Assembly: GCA_964365185.1 (NCBI GenBank)
Contig: CAYIOP010000005.1
Coordinates: 1-54,769 of the forward strand
Length of the DNA stretch: 54,769 nucleotides
From: an uncultured Candidatus Saccharibacteria bacterium
Lineage (GTDB): Bacteria; Patescibacteriota; Minisyncoccia; UBA6257; 2-01-FULL-56-20
Direction: 5' to 3'
Shown: piece after piece, positions 1-54,769 of the stretch
How the letters are laid out: the number at the start of each line of letters is the position of its first letter
Position numbering within the stretch: the stretch's first letter is position 1
The notes under the pieces: model-generated
The model's input: only the letters and a program-made list of their open reading frames with translations
Told to the model about the DNA's origin: nothing
Database searches by the model: none
Made by a program: the position numbers and the translations under genes

Positions 1-63
1 TATCAAGCGTTACGCGACAAGTATTAGGTTTTTGCCAGAAGTGAAGAAGTAAGAAATTTTTTA

Positions 64-852
64 ATGAAAATTATAACTTTGAATTGCGCTTTGTCGCCGT
101 GGAGTCCTGGGCGGAAAAAACGATTGCCATATATTACTAAGGCTCTTATCGACGAAAATCCGGATGTTATTTTTCTTCAGGAAGTTTCTTTAAAATCGGA
201 CGCGAATTATATAGTGAGGGAGCTTTTTAAATTTGGCTTTGTTGATTCTTTTTATTCTGATACTTTACTTATAGTTTCAAAATATTCTCTTGTTTCGCGC
301 GCCTATCAGCATTTTAAAATTAATCTTGGACGAAATATTTTTTCCAATATTTATAAAATTTTGAACCGAATTTACGGCAAGGGTTATCAAATTGTGGAGA
401 TAAATTTTGGTAATCAGCCCATAACTTTTGTTAATACTCATTTACTATCTACTGGTTATGGGCATGATTACAATTCGTATCATTTAGCGCGAATTGAACA
501 ATTTGTGGAAATTGATAGTTGTCTTAGAAAATTAGGCAAGACAAAACGAATAATTATTGGCGGAGACTTTAACTTTGATATTAATTCATCTTCTTATAAG
601 GTGATCACCAATAATTATGGATTGGTTGACCCACCGCGAGAATTAAAAGGCAATACGTTTAGCGCCGACAACTTAAACAGAAAATCTTTTTGGTTGGAAA
701 AACTAAACCAACGACTGGACCATATATTAATTAAGGGCTTTGAGGGCCATAAAACGTCTGGCAAGATTGTTTTTAGCGAGCCATATTCTTTAGATAATGG
801 GAATAAACTGCAGATTTCTGACCATTACGGGTTGGTTTTAGATATTGAGTAA
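64..852 (+). CDS. Endonuclease/exonuclease/phosphatase (EEP) family protein
   Basis: Motifs ITLN, DVIFLQEV, VNTHL, GGDFN, RLDHIL, SDHYGL. Confidence 0.9.
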   Translation: MKIITLNCALSPWSPGRKKRLPYITKALIDENPDVIFLQEVSLKSDANYIVRELFKFGFVDSFYSDTLLIVSKYSLVSRAYQHFKINLGRNIFSNIYKILNRIYGKGYQIVEINFGNQPITFVNTHLLSTGYGHDYNSYHLARIEQFVEIDSCLRKLGKTKRIIIGGDFNFDINSSSYKVITNNYGLVDPPRELKGNTFSADNLNRKSFWLEKLNQRLDHILIKGFEGHKTSGKIVFSEPYSLDNGNKLQISDHYGLVLDIE

Positions 853-870
853 GGGTATAATTTAAAAATA

Positions 871-1212
871 ATGGTTTTGATTTATCTGGGGCAGCGTCTT
901 TGGGTTTTGGTGAGCAACTTTTTTTATCATTGGTATGTTCATGGCTCTCGCAACATTGGGCATTATTTTATTTCTTTTTTAGAAAGAGTTGACCAAAGTT
1001 TGGCGATTCGCATCACTTTGCGGCATTTTTTTGAGCCGCTTTATAAGGACTACACAGTAATTGGAAGAATTTTGGGAGTATTTTTTAGGTCTGGCCGGAT
1101 TTTAATTGGCACCGTGGTTTATGTTTTTTTAGGGGTGTTGGCTTTAGGTATATTTTTGGCTTGGCTTATCTTGCCGGTATTGCTGATTTTTCAAACGATT
1201 AAAAATTTTTAG
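871..1212 (+). CDS. Small membrane protein translationally coupled to the Clp ATPase
   Basis: Hydrophobic C-terminal half; its TAG directly abuts the next ATG; TATAAT at 856-861. Confidence 0.8.
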   Translation: MVLIYLGQRLWVLVSNFFYHWYVHGSRNIGHYFISFLERVDQSLAIRITLRHFFEPLYKDYTVIGRILGVFFRSGRILIGTVVYVFLGVLALGIFLAWLILPVLLIFQTIKNF

Positions 1213-3732
1213 ATGAAGAATTCTTTAGAACTACAACTCGAAGTTTACTTTGCTGATTTTCGGCTTAAGATGAGTTTTTTGGGCCGAGGAATAGCGAGGG
1301 TGGTGGGCTATGTTTTTTATTTGTTTCTTATAGCCGCCACTTTAACTTTTTTGTTTTCTGGAATTAATTGGCTTTTATATCTCGGTTTTTTTCTAGCTAT
1401 ATTTTTAATTGATTATCTAATTCATTTTAGACAAGGCGATCGGGCGCTTTCGGAATTACCCAAAAGCGGAAAAGTTAATCTGGCTAAATTTATGACGCCG
1501 GCCACTTTTCATGTTTTAGAGAAAGCTTTGGACCGGAGCGTTTTTAAAAAAACCGACTTTTTTTTGGAAATTATTAAGCAGCTTATCAAGATCAAAACTA
1601 TCAAAGAAGGTTTAGTGAGGATGGATATCAAAATGAATGAGTTTGAACAAAAAGCGGATGGCTTTTTAGTCGAGAGTATTCAGAAAGAACAAAATAAGTC
1701 TTTGGCGCAGGAGCAGCTTCAGATTTTAATAAAGTTGGCTTTTGGTAAGGCCTTGTCTAGTCGGCAAAGGTTTATTCAACCTCATCATCTTCTTTCGGCT
1801 TTAGCGGTAGTGAGCGATGAATGGGTGGGGCGACTTTTTAATTTATTTGAGGTTCAGGGCGGAGATTTGGAGAAGGCGTTGATTTTTAGCTCGTTTAGCG
1901 AACATCTGTCTAAATTTAGAAGTTGGCCATCGACATTGTCGGGTTTTGTGCCTGGAGTGCATAGACGGATCCGTCATCGCATCATGAATCGGGCTTGGAC
2001 TAGCCGGCCAACCAGGGTTTTGGATAGATATAGCTTGGACTTAACAGATTTAGCTCGTCAGGGCGAGACCGGGTTTTTAATTGGTCACAAGGCGGAATAT
2101 GAGCGCCTAGTGGATGCGCTTTCAAGATCAGTTAATCCCAATGCGCTTTTAGTGGGAGAAGAAGGTATTGGCAAAGAAACGTTAATCGCTCATTTGGCTT
2201 TTAATATTTCCAAAGATCAGGTGCCAGCCGCGCTTTTTGATAAACGGTTAGTGAGTTTTCAGATTAGTGATTTAGTGGCAGGAGCGACCCCAGAGATAGT
2301 TCAAGATCGATTGCAGCAAATTGTCTCGGAGATTATTACAGCTGGTAACGTTATTCTTTACTTGCCCGAGTTTCATGATTTGGTAAAAACCTCGGGCACA
2401 GCTTATCTTTCAGCCGCGGATGCTTTAGTTCCGATTATAAAAAACAGCGCTTTTCCGGTGATTGGAGCCACTTACCCACCAGAATTTAAAAGAGATATTG
2501 AGTCTCGGAGTGATTTAGTTGGTTCTTTTGAGGTGATTCGGGTGAATGAAATTACTCAAGATGAAGCCGAGGAAGTTTTGGTTTATGAGAGTTTGCTTTT
2601 AGAGCGGTCGGCGAAAGTGGTAATTAGTTTTGGGGCGATTAAAAAATCGGTCTATTTGGCTAAAAAATATTTTACGAATCGGTTTTTGCCTTCAAGCGCC
2701 GGCGATCTTTTGCGAAGCGCTTTGGCGGGAGTCAAACAAAAAGAAAAAAAAGTTTTAGAAGCCAGAGATGTGATTGCTGCGGCTGAGGCCAAAGTGAATG
2801 TGCCGATGCACGAGGCCGGGGAAGAGGAGTCCAAAAAACTTTTGAATTTAGAGAAAATTATTCACGAGAAATTGATTGACCAGGAAGAGGCAGTGAAAGC
2901 CGTGGCTAATGTTTTGCGGGAGTATCGGAGTGGACTCGCTCGTTCGGGCGGCCCGATTGCAAGTTTTCTTTTTGTGGGTCCGACTGGGGTGGGGAAAACA
3001 GAGCTAGCTAAAATTTTGGCCGAGGTGCAGTTTGGGGCGCGGGAGGCGATGATTCGTTTTGACATGACTGAGTATCAAGATAAGCAGAGTTTTTTCCGGT
3101 TTATTGGTTCGCCGGACGGGAAAATTTCCGGGTCGCTTACGGACGCGGTTTTGGAGAAGCCCTATAGTTTAATTTTGCTCGACGAATTTGAGAAGGCGTT
3201 CACTGATATTTGGGATTTGTTTCTGCAGGTTTTTGATGATGGGCGGCTGACCGACAATATGGGTCGGGTGGTGGATTTTTCCAACACAATTATTATCGCC
3301 ACCTCAAATGCGCATTCGGACATTATTAATCAATCGCTTCGGGCGGGCGAGACGATGGCGAAGATCGCCGAGTATTTTAAAAAGAAATTAATCGATGTTT
3401 TTAAACCCGAGCTTTTGAATCGGTTTACCAAGATTGTGGTTTTTAATAACCTATCGTCCGAAGATATTTTGAAAGTGACCATGATTCGACTGCGAGATTT
3501 TGCAAAAATCGTAGAAGGACAAGGAATTTTTTTGGAGTTTGAGGAAGAGGCGGCGCGGCAGATTGCGCGATTGGGTTTTGACCCAGAGTTTGGCGCGCGG
3601 CCGCTTGAGAGGGTAATAGCGGAGAAATTACGCGCGCCTTTGGCTGAGAAAATTTTGAAAGGTGAGGCCAAGCGGGGGGCGCGGCTCAAGGTGATAAAGA
3701 GGGGAGAGGATTTAGAATTTGGGAATTCTTAA
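1213..3732 (+). CDS. Membrane-anchored ClpA/B/C-family AAA+ ATPase
   Basis: Two N-terminal TM helices; degenerate NBD1 (GEEGIGKE, LYLPEFH); intact NBD2 (GPTGVGKT, LLDEFEKA, DDGRLTD, PELLNRF, FGARPL). Confidence 0.9.
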   Translation: MKNSLELQLEVYFADFRLKMSFLGRGIARVVGYVFYLFLIAATLTFLFSGINWLLYLGFFLAIFLIDYLIHFRQGDRALSELPKSGKVNLAKFMTPATFHVLEKALDRSVFKKTDFFLEIIKQLIKIKTIKEGLVRMDIKMNEFEQKADGFLVESIQKEQNKSLAQEQLQILIKLAFGKALSSRQRFIQPHHLLSALAVVSDEWVGRLFNLFEVQGGDLEKALIFSSFSEHLSKFRSWPSTLSGFVPGVHRRIRHRIMNRAWTSRPTRVLDRYSLDLTDLARQGETGFLIGHKAEYERLVDALSRSVNPNALLVGEEGIGKETLIAHLAFNISKDQVPAALFDKRLVSFQISDLVAGATPEIVQDRLQQIVSEIITAGNVILYLPEFHDLVKTSGTAYLSAADALVPIIKNSAFPVIGATYPPEFKRDIESRSDLVGSFEVIRVNEITQDEAEEVLVYESLLLERSAKVVISFGAIKKSVYLAKKYFTNRFLPSSAGDLLRSALAGVKQKEKKVLEARDVIAAAEAKVNVPMHEAGEEESKKLLNLEKIIHEKLIDQEEAVKAVANVLREYRSGLARSGGPIASFLFVGPTGVGKTELAKILAEVQFGAREAMIRFDMTEYQDKQSFFRFIGSPDGKISGSLTDAVLEKPYSLILLDEFEKAFTDIWDLFLQVFDDGRLTDNMGRVVDFSNTIIIATSNAHSDIINQSLRAGETMAKIAEYFKKKLIDVFKPELLNRFTKIVVFNNLSSEDILKVTMIRLRDFAKIVEGQGIFLEFEEEAARQIARLGFDPEFGARPLERVIAEKLRAPLAEKILKGEAKRGARLKVIKRGEDLEFGNS

Positions 3733-3796
3733 GTTGTAATTGTTCTAATTATTATAGGTGTTCTAAATATTGGATGACAGGGTAAAGTTAAAAAAT

Positions 3797-3821
3797 AAAG
3801 CCGCTCTTTGGAGAGCGGTTT
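3797..3821. terminator. Hairpin between convergent genes, probable bidirectional terminator
   Basis: AAAGCCGCTCT-TTG-GAGAGCGGTTT. Confidence 0.55.
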
Positions 3822-3845
3822 CGTACCCTTGAAGAGGGGTTGGCG

Positions 3846-4605
3846 TTAGAATTTTTCAGGATGTTTTTCTAAATAACTTTGTTCTTCCGGATCGAGCTCT
3901 AATTCCATATTATTTTTAAGTTTTATTAAAGATCGGTAGGCTTCTAATTGAATATGTTCATTAGCGTATTGTCGGTTTATTTCTGAATTTTCTAATCCGT
4001 CTTTTAATCGTGGTATTATAAATTTTTCATCAACGAGTTTTTTAGTTTCGGGTTTTAATTCTTTTTCTGGATCTTGAGCTATTTTTTTGAGGAGTTCCAG
4101 AGATGATTCGTTTGGTATTTTACCAAGTATATTGATTGCGTCTCTTGAATTTTCTAAGAATTCTGCTCCTTTTGTAAGAGAGATAAAGAAGTCGGCTAAA
4201 TTTTCGAGAGCTTTTTTTCGTTGGAGTTCTTTTTCTTCATCTTTATTTTTAAGTTCGTAAATTTCCAAGGAAGATAGTTCTTCTTCTTGAACAGGAAGAA
4301 ATGATCTGGTAAAAGCTTCGATTTTTCCGACGATAATATTTTTTACCTGTACGGATATTTCCTGAGCTTTGGTTTGCGGCTTGGGTGGGTTGTTCATCAA
4401 AAATTTTTCTTAGTTCTATTGATAACATTGTCGTTATTTTTCCAGGCGGAAGTTTCCCCTCAAAAACCTCGCCTAATTTTGAGGCCATAAGTTCAGCATC
4501 TTCTATTCTCGGGTCCTTTTTTTCTCCTTCCAAAATTTTTTCGATATCAGTAGGGCCTACGGATTCTTCTTCGTTTGAGTTATGTGGCTGTTCGAATTTA
4601 TTCAT
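3846..4605 (-). pseudogene. Hypothetical gene split by a +1 frameshift (ORFs 4249-4605 and 3846-4400)
   Basis: Two overlapping same-strand E/K-rich ORFs switch frame near an A5T5 run at ~4397-4408; TATAAT upstream of 4605. Confidence 0.55.
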
Positions 4606-4646
4606 ATTACAGTTGGATTATAGCAAAATTTATTCTTTTGTAAATA

Positions 4647-4671
4647 AAACCACTCCTAAGGAGTGGTTTTT
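4647..4671. terminator. Intrinsic terminator for the 4713-5120 gene
   Basis: AAAACCACTCC-TAA-GGAGTGGTTTT. Confidence 0.6.
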
Positions 4672-4712
4672 GATTGCTGGTAATAGAAAAAAGGGGTTTC
4701 CTCGGACTTGGG

Positions 4713-5120
4713 CTATGGCTCGAGAAAGGCCTGGATTATTTGGGCGTACGTCCTGTTTTTCCAGGTGGCGAATTTGATGAGGAAATATCCTTTCTTGCGG
4801 ATACTTACCCATTCTTGATAATTCATGGATGCTATCTGTCCAACATAGACAGTGTCCAGTGTTGTTAGGGTTACGAAGGTAGCGTTGGTGGAATCAAGTT
4901 GGTGTAAGATGTAAGTAGCTTTTTCTTTAGATACAAAAGACCTGGCTTCGTGTATGACTACGATCGTGTCTTTTTCTACTATGATAACCACATCTGTTTT
5001 CGATGAATCGACTTCAGCTAGGGCGAGTTGCCCGTAAACCATCTTGTATTGTGGTTTACTAGCAAAACTTTGATTGACTAGAAGAGATACTAGTAAGATA
5101 CCGAAAAACAACTTCCTCAT
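4713..5120 (-). CDS. Hypothetical secreted protein
   Basis: Signal peptide MRKLFFGILLVSLLVNQSFA; purine-rich RBS; terminator downstream. Confidence 0.65.
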   Translation of the reverse strand: MRKLFFGILLVSLLVNQSFASKPQYKMVYGQLALAEVDSSKTDVVIIVEKDTIVVIHEARSFVSKEKATYILHQLDSTNATFVTLTTLDTVYVGQIASMNYQEWVSIRKKGYFLIKFATWKNRTYAQIIQAFLEP

Positions 5121-5213
5121 TTCTTATTCCCTTCTTTGTTAAAGTGCTGTTTCTATTTATTCCCATTATATTTATATTTTTTTATTTTGTCAATAGAGAG
5201 TAGAATTAGATAA

Positions 5214-5870
5214 ATGCATATCAATATCAAGATTGATTTTAAGGTTAATCGGGTGATTAAGTATTTTGTGCTGGCGGATTTGGCATTACTGGCTGGTTGG
5301 GGATTGGTGCAGCCGGTTTTTTCGGTTTTTGTGATTCAGAAAGTGGCTGGGGCGACCTTGGTTACAGTGGGTGTGGCGGCGGCGATTTACTGGATTTTGA
5401 AATCAATTTTGCAGATGCCGGTGGCGAATTACTTGGACAAAACCGACGGCGAAACCGATGATTTTAGAACGCTTATAGCGAGCTTATTTATGGCGGCGGT
5501 GGCGTCGTTTTTGTATTTGGCGGTGAGTAAACCGTGGCACCTATATTTGGTGGAGGTAGTGCACGCCATTGCTTTCGCGCTTTATGTGCCAGCGTGGTCG
5601 GCGATTTTTTCGCGGCACATTGATAAAGACCGTGTTTCTTTTGAGTGGTCGTTTGATAATACCGTGGCTGGGCTCTCGGCCGGAGTCAGCGGATTTTTGG
5701 GAGGCGTGGTGGCGGGGTGGCTGGGGTTTTCCGGCGTTTTTATTTTGGCCGGGGTCTTTTCAATGGTGGCGGCTTTTATTTTACTTTTGGCTCCGGAGTT
5801 GATTTTACCGCGGAAAACGTCGGCTACACCGCTGGTGAAAGACCACACGCCCGCTGGTTTGGGGCGCTAA
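5214..5870 (+). CDS. Half-size (about 6 TM) MFS transporter
   Basis: About six hydrophobic helices; MFS-like PVANYLDK loop; only 218 aa. Confidence 0.8.
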   Translation: MHINIKIDFKVNRVIKYFVLADLALLAGWGLVQPVFSVFVIQKVAGATLVTVGVAAAIYWILKSILQMPVANYLDKTDGETDDFRTLIASLFMAAVASFLYLAVSKPWHLYLVEVVHAIAFALYVPAWSAIFSRHIDKDRVSFEWSFDNTVAGLSAGVSGFLGGVVAGWLGFSGVFILAGVFSMVAAFILLLAPELILPRKTSATPLVKDHTPAGLGR

Positions 5871-5874
5871 GGAT

Positions 5875-6384
5875 ATGGAAAAAGATATTTCAAGAGAAAT
5901 TTCAGCGGGCATAGTGGTTTTTACGAAAAGCTTGGAGGGGCCGAAATTTTTAATTCTTTATCATGGGCATGGTTATTGGAATTTTGCCAAAGGAAAAATT
6001 GAAAGCGAGGAGAAAAGTTTTGACGCGGCGATTCGAGAGACGCGCGAGGAGACGGGGCTGACTCCGCGCGATATGCGGATTATCAGAAATTTTAAGGCCT
6101 ATGAAAGATTTACCTTTAAACGGGCTGGGAAATCAATTTTTAAAACTGTGATTTTTTATTTAGCGGAAACCAATCGGGTGAACATCCGGCTTTCGGATGA
6201 GCATCAGGGTTACGCTTGGTTTTTATACCGAGATGCGAGTAGAATATTAGGCAAATACAGAGACAGTCAAAAAGTTTTACGCAATGTCTATCAATTCCTT
6301 CAAGGAAAAAGTGTTGGCAGTGGTGGCCAAAATCCCCAGCGGCCGCGTTTTAACATACCAAGAAGTGGCGAGGCGCGCCGGTAG
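5875..6384 (+). CDS. NUDIX hydrolase (Ap4A hydrolase-like)
   Basis: NUDIX box KGKIESEEKSFDAAIRETREETGL; LSDEHQGYAW. Confidence 0.9.
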   Translation: MEKDISREISAGIVVFTKSLEGPKFLILYHGHGYWNFAKGKIESEEKSFDAAIRETREETGLTPRDMRIIRNFKAYERFTFKRAGKSIFKTVIFYLAETNRVNIRLSDEHQGYAWFLYRDASRILGKYRDSQKVLRNVYQFLQGKSVGSGGQNPQRPRFNIPRSGEARR

Positions 6385-6556
6385 ACCTCTCGCCTATCGA
6401 GCAGTGGGGAATATTTTAAACCGGCACGGCGGAATGGAAAAAGGCATTCCTTGCCACCGAGTAATTCGTTCGGATGGTCAGGCTGGAGGGTATGCGCACG
6501 GGACGAAGAAAAAAATTCAAATACTTAGGAAAGAGGGAGCCAAGATTAGCCATTAG
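6284..6556 (+). CDS. MGMT/Ogt-family alkyltransferase DNA-binding protein
   Basis: IPSGRVLTYQEVA, RAVGNIL, IPCHRVIRSDG; overlaps the NUDIX tail by 101 nt. Confidence 0.9.
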   Translation: MSINSFKEKVLAVVAKIPSGRVLTYQEVARRAGRPLAYRAVGNILNRHGGMEKGIPCHRVIRSDGQAGGYAHGTKKKIQILRKEGAKISH

Positions 6557-6662
6557 CCAATAAGGTCTAGGGTTTGCGAAAATTTCTAATTATTCTAAAG
6601 AAGTTTAAAATATTCGAATACTCAAACATGAAATTCGAAACAAATTAGAATATCGAAAATCT

Positions 6663-6826
6663 AAAAAAATAGGGCTTCAGATTTTGCTCTGAAGCCCAGT
6701 GACAATGCAGAACGCATGTCACGGCGTCATCCGTAACCGTGCCCATTCGAAACTGAACGTCCAATGGGTGAACCGGACGGCGATGGCGCGCTCGCTCGTG
6801 CGTAGGTTTGAAGCACACACGTAACT
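6663..6826 (-). ncRNA. Candidate orphan GC-rich structured RNA (or leader-peptide relic)
   Basis: TTGACA (6852-6857) and TGnTATAAT (6832-6840) upstream; stacked hairpins; terminator GGGCTTCAGA/TCTGAAGCCC followed by T7. Confidence 0.5.
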
Positions 6827-6931
6827 TAGATATTATATCAAAATTTAAAGCTGTCAACTGGTTTACGTGGATACCTTCTCCACGATTTTGGCAAAGACCT
6901 CGGGGTGGTTTTGGATGATTTTTGTCTGAAT

Positions 6932-7606
6932 TTATTGATTTTGCGAGTGGTTATTATTTATACGATTTAACATTTTATTAATTAAATCAGTAAAAAAGGT
7001 TTGGTTTTCTAGATTGTTATTTTTTAGATTATTTTGGAGAGTTGTATAGTTAAGCATTATTGTTAATGTTTTCATTTGAATCGCGAATATATAGTCGAAT
7101 TGAGTAATGGTAGGGGTTAATTTTTTTTCACTTAGATAAATATCGGTGCCAGCTATATAATTTTCCAATGGGATTTTTGAAATGATGCGATTCTTGTTTG
7201 ATGATTGAATGATATCTGATATGGTTTGTTGGTTGACGATTTTAGCGTTGTTTTCATCAGAATATCTACGGGCAATTAACATTATTGAATTTGTATTCGA
7301 TTGATTTTTGAAGGCTTGACTAAATTGATCAATGAAAGGATGTTCTTTAGAATAATCCGTTAATTCTGAAGTTAAGTAAGTATCATATTTGTTATAAATT
7401 TCAACGAAAGAATTTGATATTTCACTGTTTTGCACAGCAATGAAAGCCAATGGGTTTTCTTGGTTTGTGTTGGCTGTGGTGTTTTCTGAAGTTATTGATT
7501 TTTTTTCAATATCTTTGTTTGAATTTTTTTGAAAACTGATATAGATAACTAGTATTCCGAGTAGAGAAAGTAAAAGAATTAATGATACTTTTATTATTTT
7601 AGTCAT
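6932..7606 (-). CDS. Hypothetical membrane-anchored protein
   Basis: N-terminal TM helix; N/Q/S-rich; very AT-rich. Confidence 0.7.
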   Translation of the reverse strand: MTKIIKVSLILLLSLLGILVIYISFQKNSNKDIEKKSITSENTTANTNQENPLAFIAVQNSEISNSFVEIYNKYDTYLTSELTDYSKEHPFIDQFSQAFKNQSNTNSIMLIARRYSDENNAKIVNQQTISDIIQSSNKNRIISKIPLENYIAGTDIYLSEKKLTPTITQFDYIFAIQMKTLTIMLNYTTLQNNLKNNNLENQTFFTDLINKMLNRINNNHSQNQ

Positions 7607-7637
7607 AATATTAAAGAGTAAAATGATTTTTGTTAGT

Positions 7638-7985
7638 TTAGTTTTTTACTTTCTCTACAATTTTGGTAAAGACCTCTGGATGGTTTTGGGCCAGGTCAGA
7701 GAGGATTTTGCGGTCGAGTTTGATGTTGGCTTTTTTTAGGGCCGAGACGAATTTGCTATAAGAGAAGCCAAGGGGGCGGACGGCGGCGTTGATGCGCACC
7801 TGCCAGAGAGATCGAAAGGTTCGCTTTTTTTCTTTGCGGCCACGGAAAGAGCGAGAGAGAGCGTGAAGTAGAGCTTCTTTGGCGGCGCGTTCTTTAGATT
7901 TGCGACCCCAACGAAACCCCTTGGTGAGTTTTAAAAGTTTTTCTCTTTTTTTGTGGGCGGTGGTACCGCGTTTGACGCGAGGCAT
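7638..7985 (-). CDS. rplT: 50S ribosomal protein L20
   Basis: MPRVKRG, RKEKKRTFRSLWQVRINAA, LDRKILSDLA. Confidence 0.98.
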   Translation of the reverse strand: MPRVKRGTTAHKKREKLLKLTKGFRWGRKSKERAAKEALLHALSRSFRGRKEKKRTFRSLWQVRINAAVRPLGFSYSKFVSALKKANIKLDRKILSDLAQNHPEVFTKIVEKVKN

Positions 7986-8074
7986 AATTTAATAAATTTT
8001 CAGTTGCCAATTAACAATTTTCAATTTGATGATTCAGATATTGAAATTTGATTGATAATTGGATTTTTTGTTTG

Positions 8075-8257
8075 TTAGTAGTTGAATATTTTTTTGGCAG
8101 GGTAGTTTAAAGAATAGCTTTTGCGTTTATTGCGAAGCTGTTTGGAGCTGCGTTTGGTTTTAGAATGACTGACTCCGATTTGGCGATGGGTCATCTTTCC
8201 AGTGCGGGTCATTTTAATGCGTTTACTCACCGCTTTTGAGGTTTTGGTCTTACTCAT
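8075..8257 (-). CDS. rpmI: 50S ribosomal protein L35
   Basis: KTSKAVSKRIKMTRTGK; lies between infC and rplT. Confidence 0.93.
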   Translation of the reverse strand: MSKTKTSKAVSKRIKMTRTGKMTHRQIGVSHSKTKRSSKQLRNKRKSYSLNYPAKKIFNY

Positions 8258-8298
8258 GTCAAACTAATATACTCTTTCGAGAATATTTTTGCAAGATT

Positions 8299-8802
8299 TT
8301 ACTTAGGCGCGATTTGGACTAACATGCCTCGGCCGCCGTATTTAGGCGGACTAATAACTTTAAATTCCAAAGGAATCATTTTCAAAAAATCATTTATTTT
8401 TTGATTGGACCAGTCCTTATTGTATTTTTCCCGGCCTCTTAGTCGCATGCTGATTTCGATTTGGTGGCCTTCTTTCATGAATTTTTCGAGTTGGCGGATT
8501 TTGATTAAAAGATCGTTTTTAGCGGCGCGGGCGCTGATTTGAATTTGTTTTGAGCCGGCGGTTTTTTGAGCGAGACGTTCTTTTTTTTCCTCTTTTCCTC
8601 GTTGGTAGCGGTATTTGTCAAAACTCATAATTTGAGCAACCGGCGGATTGGCATTGGGGACGGTTTCGATTAAGTCCAGCCCTTTTTCGAGTGAGAGGCG
8701 AAGAGCGTCGCCAGTGCTCATAACACCAAGGTTTTGGCCTTGGTCATCAAGAACTCTTAATTGGGGCGCGGTTATTTGGTTGTTTAAGCGAGGTCTAAGG
8801 AT
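8299..8802 (-). CDS. infC: Translation initiation factor IF-3, probable AUC start
   Basis: The open frame extends upstream of the 8721 ATG as ILRPRLNNQITAPQLRVLDDQGQNLGVM, the IF3 N-domain; ATC at 8802-8800; GLDL..PPVA, RLRGRE. Confidence 0.93.
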   Translation of the reverse strand: MLRPRLNNQITAPQLRVLDDQGQNLGVMSTGDALRLSLEKGLDLIETVPNANPPVAQIMSFDKYRYQRGKEEKKERLAQKTAGSKQIQISARAAKNDLLIKIRQLEKFMKEGHQIEISMRLRGREKYNKDWSNQKINDFLKMIPLEFKVISPPKYGGRGMLVQIAPK

Positions 8803-8860
8803 TTTATTGGAATTTAATTGGGGTTTCCGAAAACAAAATTTTTAAATCGTTGATAAGAGT

Positions 8861-8890
8861 ATTCTATGATTTTATGGTTTCGGATGTCAA
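8861..8890 (-). promoter_or_regulatory. Sigma70 promoter of the infC-rpmI-rplT operon
   Basis: TTGACA-18 nt-TAGAAT. Confidence 0.6.
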
Positions 8891-8893
8891 GGA

Positions 8894-9042
8894 CGCGCTC
8901 GTTTTTATTTTAAGAGAACCGGGGTTATTTAATTTCCAGCAAATTAAATCCCCCTACATCTCCTTCGCCGAACCCTCGCCAAGGCGAGGGGCCAAGCTTC
9001 GGCTTCAGTCCGATAGTTTCTCTTAAAATAAAAACGAGCGCG
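8894..9042. repeat. Structured intergenic element, copy 1 (TCCAGC-loop family)
   Basis: 25-bp perfect terminal inverted repeat; GAACC, TCCAGC loop (8935-8940), GCCAAGC, CCGATAGTTTC. Confidence 0.75.
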
Positions 9043-9160
9043 CTGGCGAGGGTGATAAAATCAAACAAGGTTGTTTCCTTGAAGCAATTTGGAAATATTG
9101 AATAAATATTTAATTATAATTGAGATATCGATGATTTTTGGAATGGGGTATAATAAAGGT

Positions 9161-9955
9161 ATGTCTAAAATAAATATTTATCGTTTAGTGGGCGTGGTCG
9201 CGGCTTTGGTAATTTTGGTTTTGATATTCGGGCTTCAGAAGTCGGATACAGAGCTTGATAAGATTTTAAGTCCGTATACGAATTCAAATGAGGAGCAAAT
9301 TCAAGGTAATCAAGATTCGCCACAAGATACAAAAAAGAGTATTCCGTCCGCTATTCCTAAAGTTCAAAGTCAATCAATTACTTTTCTTTCGCCAGTGGCA
9401 GGCACGCAGTGGGTGATTAACCAAAACAATATAATTAAATGGAATCGAGAGCCCGGAGTAACCGGAGGAATATATTTGGTTGATGCGATCACTGGTACTT
9501 TAGTGGGTTGGATAACGCCGACCATTACTTCTCATCAGAAAGAATATACTTGGGACACGCGGGATGTTTTACTTAATCGGCAAGGCGGATTAAAAAAATC
9601 AGTGGCAGTGGGTCGGTATATTTTGAAGATTAAGTTTGACCGGAACCAAGCCGATGCCCAAAGCGGTGAGTTTTCGATAGTATATGCTTCGCAGATAGAG
9701 CCGGTTATTTATAAAGCAACAATTAAAAACTTAATTTTTGCACCCAGTAGTTTAATTATTAATAAGGGCGAAAAAATAATTGTTCAAAACGACGACACCG
9801 TGAGCCATAAAATTATTGGGTATGGCATTGGCAGCTCGGTGACGCTTGCTCCTGGAGCTTCAATGACAGTTGAGACTAATGTTTTGGGCATCGGTGAATA
9901 CGAATATTATTCAGAAAGCTATGCTTCGGCTAAGTTAAAAGTGACGGTGAAATAG
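9161..9955 (+). CDS. Membrane-anchored protein with Ig-like and C-terminal cupredoxin-like domains
   Basis: TM anchor; FAPSSLIINKGEKIIVQNDD..H..GEYEYYS (Cu-ligand Cys apparently absent); start chosen 6 nt after TATAAT. Confidence 0.7.
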   Translation: MSKINIYRLVGVVAALVILVLIFGLQKSDTELDKILSPYTNSNEEQIQGNQDSPQDTKKSIPSAIPKVQSQSITFLSPVAGTQWVINQNNIIKWNREPGVTGGIYLVDAITGTLVGWITPTITSHQKEYTWDTRDVLLNRQGGLKKSVAVGRYILKIKFDRNQADAQSGEFSIVYASQIEPVIYKATIKNLIFAPSSLIINKGEKIIVQNDDTVSHKIIGYGIGSSVTLAPGASMTVETNVLGIGEYEYYSESYASAKLKVTVK

Positions 9956-10076
9956 AAAATAGAATTTAGAATAGAGGATTTAGGGTAAAAAAGAGGCAGA
10001 TCAAAAAATTGATGTTGTTTTTTTAAATTTGCATTTTTGGGAATTATCTTGTATAATATAGGTGAAAATTTAATAA

Positions 10077-10393
10077 GGGGACGATCGGCTTCGATAGAGA
10101 TAAATAGCTGAATTGCGAGTCGAGCGCCAACTCGTTAAACTAGCAAAAAAATTATAACTGCCAACTCTAATAAAGTTGCGGCTCCAGCTTTCGCTTACGC
10201 GTAAAGTTGGGATCGGTGAGTTTCGGGCTTCTTGAAATTCAAATCCGGTCTTATATAAGGAAGCTAGTTTTTAAATGATGATTCTGATTTAAAAACGAGA
10301 ACTAGAATCACTTTTGCCTCGCAAGAGGATACACTCGTAGATGGTTCAGTTTAAATATCTTTACACGGCAGTTCGATTCTGCCCGTCTCCACC
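10077..10393 (+). ncRNA. ssrA: tmRNA; tag peptide ANSNKVAAPAFAYA (10160-10204)
   Basis: 5' GGGGACGATCGGCTTCGA; 3' GGCAGTTCGATTCTGCCCGTCTCCACC; ATAACT-GCC resume context; Ala-rich tag; TATAAT upstream. Confidence 0.95.
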
Positions 10394-10394
10394 G

Positions 10395-10593
10395 AAATAA
10401 AACTACCTACCCTTGTGGTAGGTAGTTTTATTTTGTAGGGCAGAATCGAACTGGAAAGGGGTCGGGAAAACGGGAGTTTCCCCGTGTAGGAATCCGTCGG
10501 TTGACGGAACTAAAAACCGAGAGGTTTTTAGAAAATATTTTGCGAAAAGAAAAATATTTTGTTCGATAGCGAAGCGTCTGCCCGTCTCCACCA
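10395..10593. repeat. tmRNA-linked element with inverted and direct copies of the tmRNA 3' end (att-like)
   Basis: 17-bp hairpin 10395-10433; 10438-10453 is the reverse complement of 10369-10384; 10577-10592 repeats 10378-10393. Confidence 0.8.
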
Positions 10594-10597
10594 AAAA

Positions 10598-10954
10598 ATG
10601 AAGAAAATTAAAAAAACCATAGAGCGCCAGGCTATGGATTTCGTCATGGCTTTTGAAAGAAATAAGAAAAGGAATCCCAAAGATGTTTCAAAAACTAAAT
10701 GCGGCTATGACATTAGATCTAAAGGGAGAAAGATTGAAGTCAAAGGAGCTGCTCCATTAAATCAACCTTTTGTTAATTTTAATAAATATAATATCGCCGC
10801 TTTTAAAAAAGAAAATAATTTATGGCTATATATTGTTTGTGGTTTAAGAAATAAAAAACCAAAACTTATAATGCTTAATAAAAATAAAATTTTAAAAAGG
10901 AAAATAGTACATTCTCTTTGGAGAATTAATTTACATAGATCTGATTTAAAATAA
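10598..10954 (+). CDS. DUF3883/NOV_C-like PD-(D/E)xK nuclease-fold protein
   Basis: DVS..CGYDIRS..RKIEVKG..LWLYIV. Confidence 0.75.
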   Translation: MKKIKKTIERQAMDFVMAFERNKKRNPKDVSKTKCGYDIRSKGRKIEVKGAAPLNQPFVNFNKYNIAAFKKENNLWLYIVCGLRNKKPKLIMLNKNKILKRKIVHSLWRINLHRSDLK

Positions 10955-11053
10955 AGTAAATATTTTTGGAATCACTTCAATAGTGTAAGAGGCGTTCTTT
11001 CTACCTCCGATCGGTGGATGACCTTTTTGAAAACCTTTAACTCCTTTGGGCAT
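10946..11053 (-). pseudogene. Phage-like gene fragment MPKGVKGFQKGHPPIGGRK (35 codons)
   Basis: Manual translation; FxKGH..GGRK resembles N-termini of phage HNH/NUMOD or small terminase proteins. Confidence 0.35.
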
Positions 11054-11164
11054 GGTTAATATCAAAAACTACTGAACTATTGGTTTAATAACTTAATATC
11101 GCAAATTTGGAGAATCGTAAATTCCTTGAAAAACCAGATAAAAACGAGCATATTAGATGTGATA

Positions 11165-11482
11165 ATGAAAAAAGAAAATATTTTTGAATATAAAGGGCCA
11201 TCTTCGTTAAAAGAAATCGAGAAGAGATTACTTCAGATTGATGCAGAGAAGTCATCCCGTGTCCATAACGCAAAAGAAAATTATTCGGGGAGTTGGGGTG
11301 ATGAGATGGAAGTAAACGAAATTGCATATCTTGATGTGGAAAAAGATCAACTCCAACTCAAGCGTCAATTTATTTTAGATGGAAGGCACGACTGGAAAGC
11401 AAAACTCTTCTGGAATATTGTTGTACCAATCCTAGTTTCCGTAGCTACGGCAATTCTCGTATCTTTATTTTTAAGAAGATAA
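11165..11482 (+). CDS. Hypothetical protein with C-terminal TM helix
   Basis: Coiled segment then LFWNIVVPILVSVATAILVSLFL; 8 nt upstream of the next gene. Confidence 0.6.
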   Translation: MKKENIFEYKGPSSLKEIEKRLLQIDAEKSSRVHNAKENYSGSWGDEMEVNEIAYLDVEKDQLQLKRQFILDGRHDWKAKLFWNIVVPILVSVATAILVSLFLRR

Positions 11483-11490
11483 TCAACTTT

Positions 11491-13128
11491 ATGATTAAAC
11501 ATTCCGATGGCTCTATATACCTAGAACTGAATTCAAGAATTGGCGCAATTAATTTGGATGGTACGACCAGAACGTTTATCAGCGAAGACGACTTCAAAAA
11601 TGCCCTTAAGGGCTTTAGGCTGTTAGGGGCATTGACGGCACTAGGGTCTTTATCGAATAAGATATACGGCGGCGAAATACCGAATGGATGGGAGCGCTTA
11701 GGAAAGGGCTTAATAAGGCAGAAAGAAACAGGCCTTCTGATTAGCCAAAGCATGATTGAGTACCTCGAAAACCTCTTCATTATTTCGGGATCGAATGACT
11801 TCAAGACTCTTTCAATAACGGAGAAAGATAATCTTTTGGGGTTGTTTAATATTTATCAACACTCTCTAGTAATCGGGAGTATCCAAAGAAAAAATGTCAT
11901 ATCGATAATGGTCTCTCTCTGGCAAGAGCAATTAAGGACGCAGGCAAACGATTTGCAGTCTATCGGAAGAACTATCTATATGTTTCAGAAATTAGATCGG
12001 GAAATAATAAAGAACCAAACCTTAACCAAGATACTACACGACAATTCAGGTTTAACTATCGAGGAGTATTTAAATGCAGCATTGGTCTTATTAGCATGTG
12101 CCTTGGTCAATCCGATCATAATTATCGGCGATTTGAGTAGCGACAGTATAAATTTTCAAAAAATAATCAACAACTCAATACTCGAGCGATTTCTAATCTT
12201 ATTCAGCGCCACCTACGATGAATTTCGTTCCATCGATTCTACTCAAAATATAGCTCTAGCACCAAAAGATACAAGGAATAGGTTTAATCCTTTATGGAAA
12301 AAGCCGCTTATAAAATTTTCTGAATCTAAGTTTTTAGTGCCAAGCATTCCGACATACATACAGGCCGCATTCAACGGATTGTTTTGGTGGTTCGACGATC
12401 TCTTCATGAAAAAGCAGTTTGGTCATGAAATCTCGAAGACAACATTCAGAGAAATATTTGGTAAGGAGATATTTGAACAATATGTCGGCTTGATTCTTGG
12501 TGACATATTCGGAGATTCTCATTTAACCCCAGAAATCATATATGGAGGTAAAGGCAAGAAGGCTTTCACTGATTGGGTGGTAGTCGACGGCGATGATGCG
12601 TATTTAGTTGAGGTTAAAGCTTATCAATTTCCTTTCAAAACACTACAAACTGGCGACCTCGAAATGGTTGCACACGAAATAGCTAAAAAACTTACAATTG
12701 ATACGATCCAAAAGCTGGACAATAAAATACTAGATATCAATACTTCCGCTGAATTGAATTTTCTAAAAGGTAAAAATTTAATACCCGTTGTCATTACGTA
12801 TAATGTGCCGTTGATAGACACCAATCTTTATCGACACGGCATGAAAGATATATTGGATAATAAAACATATAAAATATTTAGCGAATTCAATGGTTATTTT
12901 TTAAATATTGCCGACCTGGAAAGTTTTAAATTGATATCAAAAGCAACAAAACTGAAAAACGTATTACTTCTCGCGAGAACAAATAATTCGAATTTCTATG
13001 CTGAAATCACGAAAATCTTAAAATCTGGTGAAGGTCCTTGGCCACAGAGTTTGCCGGAAAGACAATATCACGAAAGGATGGATTATATAACCACAATGCT
13101 GGGTTCTGATAAATTGGAAAAATTATAA
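11491..13128 (+). CDS. Large hypothetical protein with C-terminal PD-(D/E)xK (NERD-like) nuclease motif
   Basis: FNPLWKKPLI, FEQYV, FTDWVVVDGDDAYLVEVK; codon style unlike flanking genes. Confidence 0.7.
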   Translation: MIKHSDGSIYLELNSRIGAINLDGTTRTFISEDDFKNALKGFRLLGALTALGSLSNKIYGGEIPNGWERLGKGLIRQKETGLLISQSMIEYLENLFIISGSNDFKTLSITEKDNLLGLFNIYQHSLVIGSIQRKNVISIMVSLWQEQLRTQANDLQSIGRTIYMFQKLDREIIKNQTLTKILHDNSGLTIEEYLNAALVLLACALVNPIIIIGDLSSDSINFQKIINNSILERFLILFSATYDEFRSIDSTQNIALAPKDTRNRFNPLWKKPLIKFSESKFLVPSIPTYIQAAFNGLFWWFDDLFMKKQFGHEISKTTFREIFGKEIFEQYVGLILGDIFGDSHLTPEIIYGGKGKKAFTDWVVVDGDDAYLVEVKAYQFPFKTLQTGDLEMVAHEIAKKLTIDTIQKLDNKILDINTSAELNFLKGKNLIPVVITYNVPLIDTNLYRHGMKDILDNKTYKIFSEFNGYFLNIADLESFKLISKATKLKNVLLLARTNNSNFYAEITKILKSGEGPWPQSLPERQYHERMDYITTMLGSDKLEKL

Positions 13129-13276
13129 AATTACCTTAAACCAAATCCGACCTCATGTATGCCGGAGCACTAAAAACCTCGTAGATTATACGTATCAGAG
13201 TTTGCCAGTTATCCCGACTCGTTCCGCAATAAATTTATAAAATCGCATTTTTGGAGATTCCTGATAAACTTAATAA

Positions 13277-13861
13277 ATGGTGGCGGAAATTGCTGGATAT
13301 TTGTCGGGGCTGGCGATTTTGGCGTCTTTTGTGCCTTATATAAAAGACATTTTTTTAGGCAAGACAAAACCCGAGAGAATTTCTTGGTTGATTTGGACAA
13401 TACTCGGCGCGATTTCATTTTTCTCGCAGTTGGCTAAAGGGGCTTCGGATTCTTTAATTTTAACCGGCGCTCAAGCAGTGGGCGATTTTATTATTTTTAT
13501 CTTAGCGATTAAACACGGGATTGGAGGATTTTTAAAAAGAGATATTATCGCTTTAATTGGGGCGGGCGTAGGACTTTTTTTGTGGTACATAACTCAAGAA
13601 GCGGCAGTGGCGCTGTTCGTGGTGATTTTTATTGACGCGGTGGGCGCGGTTTTAACCGTGATTAAGTCCTACGAGAAACCGGCGACTGAAACTGTCAGTT
13701 CCTGGGTTTTAACTTTTGCCGGCGGTTTTTTTGCTTGTATAGCGGTGGGGAGTTTTAATTTTGTTTTGCTCTCATTTCCGGTTTATATTTGCTTAGCCAG
13801 CTTGGCGATTTTAGTTGCCATCAAAATGGGATTTAGGAGGGAGGTATTATTGCAGAAATAG
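13277..13861 (+). CDS. PQ-loop-like polytopic membrane protein
   Basis: About 7 TM; internal repeat PY..KPERISW / YEKPATETVSSW. Confidence 0.75.
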   Translation: MVAEIAGYLSGLAILASFVPYIKDIFLGKTKPERISWLIWTILGAISFFSQLAKGASDSLILTGAQAVGDFIIFILAIKHGIGGFLKRDIIALIGAGVGLFLWYITQEAAVALFVVIFIDAVGAVLTVIKSYEKPATETVSSWVLTFAGGFFACIAVGSFNFVLLSFPVYICLASLAILVAIKMGFRREVLLQK

Positions 13862-13865
13862 AATT

Positions 13866-14285
13866 TTACAAGTCGACAATATATTTTCTGATTGTGTTTT
13901 GAATATTAAATAAGGTTTTTTCATGAGATGAAGGTTTGCTCGCGGCTATGCCTTTGGCAAATTTATATAGGTTTGCGTTTTCTATTTTTAACCACTTGTT
14001 GTTTTTGTGAAGAAAATAAAGAAGTGCCATTATCGCGATTCGTTTGTTGCCGTTTTGGAAAGGGTGGTTTTTTATCATAAGGTAGAAAAGTATGCTGGAT
14101 TTTTGGATGAGACCGCGATAAAGGTCTTTTTTAAAACGAACAAAAGGTTGGTCAATGCAGCTTTCTAAAACTTTCGGAAAACGAGTGCCAAAATCTGGGA
14201 TGGGTTCATCCCAAGTCATAAATTTTTTCGCTAGAGTGAAAGCGGTGTATTCAATCTCCGCGACTGTTATGCGTTTTGGCCTCAT
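13866..14285 (-). CDS. Fic/Doc-family toxin
   Basis: HPFQNGNKRIA motif. Confidence 0.9.
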   Translation of the reverse strand: MRPKRITVAEIEYTAFTLAKKFMTWDEPIPDFGTRFPKVLESCIDQPFVRFKKDLYRGLIQKSSILFYLMIKNHPFQNGNKRIAIMALLYFLHKNNKWLKIENANLYKFAKGIAASKPSSHEKTLFNIQNTIRKYIVDL

Positions 14286-14536
14286 TCTCTCCCGAGTTTT
14301 CTAAAAGTTTCTCCATAATCCCTAAGAGCTCGGTCTATAACTTTTTCAATATCTTGCTTTTTTTCAGCGCCGATTGATTTTCCCAGCGCTTCCGCGAGCG
14401 CGTTATGGGAAATAATATAATTTCGACCAACTTTTTCGGCCTTAATCTTGCCTAATTTTATTTTTCTGAAGACCTCAATGCGGCTTATTCTTAAAGCGTG
14501 GGCTGCTTCAATAGTTGAGTAGAATGTTTTGGGCAT
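14282..14536 (-). CDS. HTH (excisionase-like) antitoxin cognate to Doc
   Basis: YSTIEAAHALRISR..KVGRNYII; C-terminal RALRDYGETFRKL; 4-nt overlap with the toxin. Confidence 0.8.
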   Translation of the reverse strand: MPKTFYSTIEAAHALRISRIEVFRKIKLGKIKAEKVGRNYIISHNALAEALGKSIGAEKKQDIEKVIDRALRDYGETFRKLGRE

Positions 14537-14538
14537 AT

Positions 14539-14566
14539 TTATATAGTAACATATGTTACTATATAA
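14539..14566. promoter_or_regulatory. 28-bp perfect palindrome, likely TA autoregulatory operator
   Basis: TTATATAGTAACATATGTTACTATATAA, 2 nt upstream of the antitoxin ATG. Confidence 0.75.
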
Positions 14567-14621
14567 GCAAGTTTAATGTTTGCGTGGTTTTATGGTTTTG
14601 GACTAGTGTATAATATTTTGT

Positions 14622-16412
14622 ATGGTTGCAAATTCCGAAAGCCGAATATGCCAGAATTGTAAAGGTTCTTTCGTTATAGACGTTCAAGATTTTGGGTTTT
14701 ATGAAAAAATAAAAGTTCCTCCGCCGACTTTTTGTCCGGAGTGCCGGTTTTATCGGCGATTAGCTTGGCGGAATGATTGGCATGTTTTTAAGAAAAAAGA
14801 CGCCTTAACCGGAAAGGAAATATTTTCTTTGTTTCCAGAGGAGAGCCCAGTGAAGATTTTCGAAAAAGAATATTGGCTTTCGGATGCTTGGGATTCGATG
14901 GATTATGGCCGGGATTATGATTTTTCCAAGACATTTTTTGAACAATTTCGAGATTTGCACCAAACAGTTCCGATTGCGGCACATTCAATCCATAATTTAA
15001 CTAATTGTCAGTACTGCGCGAATGCTAACAATATGAAGAATTGTTATTTTGTTCGGGCGGCGACTTTTACCGAGGATTCGGCATATTTGGTTTGGGACCA
15101 CGCTTCACGTTTTTCATTTGATAGCCACATGACCATTCGTTGCGAGTTGAGTTATGGGAATTTAAACACCATAAATTGCTATAAAACTTTTTTCTCGGTG
15201 GATTTGGAGGATTGCCAAGAAATGATTCTTTGCGCGGATTGCGTTGGCTCGAATAATTGTTTTGGGTCATTCGGACTTAGAAATAAGTCGTATCATATTT
15301 TCAATGAACCATATTCAAAGGAAGAATATTTTAAGAAAATTAAAGAGCTTAACTTTGGGTCTTATGAGTCGTTGGTGGCGCTCCAAAAAAAGGCCTTTGA
15401 GCATTGGCAGAGGTATCCGCATAAGTATATGCACGGCCGGCGGAATTCTTCGGTAAGCGGGGACTATATCTACAATTCCAAAAACGCCAAGGATTGTTTC
15501 CGGACCAGGGAAGTTGAAGATGTGAAATGGTGCCAGAATATTTTGCAGGGCGCTGTGAATAATTGTTATGACTACACGAATTGGGGGCAAAACGCGGAGC
15601 TGATGTATGAAACCTTGGTTGCGGGCGACAATGTCTCGATGATTAAATTTTGCTCGCAGGTTTGGCCAAATGTTAAAAGCTTAGAGTACTGCATCTTTTG
15701 CCAGAATTCTTCGGACCTTTTTGGCTGCGTGAGTTTAAGGAACAAACAGTATTGTATTTTTAACAAGCAGTATTCCAAAGAGGATTATTTTAAATTGCGG
15801 GAAAAAATTATTAAGCAGATGAATGAGATGCCATATATTTCGGCGGGAGGGCAGGAGTATCGCTACGGAGAATTTTTTCCGGCAGAATTCTCTCCTTTTC
15901 CTTATCAAGTTTCGGCGGCTTATGAATTTATCCCGCTGTCGGAGGAAGAGGCGAAAGAGAAAGGGTATGCCGCGTATTCAGTAGAAAAACCGGATTATAA
16001 AACAACAATTAAGGCGGATGATTTACTGGATCAGATTCAAGATGTTAAAAATGACATTTTAAACGAAGTGATTGAATGCGCCCACGCGAGCCGAGGGTGT
16101 TTACATGAATGCACCCGGGCCTTCCGGATTGTTGACCGGGAGCTGGATTTTTGTAAGAGAATGGAAATACCTCTGCCGCGTTTATGCGTGAATTGCCGGT
16201 ATTTTGAACGGCTAATATTTCGTAACCCACCGATACTTTATCGCCGTGAATGTGATTGTTCGGGTAAAAAATCAAAAAATAATATTTATCAAAATACCGC
16301 GGGGCATTTTCATGGCGAGGGGCGGTGTCTGAATGAATTTGAAACGTCTTATTCTCCGGAGCGACCGGAGATTGTGTACTGCGAGCAGTGCTACCAAACA
16401 GAAGTGGCGTAG
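14622..16412 (+). CDS. CPR-type cysteine-rich zinc-ribbon/repeat protein
   Basis: CQNCK, PPPTFCPECR, many C-x-N/C repeats, PRLCVNCR, VYCEQCYQ. Confidence 0.85.
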   Translation: MVANSESRICQNCKGSFVIDVQDFGFYEKIKVPPPTFCPECRFYRRLAWRNDWHVFKKKDALTGKEIFSLFPEESPVKIFEKEYWLSDAWDSMDYGRDYDFSKTFFEQFRDLHQTVPIAAHSIHNLTNCQYCANANNMKNCYFVRAATFTEDSAYLVWDHASRFSFDSHMTIRCELSYGNLNTINCYKTFFSVDLEDCQEMILCADCVGSNNCFGSFGLRNKSYHIFNEPYSKEEYFKKIKELNFGSYESLVALQKKAFEHWQRYPHKYMHGRRNSSVSGDYIYNSKNAKDCFRTREVEDVKWCQNILQGAVNNCYDYTNWGQNAELMYETLVAGDNVSMIKFCSQVWPNVKSLEYCIFCQNSSDLFGCVSLRNKQYCIFNKQYSKEDYFKLREKIIKQMNEMPYISAGGQEYRYGEFFPAEFSPFPYQVSAAYEFIPLSEEEAKEKGYAAYSVEKPDYKTTIKADDLLDQIQDVKNDILNEVIECAHASRGCLHECTRAFRIVDRELDFCKRMEIPLPRLCVNCRYFERLIFRNPPILYRRECDCSGKKSKNNIYQNTAGHFHGEGRCLNEFETSYSPERPEIVYCEQCYQTEVA

Positions 16413-16518
16413 CGTTGTTATGACGTGTCATAGCAACGGAGATTTTAGACATGTGGCAGGGATTGGAATTTTTTCGAGAATTAGAAAAGGGGCGAGCTAA
16501 AATTTTAGCAGGCCCCTT

Positions 16519-17133
16519 TTAGTTTTTTGCTCGTAAGTTAGCTCGGATAATAAGAATCAGCAGAACCGAGACCAGAATAACCGCTCGCCATGAGTAGATT
16601 TTGGCTGTGAGCTCTCCGCTTTCGATGGCTAGATAGAGTCCAAGGACTGAAGCAGCTAGAATTGCTATCCAGACCCAGAGTGATTCTGGATTACCTTTGG
16701 CTCGCCAGAGATTTTTGAGAGTTGGGAAATAGCCGATAGTAAGAATAATCTGAACTACTAGATTGGTCGCAAGGTGTTTTTGGGTTATAGCCCAAATTAT
16801 CAAAACAACTAGCGTGGCAATAATGCAACTTAGGTCAAAACCATTGAATTTGTTTTTCCAGCCATTCTTTTTATTGACCACAAGAATAGTAATTAGAACT
16901 GCCCAGGTGGTGGGTACGTCAGCAACATTGGCGGCATTACCGATCAAAGTTTTTAGGATGGCGGTATGCGCAGAGAAGAGATTGGTGATAAAAGCGATAT
17001 TAGTGGCCAAGACAAAAAGAATCCAAGTAGCGAGAGTCGGTTGTTTTTTTCCTTTGAAAGTTAGGATGCAGTAGTGAAAAATCGCGAGCCCCATCAGAAG
17101 GGCTACGGCAATCGCGCTTATTTCGTGGATCAC
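16519..17133 (-). CDS. PQ-loop-like membrane protein, distant paralog of 13277-13861
   Basis: QPTLATW / GYFPTL..PESLWVW; GTG start with AGGAGG SD. Confidence 0.75.
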   Translation of the reverse strand: MIHEISAIAVALLMGLAIFHYCILTFKGKKQPTLATWILFVLATNIAFITNLFSAHTAILKTLIGNAANVADVPTTWAVLITILVVNKKNGWKNKFNGFDLSCIIATLVVLIIWAITQKHLATNLVVQIILTIGYFPTLKNLWRAKGNPESLWVWIAILAASVLGLYLAIESGELTAKIYSWRAVILVSVLLILIIRANLRAKN

Positions 17134-17236
17134 CTAGACCTCCTTTCGGGTTTGAATGACGAAAAACTAATTAACTTATATAGATTTTATTTTGGTTTGT
17201 CAAAAAAATATCCGTCGATGGTGAATCTCTTTTAAT

Positions 17237-17270
17237 AACACCCCAACATACTTGAGAATGTTGGGGTGTT
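17237..17270. repeat. REP-like palindrome
   Basis: AACACCCCAACAT-ACTTGAGA-ATGTTGGGGTGTT. Confidence 0.55.
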
Positions 17271-17494
17271 GGGAATATTTTTTATGATTGAAATTTGGCC
17301 ATAAGTGAAAAATCGCATTCACAAGGAGCTTGGTGGCAGATGTGGCAATTGTTTTAATTTTTGCGGGGGTATGGTTAATTAGTTCAGGGGTCAAATAAAA
17401 AGCCCCTTAGAATTTTGATTTCGGGGCTTTAGTTTGGGTGGTTGGATGAACCTAGGGGGGGTGATACGGGTTTTGTGTCGTGTTGCCGAGTGTA

Positions 17495-18841
17495 TTATCT
17501 GCTCAGCCAAGCAAACTTTGTATCGCCAAGGGTAATAAATGATTGAGGTCGGAGAAAGGATAAGGTCTTTGCGGCGAGATGCTGGATATCTTTTATGATA
17601 ATGGTTCGAGCTTGATTTGGAGGCAAGGGATTAGTAACGCAACCAGTATATTCAATCTCTATTTGGGTTAAGGGACTTCTGTTTTTTGCGTGGCAGCGAT
17701 CAATTGAGACGTGGTAGATTCTACCATTGGGATTGGATAGCCAGATAGCTTTGCGCGACCGGAAAAGATATCCAATATGTTTGAGTGGATCTAAGAATAT
17801 TCCTTGTCGATGGATTAGACCGGTAAGGCCTTGGTCATCATACATAAATCCTTTCAATTTTTTTTCTCGCCGTTCGATAATCCCTAAGGATGGGTCGATG
17901 ACTTTATATCCATCTTTAAAGACCAAGTCGAATGACCTTACGTGAAAAAGTGCTTTTGCCTGTTCCTTGGTTTCTGTGGATTTTTCTTTATTCCAGTAGT
18001 GATTAACACTGCCAGAGGTAAGGACGAAAGGAAACGAATTGTCGAAAACAAACGGAGCAAACTCTTCTCGGATTAAATTAGAGAAGAGTTGGTTAGAATC
18101 GCCGGCGACAGATATCTTAGCTTCAATCTCAGAGTCCGGAATTTCTTTTTGCATCCTCAGGCAAGCAAATCGCTTGTCGTGCCACTCGCGGATCATGTTT
18201 AGAGCCTGCTGTTTTTTTGTGATAATCGGTAGCGCACCCAGATTTGCGAGCTCGATGAGAAAATTGTTAGCTTCTGATTCTGATGAAGAATTGAATTTTG
18301 CTTCAATTCTTAGAACATTATGTTCTTTTGGGGTTTCAAGGCGGTTGGCTTCAGTTGACTCTTTTGGGAAGAACCAGAAATTTATCGCCGAATCAATAGT
18401 GATCCGGAGATTATCTCCTTTTATCCAATGCTTTCTTTCATATCCGATGGCTAAATATGGCCGAAGGGGAAGGAAAGTTTGATTTAGAGAATTAGCGATT
18501 TCAACCGCTTCCTTAAGTGTAGTTTCTTGTCGAGGCGTTTTGATGCGCTCAAGATGTCCATTTTGGTTTTGATACCGCTTGATTTCGAAGAAGAATTTTT
18601 CGCTAAGAATGTTTTTTAGAGTGATAGGGTCGAAGCGGGTGGGTAGGTAGCGACGAGCCCTAAAGCTGGTATCAATAGACAAAGTTTGTTCATCGTCCAT
18701 TAGATAGATAGTTTGGACGTGTGAGTTTGGAAATTGTTGAAGAGCGAAGCCGTGCCTTTTCAGAATGGCGATTAGTGACTCTAGGCAGTTTATTGGAATA
18801 AATAAACTCTCTTCCTGTCTTTCAAGGTCTATGCTGGGCAT
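17495..18841 (-). CDS. Tandem CYTH/VTC-like triphosphate tunnel metalloenzyme
   Basis: Domain 1: IYL, RARRY, FEIK, YERKHW, LRITID, IEAK. Domain 2: EIEAK, RSRK, SIDRC, QIEIEY. Confidence 0.75.
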   Translation of the reverse strand: MPSIDLERQEESLFIPINCLESLIAILKRHGFALQQFPNSHVQTIYLMDDEQTLSIDTSFRARRYLPTRFDPITLKNILSEKFFFEIKRYQNQNGHLERIKTPRQETTLKEAVEIANSLNQTFLPLRPYLAIGYERKHWIKGDNLRITIDSAINFWFFPKESTEANRLETPKEHNVLRIEAKFNSSSESEANNFLIELANLGALPIITKKQQALNMIREWHDKRFACLRMQKEIPDSEIEAKISVAGDSNQLFSNLIREEFAPFVFDNSFPFVLTSGSVNHYWNKEKSTETKEQAKALFHVRSFDLVFKDGYKVIDPSLGIIERREKKLKGFMYDDQGLTGLIHRQGIFLDPLKHIGYLFRSRKAIWLSNPNGRIYHVSIDRCHAKNRSPLTQIEIEYTGCVTNPLPPNQARTIIIKDIQHLAAKTLSFLRPQSFITLGDTKFAWLSR

Positions 18842-18945
18842 AAATATTTCCTTTCTTATTTCAAGTTTCTGTTGTCTTTATATACTCAACTCAAAAATGA
18901 GTCAACTTCTAATTTATTGTATAGATAAGTATGATATTAGATATG

Positions 18946-19461
18946 AATAAACCAATTTATTCGGTGATAGCGGCGGCAACGATTGACGGACGGATAGCGG
19001 CGCACGCGTGGCAATTTACCGGTTGGACCAGTAAAGAGGACAAGGATTTTTTGCATAAGATTTTGGACCAGAGTGACGTGGTTTTAGTGGGGAACAATAC
19101 TTATAAGACAGCGCGCGAGCCGCTTTCAAAACGGAATTGTGTGGTTTTAACTCGATCAGTGAGAGGAGTGGTTTTAAAAAGGGAGGGACTGGTTTATTTA
19201 AATCCTAAAAATGTAAATTTAAAAAGATATATAAAAGATAAAGGTTTTAAACGAGTGGTGGTTTTGGGCGGGACACAGACCTTCACTTATTTTTTAGAAA
19301 AAAGAATGATAGACGAGATTTATTTAACGATTGAACCCTTGGTTTTTGGTAAAGGGCTTAATTTATTTGAAACAAAAAAATCCAGAATTTGGAATTTTAA
19401 ATTGGTTTCAGTAAAACGACTGAATAAAAAAGGGAGTTTGCTTTTGCATTTCAAAGCATAA
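18946..19461 (+). CDS. Dihydrofolate reductase / RibD C-terminal family protein
   Basis: AATIDGRIA, VLVGNNTY, VLGG, IDEIYLTIEPLVFGKG. Confidence 0.9.
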   Translation, partial: NKPIYSVIAAATIDGRIAAHAWQFTGWTSKEDKDFLHKILDQSDVVLVGNNTYKTAREPLSKRNCVVLTRSVRGVVLKREGLVYLNPKNVNLKRYIKDKGFKRVVVLGGTQTFTYFLEKRMIDEIYLTIEPLVFGKGLNLFETKKSRIWNFKLVSVKRLNKKGSLLLHFKA

Positions 19462-19552
19462 TACTAATCTACGAATTTATACGAATGCTACAAATGGAAT
19501 GTGGTGCGGGGAAAACCCCGTAGGAAATAAAAAAGCGCCGGAGGCGCGGGTG

Positions 19553-19744
19553 AAAAAAGAGAAGACCTCGTCGACTTCAGGAGGTCTCCCCTACCCCTCA
19601 CTATAGGGGTGGTTCTCGGCTGAAGAGATGAATTCTGCGTAAAAATATTTATTGATCCTCATGTTTAACCCACGGGTTAAACTTAATGTTGGATCATAGT
19701 TTTTTTGATTATTAATCAGAATTTCTTGATCAGCTCAGAACCTA
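19553..19744 (-). ncRNA. Candidate ncRNA with 6S-like rod and terminator
   Basis: TTGACC-16-CATAAT (19777-19750); rod 19611-19742 with central AU-rich bubble; 3' hairpins then T-tract. Confidence 0.55.
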
Positions 19745-19814
19745 ATTTAATTATGGAAGGTGTCTTAACGGGGTCAAGGATTTTAGGGGATAGTTGGTGG
19801 ATAAGTTTTTACTC

Positions 19815-19947
19815 GTATTTTCATTTTTAGGAACCGCGTTTCAGTTCACTCCAGCGGCGAACTGTCCGCTGCTTCTCGGTGCTAAAAGTTACCTAAGGCG
19901 ACACCAAGCTTTTAGCGCCTCCGAAAGCTTCCTAAAAATGAAAATAC
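19815..19947. repeat. Structured intergenic element, copy 2
   Basis: 19-bp perfect terminal IR; GGAACC, TCCAGC loop (19850-19855), TGCTTCTC, ACCAAGC, CCGAAAGCTTCC. Confidence 0.75.
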
Positions 19948-20069
19948 TCGCTCTAGGGCAAAGATGTTATTAGAGATTTTGGAGAAAATAAAAAGAGCGA
20001 TAACGAGTGGATTATGAAGATTAATCGGTGGATAAGTTGGAAAAGGGTGGGGATATTTTTTTTCTAATT

Positions 20070-21911
20070 TTAGTGAGGAATAGGGATTTTTCTTATTCCA
20101 GTTTCGCCGCCTAAAAGAATGGTATTTATGGGTTTATTGACTTTAAACGAGAGAAGAAATTCTGGTGTTTTGGTAATTTTTTGCCATGTGTAGCCGCTGT
20201 CTTTTGATTCATATAAATAATTAAAACTTATTGCAAAGAGATGCTTATTATTGGATGGCAGCCATTGAATATCAGAGGCAATTAAAAATCCGACTATTTT
20301 TTTCGCCCACGTTTTTCCAAAATCCTTGCTAATATAGGCCAAATCATCACTTTCTCCGCTTTCTCGGTATTTTATATATATTATTTCATCGTTTATAAAT
20401 TCTACATCAAAATTAACTGAGGTTATTTGTTTACTTGAGTCATAAATTTTTTCCCAAGTTATTCCTTTGTTTAGTGAGGCGTATATTTCTGATGAGCAAT
20501 GCGCGACTTGTTTTGCATCTTTTTTGTATATTATTGAGCATTGTTTTGCGGGCTGGTTATTCGCGTCTAATATTTTAAGTTCATCATTTTCAATTTTAGT
20601 CCAGGTTTTCCCGTCGTCATTTGATTTATATTTATTTTTTTCATAAACAGGGGGCACTAATTTTTTAGTTGTTGTGGAAAAATAACCAGGTATTTCATTG
20701 GTTGTGATGGCTATGACTTTTTTTCCTTTACTATCAAGCTCAATGTTTGAAACAGGTAGAGAGTCGATAATGAGAGGTTTCCAGTTCACTCCGCCGTTTT
20801 TGCTTTCAATCATCACATTATAAAATCCACTTGCTCCGCCGAAACCAAAAATGTGATTTGAATCAACCGGATCAATTAGAAGCCATTTGAAATCTTGCTG
20901 GAAAACATCACTAGTATTTATTTCTACTCTTTGCCAGTTAATTCCGCCATCCATACTTTTATAAAGACAATCTTCTCGGACTGTGGCGTAAATTTCTTTG
21001 GGGTTGCTGGGTGCTACAGAAATTAGCCAGACTGTTTTGTCGGGTATTTCTTGAGTATAATCCTGATAATTCAATTTTTCTTTATCCCAGCCAAATTCAC
21101 CACTGATATATTCTTTAGGTAGATCTTGGCAAGTTTTTATCTTCTTCCCTTCTGCCATCACACCTTCCGTATAGGCGAGCATATCTTCAACAGAGTTTAT
21201 TTTTTGCCAAGTTTGATTGTCAGCCGATTTTTTATAAAGACATGATTCGCCACCAAAAAGATTGCCGGCGAGACCGTAACCGGGGACTATAAATTCATAA
21301 ACAGTGCTTGTTGAAGGAACTGTGCTACTAGTGATTGCAATTATTGGAGCAGTGTCAGGAAAATTTTTGCAACCAGAAATGAATTCTTCAAATGCTCGTT
21401 GAGCTTGATTTCGGGTCGTGGTTTTAAAGTTTTCAATATCTTGTTCGGTTGAGGTTGGATTCTGAGTTTTATAGAGAGCTACTGCCTCATTTATTTTTTG
21501 TTCGAGTAAACTTTGGGGTTTCTGTTTTGTGGCAGTGGCTGGTTGTTCGATTTTGGGAGCAAAGAACCAAAGTTTTTGGGTGTAGGCATAGGCGGTGGCG
21601 CCCGCGATAACTAAAACGGCTATTCCAGAAATTATAATAATCGGGAGTTTGGATTTTTTGATAATTGGCTTACTGATTTCAATCGGCGAAGAATTATAAA
21701 ACGAAGCGGGATTTATTTTTTGTGTTTGAACTGGAGTTTGGATTGAGGGCGAAGTTGATTTTTGGGGTAGAGAATTGTTGATTTCGGTAAAGCCGGCGTT
21801 AATATCTTCTGCTTGCCAGCCGATCGCGAGGAGTTTTTCTTTTATTTGATTTTCGGTAAAGCCCTGACTTAGGGTTTGTTTGATATAGTCGAGGAGTTCT
21901 TTTGGCGCCAT
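20070..21911 (-). CDS. Membrane-anchored BNR/Asp-box beta-propeller protein
   Basis: Repeated SxDGGxxW boxes; one TM; N-terminal module shared with 39638-41422. Confidence 0.85.
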   Translation of the reverse strand: MAPKELLDYIKQTLSQGFTENQIKEKLLAIGWQAEDINAGFTEINNSLPQKSTSPSIQTPVQTQKINPASFYNSSPIEISKPIIKKSKLPIIIISGIAVLVIAGATAYAYTQKLWFFAPKIEQPATATKQKPQSLLEQKINEAVALYKTQNPTSTEQDIENFKTTTRNQAQRAFEEFISGCKNFPDTAPIIAITSSTVPSTSTVYEFIVPGYGLAGNLFGGESCLYKKSADNQTWQKINSVEDMLAYTEGVMAEGKKIKTCQDLPKEYISGEFGWDKEKLNYQDYTQEIPDKTVWLISVAPSNPKEIYATVREDCLYKSMDGGINWQRVEINTSDVFQQDFKWLLIDPVDSNHIFGFGGASGFYNVMIESKNGGVNWKPLIIDSLPVSNIELDSKGKKVIAITTNEIPGYFSTTTKKLVPPVYEKNKYKSNDDGKTWTKIENDELKILDANNQPAKQCSIIYKKDAKQVAHCSSEIYASLNKGITWEKIYDSSKQITSVNFDVEFINDEIIYIKYRESGESDDLAYISKDFGKTWAKKIVGFLIASDIQWLPSNNKHLFAISFNYLYESKDSGYTWQKITKTPEFLLSFKVNKPINTILLGGETGIRKIPIPH

Positions 21912-22131
21912 TTGCTTTTGATTATAACATAAGAAAATGCTTTGATTAAAATAGTTAAATTGTAAATTTTATAGGAAAGGATGGATTGAGTTATGAAAGA
22001 TTTTAGTCCAAGACAGGAGCAGCTGGCTTTAAGGATGATTAAAGAGGATGTGGTTCAGTGATTTTTTTTGACAAAATTTTTTAATTAAGGAAATATAAAA
22101 GAGGTTCATCTATAAATTTATAAGAAGGAAG

Positions 22132-22500
22132 GTGGATTTGGCGACACATCCAGGAAAAATGAAGCTGGCTAGTTCTTTGTTTCGAGAAATCATCACGGCT
22201 TTTGGAGAGGATTTTGTGGTGCCGACGATTGTGGGTTTAGTGACTACTCGATGGGTAAAAGTCAGTCCCGAAATAAAATCGGCATATCGCAAAAAAGCTG
22301 AGATTCTCTGGAATCGAGGAACTTTAGGGTGGAAAGATGGAAAATGTAGAGCTATTCATTTTAGAGTGAAGAGGGCTGAAGATAAAAAAAAGACCTCAGT
22401 GAAGAGAGCTGTTTTGCTAAACACTTTTAACGTTCAGAATTTATCGGTTATACATGGACCGAAATTGGTGAGACAAATTAACAGGATGATTAATTCCTAA
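22132..22500 (+). CDS. Hypothetical basic protein
   Basis: 122-codon ORF, purine-rich upstream, TTGACA near 22068; no recognised motif. Confidence 0.45.
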   Translation: MDLATHPGKMKLASSLFREIITAFGEDFVVPTIVGLVTTRWVKVSPEIKSAYRKKAEILWNRGTLGWKDGKCRAIHFRVKRAEDKKKTSVKRAVLLNTFNVQNLSVIHGPKLVRQINRMINS

Positions 22501-22515
22501 TTCAACGGAGGTTTT

Positions 22516-22641
22516 ATGAGACAAGAAATTAGAAGAGGAGTTGGGGGGGGCAGAAGCGGTCGCGACTTCGTAAGAGACGTTGTTGGCAAGATAAAGAAAC
22601 ACGTCTTCGGATTGAAGCACAGAGTAGGGGAATTTCGGTAA
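22516..22641 (+). CDS. Small Arg/Gly-rich peptide, 41 aa (not in the ORF track)
   Basis: GGAGG SD at 22507-22511; MRQEIRRGVGGGRSGRDFVRDVVGKIKKHVFGLKHRVGEFR. Confidence 0.45.
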   Translation: MRQEIRRGVGGGRSGRDFVRDVVGKIKKHVFGLKHRVGEFR

Positions 22642-22803
22642 TGACACTTGTCGCGGTTAAACAGATTGAAGTGAATCGATATGGTGGTGGTAGGGGAAAA
22701 ATTGTTTACTGCGAGCGCGGCTACCGCTCCCGAGAAGTTGATCCATCTTTCGTAGCTAGATTAGTATCTTTAGAGATATAACTAATCTTTGTGAGTTATT
22801 TAT

Positions 22804-22839
22804 AGGAGCTTGTTTATTTATTAGGCGAGCTCCTTTTTT
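22804..22839 (+). terminator. Intrinsic terminator
   Basis: AGGAGCTTGTTTA..TAGGCGAGCTCCT followed by a T-tract. Confidence 0.65.
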
Positions 22840-22848
22840 ATATTAAAA

Positions 22849-23286
22849 TTATTTTTCTTTTTGGATTTCTTTTTGGTGTTCTCGTTTTTTTAGGTATTCC
22901 CGTTTATCGTGTTTTTTACGGCTGCGGCAAAGGCCGAGTTCGAGTTTGATTAGATTTTTTTTAAGATGAGTGTTTAGCGGGATTAAAGAAAGGCCTTTTT
23001 CTTGGAGTCGGCCGGTTAGATTTTTGATTTCAGCGTGGCGTAAGAGTAGGCGGCGAGTGCGGCTAGGGTCATATTCCGCGGGCGTGTTTTTGGGTTGGTA
23101 GGGCGGGATGTCGGCGCCTAAAAGCAAGGCCTGATTGTTTTTGATAAGGCAGTGGCTGCCGGTTAAATTCATCCGGCCGGATTTTACGCTTTTGACCTCG
23201 TGGCCCAAAAGCTCAATGCCGGATTCAAATTTTTCCAGGACTTCGTAGTCGAATTTGGCGCGGCGATTTTCGGATAAGGATTTCAT
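22849..23286 (-). CDS. smpB: SsrA-binding protein
   Basis: NRRAKFDY, GIELLGHEVKS, RTRRLLL, KKHDKRE. Confidence 0.97.
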   Translation of the reverse strand: MKSLSENRRAKFDYEVLEKFESGIELLGHEVKSVKSGRMNLTGSHCLIKNNQALLLGADIPPYQPKNTPAEYDPSRTRRLLLRHAEIKNLTGRLQEKGLSLIPLNTHLKKNLIKLELGLCRSRKKHDKREYLKKREHQKEIQKEK

Positions 23287-23359
23287 TTTTTTGATTTTAG
23301 CATATGTATTCACTAATCTGCGAATTTAAAGTAATATACGAATATTCGTTAATTTTCTT

Positions 23360-26300
23360 ATGTTTTTAAAGGACTTAAAAGAATTTAATTTATCCAAAGT
23401 CGAGGAGAAGGTTTTGGATTTTTGGAAGAAAAATAAGATTTTCGAAAAATCGCTAGATGTAGATTCACGCGGAGATAAAAAACTTAGAGGTGGGTTAAGG
23501 CGGAAGAATTCGCCCTACTTCGCTAAAGCTGCGAAGGGCAAAAAACATTTCACGTTTTTTGAGGGGCCGCCGACGGCTAATGGACGACCGGGAATTCATC
23601 ATGTTTTGGCGCGAGCTTTTAAGGATGTAATGCCGCGGTATAAGACCATGCGGGGGTATCTCTCGCCTCGGCGGGCGGGATGGGACACGCACGGCTTGCC
23701 AGTTGAAATTGAAGTGGAAAAAGAGTTGGGTTTGAAATCAAAAAAAGACATCGAGAAATACGGCATTGCGGCGTTTAACAAAAAATGTCGAGAGTCGGTT
23801 TGGAAATATAAGGATGAGTGGGAAAGGTTAACCGAGCGGATGGGTTTTTGGCTGGACCTTAAAAACCCCTATATCACTTACGAGAAAAATTATATTGAGA
23901 CCTTGTGGTGGATTATAAAGCAAATCGCAAATCGTAAATTGCTCTACAAGGGACATCGGGTGGCGCCGTGGTGTCCGCGTTGCGGAACAGCGCTTTCGTC
24001 CCATGAATTAGCTTTGGGATACGAAACAGTCGAAGATAATTCGGTGTACATTAAATTTAAACTAAAAGCTAAAAGCGAAAAGCTAAAAGTTTTTAATTCT
24101 ATAAAAGGAGACATTTATATTCTTTCATGGACAACAACGCCGTGGACTTTGCCCGGAAATGTGGCACTCGCGGTGGGAGAGAAAATTGATTATGTTTTAG
24201 TTGAAGTTGATAAAGATATTTTTATTTTAGCTAAAGAAAGATTGGAATCGGTCGGGATTCAAGGAAAAATTATTAAAGAGATTAAGGGTAAAGATTTGGT
24301 GGGTTTGGAGTATGAGCCATTATTTCCTATTCCGGCGCTTCGGAATAAAGCCAGCCATAAAATTTACTTGGCGGATTTTGTGACCACCACTGATGGCACA
24401 GGCGTGGTGCACACAGCAGTGATGTATGGCGAAGACGACTATAATTTGGGCATGAAAGTAGGATTGCCAAAACATCACACGGTAGATGAGCAGGGAAAAT
24501 TCAAAAGCGAGGTTAAAGGTTTGGCCGGACTTTTTGTTAAGTCAAAGCAGACTGAGGATAAAATTTTTGCATATTTAGAAAAGAATAAGAATTTATTGAA
24601 GATAGAAAAATATTCTCATGAATATCCTTTTTGTTGGCGGTGTAAGACGCCTTTGCTTTATTACGCGCGAGAGTCGTGGTTTGTGGCGATGTCGAAATTA
24701 AAAAAGCAACTTTTAGAGAGTAACAATAAGATTAACTGGATACCGGAGCATATGAAGAATGGGCGGTTCGGCGAGTGGTTGAAAGATGCAAAGGATTGGA
24801 ATTTTTCTCGCGAGCGGTATTGGGGAACGCCCTTGCCGATTTGGGAGTGTAAAAAGTGCGGAGAGAGGGAAGTAATTGGAAGTTTGGAGGAGTTGGATAA
24901 GAAAGCGGGTGAGACAAAAAATAAATATTGGGTGATGCGGCATGGAGAGAGCGAAATACAACTTCTAAAGATAATTGATTCTGGAGAAGGAAAGTATCAT
25001 TTGACTGATAAAGGTAAGGATCAAGTTAAGAAGGCCGCGTTAGATTTAAGGAAAAATGAAATTGATTTGATTTTTCACTCTCCGGTTTTAAGAGCTAGAG
25101 AAACAGCTCAAATTGTTGCAAAAGTTTTAGGTAAGAAGGTGGTGGCGGATAAAAGAATAGCGGAGATTAATCTGCCAACTTTTTCAGGTAAGCCATCAAA
25201 AGATTTTTGGAAGATATTTCCGACTTATCAGGAAAGATTTGAGAAGAATCCGGAACGGGGAGAATCTCTTCGGGTATTAAGGGAGAGAGTTTGGAATTTT
25301 ATTAAGGATTTAGAGAGAAGATTTAAAAATAAGAGGATTTTATTGGTTACTCATGGAGATCCGGCATTTATGTTAAGTCAGATAGCGAATGGTTGGCCGG
25401 AAAAAGATTTACATGAAACAGCGGAAAATTATTTTAAAGTTGGAGAAGTAAAAGAGGTGGTATTTAGGCAAATTCCTAGGGACGAAACAGGAGAAGTGAA
25501 TTTGCATCGGCCGTATGTGGATGAAATTCATTTGAAATGCGGCAAGTGTAAGGGTGAGATGAGACGGATTAAAGAGCTTTGTGATGTATGGTTTGATTCT
25601 GGGGCGATGCCGTTCGCGCAAGGCCACTTTCCGTTTGCGCTAGCAAAGAGCAAAGAGCAAATAGCATCGCGTAAATTACAAGATAGCAATTCGCCATTGG
25701 CGATTCGCGATTTGCTTTATTCCGCTGACTACATTTGCGAGGCGGTGGATCAGACGCGGGGATGGTTTTATACCATGCTCGCGGTTTCTGTGGCGTTGGG
25801 GTATGAGGCGCCGTATAAAAATGTGATCTCCTTGGGGCATATCTTGGATAAAAATGGACAGAAGATGTCGAAGTCAAAAGGAAATGTGGTTGACCCGTGG
25901 GTAATGGCCGAGAAATATGGCATGGATGCGGTGCGGTGGTATTTTTATACCGCTACGCCGCCCGGGGAGCCGAGAAATTTTGATGAGGCTGAGATTTTAA
26001 AAACGTATCGGAGGTTTCATTTGATTTTGTGGAATTCGTTTTTGTTTTATCAAACATACGCAGATAAACGTGGATCTTTTCGAAATGTAGAAGCGGATAG
26101 GCGCGGAAAAATTCAACTTGGTTCGGTATTGGATGAGTGGATAGTTGCGAGATTAGATGAGACAATTCAAAAAACAACGAAGGCGATGGATAAATACGAT
26201 ATACGCGCGGCAGCTTTAGAAATTGAAAAATTAGGGGATGATTTGTCGAGGTGGTATATTCGGCGGTCGCGGCGGCGGCTTCAAAAGCCGGAGAATAAAA

Positions 26301-27052
26301 AAGATTATGAGGATTGTTCAAGAACTTTAGGTTTTGTTTTACTTCAGATTTCAAAATTGATGGCGCCGTTTAATCCATTTTTTAGCGAATTGCTTTATGA
26401 GCAATTACGTGGAGAAGCGCGGAATTTGGAGTCAGTGCATTTGGAGGAGTGGCCAAAATCGCAAATCGCAAATCGCTCCGCCGGAGGCCAATCCTCCCTT
26501 GGAAGAAAATCGCAAATCATAAAACAGATGGAGGAGGTGAGACGACTGGCGGCGTTGGGACTAGCAAAGAGGGCGGAGGCAGGGATTAAAGTGAGACAGC
26601 CATTAGCAACGCTTCGCGTTGCGGCAAATCGCTCCGCCGGAGGCCGATCCTCCTCTGGAGGAAAATCGCAAATCGCAAATAATCGACAATTATTGGATAT
26701 TCTGGCGGAGGAGGTGAATGTTAAAAGGGTGGTGGCGGATAATAAAATTTCCGGAGAAGTGGAACTGGATACAAATATTACATCTGAATTGAAAGAGGAG
26801 GGAATAGTACGGGAATTTATTCGAGCGATTCAAGAATTAAGAGGGAAGGCGAGTTTGAGCTCGAATGATGCGATTGTTGTAATGTTGGAATTGTTGGAGG
26901 GATTAAAAACAATAATTCAGAAAAACGAGAGTTGGTTTAAAAAAGAAGTGGGGGCGAAGAGGGTGGAGTATAAAAAATCAGCCAAGTTTTTAGCGGAGAT
27001 TGAGACGAAAATTGATGGAGAAGGGGTTTGGATAGGAATTAAAAGGTTATAG
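23360..27052 (+). CDS. ileS: Isoleucine--tRNA ligase (type 2) with inserted histidine-phosphatase domain
   Basis: EGPPTANG..GIHH, GWDTHGLP, WTTTPWTLP, DQTRGWFY, KMSKS; insert RHGESE..VTHGD. Confidence 0.97.
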   Translation: MFLKDLKEFNLSKVEEKVLDFWKKNKIFEKSLDVDSRGDKKLRGGLRRKNSPYFAKAAKGKKHFTFFEGPPTANGRPGIHHVLARAFKDVMPRYKTMRGYLSPRRAGWDTHGLPVEIEVEKELGLKSKKDIEKYGIAAFNKKCRESVWKYKDEWERLTERMGFWLDLKNPYITYEKNYIETLWWIIKQIANRKLLYKGHRVAPWCPRCGTALSSHELALGYETVEDNSVYIKFKLKAKSEKLKVFNSIKGDIYILSWTTTPWTLPGNVALAVGEKIDYVLVEVDKDIFILAKERLESVGIQGKIIKEIKGKDLVGLEYEPLFPIPALRNKASHKIYLADFVTTTDGTGVVHTAVMYGEDDYNLGMKVGLPKHHTVDEQGKFKSEVKGLAGLFVKSKQTEDKIFAYLEKNKNLLKIEKYSHEYPFCWRCKTPLLYYARESWFVAMSKLKKQLLESNNKINWIPEHMKNGRFGEWLKDAKDWNFSRERYWGTPLPIWECKKCGEREVIGSLEELDKKAGETKNKYWVMRHGESEIQLLKIIDSGEGKYHLTDKGKDQVKKAALDLRKNEIDLIFHSPVLRARETAQIVAKVLGKKVVADKRIAEINLPTFSGKPSKDFWKIFPTYQERFEKNPERGESLRVLRERVWNFIKDLERRFKNKRILLVTHGDPAFMLSQIANGWPEKDLHETAENYFKVGEVKEVVFRQIPRDETGEVNLHRPYVDEIHLKCGKCKGEMRRIKELCDVWFDSGAMPFAQGHFPFALAKSKEQIASRKLQDSNSPLAIRDLLYSADYICEAVDQTRGWFYTMLAVSVALGYEAPYKNVISLGHILDKNGQKMSKSKGNVVDPWVMAEKYGMDAVRWYFYTATPPGEPRNFDEAEILKTYRRFHLILWNSFLFYQTYADKRGSFRNVEADRRGKIQLGSVLDEWIVARLDETIQKTTKAMDKYDIRAAALEIEKLGDDLSRWYIRRSRRRLQKPENKKDYEDCSRTLGFVLLQISKLMAPFNPFFSELLYEQLRGEARNLESVHLEEWPKSQIANRSAGGQSSLGRKSQIIKQMEEVRRLAALGLAKRAEAGIKVRQPLATLRVAANRSAGGRSSSGGKSQIANNRQLLDILAEEVNVKRVVADNKISGEVELDTNITSELKEEGIVREFIRAIQELRGKASLSSNDAIVVMLELLEGLKTIIQKNESWFKKEVGAKRVEYKKSAKFLAEIETKIDGEGVWIGIKRL

Positions 27053-27105
27053 AGATATAGTGGGAATACGGTGGAGATACAATAGAAATTATCAAAAGAT
27101 AGAGC

Positions 27106-28149
27106 TTAAGAGAGCCCGATTCTCTTTTTAACTTCGGAGATTTTTTTGGAGGAGATTTTTCTTGCGAGATTGGAGCCGGAATTAAGAATAGTTTTTAGGT
27201 GAGAGGTGTTAGTTTTTAGGTTTTGTTTTGTTTGGCGGTAGGGGGCGAGGTGGTTGACGATGAGTTTGGCGAGAGAGGATTTGAATTCGGCGTAAGTTTT
27301 GCCGTGAAATTGTTTTTCAAGTTTTGGAATTCCATCTTCGGAGAGTGAGGCGTAGATTTTTAATAAATTAGAAATCGCGGGCTTGGATTCAGGATGATAT
27401 TTGATTTCCTTATCAGAGTCGGTGACCGCTTTCATGATTTTAGATTTGATGGTTTCTGGCGAGTCATCCAAAAATAGACAAGTGGCAGGTTCGGACTTAG
27501 ACATTTTTTTACTAGGGTTGCCTACGCTCATCAGGCGGGGAGTTTCGGTGTGGAGTGATTTTGGTTCAACAAAAGTTTTTCCAAAGTTTTGATTGAATTT
27601 TCTAGCTAAGGTTCTAGTGAATTCCAGGTGTTGGTCTTGGTCGTTGCCAACTGGCACAAATTTGGCGTCGTAGAGTAGAATGTCGGCGGCCATAAGAGTC
27701 GGATAGGTGAAAAGGCCGACGTTAACTTTTTCGGCGCCAGCGTCGCTTTTTTGGCGCATAAATTCATGGAAGAGCTTGTCGCTTGGTTCTTTAGTGTGCC
27801 GCTCGGTTTTGTCTTTAAATTGGGTCATGCGACGCAACTCTCCCATTGGAGTTAAGGTGTTTAAAATCCATGCCAGTTCGGAATGAGCGGAGATTTGGGA
27901 CTGCTGGAAAATAACAGATTTTTTGGGATTAAGCCCGGCGGCCAGATAATCAGACGTGAGTTCCAAGATCTGTCTTTGTTTTTCTTTAGGAGTGAAAGGT
28001 TCGGTTAAGGAGTGTAGGTCGGCGATGAAAAAATAGCAGGCATACTTGTTTGAGTTTTGAAGGTCAACAAAATTTTTTAAAGCGCCCAAGTAGTTGCCGA
28101 GATGAAGTTTTCCGCTGGGTTGGATACCGGAAATTAGTAAGGGTTTCAT
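27106..28149 (-). CDS. trpS: Tryptophan--tRNA ligase
   Basis: SGIQPSGKLHLGNY, YPTLMAADIL, VPVGNDQ, KMSKS. Confidence 0.98.
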   Translation of the reverse strand: MKPLLISGIQPSGKLHLGNYLGALKNFVDLQNSNKYACYFFIADLHSLTEPFTPKEKQRQILELTSDYLAAGLNPKKSVIFQQSQISAHSELAWILNTLTPMGELRRMTQFKDKTERHTKEPSDKLFHEFMRQKSDAGAEKVNVGLFTYPTLMAADILLYDAKFVPVGNDQDQHLEFTRTLARKFNQNFGKTFVEPKSLHTETPRLMSVGNPSKKMSKSEPATCLFLDDSPETIKSKIMKAVTDSDKEIKYHPESKPAISNLLKIYASLSEDGIPKLEKQFHGKTYAEFKSSLAKLIVNHLAPYRQTKQNLKTNTSHLKTILNSGSNLARKISSKKISEVKKRIGLS

Positions 28150-28288
28150 GAATTAATTGTTCTAATTACTCTAATTAACCTAATTATTCTAATCAATACC
28201 CAATATTAAAATTAAAAAATTAAACTTTTTATTTTTGGGATTTGTTTAGGTTAATTAGAATAATTAGAAATTAGTCATTGCGCTGTTG

Positions 28289-30028
28289 TTATATTTCAAT
28301 AACAACAGGGAGTATCATCGGGCGGCGTTTGGTTTTAGTATACAAGAATTGACCGATTTGGTCTCGGACTAAGGTTTTAACGTAGTCGGCTTCTAGGGGT
28401 TGGTAATTTGGGAGGCGAGAGATGATAGCGCGGATTTTTTTTCTAACTTCTTCTAAGATTTCCTGATTTTCTTTGATGTAGATAAAGCCGCGAGAGATGA
28501 TGTCTGGGCTTTTAAGTAGGCGGCCGCGTTTTTGGTCTAAAGTGATTATGGCAACCACCATGCCTTCTTGAGCCAGGGTTTTACGATCTCGAAGCACGAC
28601 TTCTTCTACATCGCCGACGCCCAGTCCGTCAACCATTACATAGGAAGCCGGAACATTTTCTTTGGTGATGGTAAAGCTGTCTTTAGTGATTTCCGCCACT
28701 TGGCCGTTATCCATTAAGAAAATATTTTTAGGTGAGATTTTGGTTTCAACGGCGGATTTAGCGTTGATAGAGCGTTTATAAAAATAACCATGAATCGGCA
28801 CAAGAAATTTAGGATTTAGAAGGCGCATAGCCAATTTCAGGTCTTCTTTGGGAGCGTGGCCAGAGGCGTGAATGTCGATGATGTCGGAGGCGTAGATGTT
28901 GGCGCCTTGGCGGGCGAGATTGTCTTTTAAGGTTTGAACACTGCGTTCGTTGCCTGGAATAACCGAAGCGGAAAACATAACTGTGTCGCCAAATTTGATT
29001 TTAATAAAGCGGTGTTCGCCATTGATGATTTTCATAAGAGAGGCGTTTGATTCGCCTTGAGCGCCGGTTGAGAGAATCAAGATTTTGTTATCTCGGTATT
29101 TATGGATTTCTTCAACCGGAATAATAACGCCGGGGCTGGATTTGATAAAACCGAGTCGTTTGGCGATTTCTACATTGGATTTCATTGAGTAGCCGGATAA
29201 AGCGACAACTCGGCCGAGTTTTTCGGCGATTTTAATGACTTCGTTGATGCGAGTTAAAACAGAGGCAAACATGGCGATGATAATTCTGCCTTCGGTGTTT
29301 CCAATTAATTCTTCCAGGTTTTTTTCAACCATGCGTTCGGATTCTGAATGGCCGGGTTTGTCGGCGTTGGTGCTGTCCACTGTAAACATAATAACGCCTT
29401 CTTTGCCGATGCGTTTTAAATCTTCGACATCAGTCGGTTCGCCGTTCAAGTCATTTTCGATTTTAAAGTCGCCCAGGTTTACAATATTGCCGACCGGAGT
29501 TTTTAAGTTGATGGCGACGGATTCGGGAATAGTGTGGGCGATACCAAAGAATTCGGCCTCGAAATTATTGGAAAGTTTTATCTTTTCGCCATTTTTGACC
29601 GTGATGATATTTAACTTTGAACGATTCGGAAAATCTTCCTGACGTTTTTCGATAATAGCTTTAGTAAGCGAAGTGGTGTAGATTGGCGGGTTGCCGATTT
29701 TATTCATAATATAGGGAATAGCGCCGATGTGGTCATAGTGACCGTGGGTGACGAGAAGGGCGTGGATGTTGGCTTTTTTTGATTCTAAATAAGTGGTGTT
29801 CGGGATAATAAAATCAATACCCGGAGTTTCTTCTTCTGGAAATTGAAGACCGGCGTCAATGATGACGATTTCGTTTTGATATTCAAAAAACATCATATTG
29901 CGGCCTATTTCTTCTAAGCCACCTAAGGGAACAAAACGCAACGGAGTTTCTGTTTTCGTTTTTGGTTTTTCGAATTTTGTTTCCTGGATTCTGGTCCGCG
30001 GTTTATGCGGATAAGTTTTTCTTAGCAT
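28289..30028 (-). CDS. rnj: Ribonuclease J (start moved to MLRKT because the upstream frame overlaps a tRNA)
   Basis: PLGGLEEIGRN, THGHYDHIG, GDFK, DSTNA, HASGH, PIHG, RRPMILP. Confidence 0.95.
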   Translation of the reverse strand: MLRKTYPHKPRTRIQETKFEKPKTKTETPLRFVPLGGLEEIGRNMMFFEYQNEIVIIDAGLQFPEEETPGIDFIIPNTTYLESKKANIHALLVTHGHYDHIGAIPYIMNKIGNPPIYTTSLTKAIIEKRQEDFPNRSKLNIITVKNGEKIKLSNNFEAEFFGIAHTIPESVAINLKTPVGNIVNLGDFKIENDLNGEPTDVEDLKRIGKEGVIMFTVDSTNADKPGHSESERMVEKNLEELIGNTEGRIIIAMFASVLTRINEVIKIAEKLGRVVALSGYSMKSNVEIAKRLGFIKSSPGVIIPVEEIHKYRDNKILILSTGAQGESNASLMKIINGEHRFIKIKFGDTVMFSASVIPGNERSVQTLKDNLARQGANIYASDIIDIHASGHAPKEDLKLAMRLLNPKFLVPIHGYFYKRSINAKSAVETKISPKNIFLMDNGQVAEITKDSFTITKENVPASYVMVDGLGVGDVEEVVLRDRKTLAQEGMVVAIITLDQKRGRLLKSPDIISRGFIYIKENQEILEEVRKKIRAIISRLPNYQPLEADYVKTLVRDQIGQFLYTKTKRRPMILPVVIEI

Positions 30029-30105
30029 AAAAGTATAGATACTTTTGGTGTCGTGTGAGTAGGAGAGAGTTTTCGCTACGTTTTTTAATTTGTTGTCGAT
30101 TGAGC

Positions 30106-30191
30106 TGGTGGGCAGGAGAGGATTTGAACCTCCAAGACCTTGCGGTCGCTGACTCCTGAAGCCAGTGCGTCTGCCGTTTCGCCACCTGCCC
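30106..30191 (-). tRNA. tRNA-Leu(CAG)
   Basis: Cloverleaf with long variable arm; anticodon loop TTCAGGA; encoded CCA. Confidence 0.95.
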
Positions 30192-30448
30192 AATTAAAAA
30201 GAATAGATAAAAAAGTTTATCGTTTAAATCAAAAAATCGTTGATATTAATTGAGTTATTCAAGATAAAGTTAAGATAGCTTGAGAAGTCGGAAAGGAGAA
30301 ATTAACTAAGTTGGTTCTATTATAGCTGATTCATTGGGTTTGTCAACTCGGTATTATAAGCGTAATACTAATATACGAATACACACGAATGCTACAAATA
30401 GTATTAGGGTCAACTTGCTTTTTTTGAGGCCTAGTTTAAAATTAAACA

Positions 30449-31126
30449 ATGAGTTTTGAAAGTTTTCCAAAACTTGAAAATCCGAGCGAAGATTTAGAAA
30501 ATAAAGAGGGCGGCGAAAGTTTTCAGGATGAATTTGATAAGGAAGAAGGTTTTTTAACTCGGTTTTCTGGAAAAGCAAAATCCGTGGCGAAGTTGCTAAT
30601 TTTAGCTACGGCGGTTAACTTTGGCGCTTTAGGAGCCGATCGTTTAGAAGCTAAGGATGCGACGGCAGCGGGGAATAAAGATCAAGTTACTGAAACGCAA
30701 AAATCAGAATTCAAAGAAGTTGCGAAAGAAAATTGGGCGACTCAAATCCTCGAAGATTTTAAGTCGGATATGAAAGCAGTGAAAACGCAAGAAGATTTTA
30801 AATGGGCAGCGAGGGATGCTTTCAATCGTTTTAATCAGGAATTTTACTTTCCAGAATATGACGCGAGTGGTAAAAAGATAACTGGGGGCGCCGTGGAACA
30901 AATGAAGATATCTTTGGATACTGAGATGTCGCGAGAAGGGGTGGAAGAAATTACCGGTGCCATCCAAGAATTCCTTGGTATTGTGGAAGAGGGGGATAAA
31001 AAATACGGAACGCAGTATGCCGAAACTTTTGATGACAAACTTGAGTCAATTAAGAAGCATGCCGAGAGACGGTCGTCGGTGGCATTTAAAAAACAACAAG
31101 AAATTTTGAAGCGTTTTATTAAATAG
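30449..31126 (+). CDS. Hypothetical acidic protein with one hydrophobic segment
   Basis: 225-aa ORF; TAAAAT just upstream. Confidence 0.7.
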   Translation: MSFESFPKLENPSEDLENKEGGESFQDEFDKEEGFLTRFSGKAKSVAKLLILATAVNFGALGADRLEAKDATAAGNKDQVTETQKSEFKEVAKENWATQILEDFKSDMKAVKTQEDFKWAARDAFNRFNQEFYFPEYDASGKKITGGAVEQMKISLDTEMSREGVEEITGAIQEFLGIVEEGDKKYGTQYAETFDDKLESIKKHAERRSSVAFKKQQEILKRFIK

Positions 31127-31136
31127 TGCTTAAAAT

Positions 31137-31415
31137 ATGAATCGGCGAGAAATATATAAGAATACAGAGAAGATTTTATTAGATTTTAACTTTACTCAAG
31201 GAGATGTAGATTCCCTTCTTTTGATTTTGGGTACGTTGTCAGACGAGGATCTGAAAAATTTTTTCGACCTCGTTAATTCTGACCCGGAATTTTTGAAACG
31301 GAGCGCTCAAATTTGCTTGTCTAAATGGGAAGCATTGAAAAATCAAGATTTGTTAGGGTTGAAGAAAATTATTGCGGACGAAGAACTATTATTGACTCAG
31401 GTAAAACCGGGATAG
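31137..31415 (+). CDS. Hypothetical small helical protein
   Basis: 92-aa ORF 10 nt after the previous stop. Confidence 0.65.
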   Translation: MNRREIYKNTEKILLDFNFTQGDVDSLLLILGTLSDEDLKNFFDLVNSDPEFLKRSAQICLSKWEALKNQDLLGLKKIIADEELLLTQVKPG

Positions 31416-31465
31416 GGGTTGACTTGTTTTTGGGGTGGATATATAATAGATATTGAAGTGATTTT

Positions 31466-31488
31466 AGAGTCCGCTTTTAGCGGACTTT
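31466..31488 (+). promoter_or_regulatory. Leader hairpin upstream of nusA, resembling the rimP-nusA leader
   Basis: AGAGTCCGC-TTTTA-GCGGACTTT downstream of TTGACT..TATAAT (31419-31448). Confidence 0.45.
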
Positions 31489-31620
31489 ACTTATATTTAG
31501 AGGCGAACTTGCCCTCCAAAATTTTTTGAAGAAAACTTAGGAGGGTAAACGAATAGAAGCGGGGATTTTGTTTAAATCATTAGTATATTAGTATTTAATT
31601 AGTAATCTATAGAAAAATTT

Positions 31621-32829
31621 ATGTTTGACGTTAAAGGCATTAAAAAAATAATCGAGCAGATTGCGGAGGAGAAAGGGATTAATCCGGAACAAGTGGTTGA
31701 GGCGATTGAATCCTCGATTGCAGCGGCTTATAAAAAAGAATACGGAGAAAGGGGTGAAGTAGTTAAAGCTAAGTTGGATATGAAAACCGGCGGGGTGAAT
31801 TTTTGGCGGATTAAGACCGTGGTTGATGAAACAACGGTTAAAATTATCGAAGAGAATGAAGAAGATGTCGCGCTAGATAAATCAGATAAAGAAGAGTTGA
31901 AGTTGCCGCGTTATAACGTCGAAAGACATATTCTTTTAGAAGAAGCCAAAAAAATAAAGCCGGATGCTATCTTGGGCGAAGAGCTAGTTTTTCCTTTAGA
32001 GGTTCATGATGATTTTGGCAGAATCGCGGCTCAAGCGGCTAAGCAGGTGATTTTTCAAAAATTAAGAGGGTCAGAGCGGGATTCGATTTTAAAAGAATGG
32101 CATGAAAGAGAGGGTCAGGTGGTAAGCGGCGTGGTGCAGAGATTTGAGCGGGGGCATGTTTATGTTGATTTAGGGAGAACAGTGGGTGTGATGTTTGCGA
32201 ACGAATCAATTCCTGGAGAGCATTATCGAACTGGGGAGCGACTAAAATTTTTTGTTTTAGCGGTACAAGAAGATACACGAATGCCAGGGGTTATTTTATC
32301 TCGTTCTCACCCCAAGTTTGTAACTAAGCTTTTTGAGATAGAAGTGCCGGAGCTTGCTGAAGGAGTGGTGGAGATAAAAGCGGTGGTGAGAGAACCAGGA
32401 AATAGAACCAAACTGGCGGTGGCATCTTCTTCGGAGGCGGTTGATCCGGTCGGGGCGCTCGTAGGTCAACGTGGGACAAGAGTGATGGTGGTCAATAATG
32501 AGTTGGGGAATGAGAAGATTGATATAATCGAATGGTCAGAGGATGTGGAGAAATTTATTGGTAATTCTCTTTCGCCGGCTAAAGTTAAAGAGGTTGAAAT
32601 TTTGCCAAGACGAGAGGCGAGGGTTTTTGTGCCTGAAGACCAGTTGAGTTTAGCGATTGGGCGGGGAGGACAGAATGTGCGACTGGCGGCGCGGCTTACA
32701 GGTTGGAAAATTGATGTTCGTTCGCAGACGCGACCAGAAGAAGTTCAAGCAGGAGGCGTGGCTGATGCCGGAGTATTAAAAATCGCGGAAGCTAGTGAGG
32801 AACCAATTAAAGAAAAAGAAAATATTTAA
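31621..32829 (+). CDS. nusA: Transcription elongation factor NusA
   Basis: FGRIAAQAAKQV, S1 and KH domains, DPVGALVGQRG, LSLAIGRGGQNVRLA. Confidence 0.98.
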   Translation: MFDVKGIKKIIEQIAEEKGINPEQVVEAIESSIAAAYKKEYGERGEVVKAKLDMKTGGVNFWRIKTVVDETTVKIIEENEEDVALDKSDKEELKLPRYNVERHILLEEAKKIKPDAILGEELVFPLEVHDDFGRIAAQAAKQVIFQKLRGSERDSILKEWHEREGQVVSGVVQRFERGHVYVDLGRTVGVMFANESIPGEHYRTGERLKFFVLAVQEDTRMPGVILSRSHPKFVTKLFEIEVPELAEGVVEIKAVVREPGNRTKLAVASSSEAVDPVGALVGQRGTRVMVVNNELGNEKIDIIEWSEDVEKFIGNSLSPAKVKEVEILPRREARVFVPEDQLSLAIGRGGQNVRLAARLTGWKIDVRSQTRPEEVQAGGVADAGVLKIAEASEEPIKEKENI

Positions 32830-32859
32830 AAGTCGGATTATTAATTTGATTTTTTTAGT

Positions 32860-34815
32860 ATGGATAAATTATTGACTTTTGGTTTGGCGGCAGTAGCCGT
32901 TCTTTTTAGCGTGGTTTTAATAAAGTTGATTAAGAAATTTCCTCCGGGGAATGAGAAGATGTTGGCGATTAGAGACGCCATTAAAGAAGGTTCCAAGAGT
33001 TATCTTCGCCGCCAAAATAAAACCGTTGCCATAGCGGCATTAGTCATCGCAATTATTCTTTTTATAACGTTAGGATGGCTCACGGCCTTAGGGTTTTTGG
33101 CAGGAGCGTTTTTTTCGGCCCTAGCCGGATATTTAGGAATGATGACGGCGGTAGACACTAATTCCCGAACTACGGAGGCGGCGAGAGGCGGAATGGCGCC
33201 GGCTTTTAGAGTGGCTTTTTTAGGCGGATCAGTGACGGGTTTTTTGGTGGTGGGATTAGGGCTCTTTTTAGTGTCTTTGTTTTTTAATTTATTCGACGAC
33301 ACTCGGGCTTTAATCGGACTCGCATTTGGCAGTTCTTTAATTTCTGTTTTTGCGCGACTGGGCGGCGGAATTTTTACTAAAGCCGCGGATGTGGGCACGG
33401 ATTTGGTGGGTAAGGTTGAGGCGGGTATTCCTGAAGATGACCCTCGAAATCCCGGAGTGATTGCGGATAATGTGGGAGATAATGTTGGTGATTGCGCGGG
33501 AATGGCGGCGGATCTTTTTGAGACCTACGCGGTTACGCTTACAGCGGCGATTTTGATTGGCGCTACGGCTTTCTCCGGCGGCCAGGCGGCTTTTCCGCTT
33601 ATCTTAGGGGGTTTGGCGATTTTAGCTTCGATTATCGGCAGTTTTTTTGTGAAATTAGGAAAAAATGGCTCAATTATGGGAGCGCTTTATAAAGGACTTA
33701 TCGTGGCTTTAGTTTTGTCGGCCGTATTTTTCTTTTGGGCAGCTTGGAAATACTTTCCGGATAATTTTGTAGAAGTTTATCTTTCGAGTTTAGTGGGGCT
33801 CGTTGTCACTGTATTGATGGTTTGGGTGACGGATTATTATACTTCAAAAAAATATCGGCCGGTTAAGTCAATCGCAGAGGCGTCGCAATCTGGCCACGGA
33901 ACCAATATTATTTTAGGACTTTCAGTTGGGATGGAGGCGACTTTTATTCCGATTTTAATAATTGTGGCGGGAATATTGGGGGCTTACGCTCTATTTGGTC
34001 TTTATGGTATAGCGATTGCGGCGACCGCTATGCTATCGGTTGCCGGAATTATTGTGGCGATTGATTCTTTTGGGCCGATTACGGACAACGCAGGTGGAAT
34101 TGCGGAGATGACCGAGGCGCCAAAAGAAATTCGGGAAGTTACTGATGCCTTAGATGCTGTTGGCAATACTACTAAAGCCATAACTAAAGGTTATGCAGTG
34201 GCATCCGCCGGGCTCGCGGCGCTAGTTCTTTTTGGTGAGTATTCTCATAGGTTTAAGGATATTGTTTTTGAGATTCAGGATCCGCTCGTTTTAGCCGGAT
34301 TGCTTTTGGGTGCGGCGATACCTTTTTTGTTTGCTTCGATGGCAATGAAAGCCGTGGGTAAAGCAGCGGGTTCGATTGTTGAGGAAATTAGGAGACAATT
34401 TCGAGAGATTAAAGGTTTAATGGAGGGTAGAGCAAAGCCAGAGTACGGACGAGCAGTGGATATTGTGACGCGAGCCGCGCTTAAAGAAATGGTAGTGCCA
34501 GCGCTTTTGCCGATTGTAAGCGTGGTGGCGGTGGGGTTGATTTTGGGACCAAAGGCAGTGGGTGGATTTTTAATCGGCGTGATTATCTCAGGGCTCTTTG
34601 TGGCGATTTCAATGACAGCGGGCGGAGCGGCTTGGGATAATGCCAAGAAATATATCGAAGGCGGGAATTTTGGCGGCAAGGGAAGCGAGGCGCATAAGGC
34701 GGCAGTGACCGGAGACACCGTGGGCGATCCTTATAAAGATACGGCTGGGCCGGCAATTAATCCCTTGATTAAAGTAATAAATATTGTGGCGTTGCTAATG
34801 ATTCCGTTTTTATAA
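32860..34815 (+). CDS. hppA: Membrane-bound pyrophosphatase, K+-independent type
   Basis: [33 protein letters not shown] (Lys indicates K+ independence), [10 protein letters not shown]. Confidence 0.96.
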
Positions 34816-34817
34816 AT

Positions 34818-34960
34818 TAGCAAGTCGATTTGCTTTTCGGAACCGGCGGTTCAATTATTCCAGCGATAATTGCCCGCCTGCCTCTCGGCATCGCTATTCG
34901 CTTCGCGAAACCGAGCTAGCGATACCTGCGAGAGCTTCCTTAAAACAAATCGGCTTACTA
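34818..34960. repeat. Structured intergenic element, copy 3
   Basis: Imperfect terminal IR; GGAACC, TCCAGC loop (34859-34864), TGCCTCTC, ACCGAGC, GCGAGAGCTTCC. Confidence 0.75.
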
Positions 34961-35014
34961 GAATTTTTAGCTACTTGTCTATTTTTTAAATAGTGATTAG
35001 AATTATTAGAAATT

Positions 35015-35596
35015 ATGAATTTAATTCCAACAGTAATTGAAAAGAGCCAGTATGGAGAGAGGGCGTATGATATTTATTCGCGGCTTTTAAAGGAGCGGAT
35101 AATTTTTTTAGGCGGACCGATTAATGACGTGGTGGCTAATTCCGTGATTGCTCAGCTGTTATTTTTAGAGCATGAGGATGCCAAAAAAGATATTAAGCTG
35201 TATTTAAATAGTCCGGGAGGGTCGGTGACTGCGGGATTGGCGATTTATGATACGATGCAGTATGTGAAACCCGATGTTTCGACGATTTGTGTGGGAATGG
35301 CGGCTTCAATGGGCGCGGTGTTACTTTCGGCCGGAAAAAAGGGCAAAAGATTTTCTTTGCCGAACGCGGAAGTATTATTGCATCAAGTAATGGGAGGCGT
35401 GGAAGGTCAAGCCATTGAAGTGGAAATTACCGCTCGGCATATTATTAAGATTAAAGATAAAATCAATCAGATTTTGGCCAAGCACACTGGCAAGCCAATT
35501 TCTAAAATAGAGAAAGACACAGATAGGGATTTCTATATGACACCGCAAGAGGCAAAAGATTATGGGTTGGTGGATGATATTATTAAGAATAGGTAA
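35015..35596 (+). CDS. clpP: ATP-dependent Clp protease proteolytic subunit
   Basis: [30 protein letters not shown]. Confidence 0.98.
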
Positions 35597-35699
35597 ATTA
35601 GGTGGCAGGTTATAGGTTGTAGATGATAGGTTAAATAGGAAAAGACCAAGCGAGAGCTCGGTCTTTTGATTTTTGTTGTTTTTTGGCTTCCTCTTTTGA

Positions 35700-36221
35700 T
35701 TATATTGAGGTTGTGACGCCGGTGTTTCCGATTTTAGGAATAGGTATAGGTATAACGAGGATTGTTTCTCCGGCCGGCCGTTGTTTTTTTATCGCTTCGA
35801 GCACAGATACTGAGCTTTTCTTTCTACTGCTTAAACAACCAAGGAAAGTAAGATTGGTAGGGTTTTGGGGTGCGTATATTTGTAAGTCCCCTTCTGGGTC
35901 GAATTCTATCTCTACCTTGGGTTTCCCCTCGGCGAGGTAGATGGAGGTGTCGTGGCGGTTGCGAACTGTGATCGTGCTTTCGGGATATTCTTGTTTGATT
36001 GTATCTGCGGCCGACTTAGCTTCCCAAAGAGATCTCTTTTTATTACTTCGATCAATTGGGATAGATATAACCAAACATTCTGTTTCATTACCAGGTTCTT
36101 GGCGAAATACGCCAAAACAGTTTTTGGGAGTTCGCTGCCTTTTTTTGTCTCCATTCGTGGTTTGATCAAGTTTTGTGAGGCCTTCATTTTGTTTTGCTTT
36201 CGTGTTTCCTACTCGGTGCAT
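35700..36221 (-). CDS. Hypothetical protein
   Basis: GGAGG SD before ATG; hairpin at ~35641-35667 downstream. Confidence 0.5.
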   Translation of the reverse strand: MHRVGNTKAKQNEGLTKLDQTTNGDKKRQRTPKNCFGVFRQEPGNETECLVISIPIDRSNKKRSLWEAKSAADTIKQEYPESTITVRNRHDTSIYLAEGKPKVEIEFDPEGDLQIYAPQNPTNLTFLGCLSSRKKSSVSVLEAIKKQRPAGETILVIPIPIPKIGNTGVTTSI

Positions 36222-36387
36222 CTTATCCTCCTTGGATTAGATGAAAGGTTAAAGGTTTATGTTATGACAAGGAACAGAAATTTATTATATAAAACTGTAG
36301 ATTAAAAAGTCAACTGGGGATTAGTTTGCATGGAATTAAAACTCGGCTTTTAGCGAGGTGGTGGTTGTGATAGAATTGGATTTAATA

Positions 36388-37656
36388 ATGGTTAAAGTTC
36401 TAAATAACAAAACAATTATTGAAGAGGTAATTACGCGTTGGGTTAGTACTATCTATCCTTCAAAGGATAAGTTACGGGAAGCTCTTTTTAACACCAAAAA
36501 GCCTATGCGTATTTATATAGGAGTTGATCCGACTGGATCAGATCTTCATCTTGGGCATCTTACTAACTTTTTAGTAATGAAGCGATTGCAACAACTTGGG
36601 CATAAAGTTATTTTTTTGGTCGGTGATTTTACGGCTATGATTGGTGATCCAACTAATAAATCTGCGATTAGGAAACCATTAACGAGAGAACAGGTTAGAA
36701 AAAATATGAGAACATTTAAAAAACAGGCTTCTCTCATTATTTCTTTTTCTGGTGATAATCCGGCAGAAGTTAGATTTAATTCAGAATGGTATCGAAGCAT
36801 GAGTTTGGATAAGTTTATGGGGGTAGTGGGGTATTTTACTGTTAGAAATATGCTTAATCGGGATATGTTTAAAGAGAGAAGTAAAAATAGGAGCGAGGAA
36901 GAATGGTTAGATGCTGTAGGTCTTAAAGAATTAATTTATCCTCTTTTACAGGGTTATGACGGAGTAGAGATGGATGTTGATATTGAGCTTGGAGGGAATG
37001 ACCAAATTTTCAATATGAGTATTGGTCGTGCCCTGAGGAAGGCTTACAGCGAAAAAGGAGCAGTTCCACAAACTAAGTCGGGTGATAAATTTTTTGTTGC
37101 TACGACCCTTTTGATAAATCCAAGAACAGGCGAGAAGTTAATGAATAAAAGTGATGGAGGGATGATTAATTTGAATGACAAACCAGAAGATATGTTTGGT
37201 AAGGTGATGGCTTTGAATGACGAGGCAATGTTTCAAGTAGCAGAACTATCTTCTGAAATGGATTTGAATGAGGTTAAGGAATTAAAGGAGGGATTAGAAA
37301 AAAGAGAGATGAATCCGCGAGATGTTAAATTTAGAATCGCAGAAGAAGTGGTGAGAACCATTTTTGGCGTCAAGGAAGCGGAAAAAGCGAAAAATAATTT
37401 TGATAAAGTTTTTTCGCGTCATGAGCTGCCGAGCAATTTGCCGAGTTTGAAGTTAAAAAACAAAAAAATTGCGGCGGCGGATTTGGTATTTTTAAGCGGA
37501 GTGGTTAAAAGCAAAACGCAGGCGTGGCGGTTGGTGGAGCAGGGAGCGTTGAGTGTTGAAGGGAAGGTGAAAAATAATCCCAAAGAAATTTTAAATTTAC
37601 GCGGCGGGGAATCGCTTAAAATTGGGAAAAAGAGTTTTTTTAGAGTAGTAGATTAG
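36388..37656 (+). CDS. tyrS: Tyrosine--tRNA ligase
   Basis: YIGVDPTG..LHLGH, YPLLQGYD, GGNDQ, KMSKS variant LMNKS, C-terminal S4 domain. Confidence 0.96.
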   Translation: MVKVLNNKTIIEEVITRWVSTIYPSKDKLREALFNTKKPMRIYIGVDPTGSDLHLGHLTNFLVMKRLQQLGHKVIFLVGDFTAMIGDPTNKSAIRKPLTREQVRKNMRTFKKQASLIISFSGDNPAEVRFNSEWYRSMSLDKFMGVVGYFTVRNMLNRDMFKERSKNRSEEEWLDAVGLKELIYPLLQGYDGVEMDVDIELGGNDQIFNMSIGRALRKAYSEKGAVPQTKSGDKFFVATTLLINPRTGEKLMNKSDGGMINLNDKPEDMFGKVMALNDEAMFQVAELSSEMDLNEVKELKEGLEKREMNPRDVKFRIAEEVVRTIFGVKEAEKAKNNFDKVFSRHELPSNLPSLKLKNKKIAAADLVFLSGVVKSKTQAWRLVEQGALSVEGKVKNNPKEILNLRGGESLKIGKKSFFRVVD

Positions 37657-37700
37657 TATTTCAGTTATATCGAAATCCTTTTTTAATTTGGCTTTTTAAG

Positions 37701-38510
37701 TTATTTATTACTAATGAAATCGTTGTATGTGTAAGTGTTCGAGTGTAGTATTGGTGTGTGGTGACTTAAAATATTGGGTCCTCCCATAATAGCCCAACAC
37801 GGTTCTTTTTCAGCATAATTTTGATAACTAAAGTCCCAAGCAACATCTAATTGATTAGTATCTTGATCTTCTATTCTGACTTGGTATTCAATTTCTTTAG
37901 ATCTTGAAGACGGGGTGATTGCTGCTGGATTAATTGGAAGTACAAATTTAATAATTTTGGGTATGCTGGCCTCTATTATAATTTCCTGTTTTTTTCCCCA
38001 ACCTTTAGAGAAATCTCCGCTGCCTGCTCCTGTTTCTAGCGTGATTTTAGCCTGGCCAGTATAATTTTTACTGTTTAATACGAACGCAGGAATGAGAGCT
38101 TCAATTTTTCCTTCAATATTACGTTCGGCTGTTTCGGAAAAATCACTAATGTTATATCTATCTCCATATTGAACAAGTTGTATTTTACACCGAGCTTGTT
38201 CTGCTTCTTTATTATCCAGATATGGTTTTGATGAATAGTATCCCCAAATTTTTAAAGTTAGAAAACCTAATAAACATAGACCAACCGTAATCGCAATGGA
38301 GATAGTAGTAGATTTTGAACGTTGTTGTGTTTTTCGGAATGTAAAAAAATAACTTAAGCATAAAATTAATGCTATCCCCCAAAGAAAGGGAATGAGTAAA
38401 ATACTCATACCACAAAACCATCCATTACATGTTTGCGCGTCATAATAAATAATTCCTGTTAAAATAAATAATATTCCCAGGACTATTATGTAGAAAGGAT
38501 GAGATTTCAT
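37701..38510 (-). CDS. Hypothetical membrane protein (3 TM plus extracellular domain)
   Basis: Three hydrophobic helices; CNGWFC loop. Confidence 0.7.
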   Translation of the reverse strand: MKSHPFYIIVLGILFILTGIIYYDAQTCNGWFCGMSILLIPFLWGIALILCLSYFFTFRKTQQRSKSTTISIAITVGLCLLGFLTLKIWGYYSSKPYLDNKEAEQARCKIQLVQYGDRYNISDFSETAERNIEGKIEALIPAFVLNSKNYTGQAKITLETGAGSGDFSKGWGKKQEIIIEASIPKIIKFVLPINPAAITPSSRSKEIEYQVRIEDQDTNQLDVAWDFSYQNYAEKEPCWAIMGGPNILSHHTPILHSNTYTYNDFISNK

Positions 38511-38604
38511 TTGGTTGTATTATAACATTTTTTTTTGAGTTAAGCTTCAATGTTTCTATTTATAAATCAAAATAAGATGGCACGAGGGCATCTTATTTTG
38601 TTAC

Positions 38605-38678
38605 TGGAGCGGGTAACGGGAGTCGGACCCGTGTCTCCACCTTGGAAGGGTGGCATAATACCGTTATACGATACCCGC
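38605..38678 (-). tRNA. tRNA-Gly(TCC)
   Basis: GCGGGTA acceptor; loop CTTCCAA; T-loop TCCGACT; encoded CCA. Confidence 0.92.
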
Positions 38679-38773
38679 TTAAAGTCAGTGGATTAAATTT
38701 ATCACTGTTTTTTTTAATTTTCAATTAATCATCTAGCTTGATTATTGGGCTTAAATTTGTTAAAAACATCTAA

Positions 38774-39370
38774 ATGGCGAGCTTATTTAAAAAACCTAAG
38801 ACATACATTTTAGCTTTCATTGTTTTTATAGGCATTTATTTTGCCGCGTCTTTGGTTCAGTCATTTAGCGGCGGAGTGCCGGCGGAATTCTCCGAAGCTC
38901 GACTTCAGGGCGCTTTGATTGCTCAAAATATCGTTAATCTTTCGAATAAATCGGTTAGTAGCTTAGATGAGATTAATCAATTGGATAAGCAGAGAAATTT
39001 TAAGAAAGCGCTAAATTTAGTGACGGACGCCATTGATCAAAGCCAGGAAGTGAGAAATGAAGCGGTTAAATTGTCGGGCGAGCTTGAAAAGATGACATTG
39101 GCGCTCGCGGATTTAAAATCCTTTGAGGCAAGAGAAGCCGCGCTTCAAGGTATTAGCAATCATTTGGCGCTTTTAACACGACTTATTAATTACAGCGGAT
39201 ATTTAACTAATCTTTTGGAAATACTTCGGGGTCGGTTTAGCGGGGATTTGCCTTATAATAATCAAGTAGGAGTTTTGATCAGCCAGATTAATTCTGAGGT
39301 AAACGCCATTAATAGTTTTAATAAACAGGCGGTTCAAGCGATGGAGAGGTTTGATGTTTTGACTAGGTAG
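38774..39370 (+). CDS. Membrane-anchored coiled-coil protein
   Basis: N-terminal TM followed by heptad-rich helices. Confidence 0.75.
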   Translation: MASLFKKPKTYILAFIVFIGIYFAASLVQSFSGGVPAEFSEARLQGALIAQNIVNLSNKSVSSLDEINQLDKQRNFKKALNLVTDAIDQSQEVRNEAVKLSGELEKMTLALADLKSFEAREAALQGISNHLALLTRLINYSGYLTNLLEILRGRFSGDLPYNNQVGVLISQINSEVNAINSFNKQAVQAMERFDVLTR

Positions 39371-39424
39371 ATTAGGTGATAGGTGGCAGGTTATAGAAAA
39401 TAAAAATAGCCATACAGAAAATTT

Positions 39425-39497
39425 GGGCCAGTAGCTTAGGGGTTAAAGCACCGCCCTTATAAGACGGGGATCGATGGTTCGAATCCATCCTGGCCCA
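39425..39497 (+). tRNA. tRNA-Ile(TAT)
   Basis: GGGCCAG/CTGGCCC acceptor; loop CTTATAA; T-arm GATGG-TTCGAAT-CCATC; discriminator A; CCA not encoded. Confidence 0.88.
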
Positions 39498-39510
39498 CAG
39501 AAGTATTTAA

Positions 39511-39574
39511 GCAGGCGATAGTGCCGTACCAAGCTTTGCTTTGGTATCGGTGTTCGATCCCTGCCGGACCGACA
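39511..39574 (+). pseudogene. tRNA 3'-half relic interrupted by a palindrome
   Basis: GCAG..[GCCGTACCAA..TTGGTATCGGT]..GTTCGATCCCTGCCGGACCGACA. Confidence 0.5.
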
Positions 39575-39637
39575 ATATTTAAAGATCTCCCCAAGGGATA
39601 TTTTTAGAAATGAGCTATAATTTAGGTAAATTTTAAA

Positions 39638-41422
39638 ATGGCCAATCAAGAACTTTTGGATTATTTGAAACAGTTTTTAAAAAATGGCCAGAGTTTAGAG
39701 GTGATAAAAGAAAAGCTTTTGGGCATTGGTTGGAGCGAGGCGGATATTAACGCGGCGATTTCAGAACTTAATTTACTGAAGCCCGGAGAAGAATCGAGGT
39801 CAGTAGTTCAAACTGGGGTTAGGACCCCAAATGTTTTAGGGGCGGAATCAACCCCCGCTCATTCTAAGCTGGGAAAAATTTTAAGTTTAGTGGTGGCGAT
39901 TTTAATTTTGGGCGGCGGTGGAGCTTACGCCTATTATTTTTATTCAGGTGAGTCGCCGAATGACATTTTAAGAGAGGCAGTTTTAAATACGCTTGAAGTT
40001 AAAAGTTCAGAGGTAAGCGGTAAAATAAATTTAGTTTACGAGGGAGTGCTCGCTTCAATATTTGGGGGAGCTGGTGAAGGCGAGAAAGTAAATTTCAATT
40101 TAAATTTTGTCGGCCAGAATGATTCGAGCGACGTAAAAAATTTGAAGGCCTTGTATGAATTAAAATTAGGATTTGGAGTGCAGGATTTTTTGAACTTTCA
40201 ATTTGCCGCGGATGTGATGGTTGCAGGGAATGTGGTTTATTTAAAGCCCAAAAATCTTGATAGCATCGCGACCTGGTTTGGGCTTATGGGAAGTGAAGTG
40301 GATTTGAGCTCGTTTGATAATAAATGGATTAAAATTGAAACGAAAGATTTAGAGCAGCTTCCTTTAAGTAATGGCTTGATGTTAAAAGATAATCCCTTTC
40401 GAGTGGTTTTAGGCCAGAGGCCGACGTTGGCTTTTACTGCCGGAACTTTGGGCGGGGTGGATTTTAACCAAGATGACACCGAGAAAATAAAATCGATCTT
40501 GCGAGATAATCAATTTTATTTGGTTCAGGAAAAATTAGAAGACGAGCAGATAGATGGGGAGGCGGCCTATCATTTTAGAATCGGCGTGAATTTGCCAATT
40601 CTTAAAAAGAGTTTAGTTGAATTGAACGATTTTATTTACTCGAAAATGAATCTAAGTGATGAAGAGAAAAGCGCCAGTTTGGCGGAGATGGATGATTTTT
40701 TGGCTAATAATTCGAAATATTTGAAATTTAGAACCCACGAGATTTGGGTTACAAAAAATTCTAAATTTATTAAGAAGGCGGCGTTGGGAGTTGATTTTAT
40801 GATTCCTGAGAGTGGCGATGTTATGGAGGTGGATTTGGAAGTCGTCAATTCTAAATTCAATGAGTTCGTAACTCTAGAAGAACCTAAGGACGCTTTGTCT
40901 TTTGAGGATTTGTTGGCTGATTTTTTTGGAACTAATTTAGGTAATTCTGGATTATTGGGCCAAAGTAGAGATTCAACTCGGATATCTGATTTAGCAACCC
41001 TTAAGAGCGCCATTTCTTTGTATTTAGCTGATGTGTCGAAACCATCTATTTGTGATGGTAAGAATTATATTTACAGTTCAACTTTAATTAAACCGCCAAC
41101 TGGATGGAAAATCGGAAAGAACTCTGGAAGTAAGGCCGTGGATGGAACTGGTTGGATTCCTGTTAATTTGGAGGAGGTTTCTTCTGGCTCTCCAATCGCT
41201 GAAATGCGTTTGGATCCAGTTAACAATTCTTCTAAGAAACAGGTTTATCTTTTCGCGTGCGATCCGAAAACTTTCGAATTTGAACTCAATACCCGTTTTG
41301 AGAGCGAAAAATTTATAACGGGTTATGCGAAAGACGGTGGAGATGACCCGGCAATTTATGAGACAGGAACTTCTTTGGGATTCAAACTTATTCCCAAAGG
41401 TTTTTGGGATAATTCTTTTTAG
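39638..41422 (+). CDS. Membrane-anchored protein with C-terminal type IV pilin-like domain
   Basis: Shared N-terminal module, TM, beta-rich middle, SRDSTRISDLATLKSAISLYLAD, DPVN, FELNTRFES. Confidence 0.75.
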   Translation: MANQELLDYLKQFLKNGQSLEVIKEKLLGIGWSEADINAAISELNLLKPGEESRSVVQTGVRTPNVLGAESTPAHSKLGKILSLVVAILILGGGGAYAYYFYSGESPNDILREAVLNTLEVKSSEVSGKINLVYEGVLASIFGGAGEGEKVNFNLNFVGQNDSSDVKNLKALYELKLGFGVQDFLNFQFAADVMVAGNVVYLKPKNLDSIATWFGLMGSEVDLSSFDNKWIKIETKDLEQLPLSNGLMLKDNPFRVVLGQRPTLAFTAGTLGGVDFNQDDTEKIKSILRDNQFYLVQEKLEDEQIDGEAAYHFRIGVNLPILKKSLVELNDFIYSKMNLSDEEKSASLAEMDDFLANNSKYLKFRTHEIWVTKNSKFIKKAALGVDFMIPESGDVMEVDLEVVNSKFNEFVTLEEPKDALSFEDLLADFFGTNLGNSGLLGQSRDSTRISDLATLKSAISLYLADVSKPSICDGKNYIYSSTLIKPPTGWKIGKNSGSKAVDGTGWIPVNLEEVSSGSPIAEMRLDPVNNSSKKQVYLFACDPKTFEFELNTRFESEKFITGYAKDGGDDPAIYETGTSLGFKLIPKGFWDNSF

Positions 41423-43257
41423 GCCGCAACCAGTTTAATCTTAAAAGGTTTTAGGAGGTTATAAAATTCCTCTTGCTCCAAAGTTTCTTTTTCAAGCAGG
41501 GTTTGGGCGATTTTTTTAAGCGCTTGTTTATTGGTCTTGACGATTTTTTGAGCTAGTTCGTAGGCATGAGTGATGAATTTTTTAATTTCTTCGTCAATTT
41601 GAGTGGCGGTTTTGTCGGAGTAGTTTTTTTCAGTGGCGATTTCTCGGCCCAAAAAGATAAGTTCTTCGGTGTTGCCAAAAGTCATTGGGCCTAAGGCTTC
41701 GCTCATGCCATAGCGAGTGACGAGTTTGCGAGCGAGTTCTGAGGCCTCTTTTAGGTCATTGGAGGCGCCGGTTGAGATATCGTTGAAAGTAGATTGTTCG
41801 GCCGCAAAACCGCCCATCATCACCGCTAGTTCGTTTAAGAATTGGGATCGGGTGCGAAGGCGGCGTTCTTCAATTGGGAGTTTTAGGGTGTAACCGCCAG
41901 CCATGCCGCGGCTGATGATGGTGACTTTATGAACTGGGTCGGAGTCCTTGAGGGAGGCGGAGACAACAGCGTGGCCAGCTTCGTGATAGGCGACAATTTC
42001 TTTTTCTTTTTGCACGATAACTCGACCGCGACGTTCAGGTCCCAAGAGTACTTTTTCGATTGATTCAAATAAATCGTCTTGGAGAACAATTTTTTGGTTT
42101 TTGCGGGCGGCGAGGATGGCGGCTTCATTAAATAAATTAGCTAGGTCGGCGCCGGAGAAACCAGGGGTGCGAGCCGCCACTTTTTTTAAATCCACATTTT
42201 TGTCGAGCGGTTTGCCTTGGCTGTGAATTTTTAAAATTTCCTCTCGGTCGTTTAAATCCGGTAAATCTAAAATAACGCGGCGATCAAATCGGCCGGGTCG
42301 AAGCAGGGCGGGGTCTAAGACGTCTGGACGGTTGGTGGCGGCTAAAACAATAATGCGGGATTCGCGGTCAAAGCCGTCAAGCTCCACCAGAATTTGATTT
42401 AGGGTTTGTTCGCGTTCATCATTGCCGCCGCCCAAGCCCGCGCCGCGTTGACGGCCGACAGCGTCGATTTCATCAATAAAAAGAATAGAGGGAGAGGCCT
42501 TTTTGGCAGTAGAGAAGGCGTCCCTAATACGAGCGGCGCCGACGCCGACAAACATCTCCACAAATTCTGAGGCGGAGACATGGAAAAAAGGAACATTGCT
42601 TTCGCCAGCTACTGCTCGAGCAAGAAGTGTTTTACCAGTGCCGGGGAGACCGACTAAGAGTACACCTCGGGGAATTTTGGCGCCTAGGTCAAGGAATTTT
42701 TTGGGGTTTTTTAAGAATTCAACCACTTCTATCAACTCTTCTTTAGCTTCTTTTAATCCAGCCACATCTTTAAAGAGAATTTTTTCTTTGCCAAAGATGG
42801 AGAGGCGAATAGTGGAGCGGCCAAAGTTGAAGGCCTGGTTAACGCCGGTTTTGGCTTGGCGAAACATCATCCAGAAAATAAAACCAATAATTAAGATGGG
42901 TAAAAGAGCAGGAATTAAGATGCCAGCCCAGAATTGCCAACCTGATTGTTCTTTAATGTTTAAGGCCACTTTTTGAAGGGCCGTGGTTTCAACGCCTAGA
43001 TTTTTTAGAGTATCAGTGAATCCGGTGCCACCTTCTTTTTTAGAGAGGCCCTTGGTTTTGTCTTGAAATTCTATTTTTAATTCTTCACCCGAGACCTCGA
43101 TTTGAGTAACTTCGCCGGCATTAATTTTTGCAGCCAGCTCATTTAAACTAACGGCTCTTGGGGTTTCTTTTTTTTCCATAAAAACGGAAAAAAGAAGAGA
43201 GATAATAATTAAAGTGGCGATGGTCCAGAGAACGTGTTTATAAAAATTATTAGTCAT
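41419..43257 (-). CDS. ftsH: ATP-dependent zinc metalloprotease FtsH
   Basis: 2 [32 protein letters not shown]. Confidence 0.98.
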
Positions 43258-43310
43258 AAGGGTCTTAAGATTTTAAACAAAAAAATGATTTTTGGAAAGG
43301 GGGTAAAATT

Positions 43311-43472
43311 TTAAAGAATCCATATCGTTTCGCTATCACTTAAGTCCCCAGCGAGGACTTTCGTTGGCATAAAATCTTGCTCTCCTTCGGAACCGTGCCC
43401 GCCCCGCCTACGCCGAAAGCTTCGGCGGGCAGGTCGATTTTATAGCCGCGCGAAAATATATGGATTCTTTAA
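43311..43472. repeat. Structured intergenic element, divergent copy 4, with a nested REP-like palindrome
   Basis: 15-bp terminal IR; AAGTCC-CCAGCGA-GGACTT hairpin; ACCGTGC; nested palindrome 43402-43433. Confidence 0.6.
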
Positions 43473-43494
43473 TTAAATTAAGTGGAGTTTATTC

Positions 43495-43773
43495 CTAGGT
43501 AAGTTTTTCTTGAACTTCTCCATCTAGTTTTTCAAATTCTTCGGTGATAAGTTTAGAAAAACCGGGAATTTTGGTTTTAAGGAAAGAATCAATGGCAATG
43601 GCATCTTGGCTTTCAGCGAGTTTTTCAAATTCAATTCGGTCGGACGGATTTAATTTATCGTAAATTTTCAAAATAAGGCGGCCAGATAGGGAATCAACAA
43701 CTTTGGCTAAAATATTGATTTTAGCTTTGGGGTCGGTATTCTCTTGGTTTAAGATTTGAGTGATGTGGCTCAT
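43495..43773 (-). CDS. Hypothetical small helical protein
   Basis: 92-aa ORF directly downstream of the 1078-aa gene. Confidence 0.7.
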   Translation of the reverse strand: MSHITQILNQENTDPKAKINILAKVVDSLSGRLILKIYDKLNPSDRIEFEKLAESQDAIAIDSFLKTKIPGFSKLITEEFEKLDGEVQEKLT

Positions 43774-43792
43774 AGCAAAGTGTGTTAAATAA

Positions 43793-46700
43793 TTATTTTT
43801 CGAAAGAATGAAGAATTTGGTCGACGGTCATATTTTCATCCAGTTCAGGGTGTTCTTGGAGAATTTTTTCTAATTCAACAGCGAGGTTACCGAGTGGACC
43901 TAATATTTTGTGATTGCTGCCATAATGCTTTTTGTAGGTGTGTATAAATCCGCTGGCCGAACCGCCATTAACGGTTCCATGTGTTTCATAATATCTTTGG
44001 TCGAGTCCAACTTTCTTTAAAATTTGATTGATGCTTTTTCCACTGGTAGTTTCTTTTTGTGATTCTCGGCCGCTAATTGAAGATTGATCTTGGGTTTCTT
44101 CGCCGGCGCGGATGAATTGATCGGGATGAGCTAAGCTGTCGGTTGTGCGGTCTAATTGTTCTTGTAGTTTTCTATTTTCTTCTCTTAATTGCTTTGCCAG
44201 ATCTAAGGTTTGGCGCATAAGAGTTTTGGCTTCTTCGGATATTCCTGGAGTATCGTTGGTTTCAGTTTCTCCTTGATAATCGTCTTCTTCTGATAAATCC
44301 TCTTCTTGAACTTGAGCCGCGTCTATTTTTTCAGTTGTGTCCAGAGTAGGAATGGGTTTGGTGAATAAACTATCAATTTTGTCTGGAACGGTAAATTGAG
44401 GCGCGCCGGTGTCAGGGGGAGTAGCCGGTTCTTTGTCTTTTTCTTCTTTTTTATCCTTTTCAAAGAAAGAGTTCCAAATTTCTTTTTTGGATTTAAGTCC
44501 AAATGGAGTAAGAATACTGGCTATAACAAGTGGGAGGATAACTTTTCGAAATTTTTTATTTTTATACCACTTTTCTTTTTCCGGAGGTAACCCCGGAATA
44601 TTCTCTGGGGTTGCCGGCGTTTTTTCTCCGGTTGCTGTTGGTTGTTTTTCGAGGGTTTCTTTTTTAAATAATTCGGGGCTGGTTTTTAGATTTTCCTCCC
44701 ACTTTTCTTTGGTCCAGTTAATTTTGGATTCTTTAGTTGTTCCGCTGATTACTCCTATTTCAGCCATTCTTTCTAGATATTTTTTAATTTCTTTTTTATC
44801 AATGCCCGGTAGTTCGTGTTCTATGTTCCTAAGATCAATAGCTTGGTACTTGATAATAGTTTCTATGGCTTTGACGAAATCTTCATCTAACTCGAACTTT
44901 TCCGGACTAGTTGTTGTTTCTATGATTTCTGTGATCGGGAGGGGTTGGGGTGGCTCGGCTATAACTTCTGGCACCGGAGGTGGAGTTATAGTTTCGACCG
45001 CGTTTGTTTTGAGTTTAATTTCGCCGGAGATAACTTTTTCTTCAAAAGTATCGATAAGTTCTTCTTGATAAATATCTTTTATGATTCTATCTAGTTCGGA
45101 TTCGAATTGATGGTATTTGCCTTTTGGGTTTTTGAATTCATCTAATTTTTCATTAGCAGTGAAGTGAAATTCTGCGCCTAGAGGGAGTTCCCTAAGGGCG
45201 TTTCTTAAATTATGATAATTAGAGACGGTTTTTGTTTTCTCCCCTTGATCGGAAACATACGTGATTTTATAAGCAATTTCGAATTCATCGGGGTCGATGC
45301 CTTTTGATTTTAGATACCCGTAAATCGGATCTTCAGAATCTTTAAGAGATTCGTATCGGGGTTTATTAAATTGCGCTAGAATCGATTCGTATTTTTTTTG
45401 ATTTCCTTCGATCCATCTTTCATGAAATGTATGATCGCTTACTGGCGGTATATTATTTTGGCGATAAAAACTATCTTTGAAAGCCGATTCATTTTTTATG
45501 CCGATGTTTCTTAATTGTTTTGATAATTCTGAATCTCCATAAGATTGATTGCCTCCTTTGGCTATTAGAATATAGAGCATTCTTTTGTCTAGGCCCAATT
45601 TTTCAGCTATTTCAAGGGCGCGTTTATTTTGTTCTTCTTCGTTTAGGTCTTTGATGAATTCTGGAGTTAGGGGTTCTGGTTCTAGCTTAGATATAACTTC
45701 TGCTGTGTCAGTTTTTCTTATTGAATTTTTCTCAAGCTGATCAATTTCTTCTTTCAATATTTTTTCTACGTCGTCGTCGATTGGGTTTAATTTTTCAGCG
45801 TTTTTATCCGCAGAAGTTTTTTCTGCTGTTTGAAGTTTTTGGTCGTCGAAATTTATTTTAATATTTTCGTCTTCTTTTATAATAAGTCCGGCTTGGAGTG
45901 CTTTTTCTATTAGATTATCCACATCTTCACTAAGATTAGTTTGTTTAAGAGTTTCAGTGAATTTTTCAAGAGGTAGAACAGTTCCCTTTTTTCTGTAAAA
46001 TGCGGCGGTCAGGCCGGCGAATTGCTGAAGTTTTTCGTTTTTTAGTACTTCAGTAAAGTCGGGTTGCGTTTCAGTTGCTTCCCGTGCTTCTGGGTTAGAT
46101 TTTGAAAATTCTGCTAATTGTTTTTTTGTCCGTAAAATTGGACGCTCTTTTCCATCCCAGGGGCCGATAATTCCCATCTGAGTCATTTTTGCAATCATTG
46201 TGTCAGCTTCTAGTTGAGAGAGTTTGAGTTTTTCTTCCAGCAAATACGGGGCAGCAACTTTAAGTTCTAGGATGGTTTTAATACTCTCAACTAATCTAGG
46301 GTCTTCATCAGATATTTCAGCGTTAGTTTTTTTTGTCTCGATTGGTTCGGAAATAACTTCTTCCGTTGTCTGTTTTTTTTGGGGTTGAGGTTCTTGGCTT
46401 TCGGCAGAATCAGCGGGCGTTTCTTTTGATGTTGCCACTAATAATTTATCTATTTCTTTTTGAGATAGTATTTTTGGCGTTCCAGTTTCTATTTTTGAAA
46501 CAGGAAGTTGTTTGGATGTAGTAGGGGTTGTTGTTTCTTGTTCTACATCAATTTTTTTTCTATACTGTGCCTCCAAATCAGGATAGTCAGCGAGAAGTTC
46601 GGGATCTACTGGACGACCATCGCGTAAAGCTTCCTGTACTCTTGCTTTCGCCGCCTGCGTATATCTTTGCACATGCTTTAATTCTAATAGTTCTTTTTCT

Positions 46701-47029
46701 TCTTGATCTTTGCGGAGACGAGCTTCTTCCGCTTCTTTAAGAAATTGATTTTTTTCAGATTTTTGTTCAGTTTTTTTCGGCGTTCCTTCTTTCCATTCGT
46801 TAAAATTATTCTTATTCCATAAAACTTCGTTGCCGCTATCACTGATAACGTTCATTCGTTTCATTTGGTCTATTAAATTTTGGGCTTCGTTTTGAGGAAT
46901 ATTAAATGATCGTCCCAAACCAAAGGCAGTAGGAACTTCACGAATACTTACGGTATGATCTATTACTCTGATAAGATTTTTATCAAGTTCTCGATTTTCT
47001 AAATTATGTTGAGGAGGTTTTTCGGACAT
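43793..47029 (-). CDS. Large acidic membrane protein with repeated FtsK-gamma-like winged-helix domains
   Basis: Three D..(L/F)..I..M..(M/I)(G/N)(V/I)I repeats; TM VILPLVIASILTPFGL. Confidence 0.75.
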   Translation of the reverse strand: MSEKPPQHNLENRELDKNLIRVIDHTVSIREVPTAFGLGRSFNIPQNEAQNLIDQMKRMNVISDSGNEVLWNKNNFNEWKEGTPKKTEQKSEKNQFLKEAEEARLRKDQEEKELLELKHVQRYTQAAKARVQEALRDGRPVDPELLADYPDLEAQYRKKIDVEQETTTPTTSKQLPVSKIETGTPKILSQKEIDKLLVATSKETPADSAESQEPQPQKKQTTEEVISEPIETKKTNAEISDEDPRLVESIKTILELKVAAPYLLEEKLKLSQLEADTMIAKMTQMGIIGPWDGKERPILRTKKQLAEFSKSNPEAREATETQPDFTEVLKNEKLQQFAGLTAAFYRKKGTVLPLEKFTETLKQTNLSEDVDNLIEKALQAGLIIKEDENIKINFDDQKLQTAEKTSADKNAEKLNPIDDDVEKILKEEIDQLEKNSIRKTDTAEVISKLEPEPLTPEFIKDLNEEEQNKRALEIAEKLGLDKRMLYILIAKGGNQSYGDSELSKQLRNIGIKNESAFKDSFYRQNNIPPVSDHTFHERWIEGNQKKYESILAQFNKPRYESLKDSEDPIYGYLKSKGIDPDEFEIAYKITYVSDQGEKTKTVSNYHNLRNALRELPLGAEFHFTANEKLDEFKNPKGKYHQFESELDRIIKDIYQEELIDTFEEKVISGEIKLKTNAVETITPPPVPEVIAEPPQPLPITEIIETTTSPEKFELDEDFVKAIETIIKYQAIDLRNIEHELPGIDKKEIKKYLERMAEIGVISGTTKESKINWTKEKWEENLKTSPELFKKETLEKQPTATGEKTPATPENIPGLPPEKEKWYKNKKFRKVILPLVIASILTPFGLKSKKEIWNSFFEKDKKEEKDKEPATPPDTGAPQFTVPDKIDSLFTKPIPTLDTTEKIDAAQVQEEDLSEEDDYQGETETNDTPGISEEAKTLMRQTLDLAKQLREENRKLQEQLDRTTDSLAHPDQFIRAGEETQDQSSISGRESQKETTSGKSINQILKKVGLDQRYYETHGTVNGGSASGFIHTYKKHYGSNHKILGPLGNLAVELEKILQEHPELDENMTVDQILHSFEK

Positions 47030-47105
47030 TTTTTATATAAAATTTAGAAATACCCAAATTTCATTGAATCTTTAGAAGGTATAGTTTACATTTAGATTGT
47101 AATAA

Positions 47106-48788
47106 ATGGCGGACTCAAAGGCAAATCCTATTCAGCAGAAAATTACTAAACTTCAGAGAGAGGGTGAGGAGAGGGCGGCAGAACGGTTGGCCGAAGAATT
47201 AAATTTGCCATACGTGAATTTAGGTAGTGCGCCGGTCTCAATTGAGGCCATAAAACTGATTAGAGAAGAAGAGGCAAAAAAGGCGGGCGTGGCGGCGATT
47301 ACGCTTTCTGGCAAACAAGTGGCGCTTGTAGCCAGCAACCCGGAATCGCCTGAGACCAAGAAAATTATTCAGGATTTAGAAAATAAAAAATACCTAGTGA
47401 AGGTATTTGTGAGTTCTTTGTCCGGAATTCGCGAGGCGTGGCATTTCTACCAGTTTTTATTAAGCAAGAGCGACGAAGAAATTACAGGATCAGTGGATAT
47501 TGAAAAGGAACATTTTGAGGAATTTGTGAAAAAATGGGCGAGTTTAGATGAGTTTCGGAAAGAAATGAACGAGGGTGAGTTTGCGAGAATGAAGACTACT
47601 GATTTGGTGGAGATGATACTGGCGCAGGCGATTGCCTCGCGCGCCTCAGATGTTCATTTTGAGGCTTTAGAAGGAAAGTCAAAAATAAGATTTAGAATTG
47701 ACGGCATTTTACATGACGTTATCGATAATTTGCCGATTAAAAATTATATTAATTTAATTTCGAGAATTAAACTTCTTTCCTCGATGAAGATTAATGTAAG
47801 AGGCACGCCGCAAGACGGCAGGTTTACGATTCATTTGGTTCAAAAAGATATAGAAATTAGGGTGTCGGTGATTCCTTCGAGATTTGGAGAGACGATTGTG
47901 ATGAGGATTTTAGACCCGAGTGCGATTGGCGTGGGTTTACCGGAGTTGGGACTAAGAGAAGATGATTTGAAATTGGTTTACAAACAACTTACAAAACCGA
48001 ACGGGCTGATTTTAAACACCGGGCCAACCGGATCAGGGAAAACCACCACGCTTTACGCTTTTTTGAAATATCTATCCAGTTCAGAGAAAAAAATTATTAC
48101 GATTGAAGATCCGATAGAATACCATTTAGATGGTATTGAACAGACGCAAGTTGATGCAAGCGCGAGTTACACTTTTGATAAAGGACTTCGAGCAATTGTG
48201 CGGCAGGACCCAGATGTGATTTTAGTCGGTGAGATTAGAGATTTAGAGACTGCCGAGATTGCGATGCAGGCGGCTTTAACCGGCCACGTGGTTTTGTCCA
48301 CGCTTCACACCAATGACGCAGTGGGAGCAGTGCCGCGGCTAGTGGATTTAGGAGTAAAGACCGCGACTATCGGGCCGGCGTTGGGACTTATTATCGCGCA
48401 GAGATTGGTGAGGCGATTATGTGATGATTGCAAACAAAAAGCCGAGATGCCCAAAGAAGAAGAATCAAAAATTAAAAAATTTTTAGATAAGTTGCCGTCG
48501 CGGGTCGATCGGCAGAATTTTGCTAAGGGCTTAAATATTTATAAGCCCAAAGGATGTAAGAGTTGTAATAATTTTGGGTTTAGGGGTCGGATAGGGATTT
48601 TTGAATTTTTGGAAGCCGGATCTAAATTTGAAGAAGTTATTTTAGAAGAAGCATCGGAAGTGGCTTTGAAAAAACTAGGAGAAAGCCAAGGGATGGTTAA
48701 GATGCAGGAAGACGGAATTCTCAAAGCGCTTTTGGGAATTACCACTTTCGAGGAAGTGGAAGAAATTACTGGGCCCATAGAATGGTAG
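47106..48788 (+). CDS. Type IV pilus/T2SS assembly ATPase (PilB/GspE family)
   Basis: ASDVHFE, PQDGRF, GPTGSGKTT, TIEDPIEY, RQDPDVILVGEIRD, STLHTN, CxxC pairs. Confidence 0.95.
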   Translation: MADSKANPIQQKITKLQREGEERAAERLAEELNLPYVNLGSAPVSIEAIKLIREEEAKKAGVAAITLSGKQVALVASNPESPETKKIIQDLENKKYLVKVFVSSLSGIREAWHFYQFLLSKSDEEITGSVDIEKEHFEEFVKKWASLDEFRKEMNEGEFARMKTTDLVEMILAQAIASRASDVHFEALEGKSKIRFRIDGILHDVIDNLPIKNYINLISRIKLLSSMKINVRGTPQDGRFTIHLVQKDIEIRVSVIPSRFGETIVMRILDPSAIGVGLPELGLREDDLKLVYKQLTKPNGLILNTGPTGSGKTTTLYAFLKYLSSSEKKIITIEDPIEYHLDGIEQTQVDASASYTFDKGLRAIVRQDPDVILVGEIRDLETAEIAMQAALTGHVVLSTLHTNDAVGAVPRLVDLGVKTATIGPALGLIIAQRLVRRLCDDCKQKAEMPKEEESKIKKFLDKLPSRVDRQNFAKGLNIYKPKGCKSCNNFGFRGRIGIFEFLEAGSKFEEVILEEASEVALKKLGESQGMVKMQEDGILKALLGITTFEEVEEITGPIEW

Positions 48789-48946
48789 CTGCCTTAAATC
48801 TGGGGGCACTCTCGCAAGGAGAGGAGGTCTCTTCTAACAAGTTAAAAGAGGTTATAATTATTCCGAGGATTAGCTTAGCGCGAACCAGGCTGTCCATTGC
48901 TGAGAATAACTACATAAACCCCCAGGTTTAAGGTAACTAATTGAGG
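48786..48946 (-). ncRNA. Candidate multibranch structured ncRNA
   Basis: TTGACA-17-TAAGCT promoter (48980-48952); 21-bp closing stem 48786-48806/48919-48939; inner stems. Confidence 0.5.
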
Positions 48947-49024
48947 CACATAGCTTAGCATAGGATTTTGAGTTTGTCAAGGCCTTGCCTATTTGGGAAT
49001 AACTAAGGAATATATTTAAGTTTG

Positions 49025-50032
49025 ATGAAAACATCAGTACCAAATTCGGTTCAGTTTAATGAAGATCGAACAATTGATCAGACGCTTAGGCCAACCACGT
49101 GGGATGAGTATGTGGGTCAAGAGAAAATTAAAGATAATCTTAAAGTAATTCTTGAGGCGGCCAAGAGACGCGGCGAGGCAGTGGATCATTTGCTTTTTTC
49201 CGGTCCAGCCGGACTTGGGAAAACTACCTTGGCTCTTTTGGTAGCAAAAGAAGCTGGGAGTCAGATGAAGGTGACGTCGGGTCCGGCCCTTGAGCGAGCC
49301 GGGGATTTAGCCGCGGTTTTAACTAATCTTCAGGAGGGCGAGGTGCTTTTTATAGATGAAGCCCATCGGATGAATCGGTTGATTGAGGAAGTTTTATATC
49401 CGGCCATGGAAAGCCGGAAATTGCATTTGATGATTGGTAAAGGCCCGAGCGCGCGAACGCTCACACTCGATTTGCCACCGTTTACTTTAATTGCGGCCAC
49501 GACTCGAGAGAATTTACTCTCTGGGCCGCTTCGGTCTCGGTTCGGCGCGACTTTTCGCTTGAATTATTATGAGCTTCAAGATATTAAAGCGATTATTAAT
49601 CGCTCGGCGACTATTTTGGGTTTAGAAATTTTACCGGAGGCAGCCCAGGTTTTGGCGCTGGCTTCACGGGCGACGCCGAGGGTGGCTAATCGATTACTTA
49701 AAAGAGCTCGGGATTATGCCGAAGTGCATGGCCAAGGAGTGGTAAACGGGGAGGTGGCGCTAGCAGCTCTTAAGCTTTTGGATATTGACGAGATGGGGCT
49801 TGAGCCGCAAGATCGGCGACTCTTAAAAATTATTATTGATAAATTTAACGGCGGGCCGGTGGGGTTAAATACTTTGGCTGCGGCTTTAAATGAAGATAAG
49901 GGAGTGGTGGAGGATATTTTTGAACCGTATTTGATGAGTATTGGATTTTTGCAACGTTCTTCGGCCGGACGATTGGTGATGCCGGCGGCCTATGAGCATC
50001 TCAAAACCAAAAAAGCCGATGGGCTTTTTTGA
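49025..50032 (+). CDS. ruvB: Holliday junction helicase RuvB
   Basis: LRP..YVGQ, GPAGLGKTT, TSGP, FIDEAHR, PLRSRFG, TPRVANRLL, FNGGPVG, EPYL. Confidence 0.98.
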   Translation: MKTSVPNSVQFNEDRTIDQTLRPTTWDEYVGQEKIKDNLKVILEAAKRRGEAVDHLLFSGPAGLGKTTLALLVAKEAGSQMKVTSGPALERAGDLAAVLTNLQEGEVLFIDEAHRMNRLIEEVLYPAMESRKLHLMIGKGPSARTLTLDLPPFTLIAATTRENLLSGPLRSRFGATFRLNYYELQDIKAIINRSATILGLEILPEAAQVLALASRATPRVANRLLKRARDYAEVHGQGVVNGEVALAALKLLDIDEMGLEPQDRRLLKIIIDKFNGGPVGLNTLAAALNEDKGVVEDIFEPYLMSIGFLQRSSAGRLVMPAAYEHLKTKKADGLF

Positions 50033-50144
50033 TAATTAAAAGCGTAAAGATTAAAGTGTAAAATTTAGGTATCTCGCTCTAGCGGGATGATTTTATAGTT
50101 TTGAATTGTTATTTTACATTTTGATTTTTTAACTTTACATTTTA

Positions 50145-50705
50145 ATGATGATTGTAATTAATGAGTGGTTGCCGAACCCGACCGGGAAAGATGCGGATGG
50201 CGAGTGGATTGAACTTTATAATAACGGAGTAAATTCGGTTAATTTAAGCGGCTGGCGGATTGAGTCGGGAAAAACAAAAGTGAATCTTCAGGGAATAATT
50301 AAGCCGGAAGGATATTTGGTTTTGAGGCGGCCAGAAGTTAAATTTACACTTAATAATACTGATGGGGAAGTTTCGCTTTTTGATAGTATAGGAAAATTGG
50401 TCGATCATCAGAATTTTTTTGGAGCAGCTCCGGAGGGCGAGAGTTTTGCTTTGAGTCAAGATGGGATGTTTGTTTTTACAGAACCGACTTTAGGTGGAGT
50501 GAATAAATTTACAAGAGAGACGGGACTTATCAATAATAGTTATCCAGTTCACGAGGCATTAAATCGTCAAACCAGTAATTTTGATTGGTTAGGATTAGTT
50601 TTAGGAGTGGCAGCGGTTTTAACCGGACTTATAATTTTTGCAACTAAAAGAAATGAAAATTTATCAAACTTATTCTTCGGACGAGACGAGAATTTTTGGC
50701 GATAA
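50145..50705 (+). CDS. Lamin-tail-domain protein with C-terminal TM
   Basis: VINEWLPNP..EWIELYN..VNLSGW..LNNT. Confidence 0.85.
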   Translation: MMIVINEWLPNPTGKDADGEWIELYNNGVNSVNLSGWRIESGKTKVNLQGIIKPEGYLVLRRPEVKFTLNNTDGEVSLFDSIGKLVDHQNFFGAAPEGESFALSQDGMFVFTEPTLGGVNKFTRETGLINNSYPVHEALNRQTSNFDWLGLVLGVAAVLTGLIIFATKRNENLSNLFFGRDENFWR

Positions 50706-51135
50706 GTTAGTGTCAGGTGTTATGAGTCATGCGTCAGGTAGAAAAGGGGCGGTGGTGCTGGCGCTTTACGGGGATTTGGGAAGTGGGAAGACCACTTTTG
50801 CGCAAGGATTTTTGCGGGGGTTAGGGGTGCGACAACGAGTGAATAGCCCCACATTTGTTATATTTAAGCGATTTAAGATTCACGATTCACGATTCAAAAA
50901 TATTTACCACATTGATTGCTACCGGATTAAGAAAGCTAAGGAGTTGGTTGATTTGGGCATTAAGGAAATTTTGGCGGAACCGAAAAATATTGTCTTAATT
51001 GAATGGCCGGAGAGGTTGCGGAGAATTTTGCCGAAAGAAGTTATTAAAATTTATTTTAAATATGGAAAAAAAGAAAATGAGAGAATTATTGGTCTACGGG
51101 ATACTAATATGTATGAATATACGGATAAGAAATAA
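50653..51135 (+). CDS. tsaE: t6A biosynthesis ATPase TsaE
   Basis: LYGDLGSGKTT, VNSPTF, YHIDCYR, LIEWPE. Confidence 0.95.
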   Translation: MKIYQTYSSDETRIFGDKLVSGVMSHASGRKGAVVLALYGDLGSGKTTFAQGFLRGLGVRQRVNSPTFVIFKRFKIHDSRFKNIYHIDCYRIKKAKELVDLGIKEILAEPKNIVLIEWPERLRRILPKEVIKIYFKYGKKENERIIGLRDTNMYEYTDKK

Positions 51136-51163
51136 AATTTTTGAATTCGTTTTTTAATTTTTT

Positions 51164-51203
51164 TCCTTATATCCCTAATTCGCACGAATTAGGGATATAA
51201 GGA
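51164..51203. repeat. Perfect 19-bp-arm palindrome
   Basis: TCCTTATATCCCTAATTCG-CA-CGAATTAGGGATATAAGGA. Confidence 0.7.
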
Positions 51204-51357
51204 GGGGACCTATTTTAGGTTAGATTGATTTTAATTGTGGGGTGGTGCAATCGGATGTAGAAGATTGAAATAATTTTTTTGATTTTTTTGTTGGTCTAAG
51301 TTATAGAAATGCTACAGAATACGAATGATTACGGATATATGAATGAGGAATTAGAAC

Positions 51358-52146
51358 TTGATTTTTAGGGTTGTTCTAGTTGTCGTGATCCTCACTGGGT
51401 TGTTTATGGTGTGGGTTAATGCTGTTTTGAGAGCAACTAAGAGCGGAGGGGTTATTGCAGCGGTAGTCATCGGTCCTAATGGGTCGATTTCAACCAGAAG
51501 TTTTTCAAAGACGATTGCGGTGAAGGCGCAAGACGACCTTCCGAAAGAATCAGAGGCGAAAGATTTTCTTGATTTTGGCAAAGCTGGCAAGCCGAGAAAG
51601 CTGCTAGGGAGAACTCGGGGCTCAAGAGGTATGGATACCCAGCACATTTCGAATTTTCTGATTGATTTGCCGTCGCCAGGTTTTTATTTGGTGGCCGATT
51701 TTCCAGAGAGAAGTCGGATTTTGATGTTTTTGCCGGATTTGGGAGGAGTGGTGATTGATGTTTGTCTGGATGATTTTTTTGAAATTGAAACGTCTTACGC
51801 AATCAGAACGAATGGTCGGTTAAAGAGGGTGGTTGATGCGGAGGTGGCGTTTTACATCAATCTTGATTCAATTCCGGACAAATGGTTCATGAGGGAAATC
51901 GAATCGCCGCTTGACCCGGATTGGCAGGATTATCTTATTCGGAAGGCACTCGAGAGAAATCCGAAGTGGCGACTGGATATAGAAATCAAGAAAAAGCCGA
52001 CGGAGCAAGATCATGACCCGCAGTGGGACGGAGTATTTTTCTGGCGACAGCCGATTGACAGTTTTTTCGCTTGGAAATACTTGAAGACGCCGCTTAAGGA
52101 TTGGACGAGGTTCAACTATTTCGGCCTATGGGTCGAAAAAGTTTGA
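51358..52146 (+). CDS. Hypothetical membrane-anchored protein
   Basis: N-terminal TM; terminator at 52165-52200. Confidence 0.65.
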   Translation: MIFRVVLVVVILTGLFMVWVNAVLRATKSGGVIAAVVIGPNGSISTRSFSKTIAVKAQDDLPKESEAKDFLDFGKAGKPRKLLGRTRGSRGMDTQHISNFLIDLPSPGFYLVADFPERSRILMFLPDLGGVVIDVCLDDFFEIETSYAIRTNGRLKRVVDAEVAFYINLDSIPDKWFMREIESPLDPDWQDYLIRKALERNPKWRLDIEIKKKPTEQDHDPQWDGVFFWRQPIDSFFAWKYLKTPLKDWTRFNYFGLWVEKV

Positions 52147-52164
52147 TGAGCGTTTCATTTAATT

Positions 52165-52200
52165 AGCTCTTCAAGGCAGATGTCTTGAGGAGCTTTTTTT
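52165..52200 (+). terminator. Intrinsic terminator
   Basis: AGCTCTTCAAGGCA-GA-TGTCTTGAGGAGCT followed by a T-tract. Confidence 0.7.
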
Positions 52201-52216
52201 GTGGTATGATTCAATA

Positions 52217-52639
52217 ATGAATCCAGAGGAAATTAAATTAAGTCCTAAAAGCGAAGAATTTAATGCCAATATCGAAAAAATGAAAGGCAAGATATGGATT
52301 GAGATGAGCCGGAATGATCATGAAAGTATTGGAAGTTCTTTTGGAAAAGAGTTGGATGGGGATACAGGTTTAGATAAAAATATGAAATCACTTGAAGAGA
52401 GAATGACAGAGAGTCCAGATAAATCCGTCGGAAAATTAATGACCGATGAAGAAATTGATGAGTATCTAAACCATTTTGTTTCAGGTCTAAAAAGCGCGGA
52501 GGAAGATTTAAAGAATTCTAAAAACCGAGACGCATCTTTAAAAACACTAGAGGAGGTCAAGATAGAATACAGGAAGATTTTGGATTATTTAAGGAAGATT
52601 GGAAAATTGCCAAAAGCATACGAGGCGCGGGAAAACTGA
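52217..52639 (+). CDS. Hypothetical protein
   Basis: E/K-rich helical ORF; TATGAT just before ATG. Confidence 0.65.
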   Translation: MNPEEIKLSPKSEEFNANIEKMKGKIWIEMSRNDHESIGSSFGKELDGDTGLDKNMKSLEERMTESPDKSVGKLMTDEEIDEYLNHFVSGLKSAEEDLKNSKNRDASLKTLEEVKIEYRKILDYLRKIGKLPKAYEAREN

Positions 52640-52665
52640 TTTTCCTTGTGGAGAGAATTTTTACG

Positions 52666-52878
52666 CTATTTAAAATTCTCTTCTTGAAGATGGGATTGCC
52701 TTAAAATTGATTTAAAAGTTCCAAACGGGATTTCTTTTCGATTGGCTGGAATGATGACTGTCAAAGTGGTAATCCCAAATTTCCTAAATTTAACATGACT
52801 GCCTTTTTGCGAGATAAAAACGAAGCCGCTTTTTTCTAGGATTCTTCTTGTTTTGTCGGATGAATAAAGTTTAGGCAT
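52666..52878 (-). CDS. hicA: HicA-family toxin
   Basis: GFVFISQKGSHVKF..IPFGTFKSILRQ. Confidence 0.9.
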   Translation of the reverse strand: MPKLYSSDKTRRILEKSGFVFISQKGSHVKFRKFGITTLTVIIPANRKEIPFGTFKSILRQSHLQEENFK

Positions 52879-53089
52879 ACTGCAACCGTTCAGAGGAAAC
52901 AGTTGGCTTTTCTATTTTGGGCAGATTTTTAGGAGAAAAATCTTCAAAGTAAAGTTCAAGAGCTTCGCGGAGGTTTTTTAGAGATTCGGCGCGGGTTTTG
53001 CCGAAACTAGAAATATCGACATTCAAACACTGGGAAACAAAATATTTACCTTCTTTCCAAGTGATGATTTTAAGATTGGTTTTAGCCAT
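52871..53089 (-). CDS. hicB: HicB-family antitoxin (short form)
   Basis: SSFGKTRAESLKNLREALELYFED; 8-nt overlap with hicA. Confidence 0.88.
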   Translation of the reverse strand: MAKTNLKIITWKEGKYFVSQCLNVDISSFGKTRAESLKNLREALELYFEDFSPKNLPKIEKPTVSSERLQYA

Positions 53090-53165
53090 AACTTAATTCT
53101 ATATTATATTATTGGATTAGTTTTATCAAATAATGCTAGTGAGGCCGGAAAATATGGGGTTTTGG

Positions 53166-53225
53166 TCCCTCACCCTTTTATTAAAGGGTGAGGGATTGAC
53201 AGATTAGGAGTTTGTATGCTATAAT
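53166..53225 (+). promoter_or_regulatory. Consensus sigma70 promoter of the DGR target, preceded by a 13-bp hairpin
   Basis: TCCCTCACCCTTT-TATT-AAAGGGTGAGGGA (53166-53195); TTGACA 53196-53201; 18-nt spacer ending TGC; TATAAT 53220-53225. Confidence 0.8.
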
Positions 53226-53266
53226 TAAAGAGATAGATAGTTCTTTTGTATTAAAATACTTACTGG

Positions 53267-53385
53267 TTTTTGCCGTGGCACTTAGAGCATCTATTTAATC
53301 AGGTACTTTAAATGCTGCGGCAAAAAAGAGACCAAACAGAACGCAATGACGCGTTTGTTTAAATCCCTGCGGCAAAGGAGTTTTT
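53267..53385 (+). promoter_or_regulatory. Structured 5' leader of the DGR target with alternative SD-occluding pairing
   Basis: TTTGCCGTGG can pair with CTGCGGCAAA at 53315-53324 or at 53367-53376, which runs into the AAGGAG SD. Confidence 0.55.
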
Positions 53386-54012
53386 ATGTCTGGCATTTCA
53401 GTGGATCAGAGATTCGCGATGCTTGCGAAAATCGGCGAAAACATCGATTGGAACTCGCTCACAGTTGAGCAAGTTCAAGTTGGTGTCGTGGATGCGCAGA
53501 GAGCTGGAAAAGAAGCAACGGCTTTTATCCGAAATGGGTTTCGGGTTCAGGTCGGCGATTTCTTCTTGAACACCGGAGAACTCACAATCCCAATTCCGGC
53601 GCTTGCTCGTTTGAGCCTTGAGGAAATCCAGAAGAGATTTCGCGACATCAAAGGGATAGAGCGTGATACCTCGCCGACAGAAGTCGTAACCCTAAACCTC
53701 GCCACCATTCTTCGTTCTGACGAAGAAAGGGTGAATGGAGAGGAATACGAGCGACGGATAGCGTCGAAACTTGAAATTCTTTTTGGTCCCCAACAAGCTA
53801 TTTGGCTGATGGAGCACCAGGACGAATTCCCAGCTCTCATGGCCCTTCTTGGAAAAATCTATATTGATTTTTCAGGAATGGTCGTGGTGGGCGAGGATGG
53901 TGGCCGGGACGTGTTTTGTCTCAATCGGCTCGGCAAGCGTTGGGACCTCGGTAGGGATTGGGTTAGCGGTGACTTCGGTCGGGGTGGCCGTCTCGCTCTC
54001 TCTAGTAAGTAG
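53386..54012 (+). CDS. DGR target protein with C-terminal variable region (putative CLec-like)
   Basis: 3' end is homologous to the TR with adenine-specific differences; ends W..DF..RLALSSK. Confidence 0.9.
   Translation: MSGISVDQRFAMLAKIGENIDWNSLTVEQVQVGVVDAQRAGKEATAFIRNGFRVQVGDFFLNTGELTIPIPALARLSLEEIQKRFRDIKGIERDTSPTEVVTLNLATILRSDEERVNGEEYERRIASKLEILFGPQQAIWLMEHQDEFPALMALLGKIYIDFSGMVVVGEDGGRDVFCLNRLGKRWDLGRDWVSGDFGRGGRLALSSK
53882..54008 (+). repeat. DGR variable repeat (VR)
   Basis: 127-nt ungapped match to 54328-54454 with 18 mismatches, 17 opposite TR adenines. Confidence 0.95.
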
Positions 54013-54327
54013 CAGTACTTTGATTCTTGTGGCTTTGGGTTTTCGCCCTTAGTCACTTGGACCCTTGGGATATTTTCCTTAGGGTCTTTTTTTTGATACT
54101 TTAATATTGGATAGTAGATTTTACGTCCGCGGCTACGGTTTCGGGCGGTCGAATTCCGCGATAGCATCAGTCAGAATAAGAGCGGGTACGCTTTCTCTTA
54201 GCGCGCGGTGCTATTCGCTTTATATTGCTGCTACTTAGTATGAAGATCTAGGGAATTAAAGATTCCGAATAAGATTCAACTCCAAGAATATTTCAAGGAG
54301 TGGTGGTTTAGGCGGGTTTTCATACAT

Positions 54328-54454
54328 TCGTGGTGGACGAGGATGGTAACCGGAACGTGTTTTATCTCAATCAGAACGGTAAGCGTTGGGACCTCAATAG
54401 GAATTGGGTTAGCAATGACTTCAATCGGAATGGCCGTCTCGCTCTCTCTAGTAA
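54328..54454 (+). ncRNA. DGR template repeat (TR)
   Basis: AAY-rich copy of the VR reading VVDEDGNRNVFYLNQNGKRWDLNRNWVSNDFNRNGRLALSS. Confidence 0.93.
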
Positions 54455-54483
54455 CTGGCGGCAATAAAGGAAATGTTCGGCGG

Positions 54484-54769
54484 CTAATTGTGGCTTGTGA
54501 TTTGTCTAAGCCAACCGCCGAGCATTCTTCCGACTTCATTTAATTGCTCGGAAATTAAAATGTATTTTTTGGTGTCGAACGATTTAATTTCCCAAGCGAT
54601 TTGAAGAAAAAATTTAGCAAGATCAATTTTTGTGGCCGCGCGTTCTATGTATGGTATTTTTTTGTTTTTTTCCAGGAAGCTGGCTATAAATATCGCTTCA
54701 ATGGCATCGATTAGCGTAGAATCTATTTTCGCGCCGAGCGTGTAGCGGGCGTCTCTTAAGATATGGGGC
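54484..54769 (-). CDS. avd: Avd-like four-helix-bundle DGR accessory protein (5' end outside the window)
   Basis: Manual translation from 54768: PHILRDARYTLGAKID..KIDLAKFFLQIAWEIK..KKY..NEVGRMLGGWLRQITSHN-stop. Confidence 0.88.
   Translation of the reverse strand, partial: PHILRDARYTLGAKIDSTLIDAIEAIFIASFLEKNKKIPYIERAATKIDLAKFFLQIAWEIKSFDTKKYILISEQLNEVGRMLGGWLRQITSHN

Follow-up and report, generated by a model that had tools for sequence, protein, structure and literature searches.

Single-strand transposition of the IS200/IS605 type is tied to the replication fork. Integron attC sites keep their structure while their sequence varies; they carry extrahelical bases, span ~60–140 nt, start near a co-directional stop codon, fold in a strand-specific manner and show an effect of replication orientation. 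The sso/ssi sites of rolling-circle plasmids and phages are orientation-dependent folded single-stranded DNAs of 100–200 nt with conserved loops on variable stems, and single-strand origins, Chi and KOPS are all oriented with replication. The genomes of Patescibacteria (CPR) are among the smallest and most streamlined.

Here we establish the fold, membership, distribution, orientation rules and turnover of a family of structured repeats that lie between genes in Patescibacteria (Parcubacteria/Paceibacteria-type) and are restricted to this lineage. The family was predicted from the letters of a single contig of 54,769 nucleotides, the whole of which is referred to as the window.

Identification of the repeat family

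The original prediction placed three copies of an intergenic element in the window, with common motifs, paired but unrelated stems and a shared orientation. We find every listed stem and motif in its place on the + strand. The stem pairs are ATTTAATT/AATTAAAT, GGTGCTAAAA/TTTTAGCGCC, CAGTTC/GAACTG, CAATTAT/ATAATTG, GCCGAA/TTCGGC and ATCGCTA/TAGCGAT, and the motifs of the window copies are GAACC, a TT bulge, a TCCAGC loop, CCRAGC and CGADAG-YTTC. Copy 1 (8894–9042, +; model score 120.2 bits, fold z = −9.65) consists of a terminal stem P1 with 25 perfect pairs (8894–8918 with 9018–9042), GAACC at 8916–8920, P2 at 8921–8953 with the TT bulge at 8925–8926 and the loop TCCAGCA at 8935–8941, and P3 at 8955–9017 with the internal loop CCAAGC at 8992–8997 and CCGATAG at 9010–9016, all on the + strand. 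Copy 2 (19815–19947, +; 117.1 bits) is closed by 19 perfect pairs between 19815–19833 and 19929–19947. The P1 of copy 3 (34816–34962, +; 109.1 bits) has ~24 pairs, including two A·C, one G·U and one 2×2 pyrimidine mismatch; its 5′ side lies 2 nt past the TAA stop codon of an H+-pyrophosphatase-like ORF (32860–34815), and 54 nt separate its 3′ end from the start of clpP (35015).

Iterated nhmmer searches of the source genome (832 kb) revealed 21 strong full-length copies of 125–150 bases, dispersed over 11 contigs. The covariance-model search that had been proposed for finding further copies scores these 21 at 76–126 bits, adds seven weaker matches in the same genome and extends the family to relatives. 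With Rfam 15, only a tmRNA and three tRNAs are matched in the whole window, none of them at element sites; the best hit of a 196-nt slice, searched on both strands at E ≤ 10, reaches 16.8 bits where the gathering score is 116.6. In the titles and abstract openings covered by a full-text literature search, no such element is described. The element is absent from all catalogues searched, and the lack of an Rfam match agrees with the original assessment, which did not recognize it as a named family.

A second, related family (class B) is present in the same genome. Its window member at 43311–43472 (+; E = 3.6e−23 with the class B nhmmer profile) has a 15-bp terminal stem, the hairpin AAGTCC-CCAGCGA-GGACTT and GGAACCGTGCCCGCC. 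Class B is characterized by a CCAGCG hairpin loop, a long terminal stem and GAACC(A/G)TGCCCGC, and comprises at least 5–7 copies (the profile was built from five sequences and nhmmer added two). The main-family model does not match 43311–43472 at E ≤ 1. To call this site a divergent relative, as was done earlier, is accurate only in a loose sense, since it sits in a separate family, with the CCAGCG hairpin loop as a trait common to both.

Fold and covariation

The three window copies fold individually with z-scores of −9.7, −7.1 and −4.8, and none of 200 shuffles folds as well. Helices P1, P2 and P3a-b-c meet in a three-way junction, which P1, an A/T-rich stem of 13–33 bp, closes. Among 52 copies from many genera, 94.3% of stem cells are paired versus 60.2% in 500 shuffles (0/500 match the observed value), both partners have changed in 41 of 43 pairs, and the covariation score is 0.843 versus at most 0.155 in slid controls. 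The main family thus displays the compensatory base-pair changes by which structured non-coding RNAs are generally recognized, and the 21 strong copies together with this compensatory change bear out the prediction of a dispersed family with true covariation.

The proposed order of parts holds for the stems and motifs, but TRCHTCTC and CGADAG, which had been drawn as unpaired, pair with each other as helix P3a, where one position covaries between A-U, U-A and C-G. This pairing gives the element a compact three-way-junction core, with junction linkers just 0–2 nt long. The conserved unpaired nucleotides are the loop UCCAGCG, the UU bulge and the internal loop ACCAAGC, and the UCUC/CGAnAG helix is a further conserved part of the junction. 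Outer P1 has no sequence conservation between copies; inner P1 reads RRGAAC...GYTTCY.

Distribution and turnover

The main family occurs in 34 of 61 related genomes with 1–32 copies each; 27 of 60 relatives, including many that are 97–100% complete, gave no match. An even sample of the phylum yielded matches in 7 of 151 genomes; of 150 phylum-wide genomes, 144 gave none. When 185,579 species were scanned by pattern, only Patescibacteria-type MAGs had matches, and viral contigs had no pattern match.

Copies on different contigs of the source genome can be nearly identical (pairs at 96.9%, 91% and 90% versus a median of 53% for 210 pairs), and in near-identical copies the similarity stops a few bases beyond P1. 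An origin of P1 in the target flank, by copying during insertion, was rejected for the main family because near-identical copies have the same P1. Among the sequencing runs listed as containing this DNA none is an RNA run, and their DNA contigs, short and of low depth, showed no junction from which copy 1 or copy 2 is left out. In 23 of 33 syntenic comparisons with other genomes, the source-genome element is missing from the site. Copy 3, between hppA and clpP, is absent at this site in all six congeners and is unique among the seven genomes of the genus; across 80 metagenomic clpP loci the element lies upstream of clpP in none and downstream in one. The range of 0–32 copies among relatives, the 96.9% pair and the congeners' missing hppA–clpP copy sustain the suggestion that the element behaves as a non-autonomous mobile repeat.

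Other observations count against mobility. Neither an exact-boundary empty site nor a target-site duplication is seen among congeners or metagenomic clpP loci; congeners have diverged too far between genes for an alignment that would reveal an exact empty site, and the best metagenomic ClpP relative, at 83% identity, lies outside strain-level comparison. About five positions are common to different genera, one of them to three genera, with folds intact and stems wholly different, and genomes with a single copy keep it at a high score (104–112 bits). Shared positions and high-scoring single copies look like selection at the locus, unlike a purely selfish relic.

Search for a partner enzyme

The source genome is 98.9% complete and has no match to the Y1 family (PF01797) or to the TnpB, IS110, rve and DDE_Tnp_1 families; a Y2 profile search was uninformative, as its control itself matched nowhere. 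The absence of a mobilizing enzyme among the families searched in this genome is a further point against a mobile repeat. Y1-like genes are present in 16 of 60 relatives (13 of 33 element-positive, 3 of 27 element-negative), a weak association among related genomes, and none of 10 Y1-like loci in relatives has an element within ~3 kb. An IS200-like copy in one relative (G007) carries TGTAAA hairpin loops, unlike the loops of the element. A Y1/HUH partner was rejected on the weak association and the missing adjacency, and the HUH/RAYT link raised in the original prediction is not supported.

A suggested co-occurrence with reverse transcriptase (RT) also fails. The source genome encodes one group-II-like RT, beside a polA 5′–3′ exonuclease gene; five relatives with 6–10 copies have no RT (G009, G017, G020, G034, G051), and another five have an RT and no element (G016, G018, G019, G024, G025). 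The sole recombinase found in the source genome is one XerC/XerA-like protein, a tyrosine recombinase scoring 106.9 bits versus an integron-integrase cut-off of 265.

Orientation and folded strand

All 21 copies in the source genome have the written strand on the leading (G-rich) strand, and within each contig all copies point the same way. The sign of local GC skew agrees with orientation in 19 of 21 copies, and the remaining two sit at about zero skew. With the transcription component subtracted, agreement is 12/12 for evaluable copies of the source genome and 19/25 for copies from other genomes (34 of 71 copies are not evaluable in this corrected test); across genomes it is 28/30 at absolute R > 0.03. 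Six of the 21 copies are antisense to both neighbor genes, and tRNA genes, analyzed as a control, have no replication-strand bias (n = 22 versus n = 18). Source-genome copies antisense to their neighbors include C1:149205, C1:213780, C2:8642, C8:6531 and C11:9720 (contig:position). The skew of the relative G033 turns from − to + exactly at dnaA, and of the two copies on this contig the one left of dnaA is on the − strand and the one right of it on the + strand. Orientation likewise clusters by contig in the distant genome G089 (− in 4/4 copies on C12, + in 4/5 on C5). Orientation follows replication and not transcription, which fits the single-stranded-DNA process originally suggested.

The mismatch spectrum bears on which strand folds. 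On the written strand we count 100 A·C, 99 C·T, 54 G·T and 7 G·A mismatches versus 3689 Watson-Crick pairs; on the complement strand the counts become 100 G·U and 54 A·C. As a control, tRNA stems of the source genome have 22 G·U and 4 A·C among 439. The strong excess of G·U over A·C that non-coding RNAs generally have on the transcribed strand is not seen on the written strand. The statement that wobble-type mismatches fit both strands therefore needs refinement, as A·C and C·T on the written strand exceed G·T and G·A. An excess limited to operon-embedded copies was ruled out, since both copy groups have it. G is depleted at mismatched and unpaired positions. Together the mismatches favor folding of the complementary strand. 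This strand is the template of the leading strand, whereas IS200/IS605 elements use the lagging-strand template, a point against the mobile repeat.

Candidate modes of action

We tentatively prefer to see the element as a structured mobile repeat, non-autonomous and served by a putative enzyme, whose active form at the replication fork would be a folded single strand of DNA. In favor of this are the many and variable copies, the recent spread and turnover, the orientation by strand asymmetry, the pairing pattern that is not RNA-like on the written strand, the conserved direct boxes at the ends, the lack of a consistent neighbor gene, and the absence of a predicted promoter or terminator on the written strand of the window copies. 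We infer a single-stranded-DNA intermediate, a protein partner and loops that serve in recognition or cleavage. The A/T-rich P1 would close a junction that displays the conserved unpaired nucleotides, and a putative protein would recognize these nucleotides while stem sequences drift freely. Copies would be gained and lost between species and at times amplified within one genome. Insertion or retention would be tied to the replication fork, where the written strand is leading-strand sequence and lagging-strand template, and selection would filter survival, such that in operons only the sense orientation, directly behind a stop codon, persists.

The main rival is a structured RNA made from the written (sense) strand, with spread being secondary, which we regard as possible and rather doubtful. 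Such an RNA might act in cis in 3′-UTRs or intercistronic regions (stabilizing or processing mRNA, or coupling translation across the long stem), or give small RNAs whose C-rich loops UCCAGC, UCUCC, ACCAAGC and UCCGA bind a protein or G-rich targets. P1 starts between −12 and +10 nt from the stop codon of a co-directional ORF in 31 of 96 copies, versus a convergent ORF in 5 of 96; the next co-directional start codon follows 9–90 nt on in 21 of the 31 abutting copies, and five copies lie directly behind co-directional tRNA genes. This 31:5 polarity and the tRNA-proximal copies indicate that transcription sense matters; they support the RNA and weigh against a mobile repeat. Also consistent with an RNA are the very strong covariation across genera, the positional orthologues that keep the fold with every stem changed and the high-scoring copies of single-copy genomes, and the G depletion could be negative design keeping the C-rich loops free. 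Non-operon copies often have the upstream box TGTGGATAA at a fixed distance, a 9-mer resembling a DnaA box or an MraZ box; allowing at most one mismatch, it lies upstream in forward orientation at 17 of 98 copies, upstream in reverse at none and downstream at one. We rejected a role of this 9-mer as a sigma-70 −10 element, as it has no final T and tRNA and tmRNA genes have ordinary TTGACA/TATAAT-type promoters.

The sense RNA is opposed by the mismatches (A·C and C·U each exceed G·U, the reverse of source-genome tRNA stems) and by an orientation set by the replication strand in 21/21 copies, even in the six antisense to both neighbors, a rule that tRNA genes do not follow. Canonical promoters and U-tract terminators are absent at copies, though tRNA and tmRNA genes have sigma-70-like promoters: on the written strand of the three window copies no sigma-70-type promoter of at least 10/12 matches and no terminator is predicted, the G+C-rich hairpin plus U-tract of an intrinsic terminator is missing at all three, and the 3′ flank is T-rich just at +1 (65/96), with no T run. 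The element goes with no particular class of genes, single-copy loci have no conserved neighbor gene (RuvB, MurD, a SLOG protein or an FAD oxidase), and copy number ranges from 0 to 32 among close relatives.

Both ends carry short boxes in direct orientation, with GCTCG at the 5′ end of 37 of 96 copies, CTCGC at the 3′ end of 39 and both in 28; they do not stand as duplications because the sequence is the same at every copy. In the left extension of copy 1 (8885–8901, +), TGTCAA at 8885–8890 is the −35 TTGACA of a minus-strand promoter-like site directed toward infC (8890→8861; TTGACA-18-TAGAAT, 11/12 matches), and is followed by the GC-rich box GCGCTCG, which recurs at other copies. The left extension of copy 2 (19796–19815, +) reads GGTGGATAA, matching TGTGGATAA at 8/9 positions, then TACTCG.

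A further reading, again possible and held with reserve, takes two options jointly and makes the element the substrate of an undescribed Patescibacteria-specific single-strand nucleic-acid system. This might be a new kind of fork-coupled transposition or recombination by a protein that belongs to none of the known HUH, DDE, tyrosine and serine transposase families, or by the lone Xer-type enzyme; or it might be a new class of structured RNA whose genes are necessarily co-oriented with replication. In both options the UCCAGCG and ACCAAGC loops would be what is recognized.

We consider it unlikely that the element is a polar DNA site serving the host, folded as a single strand during replication and read by a housekeeping protein (for example in priming or restart, in recombination, or as substrate of the single Xer-type recombinase), with a logic like that of single-strand origins, Chi or KOPS. 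The strict orientation relative to replication, the several positions conserved across genera and the one XerC/XerA-like protein agree with such a site, as does the DnaA-box-like 9-mer with its GC cluster and A/T-rich stem at 17 of 98 copies: in the source genome the 9-mer with a box (GCTCG, CACTC, GTTCG or ACTCG) within 12 nt occurs seven times, six of them at elements. The 9-mer also matches boxes ahead of mraZ, so it may instead be an MraZ operator. Moreover, the element is dispensable, being not found in 27 of 60 relatives and 144 of 150 phylum-wide genomes, its copy number varies 30-fold, and stop-codon polarity is not expected of such a site. A new self-cleaving ribozyme or other catalytic RNA on a small mobile unit is very improbable, for although the compact three-way junction, the few invariant unpaired nucleotides, the many copies and, by analogy only, a closing stem that is long like those of certain small circular or retro-elements might suggest one, no Rfam ribozyme or other family matches either strand of the 196-nt slice at E ≤ 10, the junction linkers measure 0–2 nt, the pairing statistics are not RNA-like and the only RT does not co-occur with the element.

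Whichever its mode of action, ~0.5% of the source genome's DNA is spent on this conserved folded element. Four features that usually occur separately meet in it: covariation of riboswitch grade, copy dynamics like those of repeats, a strict replication-strand orientation, and placement behind stop codons in the sense direction only. This combination offers a clean way to ask whether conserved "RNA-like" structure can persist through selection on DNA. The element is also a handle toward a candidate enzyme or RNA-binding factor in bacteria not yet grown alone, and its model can mark the direction of replication in fragmented MAGs and flags a repeat that probably breaks assemblies.

Comparison with known systems

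REP/BIME sequences and REPINs, which RAYT (Y1 HUH) transposases mobilize, are likewise short, intergenic, multi-copy, palindromic, non-coding, defined by structure and variable between relatives, and a folded single-stranded DNA is the proposed active form of both these repeats and the element. A REP is a simple imperfect hairpin of 20–40 nt, whereas the element is a three-way junction of 125–150 nt with conserved loops and covarying stems; it is not built of the short hairpin units, often in inverted pairs, of REPINs, and no RAYT/Y1 gene was found in the source genome. To our knowledge, strict replication orientation and stop-codon abutment are not defining traits of REPs. The element also departs from DDE-type MITEs in its unconserved outer P1 and in the lack of rve or DDE_Tnp_1 matches in the source genome. 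The sso/ssi sites are single copy on plasmids and phages, whereas the element is chromosomal, multi-copy and absent from the viral contigs searched. Structured RNA motifs of the Rfam type (HEARO, multi-copy small RNAs) have the same size, multi-helix junctions, invariant loops and compensatory changes; the element differs in having no Rfam match, no G·U enrichment, an orientation set by replication, no promoter or terminator seen and no associated protein gene found.

The element resembles IS200/IS605 and the PATEs derived from them in that insertion orientation is tied to replication direction and hairpins replace terminal inverted-repeat sequence, and its short end boxes resemble cleavage or target motifs. 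Unlike in IS200/IS605, its left and right hairpins differ, a long stem joins the ends, the source genome has no TnpA or TnpB match, and the strand that the mismatches indicate is not the lagging-strand template but its opposite. The ends of a PATE resemble the sub-terminal hairpins of its cognate IS, whereas the IS200-like copy of G007 has TGTAAA loops.

Integron attC sites lie in arrays beside intI and carry R″/R′ of the form RYYYAAC/GTTRRRY, whereas the element is dispersed, is flanked by housekeeping genes and reads RRGAAC and GYTTCY; the lone Xer-like recombinase of the source genome scores below the integron-integrase cut-off. A co-directional stop codon, near which attC sites start, is abutted by 31 of 96 copies, but the ORFs concerned are housekeeping genes such as hppA. 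What the element has in common with attC is structure kept over variable sequence, extrahelical bases, length, strand-specific folding and an effect of replication orientation.

Conservation and distribution of the repeat family

The genome that carries the window spans 832 kb in 14 contigs (98.9% complete), and the window is one entire contig (C5). At the three sites of the original prediction (8894-9042, 19815-19947 and 34816-34962; copies 1 to 3), the + strand reads exactly as described, and each site folds far better than its shuffled versions (z = -9.7, -7.1 and -4.8, respectively). The proposed comparison with Rfam yielded only a tmRNA and three tRNAs from the window, with no match at the element sites, nor any in a 196-nt slice at the looser cut-off of E ≤ 10. 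A strict regular expression identified 7 copies in the genome, and iterated nhmmer found 21 full-length copies over 11 contigs. From these 21 we built a covariance model (alignment A3, model R1), and the suggested search for further copies scored them at 76-126 bits and added 7 weaker matches. A near-identical pair of variants without the UU bulge (C7:15149-15259, +, and C3:50099-50214, -; 46-52 bits) indicates that several sub-lineages coexist in one genome.

Among 61 related genomes, own included, R1 detects the element in 34, with 1-32 copies in each of these (same family, 25/36; single-genome samples from other families of the order, 8/24). In an even phylum sample it does so in 7 of 151 genomes, own included. 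An exact pattern scan of 185,579 species, one genome each, matched 35 stretches: 32 in MAGs titled Liptonbacteria, Parcubacteria, Paceibacterota, Patescibacteria group or (TPA) Saccharibacteria, and three in one MAG titled just 'uncultured bacterium'. The scan gave no match beyond Patescibacteria-type organisms, viral contigs gave none, and the parts of the literature reached by our searches held no description of such an element. The main family is real, conserved and uncatalogued.

Fold and covariation

RNAalifold predicts 43 pairs from the 21 own copies, with compensatory changes in 39. Across 52 model-aligned copies from many genera, standard pairs fill 94.3% of 2197 cells versus 60.2% after shuffling (0/500 shuffles reach the observed value), 41 of the 43 pairs change on both sides, and the covariation score is 0.843; with partners displaced by 1-3 columns it reaches 0.155 at most.

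The fold is a three-way junction. Its terminal stem P1 (13-33 bp, median 19.5) has a T-rich 5′ arm and an A-rich 3′ arm and is closed by GAA/UUC; a CC linker leads from the 5′ arm to P2, in which a 7-9-bp stem bearing the loop UCCAGCG stands on a short G+C stem, with a UU bulge between the two. The third arm consists of P3a, P3b (6-10 bp), an internal loop ACCAAGC on the 3′ side and the small variable hairpin P3c. In P3a, CUnCnUCUC pairs with CGAnAG, so the motifs TRCHTCTC and CGADA, previously read as unpaired, together form a helix.

Orientation follows the replication strand

On every contig of the genome, all copies point in one direction, which equals the sign of the local GC skew for 19 of the 21 copies, the other two lying where skew is about zero. 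In other genomes, raw local skew agrees with orientation for 39/50 copies (31/35 where |skew| > 0.05). We split the skew into a transcription component and a strand component R, obtained by averaging + and - genes; 34 of 71 copies were not evaluable because of a single gene orientation nearby. R matches orientation for 12/12 evaluable own copies and 19/25 copies in six other genomes (28/30 where |R| > 0.03). The rule is not transcriptional, since 6 of the 21 own copies are antisense to both neighbours and tRNA genes on sign-assigned contigs (n = 40) are split between 22 co-oriented and 18 opposite. In the related genome G033, the skew changes sign, from - to +, exactly at dnaA; of the two copies that this contig carries, the one to the left of dnaA (5 kb) is '-' and the one to its right (305 kb) is '+'. 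The written strand (the + strand as read at the window copies) is therefore the leading-strand sequence, and thus the lagging-strand template. Strand asymmetry in the own genome is unusual: |GC skew| is about 0.2 on some contigs and about 0.05 on others, the G-rich strand carries just about half of the coding DNA, and contig C2, unlike G033, has no skew flip at dnaA (C2:13334-13822, -).

Pairing is also strand-asymmetric. A count over 97 unique copies that omits the conserved U·G closing the loop gives, on the written strand, 3689 Watson-Crick pairs and the mismatches A·C (100), C·T (99), G·T (54) and G·A (7), whereas the acceptor and T stems of the genome's tRNAs hold 439 Watson-Crick, 22 G·U and 4 A·C. 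With A·C outnumbering G·T, the written strand is not RNA-like in pairing; its complement would hold G·T (100) and G·A (99), which are milder mismatches. The excess is present in operon-embedded and remaining copies. On its written strand the element has more C than G (skew -0.15) although that strand is the G-rich one of the chromosome, so its asymmetry opposes the compositional pressure of the genome. This could mean selection on the fold of the complementary strand, or alternatively could reflect selection against free G near C-rich loops. Stems that pair almost purely by Watson-Crick rules while their sequences are fully replaced would also agree with quasi-palindrome correction, in which one arm templates the other at the DNA level.

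Placement relative to genes

In single-copy genomes the element lies beside unrelated genes. Its placement is sharply polar: in 31 of 96 unique copies P1 has its 5′ end within -12 to +10 nt of a co-directional ORF stop codon, and in just 5 is the 3′ end equally near a convergent stop. In 21 of the 31 stop-abutting copies the next co-directional start follows 9-90 nt on, and these copies are operon-packed in sense orientation; copy 3, for example, starts 2 nt past an hppA-like stop (TAA, 34813-34815) and ends 54 nt before clpP. The abutted stops, drawn from several genomes, are TAG in 17 cases, TAA in 7 and TGA in 7, against 25% TAG among 739 ORFs of the own genome, the only baseline used (binomial p = 4e-4). 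Five copies lie a few bases behind co-directional tRNA genes.

A subfamily of copies carries conserved flank extensions. The 9-mer TGTGGATAA (≤1 mismatch), which is identical in sequence to the canonical DnaA box, occurs upstream in forward orientation at 17 of 98 copies, upstream in reverse at none and downstream at one. In two genera, three such boxes stand in a row upstream of mraZ with the element between boxes and gene (L079:9940-10010 and L097:12880-12950, loci from other genomes), so the 9-mer may be an MraZ operator. A GC box follows the extension (GCTCG at the 5′ end in 37/96 copies, CTCGC at the 3′ end in 39/96, both in direct orientation in 28/96). The genome holds 7 sites with the 9-mer and a box variant (GCTCG, CACTC, GTTCG or ACTCG) within 12 nt, 6 of them at elements, and we take the combination to be part of the element unit rather than an empty target. 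TG(T/G)GGATAA boxes also recur in intergenic DNA, including window positions 19796-19804 and about 20029-20040.

At some copies the 9-mer is replaced by GTCAAGG, whose opposite strand reads as a -35 TTGACA. A near-consensus promoter-like site (8861-8890, -; TTGACA-18-TAGAAT, 11/12) points towards an infC-like gene. The -35 hexamer of this site is 4 nt away from copy 1 and is found again next to other copies; the repeat may therefore supply a -35 element that faces outwards. The window's full-length tmRNA gene (10077-10394, +; 126.5 bits) has a good upstream promoter, TTGCAT-N17-TGTATAAT; in the related genome G017 the positional counterpart of copy 1 directly adjoins the tmRNA gene.

Gain, loss and stem turnover

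Own copies have a median pairwise identity of 53%, but the pair C2:3794/C8:6531 stands at 96.9% and two more pairs reach 90-91%; in similar pairs the likeness ends just beyond the boxes. The hppA-clpP element is missing from the six congeneric genomes, where this spacer measures 68-166 nt, and among 80 metagenomic clpP loci just one has an element, downstream of clpP. For 33 elements of other genomes with flanks syntenic to the own genome, 23 have no counterpart there. By inspection, about five occupy the same intergenic space: C1:149205 (G017 and G020), C2:8642 (G017), C1:4231 (G007), C5:8915 (G017, approximate) and C10:14806 (G001). These positional orthologues have the upstream flank in common and no stem sequence alike. 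There is good support for mobility, or at minimum for copying into new loci and frequent loss. In three DNA runs (X4-X6, depth 5-9), a contig joint connects 20647 back to 19458 through AAT, and the segment so joined includes copy 2; a rearranged relative, a junction left by duplication or, at 85% likeness, noise could account for it.

A second family

The site at 43311-43472, previously considered a diverged relative, belongs to a second family (class B). The R1 model has no match there, and its long P1, hairpin loop CCAGCGA and GAACC(A/G)TGCCCGC are common to C7:29431, C7:32441, C2:94989 and C6:34263; a profile from these five sequences found two further copies. All are oriented like the main-family copies of the same contig. 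Among the closely similar C7:29431, C7:32441 and C2:94989, the terminal stem's outermost 5 bp are wholly different yet still complementary (TCGGA/TCCGA versus CCCAA/TTGGG), which would not be expected from gradual compensatory mutation over such short divergence.

Candidate explanations

The strict replication-strand rule, which tRNA genes do not follow, and the non-RNA-like pairing point to a single-stranded DNA step. We therefore rank first, tentatively, a structure-defined, non-autonomous mobile repeat that would pass through such a step. This retains the mobile element of the original prediction; no HUH/RAYT partner for it was found in the genome. A functional sense RNA is a somewhat weaker possibility and better explains why copies behind stop codons and tRNA genes lie in sense orientation only, why the upstream box is fixed and why positional orthologues keep their fold. 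A host-serving polar DNA site is improbable, and a ribozyme very much more so.

Six-frame searches of the genome for a partner of the mobile repeat found no Y1/HUH, TnpB, IS110, rve or DDE_Tnp_1 protein; a Y2 search, whose control was also silent, gave no match, and one XerC/XerA-like recombinase is present. For the suggested HUH/RAYT co-occurrence, Y1-like genes occur in 13/33 element-positive versus 3/27 element-negative relatives, a weak association among related genomes, and no element lies within about 3 kb of the ten examined. The genome has one reverse transcriptase: a free-standing, group-II-intron-like enzyme of 353 aa (C3:114501-115559, -), which scores 141.6 bits, under the cut-off of the group II RT/maturase model, is encoded directly upstream of a polA-type 5′-3′ exonuclease gene, and its orthologues (60-68% identity) are widespread in the family with a distribution that does not track the element. 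An IS200-like copy in a relative has hairpins unrelated to those of the element. REP/RAYT, IS200/IS605-PATE, DDE-MITE, attC and any Rfam family each differ from it in at least one of the defining features tested.

What the first reader, a model, noticed from the sequence alone, without database searches (positions are those of the whole stretch)
53232..53388. Two-state RNA switch in the leader of the DGR target gene
Seen: a ~155-nt leader, unusual in this leader-poor window. State A: TTTTTGCCGTGGCACTTAGAG (53267-53287) pairs with CTTTAAATGCTGCGGCAAAAA (53306-53326) using several G-U pairs, AAACAGAACGC/GCGTTTGTTT forms a second hairpin, and the SD is free. State B: the same 5' arm pairs with a second exact CTGCGGCAAA (53367-53376) overlapping AAGGAG. 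Inference: translational control of the hypervariable protein by a riboswitch- or attenuator-like element. I know of no described equivalent for DGR targets.
Basis: partly seen in the sequence, partly recalled or inferred. Interest (0 to 1): 0.7.

Follow-up and report, generated by a model that had tools for sequence, protein, structure and literature searches.

The report
Conserved structured leader of DGR target

Summary
That includes a 12/12 sigma-70 promoter, a ~155-nt leader, a long hairpin (P1), a second hairpin (P2) and a second exact CTGCGGCAAA next to the Shine-Dalgarno (SD) sequence. The gene is a true DGR (diversity-generating retroelement) target: 17 of 18 variable-repeat/template-repeat mismatches fall on template adenines.

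The leader is a conserved RNA family. A covariance model finds 27 distinct strong copies, 26 of them directly upstream of homologues of this gene. It is in 19 of 125 genomes of the same family, 6 of 151 in the order sample and 0 of 150 others in the phylum sample. P1 and P2 show clear covariation: 86.8% of cells pair against 35-43% in slid controls, and 21 of 31 pairs carry compensatory changes. Rfam 15 has no match and five literature searches found no description.

The proposed State B (5' arm pairing with the second copy and SD) is strong only in this window. It costs about 12 kcal/mol (predicted fraction ~1e-9), does not covary, and beats shuffles in only 5 of 36 leaders. The better-kept alternative is the pre-SD tail pairing with the near-invariant 3' arm (93.7% of cells), but it is equally costly.

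My best reading is a gene-specific post-transcriptional control element read by an unknown trans factor. Mechanism is inferred, not shown.

The parts
53196..53225 (+). Sigma-70 promoter TTGACA-18-TATAAT (12/12, TG extension). Predicted transcription start near 53232.
   Evidence: Near-consensus promoters at the same relative place in most of the 38 homologous leaders.
53232..53266 (+). 5' segment of the leader. GUUCUUUUGU (53240-53249) belongs to a conserved 5'-proximal motif (GUUCUUUG / GUACUUUGAAA / GCACUUUGA). In the window it is predicted to pair with the SD.
   Evidence: Pairing with the SD is not better than shuffles across homologues (2 of 38 at p<=0.05).
53267..53326 (+). P1, a long irregular hairpin. 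The 5' strand is 53267-53290 and the 3' strand is 53303-53326. The 3' strand holds the near-invariant GCUGCGGC (53314-53321).
   Evidence: 23 pairs, 16 with changes on both sides, 89.5% of cells paired.
53327..53334 (+). Conserved purine-rich junction between P1 and P2 (AGAGACC, then AAAC which opens P2).
   Evidence: Nearly invariant columns.
53335..53361 (+). P2 hairpin (AAACAGAACGC / AAUGAC loop / GCGUUUGUUU). Most homologues have the apical hairpin CGC-AUGGU-GCG.
   Evidence: inner helix 88.2% paired, 3 of 4 pairs compensatory; pair 178-211 extends the outer stem.
53361..53374 (+). Conserved single-stranded tail UAAAUCC-CUGCGGC-A. Its core (53367-53373) is both a repeat of the 3' arm and complementary to it.
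53375..53388 (+). Shine-Dalgarno AAGGAG (53375-53380) and start codon ATG (53386-53388).
53386..54012 (+). DGR variable-protein gene (208 aa). Residues 57-208 are confidently modelled and C-type-lectin-like. VR is 53884-54008.
   Evidence: best matches are C-type-lectin-fold chains, Z 5.1-3.9, including the DGR variable proteins Mtd and TvpA; these are weak Z scores.
54330..54454 (+). Template repeat (TR) of the DGR.
   Evidence: 18 mismatches to VR, 17 at TR adenines.

Best explanation
The ~155-nt leader is one member of a conserved family of structured 5' leader RNAs with no Rfam 15 match. The family is specific to one family of DGR-diversified, C-type-lectin-like variable-protein genes in small-genome Patescibacteria (Parcubacteria/Paceibacteria-type MAGs).

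Shown: a near-consensus promoter drives a transcript that folds into a very stable long hairpin (P1) and a second hairpin (P2). Conserved unpaired junctions and a conserved tail (AAAUCC-CCGCGGC-A) follow, and the tail abuts the SD.

Inferred: it acts in cis after transcription, on translation initiation and/or mRNA stability, and is read by a trans-acting factor (protein, RNA or ligand). That factor would recognise the near-invariant 3' arm, the junctions and the tail. The conserved alternative contact is the tail pairing with the 3' arm (GCUGCGG with CCGCGGC), not the 5' arm pairing with the second copy and SD. Either rearrangement needs about 12 kcal/mol, so it could happen only with help. 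On its own the RNA should sit in the P1/P2 fold.
For: A real, transcribed-strand RNA structure. P1+P2 pair in 86.8% of cells against 35-43% for slid partners. 21 of 31 pairs have changes on both sides, against 10.0 +/- 1.7 in shuffles (0/500). RNAalifold on an independent MAFFT alignment gave 17 of 27 pairs compensatory. Many conserved G-U pairs and much lower antisense scores (95.8 vs 25.5 bits in the window) point to RNA on the + strand. P1 loop length varies widely among homologues (alignments), which a hairpin tolerates but a spaced DNA site would not.

Gene-specific. 26 of 27 distinct strong hits (>=60 bits) sit directly upstream of a homologue of this gene. The model detects the motif upstream of 15 of 24 family loci from species genomes. 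There is one sense copy in the window's own genome.

Sequence conserved beyond what pairing needs. The 3' arm GCUGCGGC, the AGACCAAAC junction and the AAAUCC-CCGCGGCA tail are nearly invariant. C148 of the 3' arm pairs with its P1 partner in only 16 of 29 sequences but with tail G225 in 26 of 29.

Tail with 3' arm. 93.7% of cells pair against 30-61% slid. Natural tail variants (G/A, C/U) keep the pairs (146-227: 27 of 29; 147-226: 29 of 29) but break State B (14-227: 9 of 29 unpaired). The duplex beats shuffled tails in 18 of 36 leaders, against 5 of 36 for State B.

No match in Rfam 15 (best 19.1 bits against a cut-off of 55).
Against: No expression data: no RNA run is listed for this sequence, so the transcription start, RNA ends and abundance are all predicted.

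No effector is identified.

The tail/3'-arm helix cannot be tested by covariation because the 3' arm hardly varies (1 compensatory cell). It is as costly as State B (median +12.3 kcal/mol).

Forcing the tail/3'-arm helix does not move predicted SD accessibility in a consistent direction: mean 0.45 vs 0.56, with 11 up, 6 down and 9 unchanged of 26.

SD occlusion by the 5' segment is strong in the window (SD-free fraction 3e-4) but not beyond shuffles across homologues.

A purely constitutive structural role is not excluded.
Confidence: 0.45

Rival explanations
1. The 5' arm of P1 alternates between the 3' arm (SD free) and the second CTGCGGCAAA copy that overlaps the SD (SD masked).
For: In the window the 9-bp State B duplex is real and unusually good: -14.8 kcal/mol, z = -4.2 against shuffled tails. 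The exact 10-mer repeat is non-random. In many homologues the tail plus SD resembles the 3' arm plus junction. In L040 the tail is a near-perfect complement of the 5' arm (read directly from the sequence).
Against: Predicted fraction 1.6e-9 in the window. Median cost +12.7 kcal/mol over the 30 rows (29 informative; L091 had no State B pairs). No covariation, and only 72.7% of cells pair. Significant in 5 of 36 leaders. The A after GGC in the tail stays put while the 5'-arm partner switches between C and U in step with the 3' arm (pair 11-153 against pair 11-230). In ensemble folds the 5' arm is an SD partner at 0.12 or less in all 24 leaders processed.
Confidence: 0.07
2. A constitutive structural leader. 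The stable 5' hairpins simply protect the mRNA from 5'-end-dependent decay and set a fixed, low translation rate from a very strong promoter. Nothing switches.
For: P1 and P2 dominate the predicted ensemble, and every alternative costs about 12 kcal/mol. Promoters are near-consensus in most loci. The predicted SD-unpaired fraction stays near 1e-3 from 10 to 45 C.
Against: A passive stabiliser does not need near-invariant unpaired junctions, an invariant 3'-arm sequence whose partner is often mismatched, or a conserved tail complementary to that arm.
Confidence: 0.25
3. A metabolite- or ion-sensing riboswitch of a new class.
For: About 125 nt with covarying helices and highly conserved junction nucleotides, placed immediately before the SD.
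Against: It is tied to a single gene family with no metabolic theme. It has a narrow taxonomic range. No clean mutually exclusive expression platform is seen. There is no Rfam match.
Confidence: 0.08
4. A part of the DGR machinery itself, for example a mark on the target or its transcript that is recognised by the reverse transcriptase/Avd/TR-RNA complex.
For: It is exclusively linked to DGR target genes among strong hits. It shares a short CUACUUG-like element with the conserved RNA upstream of TR.
Against: It lies about 500 nt upstream of VR, whereas known target-recognition elements sit at the VR 3' end (my recollection of PMC3240598, of which I saw only the search listing and abstract start). 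9 of 24 family loci lack it, as does the second target gene in one locus (L023). In a reconstituted DGR, target transcription only mildly affected retrohoming (passages of PMC12875486).
Confidence: 0.05
5. A DNA-level operator: the inverted repeats and the GTTCTTTGAAA-like motif at the transcription start bind a transcription factor.
For: The quasi-palindromic cores (GCCGnGGC, CCGCGG) and the conserved start-proximal motif could be protein sites.
Against: The arms sit at very different distances in different homologues. There are many G-U pairs, which would be A/C mismatches on the other strand, and compensatory changes run along 23 pairs. All of this fits RNA, not a spaced DNA site.
Confidence: 0.03

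Closest known systems
Translational riboswitches and other SD-occluding leaders (e.g. preQ1-, SAM-II-type expression platforms)
   Same: A structured 5' UTR with covarying helices and conserved junctions that ends at the SD. In the window the SD is predicted to be paired.
   Different: No match to any Rfam 15 family. Only one gene family is served. No ligand is known. The alternative helices are about 12 kcal/mol uphill and do not change predicted SD access consistently.
Gene-specific protein-binding leaders (ribosomal-protein-operon leaders and similar autoregulatory mRNA structures)
   Same: A conserved structure restricted to the leader of one gene family, with sequence-conserved unpaired elements suited to protein recognition.
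   Different: No binding protein is known. The downstream gene is a hypervariable C-type-lectin-like protein, not an RNA-binding protein. One strong copy (L054) precedes a homologue with a different N-terminus.
DGR-associated RNA elements: the TR-containing DGR RNA and the RT-1..RT-19 motifs (RT-10 lies between TR and the reverse-transcriptase gene in phage BPP-1; passages of PMC5737381)
   Same: A conserved structured RNA inside a DGR cassette.
   Different: Those elements flank TR or the reverse-transcriptase gene and are proposed to serve reverse transcription. This one is the mRNA leader of the target gene, about 500 nt upstream of VR. None of the RT motifs matched the 52600-54769 region at E<=10.
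Leader-peptide transcription attenuators (the weak Rfam hit Phe_leader)
   Same: A long hairpin followed by a second hairpin in a leader.
   Different: 19.1 bits against a cut-off of 55. No terminator on the + strand. No conserved upstream ORF: 5 of 27 leaders have none, and comparing the AUG and tail positions in the sequences shows the reading frame differs between homologues.

Membership tests
Riboswitch (metabolite-sensing cis-regulatory RNA) | Conserved aptamer-like secondary structure supported by covariation | tested here: met
   86.8% of cells paired against 35-43% slid; 21 of 31 pairs compensatory (0/500 shuffles).
Riboswitch (metabolite-sensing cis-regulatory RNA) | Match to a described riboswitch class | tested here: not met
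   no Rfam 15 family near its gathering score in 52600-54769.
Riboswitch (metabolite-sensing cis-regulatory RNA) | Association with genes of one metabolic or transport theme | tested here: not met
   26 of 27 strong copies precede homologues of one DGR variable-protein family.
Riboswitch (metabolite-sensing cis-regulatory RNA) | Mutually exclusive helices that link sensing to the SD | tested here: inconclusive
   two candidate alternative helices exist, both cost about 12 kcal/mol, and neither has a consistent effect on SD access.
Riboswitch (metabolite-sensing cis-regulatory RNA) | Direct ligand binding | not testable with these tools
   Needs in-line probing, ITC or similar.
Leader-peptide / terminator attenuator | Intrinsic terminator in the leader | tested here: not met
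   no + strand terminator-like site between 53232 and 53385.
Leader-peptide / terminator attenuator | Conserved small upstream ORF | tested here: not met
   5 of 27 leaders have no upstream ATG ORF of 10 codons or more. The recurrent AUG is the P2 loop, and comparing its position with the tail in the sequences shows it is read in different frames.
RNA thermometer | SD pairing that melts over the physiological temperature range | tested here: not met
   (nearest-neighbour model only, window only): SD-unpaired fraction 0.6-2.0e-3 from 10 to 45 C.
DGR target-recognition / DGR RNA elements | Location at the 3' end of VR or flanking TR | tested here: not met
   the leader ends at 53385; VR is 53884-54008 and TR is 54330-54454.
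DGR target-recognition / DGR RNA elements | Present at all targets of related DGRs | tested here: not met
   not detected upstream of 9 of 24 family loci; the second target in one locus (L023) has a short unstructured leader.
Protein-binding autoregulatory leader | Gene-specific conserved leader structure | tested here: met
Protein-binding autoregulatory leader | Binding by the encoded or a dedicated protein | not testable with these tools
   Needs EMSA, pull-down or similar.

The most novel reading that the evidence does not exclude
A dedicated riboregulator for hypervariable proteins. The structured leader would gate translation of the DGR-diversified protein in response to a DGR-linked or cellular factor, for example Avd, the reverse transcriptase, the TR-linked RNA or the variable protein itself. 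That factor would bind the invariant 3' arm, junctions and tail, and would drive the tail/3'-arm exchange. Expression of new variants would then be coupled to diversification. This would be the first regulatory RNA class tied to DGR targets.
Probability: 0.15. Interest if true: 0.8.

Novelty: new variant of a known kind. Interest (0 to 1): 0.55.

Why it matters
DGRs are studied almost entirely for how they mutate their targets. How expression of the diversified protein is controlled is essentially unexplored.

This leader is a conserved, covarying RNA of about 125-160 nt placed between a near-perfect promoter and the SD of the variable-protein gene, in uncultured small-genome bacteria. That suggests tight post-transcriptional control of these proteins. 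It also offers a compact, testable RNA for probing, reporter assays and protein pull-downs.

For RNA-family catalogues it is a candidate new family. Its alignment and covariance model can be extended to metagenomes.

Tried and rejected
- **Rfam.** Scanning 52600-54769 at E<=10 gave only sub-threshold chance hits (Phe_leader 19.1/55; suhB 24.9/41 on the terminator at 54028-54101).
- **Viral contigs.** The pattern scan gave 84 stretches. None of the 80 fetched loci matched the covariance model, so they were chance matches.
- **Expression.** No RNA holder is listed for the sequence.
- **Closing helix (5' segment with SD).** Predicted strongly in the window, but no better than shuffled 5' segments across homologues (mean z -0.19; 2 of 38 at p<=0.05).
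- **Extra covarying pairs or pseudoknots.** An all-against-all column scan found nothing consistent beyond P1 and P2.
- **Leader pairing in trans with the RNA upstream of TR.** The first attempt timed out. Whole-length RNAduplex then gave meaningless full-length duplexes. Dropped.
- **P2-loop AUGGU pairing with the start-codon context.** Considered by eye. The loop varies and the window lacks the match. Dropped.
- **Weak P1-only hits as evidence that the hairpin marks DGR targets in general.** L108 precedes a distant homologue (hhalign 83%). The L107/L094 proteins are not detectably homologous and no TR copy was found in their assemblies. The 132-nt repeat in L094 duplicates an upstream gene end plus promoter and is not a VR/TR pair.
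- **Ensemble-partner script.** One search stopped on an error after 24 leaders. Only those 24 are used.
- **Metagenome search.** It failed with the 12-sequence N-terminal alignment and was rerun with 6 closer sequences.
- **Pfam scan of the weak-hit proteins.** It errored on a coordinate slip and was not repeated.

Full report
**Observation**

The window is one whole contig (C5) of an 832-kb, 14-contig genome. Related records are Patescibacteria / Parcubacteria / Paceibacterota-type MAGs (record titles).

A perfect sigma-70 promoter, TTGACA-18-TATAAT, lies at 53196-53225. This puts the transcription start near 53232 and leaves about 155 nt before the ATG at 53386. The 10-mer occurs 3 times in the window against 0.17 expected. 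The leader folds better than all 200 shuffles, at -46.7 against -34.7 +/- 3.7 kcal/mol (z = -3.24).

The downstream gene is a genuine DGR target:
- VR 53884-54008 and TR 54330-54454 differ at 18 positions, 17 of them TR adenines.
- A bAvd-like gene runs off the contig end on the minus strand.
- The only RVT_1 gene of the genome sits on another contig, C3, at 114675-115286; its fetched locus stops at 115601, which may be the contig end.
- Residues 57-208 of the protein model confidently (pLDDT around 90). They most resemble C-type-lectin folds, including the DGR variable proteins Mtd and TvpA, but only at weak Z of 3.9-5.1. Foldseek alone gave nothing at E <= 0.001.

**The leader is a conserved RNA family**

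Homologues of the target gene in relatives carry the same leader architecture.

- I collected leaders from species genomes (24 family loci) and from metagenomes (14 loci).
- I aligned 21 of them and built covariance model R1.
- R1 finds one sense copy in the window's own genome.
- It finds copies in 19 of 125 genomes of the same family, in 6 of 151 of an order-wide sample, and in none of 150 other genomes of a phylum-wide sample.
- Antisense hits are weak echoes of the P1 hairpin.
- Across all loci there are 38 distinct sense hits, 27 of them at 60 bits or more.
- 26 of those 27 lie directly upstream of a homologue of the window's gene. One of these (L061) has an interrupted frame. The exception (L086) precedes a 53-codon ORF with no similarity.
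- Among the 24 species-genome loci of the protein family, the model detects the motif upstream of 15 and not of 9.

On 30 distinct model-aligned sequences, P1+P2 pair in 86.8% of cells against 35-43% when partners are slid. 21 of 31 pairs show changes on both sides against 10.0 +/- 1.7 in shuffles, and 0 of 500 shuffles reach any of the five measures. That alignment was fitted to the model, but a plain MAFFT alignment gave the same picture: 17 of 27 pairs compensatory.

Frequent conserved G-U pairs, widely varying loop length (alignments) and strand asymmetry all argue for an RNA on the + strand rather than a DNA site.

The consensus, from 5' to 3', is:
- a near-consensus promoter;
- a 5' segment carrying GUUCUUUG / GUACUUUGAAA / GCACUUUGA and often ACUUG;
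- P1, with a 5' arm UUYGCC-NYR-GC...UUAGG and a near-invariant 3' arm ...GCUGCGGC-RAA;
- the junction AGACCAAAC;
- P2, whose apex is usually CGC-AUGGU-GCG;
- GUUCAAAUCC-CCGCGGC-A;
- the SD.

Rfam 15 has no match. Five full-text searches found no description of a leader RNA for DGR targets. The nearest item is the set of RT-1..RT-19 motifs near reverse-transcriptase genes, of which RT-10 lies between TR and the reverse-transcriptase gene of phage BPP-1 (passages of PMC5737381). I did not look at supplements of any paper. Those of PMC5737381 list the motifs and could in principle hold something similar, although Rfam carries those families and none matched.

**Testing the proposed switch (State B)**

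State B pairs U53267-G53275 with C53370-G53378, which is 9 bp in the window.

- Enforcing it costs +12.5 kcal/mol relative to the free ensemble, a predicted fraction of 1.6e-9.
- Over the 30 rows the median cost is +12.7 kcal/mol. One row (L091) had no State B pairs, so 29 are informative.
- On the alignment, State B pairs in 72.7% of cells against 46-57% slid, with no covariation signal (33/500 and 129/500 shuffles as good).
- The 5'-arm position that switches C/U in step with G/A of the 3' arm (pair 11-153: CG 12, UA 11) faces an almost invariant A in the tail (pair 11-230: 14 of 29 unpaired).
- As a free duplex, State B beats shuffled tails in 5 of 36 leaders (mean z -0.38). The window is the extreme case at -14.8 kcal/mol, z -4.2.
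- In ensemble folds of the 24 leaders processed, the 5' arm is never a major SD partner (0.12 or less).

State B is therefore a feature of this one sequence, made possible by the quasi-palindromic core. It is not the conserved design.

**A better-conserved alternative (State C)**

The tail core also mimics the 5' arm. CCGCGGC is complementary to the 3'-arm core GCUGCGG.

- This helix pairs in 93.7% of cells against 30-61% slid.
- The conserved C148, mismatched in P1 in 13 of 29 sequences, finds tail G225 in 26 of 29.
- Natural tail variants are transitions that keep these pairs, and the same variants break State B.
- L040 carries the only double change: U148 with A225, and its 5'-arm partner is also A.
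- The duplex beats shuffles in 18 of 36 leaders (mean z -1.63).

There are limits. The 3' arm barely varies, so covariation cannot confirm the helix. It is also uphill, with a median of +12.3 kcal/mol; only L069 (+0.7) and L049 (+2.6) come close. Enforcing it does not shift predicted SD accessibility in one direction: mean 0.45 with P1 against 0.56, with 11 up, 6 down and 9 unchanged of 26.

**SD state**

In the window the SD is predicted to pair with GUUCUUUUGU near the 5' end.

Across homologues, however, this closing helix is no better than shuffled U-rich 5' segments, and predicted SD partners are heterogeneous. I therefore treat it as a property of the window, not of the family.

**Other readings tested**

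- Attenuator: there is no + strand terminator in the leader. Upstream ATG ORFs are absent in 5 of 27 leaders. The recurrent AUG is the P2 loop, and comparing its position with the tail in the sequences shows it is read in different frames.
- DGR mechanics: the leader is about 500 nt from VR. It is absent from 9 of 24 family loci and from the second target of one locus. In a reconstituted DGR, target transcription only mildly affected retrohoming (passages of PMC12875486).
- Extra tertiary pairs: none were found by a column-pair scan.

**Conclusion**

Shown: a conserved, covarying, strand-specific RNA structure tied to one DGR variable-protein gene family, with near-invariant unpaired elements next to the SD.

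Inferred: it works in cis after transcription. Because every rearrangement is strongly uphill, any regulation must come from a trans factor that recognises the 3' arm, junctions and tail. The tail/3'-arm contact is the best-conserved candidate for an alternative state. A constitutive stabilising or tuning role is the main rival.

Noticed in passing
window 54108-54330 (between the target's terminator and TR): A strongly conserved, structured non-coding region directly upstream of TR. It is 67-79% identical in DNA across 18 other loci. RNAalifold on 12 sequences gives 59 pairs, 35 with compensatory changes. No Rfam match at E<=10. It is probably the 5' domain of the DGR template RNA, with its own promoter-like site at 54093-54120.
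   Followed up: partly
window 53166-53195: A perfect palindromic hairpin (CCCTCACCC...GGGTGAGGG) abuts the -35 box of the target promoter. Similar copies occur elsewhere in the genome, at C3:44723-44749 (93%) and C8:5622-5657 (81%). Function unknown.
   Followed up: no
window 53240-53249 and the same place in homologous leaders: A conserved motif just after the predicted transcription start (GUUCUUUG / GUACUUUGAAA / GCACUUUGA). It is also present in weak, P1-only leader variants. It is not explained by SD pairing. It could be an RNA 5'-end element or a DNA site.
   Followed up: partly
window 54484-54768 (-) and G000:C3:114675-115286: The bAvd-like gene is on the strand opposite to TR, converges on it, and runs off the contig end. 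The genome's only RVT_1 gene lies on another contig. The DGR cassette therefore appears split by the assembly and has an unusual gene order.
   Followed up: partly
window 52666-53089 (-): A HicA-toxin-like gene (PF07927, E 1.5e-14) and, upstream of it, a small DUF7387-like gene (sub-threshold) that looks like its partner. They are divergent from the DGR target promoter.
   Followed up: no
L107:1501-2275, L094 (minus strand) 835-1625, L108, L095, L093: Weaker P1-like hairpin leaders (33-49 bits) precede other genes. One is a distant homologue of the target family (L108; hhalign 83%). Another is a different 214-222-aa protein whose C-terminus is rich in G, W and R (L107/L094), but no template repeat was found in those assemblies.
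   Followed up: partly
L092 / L051 (genome G148, C1:53353-54628): Two tandem copies of a divergent leader (45-49 bits), about 1.1 kb apart. The first precedes a ~224-aa ORF (247-codon open frame) with no similarity to the target, and the second precedes the target homologue.
   Followed up: no
L094 (gene orientation) 2-133 and 1364-1495: A 132-nt direct repeat at 77% identity. It is not a VR/TR pair. It duplicates the 3' end of an upstream gene together with a promoter and the start-proximal motif.
   Followed up: partly

Follow-up and report, generated by a model that had tools for sequence, protein, structure and literature searches.

The 54,769-nt window analysed here, which is the whole of contig C5, carries a diversity-generating retroelement (DGR) of the CPR/Patescibacteria type that has very probably been active in the recent past. 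The original prediction had seen in this DNA the signature of DGR mutagenic retrohoming, and the A-specific differences, Avd, the reverse transcriptase (RT), the conserved gene order and the VR differences between studies all agree with it. In the proposed layout (Table 1), a target gene with a C-terminal VR would be followed by a terminator and then by a separate non-coding transcription unit composed of a ~220-nt leader, the 127-nt TR and a 3' hairpin, with avd on the opposite strand and the RT on contig C3. By analogy with the Bordetella phage element, RT and Avd would copy the TR RNA into cDNA while misreading adenines. Replacement of the VR by this cDNA would recode as many as 21 codons within the final strands of a putative C-type-lectin-like domain, and the target protein presumably binds a variable ligand.

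Table 1. Positions of the DGR features in the window, with the basis of each assignment
Feature	Position	Strand	Basis and remarks
Promoter-like site, TTGACA-18-TATAAT with TG	53196..53225	+	Consensus scan, 12/12; pattern match only
Target (variable protein) gene, 208 aa	53386..54012	+	ORF; three-helix N-terminal part 1-50, putative C-type-lectin-like domain ~63-208
VR	53882..54008	+	TR/VR alignment; codons 166-208 of target
IMH-like VR 3' flank	54006..54024	+	54006-54015 exact reverse complement of leader 54228-54237
Terminator-like hairpin with T8, 3' of target gene	54063..54094	+	Sequence scan
Weak promoter-like site right before leader	54093..54120	+	Consensus scan, 9/12
Structured leader RNA, ~220 nt, ten predicted helices	54109..54325	+	Covariation in alignment
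Leader helices H1-H3	54109-54157	+	Alignment
Leader helices H4-H6	54169-54207	+	Alignment
Leader strand a with conserved TAC-TT(A/G) motif, proposed primer strand	54223..54237	+	Pairs with 54456-54466
Leader helix H7, enclosing H8-H10	54238-54249 with 54314-54325	+	Alignment
TR	54328..54454	+	TR/VR alignment; 32 adenines
Strand a' (IMH*-like TR 3' flank)	54456..54466	+	Pairs with leader strand a
Hairpin after TR	54472..54526	+	5' arm non-coding; 3' arm within Avd codons for RMLGG
avd, C-terminal 94 codons (first 31 codons on C3)	54484..54769	-	ORF with EVGRMLGGW, cut by contig end

Differences between TR and VR are almost entirely confined to template adenines. Realignment reproduced the counts first reported, with the two repeats running ungapped over 127 nt at an offset of 446 nt and 17 of the 32 TR adenines changed in the VR. 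These make up all but one of the 18 mismatches (15 A>G, 1 A>C, 1 A>T), so the A specificity that realignment might have dissolved is still there; the probability that 17 or more of 18 mismatches hit A by chance is 9e-10 (binomial) or 2e-11 (hypergeometric). The lone exception, T54380/C53934, is synonymous (GGT>GGC), as had been stated, and leaves a divergence of 1 in 95 at non-A positions. The final 24 nt of the VR (53985-54008) are identical to the TR, also as predicted, and a weaker likeness runs ~16 nt further. At the protein level, eight of the nine TR Asn codons have become the residues first named (five Gly, two Asp and one Leu), the one at 53923 being kept, and the changes D169G, Y178C and Q181R in the target each arise from a single TR adenine. 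The search for remote VRs that had been proposed found no further VR for the window's TR in the whole 832-kb assembly, with the scan scoring non-A positions only. The share of A>G changes in the window (15/17) exceeds that in 38 related cassettes (56%; p 0.005), possibly owing to selection or to a small number of events. Translated, the TR gives a 45-codon ORF fragment with homology to the target C-terminus, which is what an ordinary direct repeat would look like, that is, a partial gene duplication diverged by point mutation without a retroelement. However, such a repeat would have to place 17 of 18 differences on one base of one copy (p ~1e-9), the bias towards TR adenines is equally strong across the 38 related cassettes (637 of 656 mismatches), and RT and Avd adjoin in all relatives with enough sequence. 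The direct-repeat explanation is refuted by this base specificity, and we give it practically no credence.

The genes required for mutagenic retrohoming adjoin the TR. A 12-nt overlap links the end of C5 to the C3 end in reverse complement, and joining the two contigs restores a 125-codon avd frame; the evidence for the join is this overlap together with the continuous frame and synteny. PF00078 has one full match in the genome (89.6 bits), lying 42 nt from the C3 end in a frame that is open over 353 codons and contains LGNLTSQ and YADD. An SQ in this RT motif is a hallmark of DGRs. The best solved relative of the protein is 8ub7_A, annotated 'Reverse transcriptase' (E 1.4e-40); among group II intron RTs, the best match reaches 6e-20. 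Judged by motifs and closest relatives, the C3 gene is an intact DGR-type RT adjoining the window. The Avd with EVGRMLGGW that had been placed beside the TR was recovered as a minus-strand ORF at 54484-54768 matching NF033474 (E 6.6e-16) and PF22296 (E 2.1e-9). Both matches fall under the curated cut-offs (38.2 vs 40 bits for PF22296, 58.5 vs 80 for NF033474), probably because only 94 of the 125 residues lie within the window. An avd paralogue on contig C14 passes PF22296 (49.5 vs 40 bits), and the window's own 94-aa fragment had no PDB match at E <= 0.01.

The VR differs between samples at TR-adenine sites in a near-identical strain. This comparison covers assembled contigs aligned to the window. 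Run X4, from a different study, contains one contig over 53731-54029 with 21 differences from the window, of which at least 14 lie within the VR, these 14 all at TR-adenine positions, with up to 4 others unplaced; the X4 outcomes at these sites include C, T and A. Two other X4 contigs, covering 54063-54247 and 54372-54554, are identical to the window, so that X4 bears on the TR from 54372 onwards. A contig from run X5 (53349-53552) showed 27 differences and was set aside as coming from a relative, not from the same strain. A fossil DGR, once active but with its VR now fixed and its RT and Avd out of use, would fit the source-like runs X1 and X2, which show the window's VR or unresolved differences, and the reliance of the comparison on contigs gives it some room. 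The A>G skew could likewise mean an old VR shaped by selection, and in one relative (L010) the RT is split over three frames. Nevertheless, the window's own RT is open throughout with its catalytic motifs, avd is open across the join, TR and VR have hardly diverged outside adenines, and the X4 strain carries a different VR. Neither a missing RT nor an invariant VR, which together had been named as signs of inactivity, was found, and we consider a fossil element improbable compared with one active recently.

The window's DGR is an ordinary member of the CPR type, which tiny groundwater bacteria often carry. Of 13 genome loci that contain a target homologue, 5 show the same order, target(+)-TR(+)-avd(-)-RT(+), and in these five the TR/VR mismatches lie at A in 23/23, 19/21, 21/21, 22/22 and 20/20 cases. 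In a set of 80 metagenome loci surrounding RT relatives, 69 have avd in the opposite orientation and none has it in the same one. [quoted passage not shown] CPR DGRs form clade 2, with targets usually devoid of TM segments or known domains, in the available sections of Roux 2021 (PMC8144416). The genome holds two cassettes besides the window's, one of them, on contig C4, lacking RT and Avd. This nearly complete genome of 0.83 Mb keeps three separate hypervariable proteins of ~208 aa, a sizeable investment for its size.

The variable part of the target weakly resembles a C-type-lectin-like fold. Fold prediction, suggested earlier as a check for a CLec domain, returned an AlphaFold2 model with a pLDDT of 94.1, and about 40 of the best 50 VIA rows for residues 63-208 were C-type-lectin-like, Link, intimin/invasin or FGE-type as judged by their titles, including the DGR variable protein TvpA (2y3c; Z 3.6, 132 aligned). 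The matches themselves are weak, with a best Z of 5.1. Foldseek comparison of the model with the PDB gave nothing at E <= 0.001 (E >= 0.37), a profile of 81 target homologues had no match among PDB sequences at E <= 10, and the ESM Atlas returned unnamed clusters only. All 81 homologues are labelled 'hypothetical' and come from Patescibacteria-labelled records, and Pfam and NCBIfam contain no credible match for the window's target or for the genome's two other targets.

The target protein is probably cytoplasmic. The absence of a signal peptide or TM segment noted at the outset agrees with a simple hydropathy check and with published CPR targets as far as the accessible text of Roux 2021 (PMC8144416) describes them. 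The sole hydrophobic stretch (150-168) forms a buried helix and strand in the model, and none of the genome's three targets (207-209 aa) has an N-terminal hydrophobic segment. Flanking genes are not conserved among 14 loci, so the genomic context gives no hint at function. Characterised DGR targets mostly act in cell-cell, virus-cell or cell-particle contact, and the non-membrane nature of CPR targets is called open, both in the available sections of Roux 2021 (PMC8144416), which leaves room for a target shown at the surface or released without a classical signal peptide and serving in host-cell attachment or surface defence. Given that no N-terminal hydrophobic segment occurs in 3/3 targets, that the only hydrophobic stretch is predicted to be buried and that no conserved neighbour gene points to an export partner, we regard this location as rather unlikely and favour the cytoplasm.

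A strongly covarying leader precedes the TR, and it does not seem to belong to any RNA family described earlier. Compensatory changes occur in 40 of its 51 predicted pairs, and 97.1% of the alignment cells are paired, compared with 74.5% in shuffles and 39-48% when the partners are slid. The leader lies upstream of 47 of the 50 related RT loci having at least 800 nt of upstream sequence, and of 151 genomes sampled from the phylum 26 contain it, all but one of these (25) together with the RT; the covariance model covers the leader's 3' domain. Rfam contained no RT-n or other credible family for 52600-54769 (E <= 1) or for 10 related loci (E <= 0.1). The rows for suhB (E 0.023), antizyme (E 0.87) and glutamine (E 0.047) are at chance level and away from the leader. 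The weak promoter-like site before the leader coincides with a conserved GATAYAAT-like box in the leader alignment. Downstream of the TR, the hairpin has a predicted stem of 12 pairs with few compensatory changes (6 sequences), and most relatives have a terminator-like hairpin and U-run at this position, as read by eye. An alignment of the post-TR region from 58 loci, inconsistently anchored on stop-to-stop avd frames, gave no consensus structure.

The leader pairs with the TR 3' flank and is complementary to the VR 3' flank. Its last helix stops 2 nt before the first TR/VR-homologous base and strand a' begins 2 nt after the last, so that the TR is exactly bracketed. Helix a:a', which joins 54223-54231 to 54458-54466, is supported by compensatory changes in 9/9 pairs, with 88.5% paired. 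In register, complementarity to the leader extends over 10 nt without mismatch in the VR flank and over 6 nt in the TR flank. Among 42 cassettes, 29 have the reverse complement of the leader hexamer in the VR flank and none has it in the TR flank; this complement co-varies with the leader variants TATTTG, TACTCG and TACTTA. The two flanks are also of different type, CAAGT-type in the VR and AAC-T in the TR (36 vs 1 of 42 cassettes). Duplex energies for strand a are modestly better than those of shuffled controls (mean z -1.7, with 13/40 below -2) and discriminate moderately between cognate and non-cognate pairs (-8.6 vs -6.0 kcal/mol, with 16/40 cognates in the best 10%).

From covariation and position, the leader would act like the BPP-1 downstream spacer, supplying a primer strand and a stop helix at the TR 5' edge, and the VR flank may be recognised through its complementarity to the primer strand. 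We tentatively extend this to a joint proposal in which the B3 RNA is circularly permuted relative to the Bordetella phage DGR RNA, its units are portable, and the VR is told from the TR by flank complementarity; as a whole it is a possibility that we hold with less than even confidence. Both the primer strand, whose TAC motif has a nearly invariant adenosine, and the cDNA-stop helix would reside in the leader. The leader-TR unit would then serve as a portable 'cartridge' for a trans-acting RT-Avd, as in the RT-less C4 cassette, and the distinction between VR and TR would stem from the VR 3' flank (IMH) being the reverse complement of the leader primer strand. Two routes can be envisaged: the RNA-linked cDNA may use its DNA and its RNA portions together to anneal to the target, or copying may continue across the branch into the leader and so rewrite the flank. 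If true, either route would explain in concrete terms how a DGR locates its target.

Alternatively, the leader may regulate or stabilise the TR transcript from its 5' end, for example as a sensor or a protection against RNase, with the VR-flank complementarity a by-product of IMH/IMH* homology. Priming from the leader is a reading of covariation and position, the homology of strand a' with the VR flank would by itself lead one to expect some complementarity in common, and the gain in duplex energy over shuffled controls is modest. However, an element of this kind would not call for the exact bracketing of the TR, nor for a topology that matches the template:primer duplex beside the stop duplex of BPP-1 in the accessible part of the Handa preprint (10.1101/2023.10.23.563531). 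The hexamer complement separates VR from TR flanks while tracking the leader variants, and the leader accompanies the TR-VR cassette on C4 even where RT is missing. A purely regulatory leader is unlikely in our judgement, and a part in priming and target recognition suits these observations better.

As a DGR, the element is one more example of a class catalogued in thousands, in the lineage with the strongest DGR enrichment. The family-wide comparison exposes a strongly covarying RNA around the TR and a pairing rule by which VR and TR flanks can be told apart. Even for the Bordetella phage model, the aiming of cDNA at the VR and the features that set IMH apart from IMH* are unsettled, and these sequences allow mutational tests.

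Compared with CPR DGRs, in so far as the available text of Wu 2018 (B3, PMC5758913) and Roux 2021 (clade 2, PMC8144416) covers them, the window shares gene order, strands, phylum labels and groundwater habitat, as well as a short target with a C-terminal VR and no TM segment or known domain. Its target family has no Pfam name, and nothing essential is different. With the CLec-fold DGR variable proteins, namely TvpA (2y3c) and an archaeal variable protein (accessible text of PMC5006420), it has in common a C-terminal VR, here on the last strands of what may be a CLec-like domain. In contrast to them, its N-terminal three-helix part is of no recognised kind; the target has no sequence similarity to any solved chain, and the structural likeness is weak. 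The Bordetella phage BPP-1 DGR (mtd-avd-TR-brt) shares the A-specific transfer from TR to VR, Avd, an RT closest to 8ub7_A, identical TR/VR 3' ends followed by partly similar IMH/IMH*-like flanks, and perhaps a lectin-fold target. The window differs from BPP-1 in having avd inverted between TR and RT, the TR in a putative short transcription unit of its own, the conserved RNA upstream instead of downstream of the TR, a cell instead of a phage as host, and a target without tail-fibre context.

The closest parallel to the leader is the BPP-1 'DGR RNA', which consists of the avd 3' end, the TR and a 140-nt spacer in the available portions of the Handa preprint (10.1101/2023.10.23.563531) and Weinberg 2017 (PMC5737381). 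The published survey, as these portions describe it, took in no more than the 40 nt before and the 100 nt after each TR. The window RNA has no sequence or covariance-model match to RT-10 or other Rfam families. Nonetheless, it appears to share with the BPP-1 RNA (Rfam RT-10 motif), as far as the accessible descriptions go, a primer duplex at the TR 3' end region beside a 5'-edge duplex, a TR looped out between the two duplexes and a hairpin just downstream of the TR. The difference lies in the order of these parts: in the window, the putative primer strand stands upstream of the TR together with the 5'-edge helix, both strands included, apparently as a permuted version of the phage arrangement.

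The locus is a real diversity-generating retroelement (DGR), correctly called in the original prediction. The variable repeat (VR) of the target gene and the template repeat (TR) form an ungapped 127-nt alignment (offset 446 nt), in which 17 of the 18 mismatches fall on TR adenines (A>G 15, A>C 1, A>T 1). The TR holds 32 adenines in its 127 nt, and 17 or more of 18 mismatches would lie on A by chance with a probability of 9e-10. The single non-A mismatch (T54380/C53934) is synonymous in the target frame and the final 24 nt of the two repeats are identical, both as predicted. The expected conversion of TR Asn codons to Gly, Asp or Leu was borne out at eight of nine codons; single adenines account for three more altered residues, and 21 VR codons contain a TR adenine while 12 codons differ from the TR. 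The 208-codon target ORF and an ORF resembling the accessory variability determinant (Avd) were also located as predicted, the latter on the minus strand. Substitutions in 38 related cassettes comprise 56% A>G (356/637), 30% A>T and 14% A>C, and the A>G share in the window VR (15/17) exceeds this family rate (p 0.005).

The DGR is probably active. We compared assembled contigs of public sequencing runs, which are blind to variation within one sample. Contigs of run X1, which may be the source sample, equal the window exactly over 53557-54433. In run X4, from another study, one contig over 53731-54029 carries 21 differences from the window. Among the differences listed, three upstream of the VR recur in a further run, X2, and count as ordinary strain variation; those listed inside the VR, 14 in number, all lie at TR-adenine sites, with C, T, G and A as outcomes. 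Other X4 contigs are identical to the window over 54063-54247 and 54372-54554, including the 3' 83 nt of the TR. A nearly identical strain thus has another VR and the same template, a reading that covers the 3' 83 nt of the TR.

The missing part of the element lies on another contig. The assembly comprises 832 kb in 14 contigs with a rated completeness of 98.9%, and the window is the entire contig C5. The only full reverse-transcriptase (RT) match of the assembly is on the minus strand of contig C3, 42 nt from the contig end. The end of C5 and the start of the C3 reverse complement share 12 nt, an overlap that is unique at >=10 nt when the C5 end is compared with the start of every contig in both orientations. 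Joining the two contigs extends the avd frame by 31 codons to an ATG (125 codons in total) and puts the RT on the plus strand, which gives the order target(+), TR(+), avd(-), RT(+) and then a DNA polymerase I-like gene. The RT carries the motifs LGNLTSQ and YADD, and its closest solved relative is 8ub7_A ('Reverse transcriptase', E 1.4e-40), the Bordetella phage enzyme; the best group II intron RT scored E 6e-20. With a truncated query of 94 residues, Avd matched PF22296 and NF033474, both below curated cut-offs. The start codons of avd and RT overlap, one on each strand, and in most related loci the stop-to-stop frames of the two genes overlap too.

Comparison with related loci supports the C5-C3 join. 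Five of 13 genome loci encoding a target homologue contain the same four parts, arranged and oriented alike, with TR/VR mismatches at TR adenines in 23/23, 19/21, 21/21, 22/22 and 20/20 cases. Of 80 metagenome loci retrieved with an alignment of the RTs, 69 have avd on the strand opposite to RT and none has both genes on one strand. The other eight genome loci (L004, L006, L007, L008, L009, L011, L013 and L014) encode a target homologue and show neither TR nor avd nor RT within ~4 kb. A leader-like element is retained in L008, where no TR is recognisable; the protein of L006 (P0039) has an Asn-rich, TR-like C-terminus, and L013 is labelled Acidobacteriota. At another related locus, L010, the RT is spread over three reading frames and appears either decayed or mis-assembled.

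The target belongs to a family with a conserved body and a variable C-terminus. Its 81 homologues at E <= 0.001, nearly all of 190-240 aa, are labelled Paceibacterota, Ryan-, Lipton- and Brennerbacteria and, where named, are all 'hypothetical protein'; hypervariability in the C-terminal ~40 residues falls on the positions encoded as Asn by the TR. A Pfam scan of the target matched no family. The AlphaFold2 model built on the 81-sequence alignment (pLDDT 94.1) has three helices (6-49) followed by an alpha/beta domain. A simple hydropathy check agrees with the original prediction of a protein without signal peptide or TM: there is no N-terminal hydrophobic segment, and the model places the only hydrophobic stretch, 150-168, in core secondary structure. 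[quoted passage not shown] In an exhaustive VIA structure search, ~40 of 50 rows for residues 63-208 were, judged from their titles, C-type lectin-like, Link, invasin/intimin or FGE/EgtB-type, with the DGR variable protein TvpA among them, but Z did not exceed 5.1 and Foldseek returned no match at E <= 0.001. With these reservations, the model suggests a divergent CLec fold. Genes neighbouring the target are not conserved among related loci. In the window a HicA toxin gene and a small partner lie just upstream, beyond a target 5' untranslated region of ~160 nt. The X1 and X4 contigs stop or diverge at the hairpin at 53155-53200 (loose ends 53162, 53198 and 53199), where summed depth rises, which suggests a short repeat common to other loci or organisms.

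A structured leader RNA of ~220 nt lies just upstream of the TR. Conservation of the 230 nt from the target terminator to the TR is far above that of the proteins. RNAalifold on six leader sequences found compensatory changes in 27 of 73 pairs, and nhmmer extended the element to 62 loci. Across 40 full-length copies, compensatory changes occur at 40 of the 51 predicted pairs; 97.1% of cells are paired in this structure, against 74.5% in shuffles and 39-48% with slid partners, and 520 cells are doubly changed against 152 in shuffles, with 0 of 500 shuffles reaching any measure. One-base indels and a 60-nt deletion at L012 disfavour a coding region. No Rfam 15 family matched the leader in the window region and 10 other loci. 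The leader is present upstream of 47 of 50 related RT loci (those with >=800 nt upstream). Its association is with the RT/Avd/TR core and not with the target, since the target family of the window occurs in only 8 of 41 loci with >=1500 nt upstream.

The leader brackets the TR exactly. Its last helix, H7 (12 pairs), stops 2 nt short of the first TR/VR-homologous base at the 5' edge, and leader strand a pairs with strand a' at the 3' edge. In a 41-cassette alignment all nine a:a' pairs show compensatory change, and pairing holds in 88.5% of cells (38-51% with partners slid), a comparison that somewhat favours a:a' because the helix was derived from the very sequences scored. By eye, a GC-rich hairpin and U-run follow the TR in most relatives and in the two other cassettes of this genome, so the leader-TR unit looks like a self-contained transcript. 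Read in the same register, the VR 3' flank and the leader motif are reverse complements of each other. The complement of the leader hexamer occurs in the VR flank of 29/42 cassettes and the TR flank of 0/42, and that of the 5-mer in 36/42 and 1/42, respectively. Where the leader varies to TATTTG, TACTCG or TACTTA, the VR flank reads CAAATA, CGAGT(A) or TAAGTA, respectively.

Further leader-TR units occur within and beyond this genome. Of 151 genomes sampled from the phylum, 26 match a covariance model of the leader 3' domain; 25 of these 26 have an RT match at E <= 1e-20, against 44 of 151 overall. The model found two more units in this genome, on contigs C14 and C4. TR/VR mismatches are at A in 21 of 22 cases in the C14 cassette, and the remainder of its RT is absent from the assembly. 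Two small ORFs flanking this cassette look like a toxin-antitoxin pair. The C4 cassette, with 12/12 mismatches at TR adenines, stands alone beside a miaA-like gene; no avd or RT is present on this 56-kb contig, and the cassette would have to be served in trans. Mutual similarity of the three targets is marginal, and a Pfam scan of all three found no family. One more solo unit (L112) was found among 19 loci in other genomes. Its genome, G076, carries leader and RT on separate contigs, with neither avd nor RT beside the leader, and genome G145 has a leader match without an RT match at E <= 1e-20; both cases may reflect either additional solo units or gaps in the assembly.

Positions of the retroelement features and neighbouring elements (window numbering unless a contig or locus is named)
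Feature	Position	Strand	Remarks
HicA toxin gene (PF07927, E 1.5e-14) and overlapping small partner ORF	52666-53089	minus	
Hairpin (…GGTCCCTCACCC…GGGTGAGGGA…)	53155-53200		
Direct repeat of CTGCGGCAAA	53314-53377		two copies ~54 nt apart, directly preceding the target ribosome-binding site
Target gene	53386-54012	plus	208 aa
VR	53882-54008		
VR-flank complement	54006-54015		10 nt, exact reverse complement of leader 54228-54237; GTAGCAG (54009-54015) is the exact complement of 54228-54234
Target terminator	54063-54094		
Leader helices	54109-54325		
Strand a	54223-54231		just 5' of the conserved (C/A)TACTTGG motif
TR	54328-54454	plus	
Strand a'	54458-54466		immediately 3' of the TR
Hairpin of the window's subgroup	54472-54526		Avd RMLGG codons as 3' arm
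avd/RT start codons	~54860-54870 (joined coordinates, C3 end)	opposite	CATG palindrome beside G9 homopolymer
C14 cassette	L097:3-1590	minus	209-aa target, leader, TR, a second avd on the opposite strand (122 aa), first 55 codons of a second RT to contig end
Small ORFs beside C14 cassette	L097:1787-2235		
C4 cassette	C4:8167-9340 (L095:628-1790)		207-aa target, leader, TR, intrinsic terminator
RT in three frames	L010:5205-6514		

The DGR is a standard example of the candidate phyla radiation (CPR) type. [quoted passage not shown] 2018), and CPR DGRs form a clade of their own whose targets are typically without TM or other recognisable domains, with new CLec variants expected among them (Roux et al. 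2021). The match to B3 and to these descriptions makes the window DGR a typical member, and its target class may already be listed in the supplements of both studies. The added value of the locus is the structured RNA and the VR-flank rule. A candidate priming nucleotide would be A54233, which is nearly invariant in the TAC motif, or the adjacent C facing a C-C mismatch. The VR-flank rule could mean that RNA-linked cDNA anneals to the target via both its DNA and RNA parts, or that copying continues across the branch into the leader and so restores the VR flank. Literature searches, with incomplete coverage of key publications, found no paper on this leader element. The survey in the Handa preprint reached no further than 40 nt on the upstream and 100 nt on the downstream side of TRs. 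In the Bordetella phage DGR that it describes, the spacer downstream of the TR forms two neighbouring duplexes, one between a primer strand and the TR 3' end and the other a 'stop' duplex at the TR 5' edge, and the TR is followed by an Avd-binding hairpin. The RT-10 motif was assigned to that downstream spacer (Weinberg 2017). The CPR RNA resembles the phage RNA in topology, with a putative primer duplex and a 5'-edge helix, but the putative primer strand is placed upstream of the TR, as are both strands of the 5'-edge helix. By this analogy, we infer that the CPR RNA may represent a permuted order of the phage arrangement.
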